Positions 1 to 32,000 of a stretch of 32,000 nt of DNA are shown one piece after another. The notes under the pieces were generated by a model that saw nothing but the letters and a program-made list of their open reading frames with translations, was not told where the DNA came from and searched no databases. The position numbers and the translations under genes were made by a program. Positions within the stretch are counted from its first letter, which is position 1. The number at the start of each line of letters is the position of its first letter. The DNA comes from Massilicoli timonensis (GTDB lineage Bacteria > Bacillota_I > Bacilli_A > Erysipelotrichales > Erysipelotrichaceae): positions 1,652,180 through 1,684,179 of the forward strand of contig NZ_LT963434.1 of the NCBI RefSeq assembly GCF_900199515.1. The letters are read 5' to 3'.

Positions 1-1
1 G

Positions 2-781
2 GAGCAGGCGGCAAAGCGTACCGAGGCACAGAGCGAGCGGACCCGGAAAAACGCGGCAAGCTGGCTGGATTCTGCGGTACTTGGTTCCCTGAAACGGTAT
101 GGGAATGAAGAACAAATGGAGACCTATGCAGTTCTGCGCGAGGCGTTCCTGTCAGGTAAAACCGGCTCTGTGGAGCGGATCAGCGCCTTTAAGAAGGCTG
201 TTACCGGGCGCGTGATCCCGAAAAGTGAGCGGGAAAGGCTGGAACTGTTTGAGCGGATGCTTTATGGAGTACAGGAACAGGAAACACCGCAGATTGGGCG
301 CACAGAAACCGATTACTACCGTAATTCCGTGCGGATGGGAAAAGAATGTGAAAAAGACGGCGGTTATTGGGACAGCAATGTGGAGATGACGGCCAGAGCT
401 TTTGCCTGCTACATAAAAGATAAGCTGCCCTATCAGTCGGACTATCTGGCAGGTCATGCGGATTGTGCCGTTACTCTTGTAGCTGGGAAAGACGGGAAAA
501 TGGAGGTTTTGAAAGCCTATCCCGAAGGAGCGGAACGGCAGGCGATCAATGCGGTGTTTGATGAAATTATGGCGGAGCTAAAACAGGAACAGATACTTAC
601 CCATTGGGAGACAACGCTTCCGCTTCCGGCGCAGGCCGCGCCGCTGGCTGAAAATGAGCAGATTTCCATATTTACGATGGAGCGTCCTTCGGTTATGGCG
701 CAGCTTGCAGCGGCAAAACCGGCAGAAAAAACAACGCCGGCACAGACGGTTCCGAAAAAGAGCCGTGCGCCGGAGATTTAG
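2..781 (+). CDS. 3' end of a larger conjugative-element protein (5' part upstream of the window); polyvalent-protein-like C-terminal region
   Basis: The frame is open from nt 2 with no stop, so the Met at 116 is probably internal. The motif YWDSNVEMTARAFACYIKD resembles domains I recall from large polyvalent ICE/phage proteins (unverified). The C-terminus carries RPSVMAQL plus a basic tail. Confidence 0.55.
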   Translation, partial: EQAAKRTEAQSERTRKNAASWLDSAVLGSLKRYGNEEQMETYAVLREAFLSGKTGSVERISAFKKAVTGRVIPKSERERLELFERMLYGVQEQETPQIGRTETDYYRNSVRMGKECEKDGGYWDSNVEMTARAFACYIKDKLPYQSDYLAGHADCAVTLVAGKDGKMEVLKAYPEGAERQAINAVFDEIMAELKQEQILTHWETTLPLPAQAAPLAENEQISIFTMERPSVMAQLAAAKPAEKTTPAQTVPKKSRAPEI

Positions 782-784
782 GAG

Positions 785-1615
785 GTGTTGAAAAGATTGG
801 AAGAAAATAAAGACTTCCGTGCTTACCGGTACGGCGACCATTTAGAGCCAGGGTATGAATTGAAGATTGAACACAGTATTTCTTGTGAAGATGTGGATAT
901 TTCCCCCTTTATTATGATGGGAAAAGAAAGTTTAGAGGCTATGCGTCAGGGTAGTATTGACGGGGAGCAGAAAGCCTATGAAATTGTGGTGGCAGCGGCG
1001 AAACAGTGGGAACAGCAGGCAGCTTCCACACAGATGATAGACCGGGCGCTGGAATATCTTCGCACGCCGGAGGTGGAGCATACGGGGAATGTATGGGAGA
1101 AAAGCGACGGCTGTAGGGACAGTGAGCAGATCAGCAACCGCGTGTATAAAATGTCTTGCAGCATTAAGGAAAATACCAAACATGGTCGTGAGACCGATCA
1201 GCGTATTCCGGTTGCCTGGCATGTTACATGGGATTTGTATGTGAACTCCCCAAAACAGGGATATGGCGAGAAGATTGCCGGACAAAACCAGAAACGCTAC
1301 ACCGATAAGGCTGCGGCCCTAAAGTATCTGGATGGACGCAAGAAAGCCTACGCCCATTTATTTACGGAAATCTCCCCGCAGATACCAAAACAGTATGAGC
1401 GTCATTTTACTGTGCATGGGGCGCTCCTGCCGGGATATACCGTGGAGGGCCAGGAACCGGTAAAGACAGACCGTACCGCCGCCGAAGTTTCGGAGGGCGG
1501 TATTTCTATGCTGGAAAAGCCTTCTGTGTTGGGGAAACTGGCAGCGGCAAAATCCCAGGAGAAAGCCCCCGCTGCGCCTGGGACAGCGAAAAAGAAGGAG
1601 GATATGCAGATTTGA
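785..1615 (+). CDS. Hypothetical conjugative-element protein with C-terminal KPSVLGKL motif
   Basis: 276-codon ORF right after AGGAGG (780-785). The start is ambiguous (GTG 785, TTG 788 or TTG 797). The stop overlaps the next start (TTGA, 1612-1615). No family recognised. Confidence 0.6.
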   Translation: MLKRLEENKDFRAYRYGDHLEPGYELKIEHSISCEDVDISPFIMMGKESLEAMRQGSIDGEQKAYEIVVAAAKQWEQQAASTQMIDRALEYLRTPEVEHTGNVWEKSDGCRDSEQISNRVYKMSCSIKENTKHGRETDQRIPVAWHVTWDLYVNSPKQGYGEKIAGQNQKRYTDKAAALKYLDGRKKAYAHLFTEISPQIPKQYERHFTVHGALLPGYTVEGQEPVKTDRTAAEVSEGGISMLEKPSVLGKLAAAKSQEKAPAAPGTAKKKEDMQI

Positions 1616-2031
1616 AAGTTTTAATGGTGGAACCGGGCAGATCGCCCTACGAAACGGAAATTGAGGGCGGGCTGGCCTCATTGCAGGAGGCTGTCGGCGG
1701 AGATATTCAGGCAATCTATCCCTATGAGGATATGGTTGCGCTGATCTGCAATGAGGAAGGCAAATATACAGGGCTGCCTTTGAACCGGGCGCTCTATGAT
1801 GAGGAAGGCCGTATGTATGACATTGTTGCCGGCAATTTTTTGATTGTCGGTCTGAGCGAGGAAGATTTTACTGACCTTCCTGCTGATCTGATGGAAAAAT
1901 TCAGCGAGCAGTTCAAGTACCCGGAAAAATTTGCCCGGATTGCCGGCGAGATCATCGCGGTTAAGCAGCCGGCTACAAATGAGCGGCAGGAGAAAGCCCC
2001 TAAGCCTCCCCACTCCGGACCGGAACTGTAG
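1612..2031 (+). CDS. DUF3846-like protein
   Basis: The N-terminus MKVLMVEPGRSPYETEIEGGLASLQEAVGGDIQ matches my memory of the DUF3846 family of Clostridial conjugative elements. AAGGAGGA lies at 1595-1602, and the TTG start overlaps the previous stop. Confidence 0.65.
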   Translation: MKVLMVEPGRSPYETEIEGGLASLQEAVGGDIQAIYPYEDMVALICNEEGKYTGLPLNRALYDEEGRMYDIVAGNFLIVGLSEEDFTDLPADLMEKFSEQFKYPEKFARIAGEIIAVKQPATNERQEKAPKPPHSGPEL

Positions 2032-2048
2032 GAATGGAGGGATGACCT

Positions 2049-2849
2049 ATGCTGATGGCAGTACAAGGTCCGTATGCCCTGATGGTGCAGCCGGACGATA
2101 TTTTAATCAGTCCCCGCGAGGTGGACGAGAATTTTGGAACGATGGTCTGCTTTCATCCCCGTTATGCGCTGGGTGACAGCCACAATTACATGGACAAAGA
2201 CGATTTCCTGCGGGAAATGTACTTGAATACCGTTGGGAATGACGAGCGCGGCATGAAACGGTATGAAAATATGGTAAACATGGTGTGGAGTCGGAAAATG
2301 ACCGGTCCAAATCCGGATGAACGTGCCGTTGACAATACTCTGCTGAATGTGATCTCAAAGAAGTACATCATGCTGCCGCTGTATTTGCTGGACCACAGCG
2401 GGCTTGCCATGAAAACAACCAGTTTTCACGACCCCTGGGACAGCGGGCAGGTTGGATGGATTTATGTTTCCAAAGAGGATGCCCTGAAGGAGTTTGGCGG
2501 CGAAAAAATGACCGGCGCCATCCGAAAAAAGGCGGAGGACCTTATGCGGGGCGAGGTGGCGGCTTATGATTCCTACCTCCGCGGTGAGTGCTATGGATTT
2601 GAGCTGTATAAAAACGGTGAGCTGGAGGATAGCTGCTGGGGATTCATGGGAAGTCTTGATGATGCGCGCAAGGATATGGCTGAATATCTCCCGGATAGTT
2701 GCAAGGACATGGTAGAACACCTGGAAGAACACAATCAGCCGGCTACGATTATCAAGACGCTCCTGAAACACGCAAAAATTCAGGTGGATCAGGCAGCGAA
2801 AGCCTTCGAGCACGCGCCCCGCCAGCGAATGATTGAGAACGCCAGATGA
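2049..2849 (+). CDS. Conserved hypothetical ICE protein (acidic)
   Basis: 266-codon ORF with GGAGGG 8 nt upstream of ATG 2049. Conserved-looking motifs are LLDHSGLAMK..WDSGQVGWIY and GECYGFELY..SCWGFMG. Family not identified. Confidence 0.6.
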   Translation: MLMAVQGPYALMVQPDDILISPREVDENFGTMVCFHPRYALGDSHNYMDKDDFLREMYLNTVGNDERGMKRYENMVNMVWSRKMTGPNPDERAVDNTLLNVISKKYIMLPLYLLDHSGLAMKTTSFHDPWDSGQVGWIYVSKEDALKEFGGEKMTGAIRKKAEDLMRGEVAAYDSYLRGECYGFELYKNGELEDSCWGFMGSLDDARKDMAEYLPDSCKDMVEHLEEHNQPATIIKTLLKHAKIQVDQAAKAFEHAPRQRMIENAR

Positions 2850-2886
2850 AAATAACAGATTTTATTTTATCAGGGAGGATGTGGCA

Positions 2887-3300
2887 ATGGAGATTATTCC
2901 TGCCCCTTATGACAGGTGCATTTATGTAGGCTCCGGTCATTCCGGCGAAAGCAAATGTCCCGGCAGCGGTACGCCGCATTACGGCCAGGTCCGTATCCGT
3001 TTTGAAACCCGGCGTGACGGTGCTTTGCTTTTAACTGGGAAGATATGCCCCGTCTGCGGTGCAGTCTTTCTTCCATATAAAAAATACGCAAAGCATTGGT
3101 TCCGATTCGGCGATTATACTTTTATCCGTTCTTTGGACGGTAAAGTACCTTCGGAGGAAAGGATCAGGCACAGGGAGTTCAAGCCTGACCCGGATTATAT
3201 CCCTCCGCAAATTGATTATCACGAAATCTACAAAACGCCCGCCTATATCAAAAATGGTCTCAGACGGCCATTTCAGGGCGGCTCCATGAGTCCGAGATAA
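2887..3300 (+). CDS. Hypothetical protein with two CPxxG half-sites (possible zinc ribbon)
   Basis: ORF 2833..3300. GGGAGGA at 2873-2879 favours ATG 2887 (MEIIPAPY). KCPGSG and ICPVCG are separated by about 36 residues. Confidence 0.5.
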   Translation: MEIIPAPYDRCIYVGSGHSGESKCPGSGTPHYGQVRIRFETRRDGALLLTGKICPVCGAVFLPYKKYAKHWFRFGDYTFIRSLDGKVPSEERIRHREFKPDPDYIPPQIDYHEIYKTPAYIKNGLRRPFQGGSMSPR

Positions 3301-3334
3301 GCGAGAGCAAATAACGTAGGAAAGGAGGATGCTC

Positions 3335-3805
3335 ATGCAGGAAGATATTGAACAAAGAACCGTTTCTGTCACTGTCCAGGCGTCAAAGCTGACCGGGCGG
3401 GTTTTGAAAGCGGCCATTGCAGCCGTGCTTCAAAAAATGGAACAGGAACGCAATACCCCAAAAGTAGGCCGCAACAGTATGAAGCGGCTGACGGCCAGGG
3501 ACCCCGGCGCGAATACCATAGAAGTGACCGGGCGGATTCGCTCTTTCGAGCGGTACGCAAGGAAACATCAGGTTCGCTATCACATTGAGAAAGAAGCTGG
3601 AACGGACCCGCCTAAGTGGACGGTTTATTTCAAGGCAAACCAGGCGGATGCTCTGACAGCGGCCTTTAAGGAATATACGAGGAAAGACCTTGCCCGCGCG
3701 CAGAGACCTTCTCTGCTGTCTCAGCTCCATAAATTCAAAGAGCTGGCGCAGGCGCTTGGCCGTGACCGTGTGAAGAACAAAGAACATGTAGGGCCGGAGC
3801 GTTGA
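3335..3805 (+). CDS. PcfB-family (DUF3801-like) conjugation accessory protein
   Basis: Sits immediately upstream of and overlapping the coupling-protein gene, as pcfB does with pcfC in pCF10-type systems. AAAGGAGG at 3321-3328 favours the second ATG (3335). The C-terminus carries RPSLLSQL. Confidence 0.65.
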   Translation: MQEDIEQRTVSVTVQASKLTGRVLKAAIAAVLQKMEQERNTPKVGRNSMKRLTARDPGANTIEVTGRIRSFERYARKHQVRYHIEKEAGTDPPKWTVYFKANQADALTAAFKEYTRKDLARAQRPSLLSQLHKFKELAQALGRDRVKNKEHVGPER

Positions 3806-5646
3806 AAATAGATACCGATACCCTGAAAAAGCAGGTGATCCTTCACTTGCCCTATCTTCTGTTTCTTTTGGTATTTGCTAAGCTGGGCGAAGCGGTACGG
3901 CTTGCCCCCGGAGCGGACGCCTCCCAAAAGCTGCTGGGTCTTTCCGAAGGCTTTACCCTTGCATTTCAGAGCATGTGGCCCGGCGCCGGAATCGACTGGC
4001 TGGTTGGTCTGTGTTGCTCGGCTGTCGTGCGGCTGGCAGTCTATCTTAAAGGGAAGGATGCGAAAAAGTACCGTAAAAATGTGGAATACGGTTCTGCCAG
4101 GTGGGGCAACAAAGCGGATATTGCCCCGTTTATGGACCCAAAGCCGGAAAACAACATTATCCTGACGCAGACCGAGGGACTTATGATGTCCGGCAGACCG
4201 AAGAATCCGGCTCACGCCCGGAATAAAAATGTGCTGGTGGTGGGCGGCTCCGGTTCCGGCAAAACGAGATTTTTCATAAAACCCAACCTCATGCAGATGC
4301 ACAGCTCCTATGTTGTCACCGATCCGAAGGGAACGGTCTTAATCGAGGTGGGAAAGCTGTTAAGCCGAGGGACCCCTAAACTGGATAAGGACGGAAAACC
4401 CGTCCGGGGCAAGAATGGAAAAATCGTGTATGAGCCTTATAAGATCAAGGTGTTCAACACAATCAATTTCTCAAAAAGTATGCACTACAACCCTTTTGCG
4501 TACATTCACAATGAGAAAGATATTCTGAAACTGGTAACGGTGCTGATTGCGAATACCAAAGGAGAAGGAAAATCTGGAGATGATTTTTGGGTCAAAGCCG
4601 AGACTTTGCTGTACACAGCATTGATCGGCTACATTTATTATGAGGCCCCCACAAATGAGCAGAATTTCTCCACTCTGGTAGAAATGATAAACGCGATGGA
4701 AGTCCGGGAGGATGACGAGAGTTTCAAAAACGCGGTTGACCTGCTCTTTGACGCACTGGAACAGAAAGACCCCGACCACTTTGCAGTCCGGCAATATAAG
4801 AAATATAAGCTGGCGGCGGGCAAAACAGCGAAAAGCATTTTGATTTCCTGCGGCGCCAGGCTTGCCCCCTTTGACATTAAAGAGGTACGGGAAATTACCA
4901 TGTATGACGAGCTGGAGCTTGACCTGGTTGGAGACAGGAAAACGGCGCTGTTCTTTATCATCAGCGATACGGACGCAACCTTTAATTTCCTTGTCAGCAT
5001 GGCCTATACACAGTTGTTCAATCTGTTGTGTGAGCGGGCCGATGACAAATACGGCGGCAGGCTGCCGGTCCATGTGCGGTGCCTGATCGATGAGGCTGCC
5101 AATATCGGCCAGATTCCCAATCTGGAAAAACTGATGGCAACCATCCGTTCAAGGGAAATATCGGCCTGTCTGGTTTTGCAGGCGCAGAGTCAGCTTAAAG
5201 CTCTGTACAAAGATAACATGGACACAATCATTGGCAACTGTGACGCCAGCCTGTTCCTCGGCGGAAAGGAAGAAACCACGCTGAAAAGCTGGAACTCACT
5301 GCTGGGAAAAGAAACCATTGATATGTACAATACCAGTGTCACGAAGGGAACCCAGGAATCCCACGGACAGAACTACCAAAAGCTGGGTAAGGATTTGATG
5401 TCCGTGGACGAGCTGGCCGTGATGGACGGCGGGAAATGTCTCCTGCAGATCAGGGGCGTCCGTCCGTTCCTCTCCCGCAAGTACGATATTACCAAGCACC
5501 CGAATTATAAATATCTGTCGGATTATAACCCTAAGAATGCCTTTGACATTGAAAAGTTTCTGTCAACAAGGCTTCCTGTCCGTCCCGGCGAGCTGTACCG
5601 CAATTATGAAATTACCGCCGAGGATTTGGCAGCGCAAACCGCATAA
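3802..5646 (+). CDS. Type IV coupling protein (VirD4/TraG/TraD family ATPase)
   Basis: 614 aa with N-terminal hydrophobic segments. Walker A is VVGGSGSGKTRF (about 4243-4266) and a Walker-B-like motif is RCLIDEAANIG. The TTG start is the first start codon after an in-frame stop at 3763. Confidence 0.9.
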   Translation: MKIDTDTLKKQVILHLPYLLFLLVFAKLGEAVRLAPGADASQKLLGLSEGFTLAFQSMWPGAGIDWLVGLCCSAVVRLAVYLKGKDAKKYRKNVEYGSARWGNKADIAPFMDPKPENNIILTQTEGLMMSGRPKNPAHARNKNVLVVGGSGSGKTRFFIKPNLMQMHSSYVVTDPKGTVLIEVGKLLSRGTPKLDKDGKPVRGKNGKIVYEPYKIKVFNTINFSKSMHYNPFAYIHNEKDILKLVTVLIANTKGEGKSGDDFWVKAETLLYTALIGYIYYEAPTNEQNFSTLVEMINAMEVREDDESFKNAVDLLFDALEQKDPDHFAVRQYKKYKLAAGKTAKSILISCGARLAPFDIKEVREITMYDELELDLVGDRKTALFFIISDTDATFNFLVSMAYTQLFNLLCERADDKYGGRLPVHVRCLIDEAANIGQIPNLEKLMATIRSREISACLVLQAQSQLKALYKDNMDTIIGNCDASLFLGGKEETTLKSWNSLLGKETIDMYNTSVTKGTQESHGQNYQKLGKDLMSVDELAVMDGGKCLLQIRGVRPFLSRKYDITKHPNYKYLSDYNPKNAFDIEKFLSTRLPVRPGELYRNYEITAEDLAAQTA

Positions 5647-5772
5647 TCCTATTCCTGCCTGGTCTTAGCGGCCTGACAGGTTTTGTTTTCCCGATGGAAG
5701 GAGGTTTTGATTGAGGATACGCGCGCCTCCCCTGTAACTGAATATTCCCGCAGGTGTTACCCCTGCCCTTAT

Positions 5773-5822
5773 GCCGCCGTCATGCTTTTTGCAGATTTTT
5801 TAGCATGGCGGCGGCTTTTTTC
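5773..5822 (+). terminator. Rho-independent terminator candidate downstream of the coupling-protein gene
   Basis: A 14-bp stem, gccgccgtcatgct (5773-5786), pairs with agcatggcggcggc (5802-5815) with one mismatch/wobble. A T-run follows at 5816-5822. Confidence 0.6.
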
Positions 5823-5880
5823 GTTTCCGGCCAGTCTCGGCCACAACAATAAATTCTATGATATAAGGAGGATTAACTTT

Positions 5881-6039
5881 ATGGCATTTTTCGCAAGTGC
5901 GATTGATACTTTGAAAATTCTGGTAATTGCCCTGGGCGCCGGCCTGGGTGCATGGGGCGTCATCAATCTGCTGGAGGGCTACGGAAATGACAATCCCGGC
6001 GCCAAATCCCAGGGCATGAAGCAGCTTATGGCTAATTAG
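5881..6039 (+). pseudogene. maff2: maff2 5' fragment, truncated by insertion of the nested element
   Basis: AAGGAGG at 5865-5871, then ATG 5881. MAFFASAIDTLKILVIALGAGLGAWGVINLLEGYGNDNPGAKSQGMKQLMA is Maff2-like. The reading frame then ends abruptly as N-stop inside inserted DNA. The missing hydrophobic C-terminus is found at 17598-17661. Confidence 0.8.
6022..6032 (+). repeat. attL core (cagctTatggc) of the nested element
   Basis: Matches cagctCatggc at 17587-17597 (10/11, or 12/14 when extended by aaN upstream). Both copies are in the maff2 reading frame (QLMA). Confidence 0.7.
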
Positions 6040-6104
6040 ATGTGATAAAAGTGGAGAAAGGAAAAGCACAATCCAGACGGAACCGGCGGCCCGGTCAAGA
6101 GATA

Positions 6105-6133
6105 TTGTGGAAACACAAGATTTCTGCTATAAT
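6105..6133 (+). promoter_or_regulatory. Sigma-A-type promoter candidate for the HTH-vat-grpB/cda-GNAT cassette
   Basis: TTGTGG (6105-6110), a 17-nt spacer, then TATAAT (6128-6133) with an upstream TGc extended -10. Confidence 0.55.
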
Positions 6134-6175
6134 GGGTGCAGAACACTTGACGATGGAAAGAGAGGCGGGACGCCT

Positions 6176-6400
6176 ATGCACATTAGCTATCAGCCATTAT
6201 GGAACACCTTGAAAGAGCGTGGCATGAGAAAGGAGGACTTGCGGCTTGCCGCCGGTCTGACAACCAACATGATTGCCAACATGGGCAAGGGCGAGCATAT
6301 CAGCATGAAAACACTTCTGCGTATCTGTGAAACCCTGCATTGTGGCATTTCGGATGTGATTGAATTGGAAGTAGATGGGGCTAATCAGAGTAAAGAATAA
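6176..6400 (+). CDS. Small XRE/Cro-type helix-turn-helix regulator
   Basis: MHISYQPLWNTLKERGMRKEDLRLAAGLTTNMIANMGKGEHISMKTLLRICETLHCGISDVIEL is a typical HTH_26-like fold pattern. The internal ATG 6176 was chosen over the listed 6107 start. Confidence 0.7.
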   Translation: MHISYQPLWNTLKERGMRKEDLRLAAGLTTNMIANMGKGEHISMKTLLRICETLHCGISDVIELEVDGANQSKE

Positions 6401-6428
6401 AACAAAGATCAATGAGGAGGTTATATAT

Positions 6429-7070
6429 ATGCAATACGGGCCAGACCCAAATGCGGTTTATCCGAATGAGGCAATTAAGAGTGTCTGCTTTATCAAAAAT
6501 ATAATTACCCGCCCTAATATTATAGTGGGTGAATATTCTTACTATGATGATATGGATGGTGCGGAGAAATTCGAGGATCATGTAACGCATCATTATGAGT
6601 TCATCGGGGATAAATTGATTATAGGTAAATTTTGTGCTATTGCTAAGGGAATAGAGTTTGTAATGAACGGTGCAAATCATCGGATGTGCAGCGTTACGAC
6701 TTATCCTTTTAATATTATGGGCGGTGGCTGGGAACAGTTTACTCCGGCTTTAGAGGACTTGCCGCTAAAGGGTGACACTGTTGTTGGAAATGATGTTTGG
6801 ATTGGGCAGAATGTTACTGTAATGCCGGGTGTGAATATCGGAGATGGTGCAATTATAGCCGCAAATTCTGTCGTAACAAAAGACATTCCCGCCTATTGTG
6901 TCGCTGGTGGAAATCCTTGCAAAATAATAAAAAAACGCTTTGACGATGAACTCATCTCGTACTTGCAAGAGATAAAATGGTGGGACTGGTCACCAGAAAA
7001 AATATTCGCAAATCTTGAGGCGTTATGTAGCGGAGATTTGGAACAGATACGCAACATAATTGAGGTGTAA
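6429..7070 (+). CDS. vat: Vat-family streptogramin A O-acetyltransferase (xenobiotic acetyltransferase, hexapeptide repeat)
   Basis: GAGGAGG precedes ATG 6429. The 213-aa product has GEYSYYD, KIGKFCAI, MNGANHRM, YPFN, GDTVVGNDVWIGQNVTVMPGVNIGDGAIIAANSVV and KWWDW. It is colinear with VatD/SatA as I remember it. Confidence 0.9.
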   Translation: MQYGPDPNAVYPNEAIKSVCFIKNIITRPNIIVGEYSYYDDMDGAEKFEDHVTHHYEFIGDKLIIGKFCAIAKGIEFVMNGANHRMCSVTTYPFNIMGGGWEQFTPALEDLPLKGDTVVGNDVWIGQNVTVMPGVNIGDGAIIAANSVVTKDIPAYCVAGGNPCKIIKKRFDDELISYLQEIKWWDWSPEKIFANLEALCSGDLEQIRNIIEV

Positions 7071-7106
7071 TTTTGTTGGAATTGATGTTTTAGAGGTGGG
7101 AAATAA

Positions 7107-8006
7107 ATGAGTCAACACATAACAGTAATAGAGTATAGTCCATTATGGAAAAATAAGTATAAAGAAGAATCTTTGCTGATTAGAAATATTCTTGCAGATA
7201 ATTGCATAGCAATTTACCACATTGGAAGTACCTCTGTGGAAGGTTTAGCCGCAAAGCCAATTATTGATATCATGGCAGTTGTCAGAAGTCTTGAGATAGT
7301 AGATACTGTTGCAGAAAAGTTTTCGGATATAGGCTATGAATATCTTGGAGAATTTGGTATAGAAGGTCGGCGTTATCTTCGCAAAGGTGGCGATGAGCGA
7401 ACTCATCAAATTCATATTTTTCAAGCCGATGACTGGAATAATATCGGGCGTCATCTTGCTTTTCGTGACTATATGCGTACCCATGAAAAGGAACGAGAGG
7501 AATATGCAAAAATAAAAATAGAACTTGCAAAAAAATATCCGTATGATATTGATGGATATTGTGATGGGAAAGAAAATTTTGTGCGAGAAATGGAGGAAAT
7601 TGCTATTTCCCAATTTGACGGAACATGGGATAAAATGTATATAGCCGCAAGAAAAGTACAATATGAAAGAAAGCTCTCTCCATTGATCGAAGCAGGAACC
7701 GTTTCTGCCGCACTTCTCACGGAAAAAGGAAATATCTATGTAGGTGTTTGCATTGACACGGCTTGTTCATTGGGAATGTGTGCGGAAAGAAACGCCATCG
7801 CCAACATGATTACAAACGGCGAGTGTACGATCCAGCGTGTTATAGCGATTGGACAAAACGGAAACGCTATCCCACCTTGTGGTGCATGTCGGGAGTTTAT
7901 GACACAACTTGCCCTGGAGAAGTATCACTCTATCCAAATTATGCTGGATTATGAAAATAAAAAAGTTGTTGCATTAGGAGACATTACCTCTAATTGGTGG
8001 ATATAA
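7107..8006 (+). CDS. Fusion protein: N-terminal GrpB (UPF0157, nucleotidyltransferase-fold) domain plus C-terminal cytidine-deaminase-fold domain resembling blasticidin S deaminase
   Basis: The GrpB signature is HIGSTSVEGLAAKPIIDIM..RTHQIHIF. The C-terminal approx. 125 aa carry the zinc motifs CAERNAI and PCGACREF. Overall colinearity is with BSD-type deaminases (VSAALLTEKGNIYVGV..VIAIGQNG). Confidence 0.75.
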   Translation: MSQHITVIEYSPLWKNKYKEESLLIRNILADNCIAIYHIGSTSVEGLAAKPIIDIMAVVRSLEIVDTVAEKFSDIGYEYLGEFGIEGRRYLRKGGDERTHQIHIFQADDWNNIGRHLAFRDYMRTHEKEREEYAKIKIELAKKYPYDIDGYCDGKENFVREMEEIAISQFDGTWDKMYIAARKVQYERKLSPLIEAGTVSAALLTEKGNIYVGVCIDTACSLGMCAERNAIANMITNGECTIQRVIAIGQNGNAIPPCGACREFMTQLALEKYHSIQIMLDYENKKVVALGDITSNWWI

Positions 8007-8018
8007 AGAAGCACGGAT

Positions 8019-8471
8019 ATGAATGAATATAGTTATGTCACATTAAGACAAGTACCAGAATTAAAAGAACCCGCCGCTGCATGGTTTCATGCCAAATGGG
8101 GCGTACCGCAAGAAGCCTATCTTGAATGTATGGAAGCCTATTTGAAAAATAAAACGGAATACGGCTGGTATTTTTGCTTAGACGGCAGGCGTATTATAGG
8201 CGGTCTGGGCGTAATAGATAATGATTTTCACGATAGAAAAGACCTTTCGCCAAATGTATGTGCATTATATACGGAAGAGGATTATCGCTGTCAAGGAATT
8301 GCAGGGCAGTTACTTGATACGGTTGTGAAAGATATGAAATCCAAAGGAATTACTCCTATTTATTTGATTACAGACCATACAAGTTTTTATGAAAGATATG
8401 GCTGGGAATTTTTATGTATGGTTCAGGGGGATGATGAGCCGGACATGACAAGAATGTACATTCACAGATAA
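8019..8471 (+). CDS. GNAT-family N-acetyltransferase (substrate unknown)
   Basis: 150 aa. The acetyl-CoA-binding motif-A-like stretch is RCQGIAGQLLDTVVKDMKSKG, with C-terminal FYERYGWEF. Confidence 0.75.
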   Translation: MNEYSYVTLRQVPELKEPAAAWFHAKWGVPQEAYLECMEAYLKNKTEYGWYFCLDGRRIIGGLGVIDNDFHDRKDLSPNVCALYTEEDYRCQGIAGQLLDTVVKDMKSKGITPIYLITDHTSFYERYGWEFLCMVQGDDEPDMTRMYIHR

Positions 8472-8502
8472 TTATTATAGAAATTAAAGTTAAAAAGGCT
8501 CT

Positions 8503-8545
8503 GCCGTTGTAGGAACACCAGTTCCCACAACGGCAATTTTTATTT
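8503..8545. terminator. Bidirectional rho-independent terminator between convergent genes
   Basis: The stem gccgttgtagg (8503-8513) pairs with cccacaacggc (8524-8534) with one mismatch. A T-run lies downstream (8537-8545) and an A-run upstream (8492-8496). Confidence 0.7.
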
Positions 8546-9361
8546 CCACGGCCTGCGCCGGAAGTTGATCCCGGAATTTTTAATCAGCGGCGATCTTTTG
8601 AACAGCCTTTTCAGGGTCGTCCTTTCCTCGTCTGTGAGCCGCTTGTATTTTAGCTGGAACGCCTTGCAGAAGATTTCCAGAAATTCCTGCACCCTATCCC
8701 CAGTGGATTGCATGGCCTTTCGGACTTCTCTTATCAGTTCATCGGCGGGCGTGGTATCCGGCGCACTCTCCATGTCGTTCTCATGGGCTTTGCGTATATC
8801 GTGAAGGATAGCGTCCCATGTTTTGTGTGTCACATGGCAGAAAAAATCTTCTTCCTCTATCTGACCGGCTTCCAGAATTTTCAAGGAACGGTCTGCGGCA
8901 GCTTCAGGATGTTCTTCCAGTATCATTGCCCGGACAGCGGCCAGCGCACTGTTGATGTCATGGAACCGCATGGTGGCCATTCCGTCCACATAGATTTCTG
9001 CGTCAGCCATCAGCTCCGCAAATTTTTCGTGGGACATCATCTCGCAGAGCAGCCGGGTATTGATCCGTCCGCTTTTCAGAAGCGCCACGGCTTTATCGGT
9101 CAAATGCAATTCAGACAGCGGGGTGTTGATCTGCTCCCGGTTTTCTGTCCGGCAGAACAGATAGTCAATGGACACCTCATAAAAGTCTGCCAGCGTGATA
9201 AGATTGCCGTGATTGATTTCCTTATTTCGGTTTTCTTCATTTTCATAGCTGGCTAAAGCAGATTTTGAAATGCCGGTCTTTTCCGCCAGTTCTTCCAGCT
9301 TCAAGCCCTTTTCCACCCGTAAATCTTTCAAGCGTTCCTGCAAAGAAACATGGTCTTTCAT
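8540..9361 (-). CDS. XRE-family HTH transcriptional regulator with long C-terminal domain (only minus-strand gene in the window)
   Basis: The N-terminus LQERLKDLRVEKGLKLEELAEKTGISKSALASYENEENRNKEINHGNLITLADFYEVSIDYLF is a classic HTH_3. It is 273 aa in total. Confidence 0.8.
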   Translation of the reverse strand: MKDHVSLQERLKDLRVEKGLKLEELAEKTGISKSALASYENEENRNKEINHGNLITLADFYEVSIDYLFCRTENREQINTPLSELHLTDKAVALLKSGRINTRLLCEMMSHEKFAELMADAEIYVDGMATMRFHDINSALAAVRAMILEEHPEAAADRSLKILEAGQIEEEDFFCHVTHKTWDAILHDIRKAHENDMESAPDTTPADELIREVRKAMQSTGDRVQEFLEIFCKAFQLKYKRLTDEERTTLKRLFKRSPLIKNSGINFRRRPWK

Positions 9362-9406
9362 CGGCTTGCCACTCCCTTCCCATGTGGGTTTCGAGCATAT
9401 ATAACC

Positions 9407-9415
9407 ATTATACCA
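9407..9415 (-). promoter_or_regulatory. Extended -10 promoter element for the minus-strand regulator
   Basis: The minus strand reads TGGTATAAT (complement of 9407-9415), about 45 nt upstream of the ATG at 9361. No convincing -35. Confidence 0.5.
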
Positions 9416-9893
9416 TACCGTTCCGAAATCGTGGAAATTTTCGATTTTGGGGCGGTATTCCTACTTTCTGGACATACGGGAAAGGGTTCAAAAATGAGCT
9501 ATGATGTAGTCAGTTCATCGATGGATTATTCCAATCGAATGACCGGCCTGATGGGATATGCTCCCCGGCGATGTAGCGCAACGACCTGCGGCAAGGAGTT
9601 GGAGGAACCTTAACCGCAGCGAGCGTACCAACGGGAACGAAACGCTGCTGTGAGATTCAGGGGCAGGAACGACATCAGGGAAACCCGGCAGAACTGACAC
9701 CAAAACGCTACCCAAACATGACAAAATGGCGGGGCGTATTCTGCCCTGTCCGTGATACTATGGGGCTTTTTAGGGCGGCTCTATGGCCGTATTTTCCTTG
9801 AAAATCGCCCCGAAACATGACACCAGAAACCGCTATCCGCCCATCTCTACCGTTACGGCTGAAATGGGCAGATTTTCTATGATAGGAGGCACC

Positions 9894-10079
9894 ATGCCGA
9901 GAATGAGCAAGAAACGGAAGTTGGAGCTGTCCTTCTTCCTCAATGACCGGGGGCGTGTGGCCTACAACGACCTGTGCCGGAAGTGTCAGCATGAGTGTAA
10001 ACAGAGCTTCCGGGCTGTCGTGATCGACTGCCCCCATTACCTGTCCAAACGAGCCAAGCGAAAGGAGAAAACCGACTAA
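9894..10079 (+). CDS. Small cysteine-rich basic protein (C-x2-C-x3-C-x11-C), probable zinc-binding DNA-binding/accessory protein
   Basis: TAGGAGG at 9883-9889 precedes ATG 9894. The 61-aa product is MPRMSKKRKLELSFFLNDRGRVAYNDLCRKCQHECKQSFRAVVIDCPHY. It resembles the small Cys-rich proteins that open mobilization operons in Clostridial elements (recollection). Confidence 0.55.
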   Translation: MPRMSKKRKLELSFFLNDRGRVAYNDLCRKCQHECKQSFRAVVIDCPHYLSKRAKRKEKTD

Positions 10080-10421
10080 ATGGATTTTGAATATATGACC
10101 GCAGACACCGTTCTGCCACCCTGTATGCCACTTCCCACCGCCATGCTGCGGCTGCCGGTCAGCAGCACCGCAAAGGTCATGTATGCCCGCCTGCTGGACG
10201 CCACCCTTGCGGGAGGTGCGGAGGATACCAACGGGATACTGTTTGTCCGTTTCCCCATTGTGGAGCTGGCAGCGGCCTTGTCCCGCAGCTCCGTGACCGT
10301 CAAGCGTTCCCTGAAAGAATTGGAGGACGCCGGACTGATCCTGCGGGTGCGCCGGGGCGTGGGAGAACCGAACCGCATTTACACGCTGCTTCCCAAAAAG
10401 GAGGATGACCGTGATGAATGA
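10080..10421 (+). CDS. Winged-helix DNA-binding protein (replication-initiator-N-terminal/DnaD-like HTH)
   Basis: The ATG sits directly after the previous stop. AKVMYARLLD...FPIVELAAALSRSSVTVKRSLKELEDAGLILRVRRG is a typical wHTH pattern. Confidence 0.55.
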   Translation: MDFEYMTADTVLPPCMPLPTAMLRLPVSSTAKVMYARLLDATLAGGAEDTNGILFVRFPIVELAAALSRSSVTVKRSLKELEDAGLILRVRRGVGEPNRIYTLLPKKEDDRDE

Positions 10422-10713
10422 AAAGCTGGAAAAGCTCAACCAGCAGATTGCCCAAGGCGAAGCCAAACTGCGGCGGGCGCAGCACGAAGAAAAGATACTG
10501 GCACACCAGATAAAGCAGCTTACCCGGAAGGAACGGACGCACCGGCTCTGCACCAGAGGGGCTATGCTGGAAAGTTTCCTGATAAGACCGGAAGTGCTGA
10601 CGGACGATGATGTGATGGACATTCTGAAACAGGCATTTTCCCAAACTGGTATGAAGGAAGCTGTTGCGGAAAGCGTGAAAGGTCGGGTAGCTGGGAAACC
10701 TCTTACGGAGTAA
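10414..10713 (+). CDS. DUF3847-like coiled-coil protein (relaxase accessory candidate)
   Basis: MNEKLEKLNQQIAQGEAKLRRAQHEEKILAHQIKQLTRKERTHRLCTRGAMLESFL matches my memory of DUF3847, which usually precedes MobA/MobL relaxases. ATG 10414 is preferred because AAAGGAGG ends at 10404. Confidence 0.6.
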   Translation: MNEKLEKLNQQIAQGEAKLRRAQHEEKILAHQIKQLTRKERTHRLCTRGAMLESFLIRPEVLTDDDVMDILKQAFSQTGMKEAVAESVKGRVAGKPLTE

Positions 10714-10755
10714 GGGCGCAACTATACACCGGTCGAGCCGGTGCGTTGCGCCCTG
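10714..10755 (+). promoter_or_regulatory. Candidate oriT of the nested element (compound inverted repeat ending in TGCGCCCTG)
   Basis: gggcgcaac (10714-10722) pairs perfectly with gttgcgccc (10745-10753). The inner stem is caccgg (10727-10732) with ccggtg (10738-10743). The 3' arm plus flank reads GTTGCGCCCTG, close to the GTGCGCCCT nic core I recall for MOBQ (RSF1010/R1162-type) oriTs. Confidence 0.45.
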
Positions 10756-10957
10756 CCGGGGGCTTCCTGCGGAAAGCGGATAATTGCCAGCACACTTGCG
10801 GCTGCTTCCAATCATCACAGGGGACGCTGCGCTTCCCCTGCGCTAGCTGCCGCCAGCTACCCCTTTATGGACTTGCCGTCCGGGAACACCTTGCACTACA
10901 AGCTGTTCCTGTCCGACAAGTTCTATAATTTTATGACGGGCAAAATGGAAAGTATGC

Positions 10958-10985
10958 TTGACATTTCAAACAGCTGTGCTATACT
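10958..10985 (+). promoter_or_regulatory. Strong sigma-A-type promoter for the HTH/membrane-protein cassette
   Basis: TTGACA (10958-10963), a 16-nt spacer, then TATACT (10980-10985) preceded by TGc (extended -10). It lies 43 nt upstream of ATG 11028. Confidence 0.65.
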
Positions 10986-11027
10986 AAGAACACGGAAAGC
11001 AGACTTTCCATTAGGAAGGAGGCTCGC

Positions 11028-11225
11028 ATGAAAAATCGACTGGAAGAACTCCGCAAACAACGAGGAATCAAGCAAGAAGAATTGGCAAATGTCTTGGAAG
11101 TATCACGACAAACAATTGGCTCTTTAGAAAATGGACGCTACAATCCGTCTATTCAGTTGGCGTTCAAAATTGCTCGATACTTCAATATGACGATTGAGGA
11201 GATTTTTATTTACGAGGAGGATTGA
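11028..11225 (+). CDS. Small XRE-family HTH regulator (65 aa)
   Basis: AGGAAGGAGG RBS. MKNRLEELRKQRGIKQEELANVLEVSRQTIGSLENGRYNPSIQLAFKIARYFNMTIEEIF is the canonical short HTH_3 protein that pairs with a downstream membrane protein in Firmicutes. Confidence 0.85.
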   Translation: MKNRLEELRKQRGIKQEELANVLEVSRQTIGSLENGRYNPSIQLAFKIARYFNMTIEEIFIYEED

Positions 11226-11227
11226 TT

Positions 11228-11644
11228 ATGAAAAAAGGGTTATTGATTTTAATGGTAGTTGCTGGAATGATTATTTTGCTGGGAGGATTGCTAACATACG
11301 GTTTGGGAATAAATGAGATCGTTCCTGTGCCGCGTCCTGACTTGATCGTAGTAGGCACATCCCTCATTGGAATTTCACTAATTGTATCTGGTGCGTGCGA
11401 TTTGCTTGGCAAGAAAACCAAGGAAATGCAAATAGAAGAAAATGATGAGAGAAATATAGCACTCGGCAATGCCGCTATGGCAAGTGGCTTCAAAGTAATG
11501 AATGTCACGATTTCTGTTTCCCTCTTTGCTTTGATTTTTACTGGATATATGACAGTAGTTCCTTGTTTCACTATTATTGGAGCCTTTGCGATTGGTCAAC
11601 TGGCCTTTATTGTGCGACTCTGGCATTTGCACAAAACCATGTAA
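11228..11644 (+). CDS. Four-TM membrane protein (DUF2178-like partner of the small HTH)
   Basis: GAGGAGGA lies 6 nt upstream of ATG 11228. There are four hydrophobic segments, with a charged loop KKTKEMQIEENDERNIALGN between TM2 and TM3. Confidence 0.7.
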   Translation: MKKGLLILMVVAGMIILLGGLLTYGLGINEIVPVPRPDLIVVGTSLIGISLIVSGACDLLGKKTKEMQIEENDERNIALGNAAMASGFKVMNVTISVSLFALIFTGYMTVVPCFTIIGAFAIGQLAFIVRLWHLHKTM

Positions 11645-11686
11645 ACATATTTTGAAATATCCGCCGCCCATCAGCGGTACCATCGA

Positions 11687-11720
11687 GCAGGAAATCAGAA
11701 ACGGTTTCCTGCTTTTCTTA
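11687..11720 (+). terminator. Rho-independent terminator after the HTH/membrane cassette
   Basis: The stem gcaggaaa (11687-11694) pairs with tttcctgc (11705-11712). It is followed by ttttctta. Confidence 0.65.
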
Positions 11721-11783
11721 TGCTCAAAATGAGGTGGCAAAGCACCACCCCATCCAATCAGTCATAGAAAGGAGGAAGCCGTT

Positions 11784-13373
11784 ATGCCCTGTCCCCACCA
11801 TGATATAAAAATTGTCCAGCGCAGCAACCGCCAGTCAGCCGTAGCCGCCGCAGCTTACCAGAGCGGCGAACGGCTGTTTTCCGAGTACGACCAGAAGCAG
11901 AAATACTATTCCGAGAAACGAGGGATCGTCCACACAGAAATCATGCTGCCGCCCCACGCCCCGCCGGAGTACGCAGACCGCAACACATTGTGGAACGCCG
12001 CCGAAGCCATAGAAAAACAATGGAACTCCCAGCTTGCCCGGAGGATCGTGCTTGCCATACCGAGGGAAATTCCCCCGGAAAAACACGCCGACCTGATTCG
12101 GGATTATTGCCGGGAGTTTTTCGTTTCCAAAGGCATGATTGCCGATTTTGCCATTCACGATAAGGGGGACGGGAATCCCCACGCCCACATCCTGCTGACC
12201 ATGCGGGCAATGGACGAAATCGGGAAATGGCTTCCCAAGAGCCGGAAGGTTTATGACCTTGACGAGAACGGCGAGCGTATCCGGCTCCCGTCCGGAAACT
12301 GGAAAAGCCACAAGGAGGACACCGTAGACTGGAACGACCAGAAGTATGGCGAGATATGGCGGCAGGGCTGGGCGGCTGTCGCTAACCGCTATCTGGAAGC
12401 CAATGACCGCCCGGAGCGCCTTGACCTTCGTTCCTATGAACGGCAGGGGCTTGATAAAATCCCCACCGTCCACATGGGGCCAGCGGTCAGCCAGATGGAG
12501 AAACGAGGGATACAGACCAACATCGGCAACCTGAACCGGGATATTACCGCCGCCAACCGGCTCATGCAGTCCATCCGTCAGATGGTGCGCCACCTGAAAG
12601 GCTGGATTGCAGACCTGAAGGAGAAAAAGGCCGCCCTGCTGGAAGCCTTGCAGGAAGCGAAGGAACCCACCCTGCCGGAACTGCTGGGCAAATATCTGGA
12701 TTTGCGTCGGGAGGAACGCACTGGCTGGACAAGCAAAGGCCAGCTCAAAGGCACTGTGAACGACTTCAACAAGGTTATGGACGCTATCCGCTATCTGCGG
12801 GAAAAGGAGCTGTCCACCGTGGAGAGTTTGGATGCCTATCTGGATACCGTCAGCGGGCAGGCCGTTTCCATCCGGGCGGAGATGAAGCCGAAGGAAAAGC
12901 GCATGAAGGAGATCGACACCCTGCTTTCCCATATCGCCAACTTTGAAGCCCATAAGCCGGTTCATGCGGAATATGCCGCCATCCGGTTTAAGAAGCCAAA
13001 GGAACAGTTTGCCGCCGCCCATCGGGACGAGCTGGACGCCTACAATGCCGCTGTCCGCTATTTCAAGGTGCATTTGGAGGGAACCAAGTATAGCACCAAA
13101 AAGCTGAACGAGGAACGGACGCAGCTTGCCGGAGAGGTGGCCGAGTACGGGGAACGCCTGTCAGCGGTGCAGGAGGATGTGAAAATTCTCCGGGATGTGC
13201 GCCACTGGCTTAATCAGGTGCTTCCGTCCGAGCAGTACCGCCAGACTGCCGAGCCGGGCAAGAAACCGTCTATCCAGCAGGCAGTCAAAGGCCGGGCGCA
13301 GCGTATCCGGGAGGAACAGGCCGAGAAACGCCAGCAGCCCCGCACAGAGAAAAAACAGGATATGGAACTTTAA
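11784..13373 (+). CDS. MobA/MobL-family (MOBQ-type) relaxase
   Basis: AAAGGAGGA RBS. The N-terminus has IVQRSNRQSAVAAAAYQSGERL (catalytic Tyr codon 11856-11858) and the His motif DGNPHAHILLTMR. The C-terminal half is a long coiled coil. Confidence 0.9.
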   Translation: MPCPHHDIKIVQRSNRQSAVAAAAYQSGERLFSEYDQKQKYYSEKRGIVHTEIMLPPHAPPEYADRNTLWNAAEAIEKQWNSQLARRIVLAIPREIPPEKHADLIRDYCREFFVSKGMIADFAIHDKGDGNPHAHILLTMRAMDEIGKWLPKSRKVYDLDENGERIRLPSGNWKSHKEDTVDWNDQKYGEIWRQGWAAVANRYLEANDRPERLDLRSYERQGLDKIPTVHMGPAVSQMEKRGIQTNIGNLNRDITAANRLMQSIRQMVRHLKGWIADLKEKKAALLEALQEAKEPTLPELLGKYLDLRREERTGWTSKGQLKGTVNDFNKVMDAIRYLREKELSTVESLDAYLDTVSGQAVSIRAEMKPKEKRMKEIDTLLSHIANFEAHKPVHAEYAAIRFKKPKEQFAAAHRDELDAYNAAVRYFKVHLEGTKYSTKKLNEERTQLAGEVAEYGERLSAVQEDVKILRDVRHWLNQVLPSEQYRQTAEPGKKPSIQQAVKGRAQRIREEQAEKRQQPRTEKKQDMEL

Positions 13374-13436
13374 CAGGCGCTTGCCATTTTCTTTTTGAGA
13401 ATGACAGGCGCTTTTCTTATTTTCAGGAGGATTTAG

Positions 13437-14072
13437 TTGAATGTATTTGAAGCTGTCAAGCAGTCTGTTACCACCCGGCAGGCTGCCGAGCATTTCGGAA
13501 TCCGGGTGGGACGGAACGGGATGTGCGTCTGTCCCTTCCATGCCGACAATAACCCAAGTATGAAGGTTGACCGGCGCTTTCACTGTTTCGGCTGTCAGGC
13601 CGACGGGGATGTAATCGACTTTGTTTCCCGTCTGGAAGCTGTCAGCCCCAAGGAAGCTGCCCTTATGCTGGCGCAGGCGTTTTCCATCCCCTATGAGGAC
13701 AAGGAGCCGCCCCGCCACAGGAAGCCCCGGCAGGAACCCCCGGAACAGCGGTTCCGCCGTATGGAACGGTACTGCTTCCGGGTGCTATGCGACTATCGAA
13801 ACCTGCTGCGCCGCTGGAAACGGGACTATGCCCCCAACACACCAGACGAGGATTTCCACCCTTTGTTTGTGGAAGCCCTGCAAAAGCAGGACTATGTGGA
13901 CTATCTGCTGGATGTGCTTCTCTCCCCTGACATGGAGGAACGGGCAGCCTTTATCATCGACTGTGGAAAGGAAGTGAGCAATCTTGAAAGACGAATGGCA
14001 GAGCTTGCCGCCGGAGATACGGCAGGCCGCAGAACAGACCATGCAAGAAGCACCGCCGCCCCGGAGCGTTGA
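13437..14072 (+). CDS. CHC2 zinc-finger (DnaG-primase N-terminal-like) protein
   Basis: AGGAGGA at 13425-13431, then TTG 13437. CVCPFHADNNPSMKVDRRFHCFGCQADGDVIDFV is the CHC2 zinc-finger signature. No TOPRIM domain is evident in the 211 aa. Confidence 0.8.
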   Translation: MNVFEAVKQSVTTRQAAEHFGIRVGRNGMCVCPFHADNNPSMKVDRRFHCFGCQADGDVIDFVSRLEAVSPKEAALMLAQAFSIPYEDKEPPRHRKPRQEPPEQRFRRMERYCFRVLCDYRNLLRRWKRDYAPNTPDEDFHPLFVEALQKQDYVDYLLDVLLSPDMEERAAFIIDCGKEVSNLERRMAELAAGDTAGRRTDHARSTAAPER

Positions 14073-14085
14073 GGAAGTCAAAGCC

Positions 14086-15378
14086 ATGCTGGAAAGCACC
14101 GAGAAAGGGGGCGTCCGCAACAGTATCCGAAACTGCCTGACCGTCTTTCAGAATGATCCGCTGCTTTCCGGGGCAATCGCCAAAAACCTCTTGACCGAGC
14201 GCACCGACATCATCAAGCCCATCGGCTACCACCGTACCGGCACCGCCATCACGGACACGGATATGAATTATCTGCTTCTGTATCTGGAAGAAACTTATGG
14301 GCTGACCAGCGAAAAGAAGATTGCCGCAGCCATCGGGATCGTTGCCAACGAAAACGGCTATCACCCCATCCGTGACTACCTGAACGGCCTTTCATGGGAC
14401 GGAACCGAGCGTATCCGTACCTGCCTGCACCACTTTTTAGGAGCCGACAGCGACCAGTACACCTATGAAGCCCTGCGGCTGTTCCTGCTGGGAGCCATCC
14501 ACCGGGCATTTCATCCCGGCTGCAAATTTGAAGTCATGCTTTGTCTGGTGGGCGGTCAGGGAGCCGGGAAATCCACCTTTTTCCGGCTGCTGGCCGTGAA
14601 AGACGAGTGGTTTTCCGATGACCTTCGCAAGCTGGACGATGACAATGTGTACCGCAAGCTGCAAGGCCACTGGATCATTGAGATGTCGGAGATGATCGCC
14701 ACCGCAAACGCCAAGAGCATTGAGGAAATCAAGTCTTTTTTGAGCCGACAGAAGGAGGTCTATAAAATCCCATACGAAACCCACCCGGAGGACAGGCTGC
14801 GGCAATGCGTGTTCGGCGGCACTTCCAATGCCCTGGACTTTCTGCCCCTTGACCGTTCCGGCAACCGGCGCTTTCTGCCGGTCATGGTGTACCCGGAACA
14901 GGCGGAAGTTCACATTTTGGACGATGAAGCCGCTTCCAGAGCCTACATGGAGCAGCTATGGGCGGAAGCCATGACCATTTACCGCAGCGGGGATTTTAAG
15001 CTGTCTTTCAGCCCCGAAATGGTGCGCTATCTCAAAGAACACCAGCGGGATTTCATGCCGGAGGACACCAAGGCTGGGATGATCCAAGCCTACCTTGACC
15101 GCTATACCGGCAGTATGGTGTGTTCCAAACAGCTTTTCCGGGAAGCCCTGAACCACCCCTTTGACGAGCCGAAACAATGGGAAATCCGGGAGGTCAACGA
15201 CATTATGAACCATTGTGTCACAGGCTGGCACTACTTTTCCAATCCCCGGATGTTCCCGGAATACGGCAGGCAGAAGGGCTGGGAGAGTGAAACCCCGGCA
15301 ACGGACACCAGCAACGGAGCCGAAAAAATCCCGGAGGGATTTGTGGAGGTCACAGAACAGATGGAGCTTCCTTTCTGA
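14086..15378 (+). CDS. VirE-family (virulence-associated protein E) P-loop NTPase, primase/helicase-associated
   Basis: Walker A is LVGGQGAGKSTFFRLL and Walker-B-like is HWIIEMSEM. The start is uncertain: the ORF opens at 13984, ATG 14041 is possible, and ATG 14086 is preferred because GAGGAAG lies 8 nt upstream. Confidence 0.8.
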   Translation: MLESTEKGGVRNSIRNCLTVFQNDPLLSGAIAKNLLTERTDIIKPIGYHRTGTAITDTDMNYLLLYLEETYGLTSEKKIAAAIGIVANENGYHPIRDYLNGLSWDGTERIRTCLHHFLGADSDQYTYEALRLFLLGAIHRAFHPGCKFEVMLCLVGGQGAGKSTFFRLLAVKDEWFSDDLRKLDDDNVYRKLQGHWIIEMSEMIATANAKSIEEIKSFLSRQKEVYKIPYETHPEDRLRQCVFGGTSNALDFLPLDRSGNRRFLPVMVYPEQAEVHILDDEAASRAYMEQLWAEAMTIYRSGDFKLSFSPEMVRYLKEHQRDFMPEDTKAGMIQAYLDRYTGSMVCSKQLFREALNHPFDEPKQWEIREVNDIMNHCVTGWHYFSNPRMFPEYGRQKGWESETPATDTSNGAEKIPEGFVEVTEQMELPF

Positions 15379-15390
15379 AAATCCTACCCC

Positions 15391-15595
15391 GTTGCCGACT
15401 TTGTTGCACGCCTGTTGCCGGGCTGGTTGCCGGGGAAAGCCCCGTAACTGCAGGCTTTTCCCCCTATCAGCAACCAAAGCAACAGAAAAATAAAAGAAAA
15501 TATAAATTGTAACCAAACCGCCAGACAGAGAAGGTTTTGAGGTTTTTTGAAGCCCGTTGCCGGACTTCGTTGCCGACCTTCTCCTTGTCTGGCTA
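15391..15595 (+). repeat. Iteron cluster + AT-rich tract + long inverted repeat (origin-of-replication-like region)
   Basis: GTTGCCG occurs at 15391, 15414, 15426, 15556 and 15569, with the variant GTTGCAC at 15403. Spacing in the first block is 11-12 bp. Inverted GCAAC lies at 15470 and 15479. The A/T-rich tract is about 15484-15515. The inverted repeat is gccagacagagaaggt (15520-15535) against accttctccttgtctggc (15576-15593). Confidence 0.6.
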
Positions 15596-15619
15596 TTCTA
15601 TTATGGAGGATAACTGCCT

Positions 15620-15817
15620 ATGGCAAAAACGAAAACAGAGATTCATGTTACCACAGTTTTTGACGGCGAGCTGGACGCAGCGGATGTCTTTGTGAGCCTG
15701 ATTGCCCAAAAATATGGGCAGAATACCGGTAAGGAAAATCTTGCGAAAACGCAAGATTTAGGATATAATAAAGACGAGGTTCAGAAGAACCGTGTTCCGT
15801 CTGGATTGTGCGGGTAA
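15620..15817 (+). CDS. Small hypothetical protein upstream of the serine recombinase (possible recombination directionality factor)
   Basis: GGAGGA lies 9 nt upstream of ATG 15620. The ORF is 65 codons and ends 6 nt before the recombinase start. No family recognised. Confidence 0.45.
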   Translation: MAKTKTEIHVTTVFDGELDAADVFVSLIAQKYGQNTGKENLAKTQDLGYNKDEVQKNRVPSGLCG

Positions 15818-15823
15818 ACGGTT

Positions 15824-17488
15824 ATGATGAACGGATACGACTACACAGGCATGGACGCAATTCTGGCGGGCAGCTTCCGGGCGGCCATCTATTGCAGGCT
15901 TTCCAAAGACGATGACCTTGACGGGGAGAGCGCCAGTATTGCCAACCAGCGGGATATGCTGGAAAGCTACTGCGAAAAGCAGGGATGGGAGGTTGTGGCA
16001 GTCTATCAGGATGATGGCTACACGGGGCTGAACATGGAGCGCCCCGACCTGAAACGGATGTTAAAGGCCATCGAGCGCAGGCAGATAAACCTTGTGATAA
16101 CGAAAGATTTATCGAGATTGGGTCGAAATTACTTGCAAACCGGCACACTGATCGAGGACTTCTTCCCCCGTCACGGCGTCCGCTATATCGCCATGAATGA
16201 CGGTATCGACACCATGCGGGACAACAACGACATTGCGCCGTTCAAGAACATCCTGAACGAGATGTACAGCAAGGATATTTCAAAGAAGGTACATTCCTCG
16301 TATCTTCTGAAAGCCCAGCAAGGCCAGTTTACCGGCTGTGTGGCTCCCTTTGGGTATCGGAAAGACCCGGAGGACAAAAACCACCTGTTGGTGGACGAGG
16401 AAACCGCCCCCATTGTCCGGCAAATCTTCCTTTGGGCGCTGGAAGGACACGGCCCCAACTTCATCCGGCGCAGGCTGGAAGAACAGAAAGTGCCTTGCCC
16501 TACATGGTGGAACCGGGAACGGGGCTTCCGCAATGTCCGCACCAAATGGGAAAAGAAAGACCCGGAAAACGGGCGGTATATGTGGGATTTCTCCGTGATA
16601 AAGGACATCCTGATGAATCCCGTTTATACCGGGGCGATAGCTTCCCAAAAGAAGGACTACCGCTTCAAAATCGGCACCATTGGGGAGAAGAAGCCGCAGG
16701 ACTGGATTGTGGTGGAGGAACGGCACGAACCGTTGATTGACAGCAAAAGTTTTGCCATCGTGCAGGACAAGCTAAAATCCCGCCAGCGCCCCCGGCAGGA
16801 CGGGGAAACCAGCCTGTTTGCCGGGCTTATCAAGTGCGGCGAATGTGGTAAGTCGCTGACCATCCGCACCACCCACGCCAAGCACCCGCAGCAGATTTAC
16901 GCCTGTAAGACCTATGGGGCGTTCGGCAAGAACCATTGCACCCAGCACCGGGTGGAGTACGACACCCTTTACCACCTTGTCCTGAACAAAATCCGGGAGT
17001 GCGCCAAGGCTGCCCTGACCGATGGGGAAGCCATTGCCGGGAAGCTGACCAACACCTGCGAAGCCGAACAGAAAGGCCAGCGGGAAGCGTTGGAGCGTTC
17101 CCTGACAAAAGACGAGGAACGGATTGAGGTGCTGGAAAAGATGGTGCTGCGGCTCTATGAGGACATGGTTGCCGGGCGGATCAGCGAAGCCAACTTCAAT
17201 CTCATGCTGGACAAAACGCAGAAAGAACAGGCCGAGTTGAAAGAGCGGGTTGCACAGGGGCGCAAGAAGCTGGCTGATGAAATGCGGCTGGCGATGGACG
17301 CCAAACAATGGGTGGACGCCATTCAGGAATATGCCGACATCACGGAGCTGGACGCAGCCATCCTAAACCGCCTGATTAAAGAAATCGTTGTCCATGAACA
17401 CATCGACAGCGATAAGACACGACACATTTCTATCGAAATTCACTTCAATCTCAAACCCATCCCGGAGGTGGAACAGGTCAAGGGCTGA
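15824..17488 (+). CDS. Large serine recombinase (resolvase/invertase N-terminal domain + recombinase domain + zinc ribbon + coiled coil)
   Basis: AAIYCRLSKDDD carries the catalytic Ser codon at 15902-15904. Further motifs are SIANQRDMLESYC, DLSRLGRNY and the zinc ribbon CGECGKSL..YACKTYGAFGKNHC. The 554-aa product is the last gene before the right junction. Confidence 0.92.
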   Translation: MMNGYDYTGMDAILAGSFRAAIYCRLSKDDDLDGESASIANQRDMLESYCEKQGWEVVAVYQDDGYTGLNMERPDLKRMLKAIERRQINLVITKDLSRLGRNYLQTGTLIEDFFPRHGVRYIAMNDGIDTMRDNNDIAPFKNILNEMYSKDISKKVHSSYLLKAQQGQFTGCVAPFGYRKDPEDKNHLLVDEETAPIVRQIFLWALEGHGPNFIRRRLEEQKVPCPTWWNRERGFRNVRTKWEKKDPENGRYMWDFSVIKDILMNPVYTGAIASQKKDYRFKIGTIGEKKPQDWIVVEERHEPLIDSKSFAIVQDKLKSRQRPRQDGETSLFAGLIKCGECGKSLTIRTTHAKHPQQIYACKTYGAFGKNHCTQHRVEYDTLYHLVLNKIRECAKAALTDGEAIAGKLTNTCEAEQKGQREALERSLTKDEERIEVLEKMVLRLYEDMVAGRISEANFNLMLDKTQKEQAELKERVAQGRKKLADEMRLAMDAKQWVDAIQEYADITELDAAILNRLIKEIVVHEHIDSDKTRHISIEIHFNLKPIPEVEQVKG

Positions 17489-17586
17489 CCTGTCCACGCC
17501 GGAGCGGTTCTAAAACAATTCCATATATTTTTTGACACGCCGCCGCCCGCCATCGAGCAAGGTTTTACTCCTATTTAGGGATAAAA

Positions 17587-17597
17587 CAGCTCATGGC
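17587..17597 (+). repeat. attR core (cagctCatggc) of the nested element
   Basis: Partner of 6022-6032 and in frame with the maff2 3' remnant. Confidence 0.7.
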
Positions 17598-17661
17598 GGG
17601 CGGAGGTATCGCCCTGGTGGGTGCCACGCTGATTCCGCTGCTCTCCGGCCTGTTCGGTTAA
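17587..17661 (+). pseudogene. maff2: maff2 3' fragment (C-terminal transmembrane tail) separated from its 5' part by the nested element
   Basis: Translates as QLMAGGGIALVGATLIPLLSGLFG-stop with no start codon or RBS of its own. It continues exactly where the 5' fragment (..KQLMA) breaks off. Confidence 0.8.
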
Positions 17662-17667
17662 TGACGG

Positions 17668-18531
17668 ATGGGCAGTCTGTTTGAATGGATAACAGACTGG
17701 ATTAAAGAGGGCTTAATTGAAGCGATTACAGGACAATATACCGGTATTTTTGAGTCGGTCAACAACCAGGTTTCGGATGTGGCTTCGCAGGTAGGCCAGA
17801 CGCCGCAGGGGTGGAATGGCGGCGTGTTCAGTATGATCCAGAATCTTTCTGAAACCGTCGTCATTCCCATTGCGGGAATCATCCTGACATTTGTGCTGGT
17901 CTATGAGCTGATTCAGATGATTCTTGAAAAAAACAACATGCACGATTTTGATACCTTCAACATTTTCAAGTGGATTTTCAAGACCTTTGTTGCCACATAT
18001 CTGCTTACCAACTGTTTCACTATCGTTATGGCGGTATTCGATGTCGCCCAAAATGTGGTAAGTCAGAGCGCCGGCGTGATAAACGGAAGTCTGGATGTCA
18101 CCGCTGCGCTGTCTGATCTGGAAACGCAGCTTGAAGCAATGGGAATGTGGGAGCTGATCGGTCTGTGGCTGGAAACCAATATCATTAACCTGTGCATGTG
18201 GGTATTGTCTATTGTAATCTTTGTCATTGTGTATGGCCGTATGATTGAAATATATCTCACGGTCAGCCTGGCACCCATACCGTTTTCCACGATGGCAAAC
18301 CGTGAATGGGGGCAGATGGGAACCAATTACCTGCGTTCCCTGTTTGCTTTAGGTTTTCAGGGCTTTTTGATTCTGGTCTGTGTTGCGATTTACGCGGTGC
18401 TGGTCCAGTCAATCCCTTCTTCCGGCGATATTCACGGAGCAATCTGGGGTACGGCGGGCTATACGGTCCTGCTGGCCTTTGCCCTGTTTAAGACAGGCTC
18501 GCTATCCAAAAGTATATTTAACTCGCATTAG
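17668..18531 (+). CDS. VirB6/TrbL-like polytopic T4SS membrane protein (CD1112-type)
   Basis: 287 aa with about 6 hydrophobic segments. It sits immediately after maff2, as in related Firmicutes ICEs. The family call rests on context and topology. Confidence 0.7.
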   Translation: MGSLFEWITDWIKEGLIEAITGQYTGIFESVNNQVSDVASQVGQTPQGWNGGVFSMIQNLSETVVIPIAGIILTFVLVYELIQMILEKNNMHDFDTFNIFKWIFKTFVATYLLTNCFTIVMAVFDVAQNVVSQSAGVINGSLDVTAALSDLETQLEAMGMWELIGLWLETNIINLCMWVLSIVIFVIVYGRMIEIYLTVSLAPIPFSTMANREWGQMGTNYLRSLFALGFQGFLILVCVAIYAVLVQSIPSSGDIHGAIWGTAGYTVLLAFALFKTGSLSKSIFNSH

Positions 18532-18572
18532 TGCGTAACCAATCTATATTTTCGACAAGGAGGATTTTTCAT

Positions 18573-19025
18573 ATGAGTAAAACCAACAATGAAACCATGC
18601 AGCCGGAGGTACAGGTGCCGGAGGCGTCCGAGGGCCTGAAGCTGGATGTCCGTGTGCGTCCTATCGCGCCGATGGGGAACCTGCTGGCCTTTGCCAATGT
18701 GACAATCGGCGGGTGTTTTAAGATCGACGGCTTCCGTATCTGTTCCGGTGAAAAGGGGCTGTATGTCAATATGCCTTCCACCCAGGACGGGAAAGGGAAC
18801 TGGAAAGATGTGTGCTGGCCTGTAACGGCGGATTTCCGCAGACAGCTCAACGATGCGCTGATTGAAGGGTACGGCCAGGCGATTGAAAATTTGCAGGCCA
18901 CGCTTGAAGCGACCAAAGGCGCCGCGGACAGACCTTCGCTGTCCGGTGCGCTCAAAGAAAATGCCGGGAAAGTGAAAGCTCAGCCGGCGAAAGCCGCACC
19001 TGCAAAAAATGAGCAGGCCCGTTGA
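18573..19025 (+). CDS. SpoVG-family nucleic-acid-binding protein with extra C-terminal tail
   Basis: AAGGAGG precedes ATG 18573. LDVRVRPIAPMGNLLAFANVTIGGCFKIDGFRICSGEKGLYVNMPSTQDGKGNWKDVCWPV is colinear with SpoVG. An extra approx. 50-aa tail contains RPSLSGAL. Confidence 0.8.
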   Translation: MSKTNNETMQPEVQVPEASEGLKLDVRVRPIAPMGNLLAFANVTIGGCFKIDGFRICSGEKGLYVNMPSTQDGKGNWKDVCWPVTADFRRQLNDALIEGYGQAIENLQATLEATKGAADRPSLSGALKENAGKVKAQPAKAAPAKNEQAR

Positions 19026-19582
19026 TGCAGGAGCAGAAAAAATATGGCATCGTGTATGCGGACCCACCCTGGCGTTATGATATGAAACGCGGAAACGGTG
19101 TTGCCGAAAAGCATTATCCCACTATGAGCATTGAGGAAATATGCGCACTGCCGGTTGCAGAACTTGCGGCCAAAGACAGTGCGCTTTTTCTATGGGCTAC
19201 CTTCCCGCAGCTTAACGAGGCGTTCCGTGTGATGGAGGCATGGGGATTTAAGTATAAGACGCTGGCCTTTTTGTGGCTGAAACAGAACCGGAAAGCAGAT
19301 TCCTGGTTTTATGGAATGGGCTTCTGGACGCGGAGCAATGCCGAGGTATGTCTTTTGGCGATACGGGGGCATCCCAAACGCCAGTGTGCGGGAATCCATC
19401 AGTTTGTCATTTCCCACATTGAACAGCACAGCAAGAAACCGGACGAGGTACGGGATAAGATCGTAAAGCTCATGGGCGACCAGCCCAGGGTGGAACTCTT
19501 TGCGAGGCAGCAGACCCCCGGCTGGGATGTATGGGGAAATGAAGTGGAATGTACGGCCATGATGCCGAAACGGAAGGAGTGA
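19025..19582 (+). CDS. MT-A70-family N6-adenine DNA methyltransferase (orphan)
   Basis: The DPPW catalytic motif is at 19061-19072 (YGIVYADPPWRY), followed by FLWAT, GFWTRSNAEVCLLAIRG and HSKKPDEV. The start overlaps the SpoVG-like stop (TGATG). No cognate nuclease gene is nearby. Confidence 0.85.
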   Translation: MQEQKKYGIVYADPPWRYDMKRGNGVAEKHYPTMSIEEICALPVAELAAKDSALFLWATFPQLNEAFRVMEAWGFKYKTLAFLWLKQNRKADSWFYGMGFWTRSNAEVCLLAIRGHPKRQCAGIHQFVISHIEQHSKKPDEVRDKIVKLMGDQPRVELFARQQTPGWDVWGNEVECTAMMPKRKE

Positions 19583-19586
19583 CCGA

Positions 19587-20312
19587 ATGGAACAGGACGC
19601 AAAAAGATTGCTGTTAAAACGGCTGGATGTTTGCCTGAAAGTCCATGCGGATATGCTGGATGCGGATAATATCGGCGCCATTTATGAATTGCAGGACTTG
19701 GCGGAGCTCCATTATTACCTGAAGGTGGAGCATGAATTCACACCTGCGGAGGTGGAGGCGCTTCTGGAATTTCAGGACCCTTTGGATGTGGCGCGCTGGT
19801 GTAAGGAAGATAACACACATACGCACAGCTTTCCAATCTGTGAACTGTTGAAAGAAATCAATGCGTATGAGCGATTCACAAAGGCAGACCCGGTACCGTC
19901 ATTTTCCGATAAGTATGCCGAGCTGATGCGGGCATTGACAAAAAACCTCTACGCCTACCGGGAAGAATTGATGTCCTGTGATAAACAGGCCATACTCGGC
20001 AGGACCGAAGAAACCGCCGCGGTCATGGCTGCTTACCGCTATATGCAGGATATGTGTTCCCCGAATGAGAAAGAGGTGGATTACCTTCTTCGTTATGATA
20101 ATCCGCTGAAACTGATTGCGGATCATTGGCCGGACAGTGCGGTTACTTCCGGGGAGGCGGTTCTTTGCGGCGTGATGGAAGAAATAGATTCACCGCCGGA
20201 GGAACGGGCACAGTCGCTAAAGTCTATCCGGGAACGGCTGCAACATGCGGCCAAAGAGGTAAAAGATCGTCCGGCTTCAGAAAAAGCGAACCGCAGCGCC
20301 GATATACGCTGA
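19587..20312 (+). CDS. Hypothetical ICE protein (possibly DUF3848/3849-like)
   Basis: AAGGAG lies 7 nt upstream of ATG 19587. The ORF is 241 codons. The family call is tentative, from memory of LLEFQDPLDV-type sequences in Clostridial elements. Confidence 0.55.
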   Translation: MEQDAKRLLLKRLDVCLKVHADMLDADNIGAIYELQDLAELHYYLKVEHEFTPAEVEALLEFQDPLDVARWCKEDNTHTHSFPICELLKEINAYERFTKADPVPSFSDKYAELMRALTKNLYAYREELMSCDKQAILGRTEETAAVMAAYRYMQDMCSPNEKEVDYLLRYDNPLKLIADHWPDSAVTSGEAVLCGVMEEIDSPPEERAQSLKSIRERLQHAAKEVKDRPASEKANRSADIR

Positions 20313-20355
20313 CGGTACCGGGATTTTGAGATTACGGTGAATGGAGGTGAATCAG

Positions 20356-20790
20356 ATGCCGTATGTACCCGTACCAAAGGACTTAACAAAAGTCAAGACC
20401 AAGCTGGCCTTCAACCTGACGAAGCGCCAGCTCATTTGTTTCAGTCTGGCCGCATTGGTGGGGCTGCCGGTGTATTTTCTTACCCGCGGCGCTATCGGTA
20501 ATTCCGCGGCGGTCCTTCTTATGATTGGACTTATGATGCCCTTTTTCTTCTTTGCCATGTATGAAAAGGATGGGCAGGCGGCGGAAAAGCTGTTGAAGAA
20601 CCGGCTCCGCTATAAGCTCTGGCCGAAGAACCGGCCTTACCGGACTGAAAATCTTTATAAATCGATTGCCAAAAAGGAGGTATCACAGATTGCCAAAAAC
20701 CAAGCAGCAGGAGGCGCAGGAAAGACGCCTGCAAAGAAATGTAAAGCAGGCCAAAAAGACCCGCGCCGAAGCAAAAAAGGCAGGACGTAA
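20356..20790 (+). CDS. PrgI-family (VirB3-like) small T4SS membrane protein
   Basis: GGAGG lies 8 nt upstream of ATG 20356. MPYVPVPKDLTKVKTKLAFNLTKRQLICFSLAALVGLPVYF plus a second TM is the typical PrgI-like N-terminus. The 3' end overlaps the VirB4-like gene. Confidence 0.75.
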   Translation: MPYVPVPKDLTKVKTKLAFNLTKRQLICFSLAALVGLPVYFLTRGAIGNSAAVLLMIGLMMPFFFFAMYEKDGQAAEKLLKNRLRYKLWPKNRPYRTENLYKSIAKKEVSQIAKNQAAGGAGKTPAKKCKAGQKDPRRSKKGRT

Positions 20791-23167
20791 ATCTGCCTTG
20801 CATGGGAGACCGCCTAAGAAGGGCGGCCTTTTTTCCGGGCTGAAAGCGGATGCCCCGCAGACGGTCCAGCAGAGTATTCCTTATAAGGAGATGTACCGGG
20901 ACGGTATCTGCCGGTTGAGCGGTAATTTTTATACCAAGACGGTACAGTTCTTTGACATTAACTATCAGCTTGCACAGGCGGATGATAAGGCACAGATATT
21001 TGAGGGATATTGTGATTTCCTCAATTACTTTGACGCTTCCATTCATGTGCAGCTTACTTTTATCAACCAGCGGGCAAATATGCAGGATTTCGCCCGCAGC
21101 ATCGATATTCCCATCCGCGGCGATGAATACGATGGGATTCGCCGGGAATATGGGGATATGCTCAAAAGCCAGTTGCAGAAGGGAAACAACGGCCTTACCA
21201 AACGCAAATATATCACCTTTGGAATTGAGGCGGACGATCTTCGAACTGCAAAAATGCGTCTGGAACGGATTGAGACCGATGTGCTGGCAAACTTCAAGAC
21301 TTTGGGTGTCCAGGCAAGGCCGTTAAATGGCCTGGAACGTCTGGAGCTGCTTCACAGCCAGCTTCACCCGGACGGCCAGGAGAAGTTCCATTTTGAATGG
21401 AGCGACCTGCCGAAAACCGGGCTTTCCACGAAGGACTATATCGCTCCTTCCGGGCTGTCATTTTCCAATGATGGAAAGACTTTCCGGGTGGGCGACCACT
21501 CCGGGGCGGTTTCCTTCTTGCAGATTTTAGCCCCGGAGCTGACGGACCGGCTGCTGGCGGACCTTCTGGATTTGAATGACGCGGTAACGGTAAACCTTCA
21601 TATCCAGTCCATCGACCAGGCAGAGGCAATCCGCAATATCAAACGCAAGATGTCCGATTTGCAGAAAATGACGATTGAGGAACAAAAGAAAGCGGTCCGC
21701 TCCGGCTATGACATGGACATCATACCAACGGACCTTGCCACTTACGGCGAAGAAGCAAAGAATCTTTTGCAGGACTTACAGAGCAGAAACGAGAGGATGT
21801 TCCTTGTGACGGTTCTGGTGGAGAATATCGCTTTCAAGCGTCAAAAGCTGTTCAATGACATTTTTGCGGCTTCCGGTGTGGCGCAGAAATATAACTGTGC
21901 TTTAAAACGCCTGGATTACCAACAGGAACAGGGGCTTATGTCCTCCCTCGCCCTGGGCCGGAATCAGATTGAGATTGAGCGGGGGCTTACGACCAGCAGC
22001 ACGGCAATCTTTGTACCGTTTACTACCTGTGAGCTGTTTCAGGAAGGCGAAGCCCTGTATTATGGGCTGAACGCTTTAAGTAACAACCTGATTATGGCAA
22101 ACCGTAAGACGCTGAAAAATCCCAACGGCCTATTCCTGGGAACGCCGGGCAGCGGTAAATCATTCTCCGCAAAGCGTGAGATTGTCAACGTATTCCTTCT
22201 GACGGAGGACGACATTATCATAGCGGACCCGGAAAATGAGTACGGGCCGCTGGTACAGCAGTTTGGCGCCCAGGGGCAGGTCATTGATATTTCCCCGACT
22301 TCCACCAACTACATCAATCCGATGGATATTAACCTGGACTATTCGGATGACGAGAACCCGATCACGCTGAAAAGTGATTTTCTCCTGTCGCTGTGTGACC
22401 TTATCATTGGCGGTAAGGAGGGGCTTTCCCCGATTGAGCGCACGATCATTGACCGCTGTACCCGTCTGGTCTACCGGGATTATTTGCAGGACCCTTGCCC
22501 GGAGAAGATGCCGATACTTGGCGACTTGTACGAGCTGCTTTTGAAACAGTCCGAGCCGGAGGCGCAGAATATCGCAACGGCGCTGGAAATTTACGTCAAC
22601 GGTTCCCTGAATGTATTTAACCATCGTTCCAACATTGATATGAATAACCACCGGGTCCTTTGTTTCCAGTTGAAGTCTCTTGGCAAGGCGCTGAAAGAGA
22701 TTGGCCTTTTGATTATGCAGGACGCGGTGTGGAACCGCGTTACCGCCAATCGCTCCAAACATAAGACAACATGGTTCTATATCGACGAATTCCACCTTCT
22801 TTTGAAGGGGCAGACGGGAAGTTTCAGTGTTGAGATTTGGAAACGGTTCCGAAAATGGGGCGGCATACCGAGCGGTCTGACGCAGAATGTAAAGGATCTG
22901 CTGGCCTCCCGTGAGATTGAGAATATTTTTGAAAACTCAGACTTTATCTACATGCTGAACCAGGCGCAGGGAGACCGGCAGATTTTGGCGAAACAGTTGG
23001 GGATTTCCCCGCACCAGCTTTCTTATGTGACCCATTCAGGACCCGGCGAAGGGCTTTTGTTCTTTGGAAATGTGATTATTCCATTTGTCGATCACTTCCC
23101 GAAAGACACCCTGCTGTACAGCGTACTTACCACGCGCCCGGATGAAGTTGCGGAGACCGGTGCATGA
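20690..23167 (+). CDS. VirB4-like T4SS ATPase (PrgJ/TcpF-type)
   Basis: AAAGGAGG at 20672-20679, then TTG 20690 (MPKTKQQE). Motifs are SIPYKEMYRDGIC and DINYQLA, Walker A LGTPGSGKSFSAKRE (about 22138-22180) and Walker B WFYIDEFHLL. Confidence 0.92.
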   Translation: MPKTKQQEAQERRLQRNVKQAKKTRAEAKKAGRKSALHGRPPKKGGLFSGLKADAPQTVQQSIPYKEMYRDGICRLSGNFYTKTVQFFDINYQLAQADDKAQIFEGYCDFLNYFDASIHVQLTFINQRANMQDFARSIDIPIRGDEYDGIRREYGDMLKSQLQKGNNGLTKRKYITFGIEADDLRTAKMRLERIETDVLANFKTLGVQARPLNGLERLELLHSQLHPDGQEKFHFEWSDLPKTGLSTKDYIAPSGLSFSNDGKTFRVGDHSGAVSFLQILAPELTDRLLADLLDLNDAVTVNLHIQSIDQAEAIRNIKRKMSDLQKMTIEEQKKAVRSGYDMDIIPTDLATYGEEAKNLLQDLQSRNERMFLVTVLVENIAFKRQKLFNDIFAASGVAQKYNCALKRLDYQQEQGLMSSLALGRNQIEIERGLTTSSTAIFVPFTTCELFQEGEALYYGLNALSNNLIMANRKTLKNPNGLFLGTPGSGKSFSAKREIVNVFLLTEDDIIIADPENEYGPLVQQFGAQGQVIDISPTSTNYINPMDINLDYSDDENPITLKSDFLLSLCDLIIGGKEGLSPIERTIIDRCTRLVYRDYLQDPCPEKMPILGDLYELLLKQSEPEAQNIATALEIYVNGSLNVFNHRSNIDMNNHRVLCFQLKSLGKALKEIGLLIMQDAVWNRVTANRSKHKTTWFYIDEFHLLLKGQTGSFSVEIWKRFRKWGGIPSGLTQNVKDLLASREIENIFENSDFIYMLNQAQGDRQILAKQLGISPHQLSYVTHSGPGEGLLFFGNVIIPFVDHFPKDTLLYSVLTTRPDEVAETGA

Positions 23168-24168
23168 GCGTCTATACCAGACAGGATTTAAGTATCATGC
23201 AGGGGTGGCCGTTAGAGAGAAAAATACAGGTCACACAGACGAAGATTATTGAGTGGTATCTGCATTTTGACGGCAAAGTGGCGGTTTCCTTTTCAGGCGG
23301 GAAAGATTCAACGGTGCTGTTGGATTTGGCGCGCCGGGCTTACCCGGACATTCAGGCGGCTTTTGTCAATACCGGACTGGAATACCCGGAAATCCGGGAG
23401 TTTGTCAGGACGGTTCCAAATGTCACATGGCTGCGCCCAGAGATGCCGTTTCATAAGGTAATAGAGACTTATGGCTATCCTGTCATTTCAAAAGAAGTGG
23501 CGCGGCGTATTTATTATGCCCGCAGGGGCAGCCTTTGGGCGATTATGCAGTTGCAGGGAATGAACCGGGATGGTTCTTCTTCAAAATTTGCACAGCGGTA
23601 TGTAAAGTGGGCGCATCTGGTTGATGCGCCTTTTCTGATCTCGGATCAGTGTTGTGCGGTAATGAAGGAGCGGCCTTTGGACCGGTTTACCAAAGAAACG
23701 GGTCTACAACCTATTATCGGTACGATGGCCTGTGAGAGCATACGCCGCCAAAGAGCATATCTGTCTACCGGCTGTAATGCTTTTACCAAGAAACAGCCAT
23801 CTTCGCAGCCTATGTCTTTCTGGATGGAACAGGACGTGCTGCGATACCTGAAACGGACCGGGATTCCTTACGCTTCTGGTATTTACGGCGACATTGTGGA
23901 AGGAAACGGAAAACTCGTTACCACCGGAGCTAAACGCACCGGATGTATGTTCTGTATGTTCGGCGTACACCTGGAAAGGCGGCCCAACCGGTTTGAAAAG
24001 ATGGCATTGACTCACCCAAAGCAATATGACCTTTGTATCAATCGCTTAGGGTGCGGAAAAGTGCTGGATTATATTGGAGTCCCTTATGGATTTACAGGAG
24101 GTGATAACAATGCCACGGGACAGGGAATTTCAAAGGAAAAAGAAAGATACCCGGATGCCGGTCCGTGA
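23164..24168 (+). CDS. PAPS-reductase-family PP-loop protein (DndC/BrxP/IbrA-like fold)
   Basis: The PP-loop SFSGGKDS is at 23287-23310 (VAVSFSGGKDSTVLLDLARRAYP). The C-terminal half has the Cys cluster TGCMFCMFG. The start overlaps the VirB4-like stop (ATGA). Confidence 0.8.
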   Translation: MSVYTRQDLSIMQGWPLERKIQVTQTKIIEWYLHFDGKVAVSFSGGKDSTVLLDLARRAYPDIQAAFVNTGLEYPEIREFVRTVPNVTWLRPEMPFHKVIETYGYPVISKEVARRIYYARRGSLWAIMQLQGMNRDGSSSKFAQRYVKWAHLVDAPFLISDQCCAVMKERPLDRFTKETGLQPIIGTMACESIRRQRAYLSTGCNAFTKKQPSSQPMSFWMEQDVLRYLKRTGIPYASGIYGDIVEGNGKLVTTGAKRTGCMFCMFGVHLERRPNRFEKMALTHPKQYDLCINRLGCGKVLDYIGVPYGFTGGDNNATGQGISKEKERYPDAGP

Positions 24169-26800
24169 TTCCCATGCGGAGGAAATTGCAGGCACCCGGC
24201 AAAAAGAGCCGGATTTTGACCTTCGACGTGCGCGGGATGCTCCTTCCTCTGCGGGTACTGGCCGGAACCGGAAATATAGCGCCGCAGCGCAGCCGGCAGC
24301 GGAGGATTTACAGCAGTCTGCTTTCGATATGCCGCAGCGGGAAGATGTTTCCATACCGGAGGAACCGGAAGGCAGGGATTTGGATCATAAGCCTGAAAGG
24401 GAATCCGATGTGGGAGGCACTTCTGTTCAGGAGTCCACAACACCGGAAACACACCGGAGGGATTTCGGATATGAGGATCGCCGGCATGAAGATTCTTTCA
24501 GCGGAGATTCTGACACAGGACGCCCGGTGCGGGAGGAATCCAGCGACACGGCCCATTCCGGCCAGACAGAACGCCGCCGTCGGATGCACCAGTATGGCAA
24601 CAAGTACCAGCAGCGTTTTCAGCAGGCGGCGAAGGCTGAGGAACCACAGGAGAAACAGCCTGGAGCAGCCGAAGGAGAACCGAAGCGCCCTTCCAAGTTG
24701 GAGTTTACCGCTGACGAGCTGCCGCCGGAGACAGCGGATAAAAAGCTGACCCAGGCAAGGCGCAGAGCCGAGCGTGTGGAAAAGAAGCTGGAGGACGCCG
24801 AGGCGCGTCTGCCTTCCCGGAAAAAACTACGGATGGAAACAGCTTCCGACCCGGAGACCGGCAAAGCGAAAAAGAGGCTGAAATTTGAAAAAGAGGTAAA
24901 ATCCCAACGCGCCCATGTAAAGGGTTCTCTGCCCCTACGCCCGGTGAAGGCAGGCGCAAATACTGCAATCGGGTACGCCCACAGAAAGGTGTATCAGGTG
25001 GAGGAAGAAAATGTAGGTACGAAAGCGGCGCACCGGATCGAGCTTGCAGGCGAGGCCGGGGTACGCACTTTGTACCGGCGCCACAAAACCGCACCGTACC
25101 GCAGGGTAACAAAGTTACAGCAGAAATCGGCCAGAGCCAATGCCCGGCTTGCTTACTGGCAGGTATTACAGGACAACCCGGAGCTGAAGAAAAATCTTCT
25201 TGCCCGGATGTGGCAGAAACAGAAACTAAAGCGACAGTATGCCAAAGCAGCCAGAGAAGCGAAAAAAGCGGGAAATAGAGCAAAGGACACCGCTGTTACC
25301 ACGGAAAAAATCGCTGCCGGAGTGGTTCACGCCATTAGGCGCCACCCGGTTATCTGCGGAATTGTGGTCCTGCTCCTTTTGGTATTTTTCCTGATCACCT
25401 CCCTGTTTTCTTCTTTTTCCAACCTGGGGACCGGAGGGCTGGGGAGTTTGGCGGCTTCTACTTACCTGGCGGACGATGCGGACATCAACAATGCGGAGCT
25501 TAACTATACCGAATGGGAAACGGATCTGCAAATGCAGATCAACCGTGTGGAGACGGACCGGCCCGGTTATGACGAGTACCGCTATAATATCGGCGCCATT
25601 GAACATGACCCCTATGTTTTAATGGGGTATCTTACCTCTGCTTATCAGAACTTTACTTATACGCAGATTGAGGGCGTCCTGCGGCAGCTTTTTAGCGAGC
25701 AGTATTCCTTATCCTTTACGGAGGAAACGGAAATCCGGTACCGGACAGAAACCCATGTGGACCCGGAGACTGGCGAGGAAACCGAGGAAGAAGTGCCTTA
25801 CGAGTGGCACATTCTGAATGTAACGCTCACATCTGCCCCTCTGGAAAACCTGATCGTCTCACGCATGAGCGCCGACCAGAAAGAAATCTGCGAAATCCTT
25901 TTGCAGACCAAAGGAAACCGCCAGTATGTGAAAAATGTATTTGGCACGAACTGGCTGCCCTATGTTACCAGCTACTACGGCTACCGGGTACACCCGATCA
26001 GCGGGGAAAAGAATTACCATACCGGCGTTGATATTGGCATGGCCCAGGGTACGGAAATCCTTGCCGGGCATGACGGAACGGTCACGCTGGCCGGCGAAGC
26101 AGGCGGATATGGCCTGTGCGTTGCCATTGAGGGCGAGGCTTACGAGGGGCATACCCTTACAACAAAATACGGGCACTGTTCGCAGGTTCTTGTGTCGGCA
26201 GGCCAGGAGGTAAAGGCCGGGGATGTGATTGCAAAGGTTGGCAGTACCGGGAATTCTACCGGGCCTCACCTGCACCTGGAGGTGCTGGTTGACGGGCAAT
26301 ACCTGAATCCTTTGTATTTTGCCGATACCGGCGATACCAGTGAGCGGCACCTGCCGGCGGCTGGCGCAGGCGGTACGGGCAGCTATTTTGACTATGACAT
26401 CCCGCCGGAGGCTCTGGAGGATGAACAGTTTGCGCTTATGATTGCGGAGGCGGAAAAATACCTGGGCTATCCGTATGTGTGGGGCGGTGCAAGCCCTTCC
26501 ACTTCGTTTGACTGTTCCGGTTATGTATCGTGGGTAATCAATAACTGCGGTGTGGGCTGGAACGTGGGAAGGCTGACTGCGGATGGACTTTTGGGTGTGT
26601 GTACGCCTGTATCGAGCGCGGACGCAAGACCGGGCGACCTGATCTTCTTCCAGGGTACTTACAACACTAGCGGCGCAAGCCATGTGGGAATCTATGTAGG
26701 CAATGGAATGATGATCCATTGTGGAGACCCGATTTCCTACGCAAATATCAATACAAGTTACTGGCAGCAGCATTTTTACACCTTTGGGCGTCTGCCATAA
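24110..26800 (+). CDS. Bifunctional conjugation cell-wall hydrolase: charged N-terminal region, TM, M23 (LytM) metallopeptidase + NlpC/P60 cysteine peptidase
   Basis: AGGAGG at 24096-24101 favours ATG 24110. The TM is VICGIVVLLLLVFFLITSLF (about 25350-25420). M23 motifs are HTGVDIG..GSTGNSTGPHLHLEV (about 25975-26320). NlpC/P60 motifs are YVWGGASPSTSFDCSGYV (Cys codon 26513-26515) and HVGIYVGNGMMIHCG. Confidence 0.9.
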   Translation: MPRDREFQRKKKDTRMPVRDSHAEEIAGTRQKEPDFDLRRARDAPSSAGTGRNRKYSAAAQPAAEDLQQSAFDMPQREDVSIPEEPEGRDLDHKPERESDVGGTSVQESTTPETHRRDFGYEDRRHEDSFSGDSDTGRPVREESSDTAHSGQTERRRRMHQYGNKYQQRFQQAAKAEEPQEKQPGAAEGEPKRPSKLEFTADELPPETADKKLTQARRRAERVEKKLEDAEARLPSRKKLRMETASDPETGKAKKRLKFEKEVKSQRAHVKGSLPLRPVKAGANTAIGYAHRKVYQVEEENVGTKAAHRIELAGEAGVRTLYRRHKTAPYRRVTKLQQKSARANARLAYWQVLQDNPELKKNLLARMWQKQKLKRQYAKAAREAKKAGNRAKDTAVTTEKIAAGVVHAIRRHPVICGIVVLLLLVFFLITSLFSSFSNLGTGGLGSLAASTYLADDADINNAELNYTEWETDLQMQINRVETDRPGYDEYRYNIGAIEHDPYVLMGYLTSAYQNFTYTQIEGVLRQLFSEQYSLSFTEETEIRYRTETHVDPETGEETEEEVPYEWHILNVTLTSAPLENLIVSRMSADQKEICEILLQTKGNRQYVKNVFGTNWLPYVTSYYGYRVHPISGEKNYHTGVDIGMAQGTEILAGHDGTVTLAGEAGGYGLCVAIEGEAYEGHTLTTKYGHCSQVLVSAGQEVKAGDVIAKVGSTGNSTGPHLHLEVLVDGQYLNPLYFADTGDTSERHLPAAGAGGTGSYFDYDIPPEALEDEQFALMIAEAEKYLGYPYVWGGASPSTSFDCSGYVSWVINNCGVGWNVGRLTADGLLGVCTPVSSADARPGDLIFFQGTYNTSGASHVGIYVGNGMMIHCGDPISYANINTSYWQQHFYTFGRLP

Positions 26801-26818
26801 CAGATTGGAGGTAACAAA

Positions 26819-27064
26819 TTGAACCCTAAAATTGAAAAACTGGCAAAAGACATTGAAAAGACCAAAGCAAAGATTGCGGAGCTGCAGGCCAAGCTCCGCG
26901 ATTTGGAGAAACAGAAAACGGAGCTGGAGAACACCGATTTTGTGGCGGTGGCCCGCAGCTACCACCTGACACCCCAGGAATTGGCCGAATTCTTAAAGAC
27001 GCGGCAGATGGCACCCTCACAGGAGACATCGCCGCAGGAACAGGAGGACATGAATGAGGATTAA
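26819..27064 (+). CDS. DUF4315-like coiled-coil protein
   Basis: GGAGG lies 7 nt upstream of TTG 26819. MNPKIEKLAKDIEKTKAKIAELQAKLRDLEKQKTELENTDFVAVARSY matches my memory of DUF4315. Confidence 0.65.
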   Translation: MNPKIEKLAKDIEKTKAKIAELQAKLRDLEKQKTELENTDFVAVARSYHLTPQELAEFLKTRQMAPSQETSPQEQEDMNED

Positions 27065-28226
27065 ACGGATTTCTTTCTTCATGGCACTTGTGTTTCTCAT
27101 AAGTGCCATGAGCTTACCCATGACGGCCTTTGCCGCCGGGGGCAAAGATACCACGCCCCCTACGCTTACGGCGGTGCTGGACGGCGAAACGGTAAAGATT
27201 GAGAGCAGCGATGACAATTCCGGGGTAGAGGCGGTCTATATTGACGAAAACCGCGTCAATTCCCTTACGGATGGAAAAGCCTCTGTCGCGCTGAAGGATT
27301 ATGCCGGTACGGACAAAAAAGTGAGCGTTTATGCGGTGGACTATGCCGGAAACCGTTCAGATGCGGTAAAGTTTGATAATCCCTATTATAAGGAACCGGA
27401 GCCTGCGGAGACACCGGCTGTACAGTCTGTGCAGTCCCAGGCATCTTCTTCCGGCAGTACCGGCGCCCAAGGCGGTAATTCCGGCAGCGGTGCATCCAGT
27501 ACAGGTTTCGCTTCGAGCAGCACTGTTACCCAGAGCAGCGGGAACGGCGGTACAGAAAACTCCGGCAGCAGTTCTTCCGATTCATCGGAATCTGTTTCTT
27601 CTATCCCGGAGGGCGCATTTACCCCGGAAGGCACCGGTACGGTGCTGGATGAGGCTACCGGCGAGGGAGACGACAAACAGTTTTATACCATCACAACCGA
27701 AGCGGGAAATGTGTTCTACCTCATTATTGACGGGAAACGTGACAGCAACAATGTTTACTTTCTGAACGGCGTTACTGAGGCTGACCTGATGGCCTTAGCC
27801 GAAAAGAGCGACGGCAGCGTGAGCGTGATCCCGGAAACGGAGGTATGCACCTGTACGGATAAGTGCGAGGCCGGAAACGTCAATACGGATTGTCCGCTTT
27901 GTAAGAATGACCTGAATGGCTGTACGGGAAAAGCGGCGGTCACGGAGCCGGAAGAACCAGACGAACCGGAACAGCCGGAAAAAGACAGTGGCAGCGTTGG
28001 CACGATCATTTTTATTGTGGTCGCCCTGCTTGCTGTCGGCGGAGTCGGTTACTATGTCAAGATCGTGCGTCCGAAGCAGCAGGCGGAGGATGACGAAGAA
28101 TTTGACGAGGATGAGGCTTACGGAGAAGGTTTTGACCCGGACGAGGCTTACGGTGAGCCGGATTATCTGTCGGAGGATGATTTTGACGACAGGACTTCGG
28201 AAGGCAATCAGGAGGACGGCGAATAA
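27054..28226 (+). CDS. DUF4366-like secreted/membrane-anchored protein
   Basis: The signal peptide is MRIKRISFFMALVFLISAMSLPMTAFA, followed by a Ser/Gly-rich linker. The Cys cluster is CTCTDKCEAGNVNTDCPLCKNDLNGC. A C-terminal TM (IIFIVVALLAVGGVGYYV) is followed by an acidic tail with the repeat DEAYGE x2. Confidence 0.7.
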   Translation: MRIKRISFFMALVFLISAMSLPMTAFAAGGKDTTPPTLTAVLDGETVKIESSDDNSGVEAVYIDENRVNSLTDGKASVALKDYAGTDKKVSVYAVDYAGNRSDAVKFDNPYYKEPEPAETPAVQSVQSQASSSGSTGAQGGNSGSGASSTGFASSSTVTQSSGNGGTENSGSSSSDSSESVSSIPEGAFTPEGTGTVLDEATGEGDDKQFYTITTEAGNVFYLIIDGKRDSNNVYFLNGVTEADLMALAEKSDGSVSVIPETEVCTCTDKCEAGNVNTDCPLCKNDLNGCTGKAAVTEPEEPDEPEQPEKDSGSVGTIIFIVVALLAVGGVGYYVKIVRPKQQAEDDEEFDEDEAYGEGFDPDEAYGEPDYLSEDDFDDRTSEGNQEDGE

Positions 28227-28267
28227 GGAGCCGTCCTTCACTATTTATGAAAGTGAGGTCTTTCTAT

Positions 28268-30910
28268 ATGAGAACAAACACACACCGCCGCGGCTTTCAC
28301 AGGCTTGTGGCATTTTTACTCTGCGCGGTTTGCCTTTTTGGGCTGATTCCCGCGCAGGCATTTGCTATGGAACCAGGGCAGAAAGCAAGTTCCTGGCTGG
28401 GCGACCAGTATGTGGGCTCTGATGGGCAGCATTATTATTCCCCGTCGCCGACCAAGTTTCTTGCCTATAATTCCGATGGTACCACAGAGCAGCGTTCCGG
28501 TTCCGGGGGCAGCGCCTACCGGCACTATATGCTGACGGATTCGGACGGCATTAGCCATCAGGTCTTTTGTGTGGAGAGCGGGATTCCCTATACTACTTCT
28601 GATAATACCTATACATCAGAGAGTGGGACGAACAGCCAATACTTAAACCTTCTCCCCGCCGAAGCAAGACGGGGGATTACCCTGACGGCAATCTACGGCT
28701 GGAAACCCGGCGCCTCTCTTCCTGTTTCCGGAATCAATGAGGATGATTATAAGATGGCGACCCAGATTATACTCTGGGAATACCAGCAGCAGCTCCGGAG
28801 CGACCCTTACAGCCGCCACGGTAACGGCCATGCCTCCGCAGACCAGTATTACAGCGTGATTGCCGGGCGTCCTGCGGAGAAAGCCTATAACTGGATTCTT
28901 TCGCAGGTCGCTTCCCATTCCACGGTTCCGTCCTTTACTTCCTCCAAGAAAAGCGAGGCCCCGGAGCTGGAACTGAAATGGGACACGGACAAAAAGGTTT
29001 ATACCCTGACTGTTACCGATACCAACAACCTGAATATCGATCTGGAAAACCTTGCCGGCAGCGGCGTGTCCGTTACCAGAAACGGCAACAAATACACCTT
29101 TACCAGCAGAAATATGATTATGGACCCTGTGACCTTTGAATTCCGCAAGGATATTCCGGTTGCAAACGATATGCTAATCTGGGGGCGGCCTGGTTATCAG
29201 ACCATGATGACCGGTGCCAGTGACCCGGTTTCCTTCTTCGTAAAAATCAAGACGGAGACCTACGGCACCGCAAAGATTGTCAAGACCAGTGAGGACGGCA
29301 TTGTGTCCGGGATTTCCTTTCACATTTCCGGCACCGATATTTTGGGAAATGAAGTCAACGAGGATGTTACCACCGGGGAAAACGGGCAGATCGCTAAGAA
29401 GCTCCTTCCCGGTACTTATCTTGTGACCGAGATTCCGGTAGACCGCTATGTGACCCCTTCCGCGCAGTATGTGACGGTTGAGAGCGGTCAGACCGCTACT
29501 GTCCATTTCAGTAATATTCTGAAGAAATTCCGCGTCCATGCAGTAAAGAGCGACGCAGATACCGGAACCGCCCAGGGCGACGCTACCCTTGCAGGCGCAA
29601 CCTATGGACTGTTCAACAACGGCGAATTGGTAGATACCTACACCACCGGACCGGACGGCAGTTTTATGACCCGCTATTATGTCTGCGGCGATAACTGGAC
29701 GCTCCGTGAGATTGAACCAAGTACCGGTTATCTTTTGAATGATACCGTTTATGAGGTGGGCGCTTCCCCTTCTTTGTACGAAGTGGAGCTGAACACTACG
29801 GAAAACAATGTCACGGAAACTGTGATTTACGGCAACATTCAGCTTGTCAAGCATACGGATGACCCTGACCCGGATGTGTCCGAGGAAGAAAATACGGAGG
29901 AACCGAACGAAGGAACCATTGAAAGACCGGAGGCCGGCGCCGTCTTTGAGATTTATCTGAAAGCTGCCGGCAGCTATGACGCGGCGAAAGAAAGTGAGCG
30001 TGACCTGCTTACTACGGATGGTGATGGCTTTGCGGCGTCTAAGATGCTGCCTTATGGACACTATACGGTCCACCAGGTTGCCGGCGAAGATGGAAAGGCT
30101 TTTATTCCGGACTTTACGGTATTTATTTCCGCGGACGGTCAGACTTACAGCTATATCCTGAATAACCGCACCATCACCGCAAGGCTGCGCGTGGAGAAGT
30201 GTGACGCCGAGACCGGTAATATTATCCCTATGACCGGTACCGGGTTCCAGATCAAAGACCTGTCTACCGGCGAATTTGTCACGCAGGAAATCTACTATCC
30301 GAACCCGGAAACCCTTGATACGTTCTATGTTTCGGATGAAGGCTGGCTGATGCTGCCGGAGCCGTTGCACACCGGCGATTATGAGCTTTACGAGGTGGCG
30401 GCTCCTTATGGTTATGTCCTTTCCGGTGAGCCGGTGCCGTTCGGCATTGACGGCAGCGAGGCCGTTGTCACGGTCACACAGTACAATATGCCGCAGAAGG
30501 GACAGCTTACGATCACTAAGACCGGAGAGGTATTTGCTTCTGTTCAGGAAAACGAAGGCTTGTATCAGCCGGTTTATGAAGTCATGGGATTGCCCGGTGC
30601 GGTCTATGATGTGATTGCCGACGAGGATATTTATACCGGAGACGGCACACTTCGCGCGGCAAAGGATACGGTTGTAGAAACCCTTACTACGGGGGATGAC
30701 GGAACGGCGCAGAGCGGGCTTTTGTACCTGGGCCGCTATCGTCTGGAGGAACGCCAGGCGCCGCAGGGCTGTGTCATAAATACTACCCCGGAATATGCGG
30801 AGCTTACCTATGCGGGTGAGACGGTGGAAATCACGCAGACCGCCCTCGGTCTTTATGACGAGCGCCAGAAGGTCGATGTTACCCTATTTCAAAGCTCTGG
30901 AAACAGATGA
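28268..30910 (+). CDS. Surface adhesin, part 1: signal peptide, thioester (TQxxxW) domain and Cna-B/SpaA-type repeats; reading frame breaks at 30908-30910
   Basis: AGTGAGG upstream favours ATG 28268. The signal peptide ends AQAFA. The Cys is in VFCVESG (28568-28570) and the Gln in ATQIILWEY (28763-28765). Repeated modules of the type G.A.I.K.D...G..L.GA.F.L, ending in E...P.GY, recur (for example FRVHAVKSDADTG..REIEPSTGY). Confidence 0.85.
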   Translation: MRTNTHRRGFHRLVAFLLCAVCLFGLIPAQAFAMEPGQKASSWLGDQYVGSDGQHYYSPSPTKFLAYNSDGTTEQRSGSGGSAYRHYMLTDSDGISHQVFCVESGIPYTTSDNTYTSESGTNSQYLNLLPAEARRGITLTAIYGWKPGASLPVSGINEDDYKMATQIILWEYQQQLRSDPYSRHGNGHASADQYYSVIAGRPAEKAYNWILSQVASHSTVPSFTSSKKSEAPELELKWDTDKKVYTLTVTDTNNLNIDLENLAGSGVSVTRNGNKYTFTSRNMIMDPVTFEFRKDIPVANDMLIWGRPGYQTMMTGASDPVSFFVKIKTETYGTAKIVKTSEDGIVSGISFHISGTDILGNEVNEDVTTGENGQIAKKLLPGTYLVTEIPVDRYVTPSAQYVTVESGQTATVHFSNILKKFRVHAVKSDADTGTAQGDATLAGATYGLFNNGELVDTYTTGPDGSFMTRYYVCGDNWTLREIEPSTGYLLNDTVYEVGASPSLYEVELNTTENNVTETVIYGNIQLVKHTDDPDPDVSEEENTEEPNEGTIERPEAGAVFEIYLKAAGSYDAAKESERDLLTTDGDGFAASKMLPYGHYTVHQVAGEDGKAFIPDFTVFISADGQTYSYILNNRTITARLRVEKCDAETGNIIPMTGTGFQIKDLSTGEFVTQEIYYPNPETLDTFYVSDEGWLMLPEPLHTGDYELYEVAAPYGYVLSGEPVPFGIDGSEAVVTVTQYNMPQKGQLTITKTGEVFASVQENEGLYQPVYEVMGLPGAVYDVIADEDIYTGDGTLRAAKDTVVETLTTGDDGTAQSGLLYLGRYRLEERQAPQGCVINTTPEYAELTYAGETVEITQTALGLYDERQKVDVTLFQSSGNR

Positions 30911-32000
30911 ACGCTTTGGCATTGGTTTTGGCGAAGAATACAAGGATATTTCCTTTGGCCTTTATGCTTCTGCTGACCTGACGGCTGCGGATGGCAGCGT
31001 GATTCCGGCGGGCGGGCTTCTGGAAGTAGTTTCCGTTTCCGCAAATGAGGCAGGTGGTTATGACGCTTCTTTTGCCTCTGACCTGCCTTTTGGCAGCTAT
31101 TTTGTGAAGGAGCGCACCACAAACAGCGCCTATGTTCTTTCTGATACCGAATATCCGGTAGTATTTGAATACGCGGGCCAGGAGACGGCGCTGGTACAGA
31201 TTCTTGTGAATGACGGCGAGGCCATTTCCAACGACCTGCTCCGCGGGCGTGTAGACGGTGTGAAATACGGTGAGGACGCAGACGGCGGCGAGGCGGTAAA
31301 GCTGGCCGGTGCGGTCATGGGCCTGTTTCAGCCTGACACGGAGGAATTTACCGAGGAAAACGCGCTGCTTACCGTTGCTACCGGCGAGGATGGCAGCTTT
31401 GCCTTTGAGAATATCCCTTACGGCCACTGGATCGTAAAAGAAATCTCCGCTCCGGTGCTTTATACCGTCAGCCCGGAAGAACATCATATCTATATCGGTG
31501 CGGACGGCCAGAGTATTGAAATCCGTGTGGATGATACCCTGATCCGCGGCAACGTACAGGTCAAAAAGACCGAAGCGGTTGACGAGCCTTCTTCCGTGGA
31601 GAAAGAGGACGAGGATAATAATACCTTTATGCGGTTCCTCTCCGGCGCGGAATTTGAACTGTATGAGGACGCCAACGGCAACAAAGAGTTTGACAGTGAG
31701 GATAAGCTGCTGGGAACGCTTACGGAGACGGACGCCGGATTCCATACGGCGGAAAATCTTCTGGCAAAGGGCTATTTTGTGAAGGAAAGCAAAGCGCCGG
31801 AGGGTTATCAGCTTGACGAAAATGCTTACTACTTTGAAATTACCGAGGACGGCCAGACGGTAGTTGTGGAAAATGGGGAGGCTGGACGCGGCTTTACCAA
31901 CGAGGCGTACCGCGGCAACCTGAAGATCACAAAGGATTCCAGTGACGGACGCAAGGATGGGTTCGCCATTGAGGTCAAGAGCGCAGACGGCTCCTATTGC
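30891..32000 (+). CDS. Surface adhesin, part 2 (continuation in the +1 frame; 3' end beyond the window)
   Basis: The frame starting at 30780 has no stop through nt 32000 and is absent from the ORF track only because it lacks a stop. It encodes more Cna-B-like modules (GRVDGVKYGEDADG..KEISAPVLY; GNVQVKKTEAVDE..KESKAPEGY; GNLKITKDSSDG). Confidence 0.8.

Follow-up and report, generated by a model that had tools for sequence, protein, structure and literature searches.

A conserved two-part C-terminal tail on unrelated proteins of a Tn1549-family ICE and on a nested IME relaxase: a candidate tag for recruitment to the coupling protein

In the window, a 32,000-nucleotide stretch of the Massilicoli timonensis genome (NZ_LT963434.1:1652180-1684179), a C-terminal tail of about 32 residues is shared by seven or more soluble, mutually unrelated proteins of a Tn1549-family element and by the relaxase of a smaller element nested within it (Table 1). 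We demonstrate a module that is anchored at the C-terminus, spread over protein classes and present in element-specific variants. At a probability of about 0.5, the tail is proposed from sequence evidence to be a tag that would recruit its carriers to the VirD4-type (CD1115) coupling protein of the ICE, probably for export; the IME relaxase would borrow this tag. No published description of the tail was found in the literature.

Table 1 Tail carriers and transfer genes in the window. Tails and motifs are on the strand of their gene.
Feature	Coordinates	Strand	Evidence	Motif (coordinates)	Tail coordinates	Tail
Polyvalent-type protein with LPD1	2..781	+	Pfam LPD1, E=4.6e-21	RPSVMAQL (683-706)	683-778	RPSVMAQLAAAKPAEKTTPAQTVPKKSRAPEI
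LPD34-domain protein, 276 aa	785..1615	+	Pfam LPD34, E=1e-91	KPSVLGKL (1517-1540)	1517-1612	KPSVLGKLAAAKSQEKAPAAPGTAKKKEDMQI
DUF3846 protein, short form, 139 aa	1612..2031	+	Terminal element only			...QEKAPKPPHSGPEL
Protein without Pfam family, 266 aa	2049..2849	+	Tail-profile match, iE=1.4e-6		~2736-2846 (degenerate)	QPATIIKTLLKHAKIQVDQAAKAFEHAPRQRMIENAR
PcfB-like protein (DUF3801), 158 aa	3329..3805	+	Pfam DUF3801, E=6e-27	RPSLLSQL (3704-3727)	3704-3802	RPSLLSQLHKFKELAQALGRDRVKNKEHVGPER
VirD4-type coupling protein, CD1115 family	3802..5646	+	Pfam T4SS-DNA_transf, TraG-D_C; NCBIfam conju_CD1115, E=1e-163
MobQ (MobA_MobL) relaxase of nested IME, 529 aa	11784..13373	+	Pfam, NCBIfam	KPSIQQAV (13263-13286)	13263-13370	KPSIQQAVKGRAQRIREEQAEKRQQPRTEKKQDMEL
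T4SS channel-gene stretch	17668..23167	+	Pfam: VirB6/TrbL 17668-18531, PrgI 20341-20790, VirB4 20666-23167
SpoVG-like protein	18531..19025	+	Pfam SpoVG	RPSLSGAL (18930-18953)	18930-19022	RPSLSGALKENAGKVKAQPAKAAPAKNEQAR
MT-A70 methylase gene	19022-19582	+	Among channel genes; without tail
241-aa protein, weak DUF3848 similarity	19587..20312	+	Tail-profile match	KSIRERL (20220-20240)	20217-20309 (degenerate, Pro replaced)	LKSIRERLQHAAKEVKDRPASEKANRSADIR

The tail in the window

The recurrent motif of the earlier note is confirmed, and is stronger than described there. Its six peptides lie at the coordinates of Table 1, in the frames of real genes, with 23–28 residues between motif and stop codon as had been claimed; the labels given to the LPD1 polyvalent-type C-terminal fragment, DUF3801/PcfB, SpoVG and the MobA_MobL/MobQ relaxase agree with Pfam and NCBIfam. 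The tail ascribed to a "hypothetical" protein (785-1615) also stands, its label now sharpened to LPD34 (Pfam). Absent from the note were a further conserved element at the extreme end of the proteins (basic patch, then [E/D/Q]-x-[L/I/R]-COOH), the degenerate tail of the 266-aa protein (QPATIIKTL...IENAR) and the end-motif remnant of the DUF3846 protein (...HSGPEL). The window total is eight carriers: five with the strict motif, two with degenerate full tails (19587-20312; 2049-2849) and one with an end-only remnant (1612-2031).

The proteins of the window, 9,400 residues in all, contain five copies of the strict motif, [RK]PS[VIL]xxx[LV]; the expectation from 5,000 per-protein shuffles is 0.073 on average, with a maximum of 2. 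All five copies start 31–36 residues before the stop (p ~3e-9 under uniform positions), and chance origin is excluded; the remaining five six-frame matches in the window all lie in non-coding frames. The tails of the neighbouring LPD1 and LPD34 proteins are only ~54% identical in DNA, so that conservation is at the protein level. As noted earlier, the 12-mer GCAGCGGCAAAA is found in both of them (707-718 and 1541-1552), a minor detail.

The tail is a two-part C-terminal module of ~30–36 residues, of which the strict motif is the front half. Its start has the consensus (K/E)(K/R)-P-S-(V/I/L)-x3-L-x3-(K/A); the middle is a spacer of variable sequence, enriched in Lys, Ala, Pro and Gln (e.g., AAAKPAEK, KAQPAKAAPAK); the end combines a basic patch with K-K-x-E-x-x-(L/I/R)-COOH, with a K-K-K consensus at positions -8 to -6. 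Net charge over the last 32 residues is +3 to +4 in all seven full-tail carriers of the window. Conservation is lowest in the spacer; P-S-φ-x3-L and the last residues are under selection. Pro-Ser probably caps a short helix with aliphatic residues at i and i+4: in a low-confidence AF2 model of the PcfB-like protein (mean pLDDT 60.5), which suggests helix formation by the motif, the helix is broken at RPS, a helix spans residues 129–145 and the end is disordered.

The LPD34 model spans residues 10–222 and the SpoVG domain residues 38–115 of 164; the tail is therefore outside the former domain and appended to the latter. The start of the SpoVG-like protein is likely the ATG at 18573 (150 aa), the length also called for this protein in locus L081. 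The PcfB-like protein scores 94.6 bits against PF12687 (curated cut-off 24.1), which places it in DUF3801; this match covers profile positions 2–131 of 131, so that the model includes the tail, and DUF3801, for the PcfB tail, was the only match in a Pfam scan of isolated tails. The C-terminal 259 residues of the LPD1 protein lie in the window, the rest beyond its left edge (~675 aa in related loci).

Conservation in related loci and other elements

The element in the window was assigned to the Tn1549 family on gene set and order (Pfam, NCBIfam), namely pcfB - CD1115-type virD4 - maff2 - CD1112 virB6 - prgI - CD1110 virB4 - hydrolase - DUF4315 - CD1107, as in the backbone described in PMC12084326. 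The MOBP7 relaxase of the element is encoded outside the window. The tail-bearing SpoVG-like and DUF3848-like genes are interspersed in the channel-gene stretch.

Conservation was assessed in 80 related ICE loci (T4CP identity 66–98%). Enrichment of the motif at the C-termini of related-ICE proteins, on which the earlier note had staked its reading, is present. The C-terminal zone makes up 4.4% of positions in 1,604 gene calls and contains 90 of their strict motifs, against 6 at all other positions; when all ORFs are taken, 106 of 135 strict motifs start 30–34 residues from the C-terminus. A family-balanced tail profile (cut-off iE<0.01) gave 114 matches, 112 of which end at most 6 residues from the C-terminus and the other two at 7; reversed sequences gave none.

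Homologues in related elements keep the tail as well: it is found in the loose form in 58/58 PcfB-like and 18/19 LPD34 family members, in 7/7 SpoVG-like family members, and as a profile match in 13/13 LPD1 orthologues (strict motif in 12/13) and 6/6 members of the DUF3848-like family (L081 copy, iE=5e-6). Orthologues of the 266-aa protein have the variants APSVIQTL and MPSMVQTL, and the long DUF3846+YodL form of related loci (367–370 aa) has a full tail, RDVSLREQLDDAKKQAAKAEPKTPEKKKEPERS. Across the 80 loci, at least nine unrelated families of soluble, non-structural proteins carry the tail (PcfB, LPD1, LPD34, DUF3846-YodL, ArdA/ArdC polyvalent, SpoVG-like, DUF3848-like, DUF6674 and others), as do nested-IME relaxases.

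Parts of the transfer machine are free of it. In profile searches, no match was found in any of 74 coupling-protein family members, nor in the VirB6/TrbL, PrgI and VirB4 families, which can for this reason serve as internal negative controls; the related loci gave none in T4CP, VirB6, PrgI, VirB4, hydrolase, CD1107, DUF4315 or Maff2, and cargo genes downstream of the ICE gave none either. In a Clostridia replicon, 119 housekeeping genes contained no strict motif and no profile match at the reporting threshold used, the profile control being weak because the same run also missed the PcfB tail in the ICE segment of that replicon.

Because all 80 loci belong to a single ICE family, much of this conservation is shared ancestry; independent support is the number of protein families (~9–14) and three lineages with variants of their own. 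Tn1549 has the tail on three proteins; its 1,306-aa protein with ArdA and ArdC-N has a single copy of the motif, at the extreme C-terminal end. Variants also occur in more distant systems whose coupling protein is of the same family. On an L. paracasei plasmid, the variant TL[DQ]xKI is found on PcfB, an ArdC-like and a DUF3991 primase-like protein, 31–34 residues from the stop; on a pCF10-like plasmid, FEE[KR]LA is found on PcfB and a 1,618-aa LPD1 protein. These variants have the same C-terminal distance as the ICE motif and no further occurrence in the six frames of their loci, the patterns having been defined after data inspection. Unbiased tail-versus-tail alignment within one element scored 51–67 (N-terminal and mid-protein controls, at most 38) and, as a positive control, recovered LPXTG sorting signals. 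Tail comparison showed no shared tail on several other plasmids of the same coupling-protein family: pSK41, L. plantarum pL11478-1, E. faecalis pKUB3006-4, and plasmids of L. garvieae, Clostridioides sp., C. sporogenes and B. thuringiensis.

Possible function of the tail

Among 100 homologues of the nested-IME relaxase (74–98% identity), PS[IV]xxx[VLI] and KQDMEL are constant and the middle varies; by this pattern, the two elements (PS-φ-x3-φ, KQDMEL) are under selection while the spacer drifts. The IME is without a coupling-protein gene of its own, its relaxase tail matches the version of the host ICE, and IMEs of the same kind recur inside ICEs of the Tn1549 family. The MOBP7 relaxase of Tn1549 and MOBP7 IME relaxases have only a partial version of the tail.

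Under the proposed mechanism, the CD1115-family coupling protein, the presumed receptor, would recognise the tail and recruit the carriers, which would dock at the channel and then probably pass into the recipient along with the DNA; the IME relaxase, bearing the same tag, would use the coupling protein of the host ICE. Among the carriers are classes for which passage with the DNA is known or predicted: relaxases, ArdA/ArdC-type polyvalent proteins and the primase-like DUF3991 protein. Carrier domains are drawn from the repertoire of polyvalent proteins, for which entry into recipients has been predicted (PMC5512222). Features of a VirD4-dependent signal were found in C-terminal location (112/114 matches; Ser 27–35 residues from the end), in basic, net-positive character (+3 to +4; K-K-K) and in unrelated carriers (at least nine families) beside tail-free machine parts. 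A T4SS recruitment or translocation signal is plausible and agrees with every computational test applied; the reading is strengthened but not demonstrated, since docking without export, or binding to the transferred DNA, would fit the same data. PcfB, which bears the tail most consistently, is not known to be a substrate, and could be an adaptor rather than cargo.

Docking in the donor to a shared partner, with carriers that are not exported, is an unlikely explanation, the candidate partners being a relaxosome or "transferosome" scaffold, PcfB itself, or the coupling protein as a mere assembly platform. The distribution data fit docking and export equally; PcfB is always tailed, its translation is coupled to that of the coupling protein (the pcfB stop codon overlaps the start of the coupling-protein gene), and reviews call relaxosome-T4CP recognition in Gram-positive systems poorly supported by experiment. 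Against this, ArdA, ArdC-N and other polyvalent domains, predicted to act in the recipient, are among the carriers, and it is not obvious why a donor-side scaffold should need a fixed C-terminal tag.

It is quite improbable that the tail is a histone-H1-like, Lys/Ala/Pro-rich extension that binds nucleic acid without coupling-protein recognition, tethering its carriers to the transferred single strand or the element DNA so that they ride along or act on it. Spacer composition and net charge would suit such a role, as would the many DNA-related carriers (relaxase, SpoVG, ArdC-like, primase-like); yet it is the spacer that is least conserved, selection being on the two ends of the module, and a generic DNA-binding tail needs neither a fixed C-terminal distance nor element-specific versions of a helix motif.

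Still less credit is given to a degradation or stability tag by which a host protease (ClpXP, Lon) would keep potentially harmful carriers low in the donor. Known ClpX tags are C-terminal, and the tail is anchored at that end, with L, I or R as the conserved class of its last residue, but it has no likeness to the LAA-COOH type, its variants differ between elements of shared host clades, and there is no evident reason to mark transfer-essential relaxases and PcfB for degradation. Absence of any shared function, with low-complexity composition and overlapping ribosome-binding sites or start codons of a packed operon producing the tails, is close to refuted: the last residues of some tails do overlap the next ribosome-binding site (AAGAAGGAGGAT encodes KKED of the LPD34 tail), but shuffles, reversed sequences, mid-protein and N-terminal controls are all empty, the helix motif lies ~90 nt upstream of any start codon, and such overlap cannot account for the end of the relaxase, whose stop codon is followed by non-coding DNA.

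Tentatively, the tail may be the first sequence-defined recognition and translocation signal of Gram-positive conjugative T4SSs, a C-terminal tag with element-specific variants read by a CD1115-type VirD4. If so, it would define the whole set of proteins injected by Tn1549-family ICEs (anti-restriction, polyvalent, PcfB, SpoVG-like) and determine the range of IMEs that can be mobilised by a particular ICE.

Comparison with known signals

The Agrobacterium VirB/VirD4 substrates VirE2, VirE3 and VirF have a C-terminal, positively charged transport signal (Vergunst et al. 2005, as cited in PMC8406263). This signal resembles the ICE tail in being short, unstructured, net-positive and at the extreme C-terminus of unrelated proteins, which in Agrobacterium are exported by one conjugation-type T4SS via the VirD4 coupling protein; the ICE tail differs in having no R-x7-R-x-R-x-R, in its extra P-S-capped helix motif 27–35 residues from the end, in its Gram-positive host and in a function predicted from sequence. 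XVIPCD of Xanthomonas T4SS toxins (PMC8740702) is likewise a conserved C-terminal module on unrelated proteins, and is read by the coupling protein. It is folded and has ~120 residues; the ICE tail has ~32, is mostly disordered, and gave no such Pfam match in any carrier, which sets aside an XVIPCD-type domain.

The F-type T4SS transfers ParA, ParB, SSB and PsiB, and the F/R1 relaxase TraI has the signals TSA and TSB (PMC8406263). Relaxases and accessory or maintenance proteins are the shared clientele, in the F-type system recruited by VirD4 and delivered to recipients; unlike the ICE tail, TSA and TSB are internal folded domains, and no common short motif is known for F-plasmid protein substrates.

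The sortase signal LPXTG is also a C-terminal tag on unrelated proteins of Gram-positive mobile elements, and both are detected by tail-versus-tail comparison. LPXTG, unlike the ICE tail, is followed by a hydrophobic segment ahead of its basic end and acts on Sec-exported surface proteins; a sortase signal was rejected for the ICE tails, which have neither LPXTG nor a hydrophobic stretch and are on cytoplasmic proteins, and true LPXTG tails in locus L088 differ from them. In Type VII secretion, a C-terminal YxxxD/E helix signal is read by the FtsK-like ATPase EccC. The likeness is in a short helical motif near the substrate C-terminus, a hexameric ATPase of the FtsK/VirD4 kind and Gram-positive-type envelopes; the two differ in motif, in secretion system and in the fold of the substrates (WXG100 helical hairpins in Type VII).

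The conjugation module and the nested IME

Vancomycin resistance (vanB) is spread by ICEs of the Tn1549 family, which rank among the most common conjugative elements of gut Firmicutes. The window contains one such ICE's conjugation module, and its gene order fits the family backbone described in PMC12084326. The region 6000-9000 is low in GC (38-44% vs 51-56% elsewhere), and its three small ORFs are probably cargo within the insertion. The ORF for a surface protein that follows the CD1107-like gene measures 887 aa, vs 1,634 aa at 11215-16119 of L081, a related locus whose contig encodes a CD1107-like protein identical to that of the window; the shorter ORF of the window may have been truncated or interrupted. 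Several related ICEs have reverse transcriptases of group II introns inserted in or beside their conjugation genes (L002, 16309-18141; L082, 1-1100; L055).

Features of the window and tail-bearing genes of two distant plasmids. The tail is the C-terminal stretch of about 30-36 residues; peptides are its helix motif, for the 266-aa protein with the end. L087, Lactobacillus paracasei pVHProbi_F22; L088, pCF10-like Enterococcus faecalis plasmid.
Locus	Feature	Position	Peptide
Window	LPD1 polyvalent-type protein, end only	2-781	RPSVMAQL
Window	LPD34 protein	785-1615	KPSVLGKL
Window	DUF3846 protein	1612-2031	
Window	266-aa protein, no known family	2049-2849	QPATIIKTL...IENAR
Window	PcfB/DUF3801	3329-3805	RPSLLSQL
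Window	CD1115-type VirD4 coupling protein	3802-5646	
Window	Maff2, followed by the insertion		
Window	Three small low-GC ORFs	6375-7070, 7107-8006, 8019-8471	
Window	MobQ relaxase (IME)	11784-13373	KPSIQQAV
Window	Primase zinc-finger protein (IME)	13437-14072	
Window	VapE (IME)		
Window	Serine recombinase (IME)	15824-17488	
Window	VirB6 (after insertion)	17668-18531	
Window	SpoVG-like protein	18531-19025	RPSLSGAL
Window	MT-A70	19022-19582	
Window	DUF3848-like protein	19587-20312	KSIRERL
Window	In order: PrgI, VirB4, PAPS-reductase-like, M23/NlpC hydrolase, DUF4315, CD1107-like, adhesin		
Window	Surface-protein ORF	28247-30910	
Window	Minus-strand ORF, 288 aa, downstream of surface-protein ORF	30879-31745	
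L087	Tail carriers	19726, 30911, 35541	
L088	Tail carriers	18242, 27124	

In the window (9700-17500) and in six related loci (L005, L024, L028, L029, L031, L061), the interval between virD4 (or maff2) and virB6 is occupied by a small element that encodes a MobQ or MOBP7 relaxase. A serine recombinase gene abuts virB6 in the three cases that include the downstream end (window, L024, L031), and the interval appears to be an integration hot spot that IMEs have used repeatedly. An insertion interrupts the coupling-protein gene itself in Blautia producta DSM 2950 (L016, 10001-11470 and 13942-14406) and in Pusillibacter faecalis pMM59_01 (L115, 18241-28483); the insert in the latter carries a MobQ relaxase ending ...QKKEELSR.

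A two-part C-terminal tail

The earlier note had described the six short peptides of the window proteins and a 12-mer shared by 707-718 and 1541-1552; peptides, 12-mer and distances to the stop codon were all correct. The strict motif, [RK]PS[VIL]xxx[LV], has ten six-frame matches in the window, five in real genes and five in non-coding frames. All five genic copies begin 31-36 residues ahead of the stop codon (p ~3e-9, uniform placement assumed); shuffling each window protein gave a mean of 0.073 strict motifs and a maximum of 2 in 5,000 trials.

Alignment of the tails revealed a second conserved element at the extreme C-terminus, and thus a two-part module. Its front reads (K/E)(K/R)-P-S-(V/I/L)-x3-L-x3-(K/A) and its end K-K-K-(E)-(E/D)-x-(E/S)-(L/R)-COOH (family-balanced consensus for both), with a variable Lys/Ala/Pro/Gln spacer between them; the motif serine stands 27-35, most commonly 30-31, residues from the end. 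With this two-part module as a guide, three more window proteins could be placed: the DUF3848-like protein, given earlier as a looser case, is a regular member with the proline replaced; a degenerate tail is also present on the 266-aa protein (profile iE=1.4e-6); and the short DUF3846 protein retains the end element only. Net charge over the last 32 residues is +3 to +4 in all seven full-tail carriers of the window. The neighbouring LPD1 and LPD34 tails are ~54% identical as DNA. The IME primase zinc-finger protein ends ...RSTAAPER, like the terminal element GPER/APEI, and is without the helix motif.

An AF2 model of PcfB, built on a shallow alignment and of low confidence (mean pLDDT 60.5), has a helix break at R-P-S, then a helix of 17 residues, then disorder up to the C-terminus, and lends weak support to P-S as a helix cap. 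Foldseek comparison of this model with the PDB gave nothing at E<0.03 and weak KH/ACT-like resemblances only; a sequence search of the PDB for PcfB/DUF3801 gave no match.

Spread over related and distant elements

Eighty loci from many Clostridia genera were retrieved via the coupling protein (66-98% identity). Of the 135 strict motifs in their ORFs (60 aa or longer), 106 have their start 30-34 residues from the C-terminus; among 1,604 greedy gene calls, 90 lie in the C-terminal zone (4.4% of positions) vs 6 elsewhere, these six being the N-terminal motif of topoisomerase III, two antisense ORFs and a singleton. A tail profile built from 32 tails of eight families (cut-off iE<0.01) gave 114 matches in the 80 loci, 112 of them ending within six residues of the C-terminus, and none in reversed sequences; the independent units are the protein families and not the 114 matches, because the loci represent one ICE family. 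In P. faecalis pMM59_01, 119 housekeeping genes (30,349 residues) contain no strict motif and no profile match at the reporting threshold, the profile part being a weak control because the PcfB of the same replicon's ICE segment, which bears a strict motif, also went unreported.

In the related loci the tail is found on PcfB (58/58, in loose form), LPD34 (18/19), the LPD1 polyvalent protein (13/13), SpoVG-like (7/7), DUF3848-like (6/6), the 266-aa family (14/16), long DUF3846+YodL (8/19) and DUF6674 (4/4) proteins; MobQ relaxases have a tail-like end in 6/6, and DUF5688, DUF4314 and two unnamed families are weaker cases. It is absent there from all T4CP, VirB6, PrgI, VirB4, hydrolase, CD1107, DUF4315 and Maff2 members, and from the downstream cargo (AbiEii, Thy1, dUTPase, YpsA). 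In one ICE subclade (L009, L010, L012, L015) the LPD1, LPD34 and SpoVG-like carriers all end EQSL, and their orthologues in the window's subclade (window, L001-L008) end APEI, DMQ[IL] and EQAR, a hint that the final residues of the carriers in one element change in concert.

The tail alignment against a 5.8-billion-protein index gave 84 candidates and nothing useful, the query being too short for the word index. An exhaustive profile search with seven window tails gave 27 significant matches, 25 terminating exactly at the C-terminus; it is uninformative on wider spread because each of the 16 compared proved to be a near relative or a chimeric fragment of families in the window. The listed relatives of the relaxase and of PcfB are all at least 74% identical and suit within-family conservation, not distant sampling. 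In 100 relaxase homologues (74-98% identity) PS[IV]xxx[VLI] and KQDMEL are held (e.g., KPSVQESL, KPSINEQL, QPSIQEEI) and the spacer drifts. Phage LPD34 copies, considered as a tail-less control, proved 71-82% identical over their full length, tail included, and were dropped because they are probably misfiled ICEs. No Pfam or NCBIfam model represents the tail as such, although the DUF3801 and DUF6674 models take it in; DUF4316 was rejected as its Pfam model, being a distinct motif that follows YodL.

Three proteins of Tn1549, examined as the copy on pMG2200, bear the tail: PcfB (RPSIRKVL...ERGLEL), a 314-aa protein (RPSIRKQL...KKNELEV) and a 1,306-aa ArdA/ArdC-N/M78/LPD25/YodL polyvalent protein with a single copy at its extreme C-terminus (KPSIRAQL...SKGLEVE) and none between domains. 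On pVHProbi_F22 (T4CP 41% identical) TL[DQ]xKI-x2-AK stands 31-34 residues from the stop of PcfB, an ArdC-like and a DUF3991 primase-like protein; on the pCF10-like plasmid (T4CP 34% identical) FEE[KR]LA stands 30-36 residues from the stop of PcfB and a 1,618-aa LPD1 protein. TL[DQ]xKI and FEE[KR]LA, patterns defined after the data were seen, are absent elsewhere in the six frames of their loci. In an unbiased tail-against-tail comparison, run element by element on the last 42 residues of every protein, top scores were 67 (window), 59/57/51 (Tn1549), 63/42/41 (L009, a related ICE) and 58/56 (pVHProbi_F22), with N-terminal and mid-protein controls at or below 38; as a positive control it recovered the LPXTG signals of the pheromone plasmid. 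It found no common tail on pSK41, L. plantarum pL11478-1, E. faecalis pKUB3006-4 or the L. garvieae, Clostridioides sp., C. sporogenes and B. thuringiensis plasmids, the last giving one acidic low-complexity pair (score 49). On the B. thuringiensis plasmid (L092) an ArdC-family and a 410-aa protein (10634-11866, 20109-21992) both end ...EKE..EELEL(ER), which may be another common end or mere composition.

Function and comparison with known systems

What emerges is a portable C-terminal tag, borne by soluble, non-structural proteins of a single conjugation system. To judge from sequence, the tail may be a docking signal read by the coupling protein, with translocation as the probable next step; we give this reading a probability of about 0.5. 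It is favoured because of the classes of carriers, the analogy with known net-positive signals and the element-specific variants on unrelated proteins, as would be expected of tags that adapt jointly to a single receptor. That receptor would most obviously be the coupling protein encoded beside pcfB; PcfB may be cargo or adaptor. Docking on the donor side without export is an unlikely alternative, an H1-like DNA-binding tail is improbable, and a degradation tag is more improbable still. An artefact is very improbable: some tail ends do overlap the next gene's ribosome-binding site (in LPD34, AAGAAGGAGGAT encodes KKED), but a pure overlap artefact was rejected because the IME relaxase ends ...EKKQDMEL and then non-coding DNA follows, and in two other carriers the downstream ribosome-binding site is located past the stop codon.

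The IME of the window has no coupling-protein gene, and its relaxase bears the host's version of the tail (KKQDMEL vs KKKEDMQI at the LPD34 end); it is plausible that this tail hijacks the host ICE machinery, as the earlier note had proposed. MOBP7 relaxases, that of Tn1549 included, have a partial tail only (...TVKRNIDQIL...RRKEQSHER). A tag recognisable in sequence would make it predictable and testable which proteins are sent to recipients ahead of or with the DNA and which ICE mobilises which IME; its usefulness for building reporter fusions, delivering proteins to gut anaerobes and blocking transfer could be tested likewise.

According to a 2025 review, there is little experimental evidence on substrate choice in Gram-positive T4SSs (PMC12857230). 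The tail goes unmentioned in the literature searched, which included the polyvalent-protein paper, the Faecalibacterium ICE paper and a recent T4SS review and left out most subscription journals. The tail-bearing classes are those known or predicted to accompany DNA, relaxases among them: in Gram-negative systems the transferred proteins include ArdC and primases, transfer is predicted for polyvalent-protein domains (PMC5512222), and in F-plasmid T4SSs several plasmid proteins are exported through VirD4 (PMC8406263). For Agrobacterium VirB/D4 substrates a net-positive C-terminal signal is the rule (cited in PMC8406263), and the tail resembles these signals in being both net-positive and C-terminal. 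It would belong among the C-terminal T4SS signals, an already known kind, of which it is a candidate new form.

Follow-up and report, generated by a model that had tools for sequence, protein, structure and literature searches.

The split maff2 gene and its empty counterpart

The window, by which we mean the whole stretch of 32,000 nucleotides of Massilicoli timonensis DNA that was analysed, carries an ICE of the Tn1549 family whose maff2 gene is divided by a block of 11,565 bp (6024-17588). This block is an integrative mobilizable element (IME) with a variable cargo slot at its left end. The ICE genes that border it are:

3802..5646, + strand: host ICE coupling protein, VirD4/TraG type (Pfam T4SS-DNA_transf, TraG-D_C, TrwB_AAD_bind)
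5881..6023, + strand: maff2 5' fragment, codons 1-47 plus the CA crossover (translation; Pfam on the joined protein)
17589..17661, + strand: maff2 3' fragment, codons 48-71 and stop, without start codon (translation)
17668..18531, + strand: TrbL_2/VirB6-like gene, the first ICE gene downstream (Pfam TrbL_2, E 1e-54)

The coupling-protein gene is the last intact ICE gene 5' of the insertion, and on the other side the T4SS genes reach to about 28.2 kb (PrgI, VirB4-like, M23+NlpC/P60, DUF4315, CD1107-like). A preliminary description of this DNA had called the host Clostridia-type; this has to be corrected, as M. timonensis belongs to the Erysipelotrichaceae, outside the Clostridia.

The ATG at 5881 opens an ORF of 52 aa (5881-6039, MAFF...GAKSQGMKQLMAN*) in which Maff2 is truncated after residue 51, the maff2 reading frame continuing into the IME as far as the stop at 6037-6039. 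The remainder, QLMAGGGIALVGATLIPLLSGLFG*, is found at 17587-17661, in the maff2 frame and without a start codon. Both junctions share a repeat, CAGCTTATGGC (6022-6032) and CAGCTCATGGC (17587-17597), and these are the sole matches to CAGCTYATGGC in the whole window, where 0.06 would be expected by chance. When 5881-6032 is joined to 17598-17661, an ORF of 71 codons results whose product aligns with all 70 positions (1-70) of Pfam PF12750 (Maff2; E 7e-41). The preliminary description had read the ORF at 5881 as an interrupted Maff2 with its tail in frame at 17587-17661, had reported the repeat at both ends and had predicted that an in silico join would restore about 71 codons, all of which is borne out by translation, motif count and domain search. 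The exact joined protein is present on at least 1000 public contigs, and the truncated 52-aa form, labelled by NCBI as 'Maff2 family mobile element protein' (WP_102268981.1), on 293.

An uninterrupted maff2, the empty attB sought in related ICEs, exists on a metagenome contig (locus L004), where the same 614-aa coupling-protein gene precedes an intact 71-aa maff2 and TrbL_2, with the insert absent. The two flanks there share 96.2% and 97.2% nucleotide identity with those of the window, both junctions being overlapped by 22 bp, and the maff2 3' fragment of the window is identical to the corresponding part of the intact gene.

Cargo and backbone of the inserted element

The genes and features inside the IME, up to the last gene before the recombinase, are:

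6177..6400, + strand: HTH_26 (Cro/C1-type) regulator, first IME gene (Pfam HTH_26, E 4e-13)
6375..7070, + strand: cargo, Vat-family streptogramin A O-acetyltransferase (NCBIfam NF000311 Vat_ABCDEFH, Pfam Hexapep)
7107..8006, + strand: cargo, GrpB domain fused to a cytidine-deaminase-family domain (Pfam GrpB, E 8e-52; dCMP_cyt_deam_1)
8019..8471, + strand: cargo, GNAT N-acetyltransferase (Pfam Acetyltransf_1; PDB 9Y12, E 5e-19)
8501..8536, no strand: terminator-like strong 16-bp hairpin (terminator scan; inverted repeat I3)
8540..9361, - strand: 273-aa HTH_3 repressor-like regulator (Pfam HTH_3/HTH_19; PHROG transcriptional regulator/repressor)
10080..10421, + strand: winged-helix protein, RepA_N/DnaD-like (weak Pfam RepA_N; PHROG DnaD-like helicase loader/replication initiation)
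10405..10713, + strand: DUF3847 protein (Pfam PF12958, E 9e-32)
10712..10760, + strand: candidate oriT, a nested hairpin (inverted repeat I9) with the MOBQ-type nick motif GCGCCCT at its end
10741..11644, + strand: three small accessory ORFs of 96 aa, 65 aa (Pfam HTH_3) and 140 aa
11784..13373, + strand: MobQ (MOBQ2) relaxase (Pfam MobA_MobL, E 5.5e-92; NCBIfam NF041496 MobQ)
13437..14072, + strand: CHC2 zinc-finger primase-like protein (Pfam Zn_ribbon_DnaG; PHROG DNA primase)
13984..15378, + strand: VapE/D5-type helicase (Pfam VapE-like_dom, E 1.7e-69; PHROG DNA helicase, E 6e-125)
15620..15817, + strand: conserved 65-aa protein immediately 5' of the recombinase (homologue conservation)

The ORF listed for the HTH_26 regulator begins at GTG 6107; the ATG at 6177 agrees with the start in relatives, and homologues (74 aa in L010) are 62-94% identical across related loci. 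Vat, the product of a streptogramin-resistance gene, scores 347 bits (cut-off 300), and the fusion protein matches GrpB (2NRK) and cytidine deaminases in the PDB, with blasticidin-S deaminase as a weak match, while relatives of the element carry lnu-, rmt- and class-D-bla-like genes as cargo. The hairpin at 8501-8536 separates the convergent cargo genes and the gene of the 273-aa regulator, and it marks the border between cargo and backbone: related elements become similar to the window backbone from about 8501 on.

The gene of the 273-aa regulator, which scores under the cut-off for the NCBIfam RstR-family repressor, is divergent from the transfer and replication genes. The winged-helix protein, whose L010 homologue is recorded with RepA_N, is a candidate replication initiator, and the true start of the VapE helicase probably lies later than given above, because its relatives measure 430-449 aa. 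The relaxase reaches 242 bits (cut-off 200), and according to PMC12084326 DUF3847 stands beside the relaxase in all MOBQ2 IMEs. The candidate oriT reads AGGGCGCAAC-TATA-CACCGG-TCGAG-CCGGTG-C-GTTGCGCCCT, with a DNA fold of -18.9 kcal/mol (z -2.76), and three subfamilies, the only source of covariation, retain the hairpin and show two compensatory pairs. Both oriT and nick site are predictions, the nick position being presumed by analogy with the oriT of RSF1010 and pTi. The three accessory ORFs occur in only some relatives (presence/absence table), and a Pfam search with the 96-aa and 140-aa products gave zero matches. The 65-aa protein next to the recombinase is found in 77 of 80 genome loci at 72-100% identity; it belongs to no PHROG family, its one weak Pfam match, DUF4062, stays below the curated cut-off (17 bits, cut-off 24.7), and a role as directionality factor would be a guess. 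All backbone ORFs are intact. Domain searches of the IME's ORFs found no T4SS domain, whether VirB4, T4CP or any other, in agreement with the earlier view of a block with a serine recombinase, a relaxase and a replication module that lacks its own coupling protein and T4SS.

Crossover, target choice and mobility

The recombination functions lie at the two ends:

5997..6051, no strand: attL, with B half-site (maff2), CA crossover 6022-6023 and P' arm GCTTATGGCTAATTAGATGTGATAAAAG (IME)
15824..17488, + strand: large serine recombinase, TnpX-like, 554 aa (Pfam Resolvase, Recombinase, Zn_ribbon_recom, DUF4368)
17539..17553, no strand: conserved 15-mer GCCGCCGCCCGCCAT, right end, an inverted copy of the maff2 target half-site ATGGCGGGCGGCGGC (inverted repeat I4)
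17562..17610, no strand: attR, with P arm GTTTTACTCCTATTTAGGGATAAAA (IME), CA crossover 17587-17588 and B' half-site (maff2)

We aligned attB (from L004), attL, attR and a reconstructed attP, together with attL sequences from 34 loci; over the 87 related loci compared, the crossover is the CA dinucleotide inside CAGCT (6022-6023/17587-17588). Position -1 is G in attL and A in attR, one subfamily has CAGTT at attL against CAGCT at attR, and secondary sites share ...ATAAAA-CA and differ from the third base on (CATAT, CACCT, CAATT). The arms TTATGGCTAATTA (6027-6039) and TATTTAGGGATAA (17572-17584) lie symmetrically around the CA and are complementary at 15 of 25 positions, and an outer pair, ATAAAAG (6045-6051) and GTTTTAC (17562-17568), is offset by 3 nt. 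Of the inverted similarity inside the ends that was proposed before, the pair then named (6045-6056/17568-17578) is out of register about the crossover. The 15-mer is exact in 74 of 87 loci and has at most one mismatch in all, against 15 variants of the neighbouring P arm; its RNA fold has a z of -3.67.

Species-representative genomes yielded 362 relatives, of which the best 80, with recombinases 84-100% identical, were examined. In about 66 of these best 80 loci a Maff2 C-terminus lies some 95 bp 3' of the recombinase, and about 10 sit outside maff2, so specificity is strong, not absolute. The target is shown to be the maff2 codons ..GMK-QL-MAGGG.., a site taken by related elements in dozens of genera. 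Ten different contexts hold an identical recombinase protein, and the element is therefore mobile by itself; this recombinase adjoins six different maff2 3' sequences and one chromosomal non-ICE site, CAGCTCATGGCGGAGG, which mimics attB. One element of 10,411 bp is found at eight loci (eight of the L025-L033 set) in eight genome assemblies with differing flanks. The insertion in maff2 is real and widespread, and the nesting of an IME in the ICE at this gene, as first described, is upheld by the empty site, the independent mobility and the site specificity.

The block might instead be a fixed remnant, an old insertion that is immobile now and inherited only within the ICE. The circular attP junction, reconstructed as ...GGGATAAAA-CA-GCTTATGGCTAATTAG..., had no match as a 27-nt pattern in JGI metagenome contigs and IMG/VR, and a circular permutation was seen in none of the ten contexts of the recombinase, so that excision is an inference and not an observation. 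The same ICE also carries the insertion on further metagenome contigs (L001-L003, L005, L006, L008, L009). A remnant is nonetheless very improbable, given the intact backbone, the absence of the insertion from the same ICE in L004, the identical recombinase beside at least six maff2 alleles and a non-ICE site, and near-identical backbones (92-96%) in ICEs whose flanks share only about 65% identity.

Known elements and the proposed life cycle

Slighter still is the chance of dealing with a phage satellite or a phage-inducible island, spread by phage hijacking and not through a conjugation pore. A set of repressor, primase, VapE helicase and integrase is typical of phage satellites, and here the CI-like regulator, the primase and VapE strongly match phage families. 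Against this, the element encodes a complete MobQ relaxase together with its partner DUF3847 and contains a conserved hairpin that resembles an oriT, Pfam and PHROG searches of it found no terminase, capsid-remodelling or packaging genes, its target gene belongs to the ICE conjugation module, and IMEs of maff2 and traG have been reported with replication modules (PMC5704250 Table 1).

IMEs nested in maff2 are already described from streptococci (IMESp2907) and gut Bacillota (IME_Rho_tet). The preliminary description had rightly pointed to the streptococcal cases (PMC5357655, PMC5704250), but the novelty is below what it hoped for, since IMEs of gut Bacillota that target maff2 appeared in print in 2025-2026 (PMC12084326, PMC12904643). 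For IMESp2907 in maff2 of ICESp2905, excision and mobilization in trans have been demonstrated (PMC5704250), and two distinct integration sites are known inside maff2 (PMC5357655, PMC5704250). The family of the window IME differs from published maff2 IMEs in both site and backbone. Like it, IMESp2907 and IME_ScoC232_maff2_site1 are serine-recombinase IMEs that disrupt an ICE maff2, have a replication module and depend on the ICE pore; their descriptions set them apart by Streptococcus hosts, Tn5252-superfamily ICEs, other cargo and replisome organizer/DnaC genes where the window IME has primase/VapE.

IME_Rho_tet/IME_RhoA2_183_maff2-1 (PMC12904643, 2026; about 10.7 kb) resembles the window IME in its gut Bacillota hosts, co-oriented genes, 5' resistance cargo, last-gene serine recombinase, terminal inverted repeats, maff2 target and very wide host range, whereas it carries tet(W)/tet(32) and not vat as cargo, and its backbone, by description, combines relaxase, MobC and methyltransferase and not MobQ, DUF3847 and primase/VapE. 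That the window element is a tet-less member of this family is the least credible reading of all: the recombinase in last position with a boundary about 100 bp past its stop, the MAFF2 ORFs of gut Bacillota ICEs as target and the left-end AMR cargo would fit (PMC12904643), but IME_Rho_tet-type left junctions (from L104, L112 and L137, where tet(W) follows the maff2 fragment after about 655 bp) break maff2 at ...GGCGCAAA|TGCTCATG, window 6004-6007, 16-18 bp upstream of the CA, its 3' boundary lies 81-90 bp past the stop against 98 bp here, an RPP gene is found in 0 of 80 related loci (best 80 of 362; TetW query validated, 100% identity), and its description lists relaxase, MobC and SAM methyltransferase with primase/VapE unmentioned (PMC12904643).

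Faecalibacterium IMEs of the MOBQ2 superfamily (PMC12084326, 2025) share with the window IME a PF03389 relaxase with PF12958 (DUF3847), and the 'matryoshka' composites of that paper are likewise IMEs nested in Tn1549-family ICEs; the paper has four MOBQ2 families, and its main text names no IME integrated in maff2. Relatives of the window IME are found in Faecalibacterium genomes (L037, L064-L066). Tn4451/Tn4453 of Clostridium resemble it in the recombinase, the catalytic domain of their TnpX being the nearest solved structure (PDB 2MHC, E 7e-30). They too are small and mobilizable, carry a resistance gene and move via a circular form. Tn4451 has a MOBV relaxase (TnpZ), a GA crossover, looser target choice and tnpX at the left end, whereas the window IME has a MOBQ2 relaxase, a CA crossover, maff2 as target and its recombinase at the right end.

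We are confident that a TnpX-like large serine recombinase, encoded by the IME itself, placed it in maff2 of the Tn1549-family ICE of M. timonensis. The IME probably follows a cycle of this kind. By recombining attL with attR, the recombinase would release it as a circle and rebuild a maff2 of 71 codons; the relaxase, together with DUF3847, would nick the hairpin oriT (10712-10760); a single strand would leave via a coupling protein and T4SS supplied by the host ICE or by another Tn1549-type ICE; the primase/helicase module would copy the circle; and in the recipient the recombinase could integrate the IME into any maff2 bearing a CA-GCTCATGGCGGGCGG site.

For the host ICE, the streptococcal literature already proposes transfer that depends on IME excision or on read-through, and ICESp2905 was obtained in transconjugants while the IME still occupied its maff2 (PMC5704250). 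The IME in the window splits Maff2 after its first transmembrane helix and puts 11.6 kb, including the strong hairpin terminator, between the coupling-protein gene and virB6/prgI/virB4, so that this ICE probably transfers less, or only later, once the IME has left.

The interrupted maff2 gene and its host ICE

Translation from the ATG at 5881 gives the product MAFFASAIDTLKILVIALGAGLGAWGVINLLEGYGNDNPGAKSQGMKQLMAN, which ends at a stop codon at 6037-6039, and positions 17587-17661 read in frame as QLMAGGGIALVGATLIPLLSGLFG up to a stop, without a start codon. The junctions carry the repeats CAGCTTATGGC (6022-6032) and CAGCTCATGGC (17587-17597); CAGCTYATGGC occurs at these two places and nowhere else in the window, against a chance expectation of 0.06 from shuffles. 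Fusing the two halves of maff2 anywhere within the repeat results in a 71-aa protein that covers positions 1-70 of the 70 in Pfam Maff2 (PF12750; E 7e-41). The same protein is on record, residue for residue, on at least 1000 contigs in public data, Flavonifractor plautii being one source. The preliminary description had proposed just this arrangement, with an early-ending Maff2-like ORF at 5881, a startless in-frame tail, a repeat shared by the junctions and an ORF of about 71 codons restored by joining, and every part of it held.

The uninterrupted gene is also found in nature. A look-up of the exact TrbL_2 protein, whose gene (17668-18531) lies just downstream, returned nine contexts; the right end of the IME stands upstream of TrbL_2 in seven, and one, the metagenome contig L004, has the gene order coupling protein, 71-aa Maff2, TrbL_2. 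Positions 760-3930 of L004 align with window 2866-6032 at 96.2% identity and positions 3909-8863 with window 17577-22530 at 97.2%, the two alignments sharing a 22 bp overlap in L004, and therefore the same ICE occurs both with and without the 11,565-bp block. The Maff2 product of L004 is identical to the one joined in silico. Comparison with intact Maff2 and a search of related ICEs for an empty attB had been proposed at the outset, and L004 supplies the intact 71-aa maff2 with no insert. This empty site, together with the many independent insertions described below, supports the earlier reading of an IME nested in an ICE at maff2; the label "Clostridia-type" has to be dropped, as every protein of the window is an exact match to records of Massilicoli timonensis, which belongs to the Erysipelotrichaceae, outside Clostridia.

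The flanking genes run DUF3801, VirD4, the interrupted maff2, TrbL_2, SpoVG, MT-A70, PrgI, VirB4-like, PAPS reductase-like, M23+NlpC/P60 hydrolase, DUF4315, CD1107-like and SpaA/TED adhesin. The published Tn1549 backbone is DUF3801(pcfB)-virD4-maff2-virB6(TrbL_2)-virB3(PrgI)-virB4-NlpC/P60 hydrolase-DUF4315 (PMC12084326, Table 3), and the conjugation module of the host ICE, of Tn1549 type, follows this order; the relaxase and integrase of the ICE fall outside the window. Interspersed among the T4SS genes are the SpoVG-like, MT-A70 methyltransferase and PAPS-reductase-like genes (18531-20312, 23164-24168), which are not in the core Tn1549 table of PMC12084326, and a 241-aa ORF with a weak, sub-threshold DUF3848 match.

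Of the two transmembrane helices listed for Maff2 (PMC12084326), the stump left by the insertion has just the first. In L004 maff2 ends 7 bp before trbL_2; in the window 11.6 kb lie between the two genes. A terminator-like hairpin (8501-8536) and the hairpin at attR would stand in the path of any read-through, and no promoter-like site was found on the + strand from 15769 to trbL_2. In the published streptococcal model excision of the IME restores the ICE gene, but transconjugants were also obtained in which ICESp2905 still held both of its IMEs (PMC5704250), so that transfer of the ICE may, but need not, require excision of the IME.

Genes, cargo and candidate oriT of the IME

The features of the block (6024-17588) are as follows.

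Features of the IME; coordinates are those of the window
Left end, ahead of the three cargo genes: HTH_26 regulator
Cargo 1: Vat-family streptogramin A acetyltransferase (NCBIfam NF000311, 347 bits, cut-off 300)
Cargo 2, 7107-8006, between vat and the GNAT gene: GrpB domain fused to a cytidine-deaminase-family domain
Cargo 3: GNAT acetyltransferase
8501-8536, boundary between cargo and backbone: 16-bp terminator-like hairpin
Backbone, divergent: 273-aa HTH_3 repressor-like gene
Backbone: 87-aa ORF
Backbone: winged-helix RepA_N/DnaD-like protein
Backbone: DUF3847 protein (PF12958)
Backbone, between the DUF3847 and relaxase genes: three small accessory ORFs
Backbone: MobQ relaxase (MobA_MobL, PF03389, E 5.5e-92; NCBIfam MobQ, 242 bits, cut-off 200)
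Backbone: CHC2 primase-like protein
Backbone: VapE helicase (PHROG DNA helicase, E 6e-125)
Backbone, ahead of the recombinase: conserved 65-aa ORF
Backbone: 554-aa large serine recombinase (Pfam Resolvase, Recombinase, Zn_ribbon_recom and DUF4368)

Pfam, NCBIfam and PHROG thus agree with the first reading of the insert as carrying a terminal large serine recombinase, a relaxase and a replication module; a Pfam scan of all ORFs in 6024-17588 found no T4SS or coupling-protein domains, VirB4 included. With a recombinase and att sites of its own, a relaxase, no complete T4SS and a predicted oriT, the block is classed as an IME. The recombinase, having all four Pfam domains and similarity to TnpX, is of the TnpX type; its closest solved structure is the catalytic domain of TnpX of Tn4451 (2MHC, E 6.6e-30). 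TnpX works without a directionality factor. Across the whole window no Rfam family was found at gathering score.

The fusion of a GrpB domain (nucleotidyltransferase fold) to a cytidine-deaminase-family domain in the second cargo gene is unusual, and the exact protein is present on at least 1000 contigs. Identity as a blasticidin-S deaminase was rejected, that match being weak (E 4e-4) next to the one to ordinary cytidine deaminases (E 1e-10); the protein may modify a nucleoside antibiotic. In relatives (L013, L021, L024/L058, L010/L038) the slot between attL and the HTH_3 regulator holds other resistance-like genes. Their products resemble Rmt 16S rRNA methyltransferases (240 bits, cut-off 250), class D beta-lactamases and Lnu lincosamide nucleotidyltransferases, and in one type of slot an MBL-fold hydrolase is accompanied by a SnoaL-like protein; every one scores under its curated cut-off, and the functions are putative.

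A nested hairpin lies directly past the DUF3847 gene (10712-10760; AGGGCGCAAC-TATA-CACCGG-TCGAG-CCGGTG-C-GTTGCGCCCT), with a DNA fold of -18.9 kcal/mol (z -2.76). It is kept by three backbone subfamilies with two compensatory pairs (CG to UA; AU to GC), and its 3' arm ends in GCGCCCT, a motif that resembles the region nicked in MOBQ plasmids, RSF1010 and pTi among them. We regard this hairpin as the predicted oriT, in which a nick position can be proposed by analogy with the MOBQ plasmids only. In Faecalibacterium, a DUF3847 gene is reported from every MOBQ2 IME, co-evolving with the relaxase gene (PMC12084326), and the PF03389 relaxase with its nearby PF12958 gene places the window IME in the MOBQ2 superfamily. 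The three accessory ORFs that separate the two genes are absent in many relatives.

Crossover site and right end

The crossover was mapped from the att sequences of 87 loci; for the window IME, attL, attR and the attB of L004 were also aligned and attP was reconstructed. At position -1, attL has the G derived from maff2 and attR the A derived from the IME; one subfamily has CAGTT at attL and CAGCT at attR, and L058, a related locus, CAGGT and CAGCT; at secondary sites outside maff2 the sequence ...ATAAAA-CA is retained and divergence begins with the third base (CATAT, CACCT, CAATT, CAGAT, CAGGT). Together these differences identify the exchanged dinucleotide as CA (6022-6023 and 17587-17588). 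The reconstructed attP junction, …CCTATTTAGGGATAAAA-CA-GCTTATGGCTAATTAGATG…, is symmetric around this CA, with 15 of 25 positions complementary in the arms TATTTAGGGATAA and TTATGGCTAATTA, and the repaired attB, …GGGCATGAAG-CA-GCTCATGGCGGGCGG…, contains a small palindrome with the same centre, CATGA-AGCAGC-TCATG. The weak inverted similarity previously taken for the attP arms is out of register with the CA-centred symmetry. A covariation-supported palindrome in the P arm was considered and set aside: the variants are partly compensatory (TCC/GGG to ACC/GGT), but in ACC/GGG, the most frequent variant, the pairing is lost.

At the right end, conservation is highest not in the P arm, which has 15 variants, but in the 15-mer GCCGCCGCCCGCCAT (17539-17553), 34-35 nt inside the end. 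Anchored counting finds it exact in 74 of the 87 loci, and no locus has more than one mismatch to it. Reverse-complemented it reads ATGGCGGGCGGCGGC, the maff2 consensus immediately right of the crossover (codons MAGGG), which the actual flank matches at 13 or more of the 15 positions in 55 of the 87 loci. The integrated state thereby contains a long imperfect palindrome (17539-17607), with the 15-mer at 17539-17553 opposite 17593-17607, and in the RNA fold of 17489-17640 (-59.9 kcal/mol, z -3.67) the 15-mer pairs with the maff2 flank. The reconstructed excised circle holds no partner for the 15-mer, only ATGGC being common with the P' arm. Since the 15-mer repeats, in inverted orientation, the maff2 half-site that lies beyond the crossover, the long GC-rich hairpin is possible only when the IME sits in maff2; judged by sequence, this hairpin directly past the recombinase gene is predicted to be absent from the excised circle and from most of the secondary sites. 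It is conceivable, though improbable, that the 15-mer lets the IME sense its integration state. We can only guess at how: at the RNA level, a terminator or stability element present only when integrated might act on the recombinase transcript by retroregulation like that of lambda sib, or as an insulator against read-through into the T4SS genes of the ICE; at the DNA level, the 15-mer might offer the recombinase an accessory binding site and so determine which way recombination runs.

Family, mobility and other interruptions of maff2

A scan for the recombinase with one genome per species gave 362 relatives, and the best 80 of the 362, at 84-100% identity, span dozens of genera in Lachnospiraceae, Oscillospiraceae and Erysipelotrichaceae. 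A Maff2 C-terminus lies ~95 bp past the recombinase stop in about 66 of these 80, the remainder including ~10 at secondary, non-maff2 sites, and the common backbone is present in every one of the 80 loci that extends far enough, with IME lengths among relatives of 10.0-11.6 kb. Some loci have backbones that match the window at 92-96% identity across more than 90% of their length, and in these the ICE flanks are only ~65% identical over less than half of theirs; a 10,411-bp element recurs in eight loci from eight genome assemblies with differing flanks, and the exact recombinase protein of the window adjoins six distinct maff2 3' sequences, alongside several orders of T4SS genes. This variety of flanks points to mobility of the IME independent of the ICE. 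At one locus (L144, from 4764 onward) the identical right end occupies a non-ICE chromosomal site beside DctPQM TRAP-transporter genes, where the target CAGCTCATGGCGGAGG mimics attB.

The empty site and the many independent insertions suggest that the IME excises. The junction pattern of a circular or tandem form, GGGATAAAACAGCTYATGGCTAATTAG, had no matches in JGI metagenome contigs and IMG/VR, a result not counted against excision because most occurrences of the IME lie in ENA gut assemblies, outside the pattern search. All ten contexts of the exact recombinase protein were integrated, with no circular permutation among them.

Serine-recombinase IMEs have been known since 2017 from maff2, traG and snf2 in ICEs of the Tn5252 type (PMC5357655, PMC5704250), as the preliminary description had correctly stated for maff2 in streptococci. 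Within maff2 they use two distinct sites, and IMESp2907, which resides in maff2 of ICESp2905, has been demonstrated to move on its own (PMC5704250). A report of 2025 on Faecalibacterium described 29 "matryoshkas", IMEs nested in ICEs of the Tn1549 family (PMC12084326), and one of 2026 described IME_Rho_tet (FirmiData IME_RhoA2_183_maff2-1), found in MAFF2 ORFs in 45% of resolvable cases (PMC12904643). The novelty first suspected is modest, lying in a different cargo and a second site within maff2; the concept of nesting, including repair of the ICE when the IME leaves, was already published.

Membership in IME_Rho_tet is very unlikely, given the different integration point, the lack of a tet(W)-like gene and a backbone that differs by description; a further mark of that family is a relaxase and a recombinase at least 50% identical to WP_014078536 and WP_014078528. 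IME_Rho_tet carries a ribosomal-protection tetracycline resistance gene upstream of its relaxase, whereas no tet(W)-like gene was found in the window IME or the 80 related loci with a TetW query validated at 100% identity on IMG/VR tet(W); its 3' boundary lies 81-90 bp past the recombinase stop, as against 98 bp here. A TetW scan of IMG/VR gave 42 loci; the tet(W)-linked junctions among them were all left ones, and none of the loci held a complete element with recombinase. Where tet(W) lies ~655 bp inside such a junction, maff2 is broken at ...GGCGCAAA|TGCTCATG. This IME_Rho_tet-type break maps to window 6004-6007, and the CA of the window IME lies 16-18 bp downstream of it. Examples are L104:6741-7522, L112:2239-3025 and L137:7434-8215, and these insertions give truncated "...NPGANAHV" Maff2 products (P0019, P0021, P0023) of the same protein cluster.

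A third family is seen at L099:3239-13403, a sister IME with a 73% identical recombinase at the same CA in maff2 (attL ATGAAA-CA-TATCATGGCGAATTTGATG), which carries a primase with a DUF5906 helicase, an unknown protein of 409 aa where the window IME has MobQ, and a DEAD/HNH helicase-nuclease cargo. A second Maff2 fragment on this contig adjoins a SAM methyltransferase gene and suggests stacked insertions.

The commonest "truncated" form of the same maff2 allele, a 45-aa product annotated "Maff2" in 3312 blocks of the protein collection, is caused by a 396-bp group I intron and not by the IME (Rfam RF00028, full model, 63.2 bits, gathering score 50, E 1e-15). The intron (L093:10135-10530; also L092, L094-L096 and L155-L163) lies between ...CAGGG and GATGAAACAGCT, equivalent to window 6014/6015 and 7 nt upstream of the IME crossover, and in nine of the ten contexts shown, all closely related ICEs, trbL_2 follows directly with no IME. 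If the intron is spliced, the Maff2 product would stay whole, and as the intron takes the place of most of the attB B half-site, it might so protect the ICE from an IME of the window type. Taken together, the breaks made by the IME, the tet(W)-linked elements and the intron show maff2 to be a hot spot, interrupted at three or more separate points inside 20 bp.

Nested elements of this kind are invisible in annotation, pipelines calling the 52-aa stump, present on 293 contigs, a complete protein (NCBI label "Maff2 family mobile element protein"). The window provides a clean, fully delimited case of an IME within an ICE, with its empty site and a crossover placed at the base-pair level, from a gut isolate of the Erysipelotrichaceae, and is a well-delimited addition to the known maff2-IMEs that differs in cargo and in its site within the gene. 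The family is very widespread, and its cargo slot repeatedly holds resistance-type genes (vat here; rmt-, lnu- and class-D-beta-lactamase-like elsewhere). In this the family resembles IME_Rho_tet, likewise a carrier of resistance genes among commensals of the gut, but it uses a second site in the same 71-codon gene.
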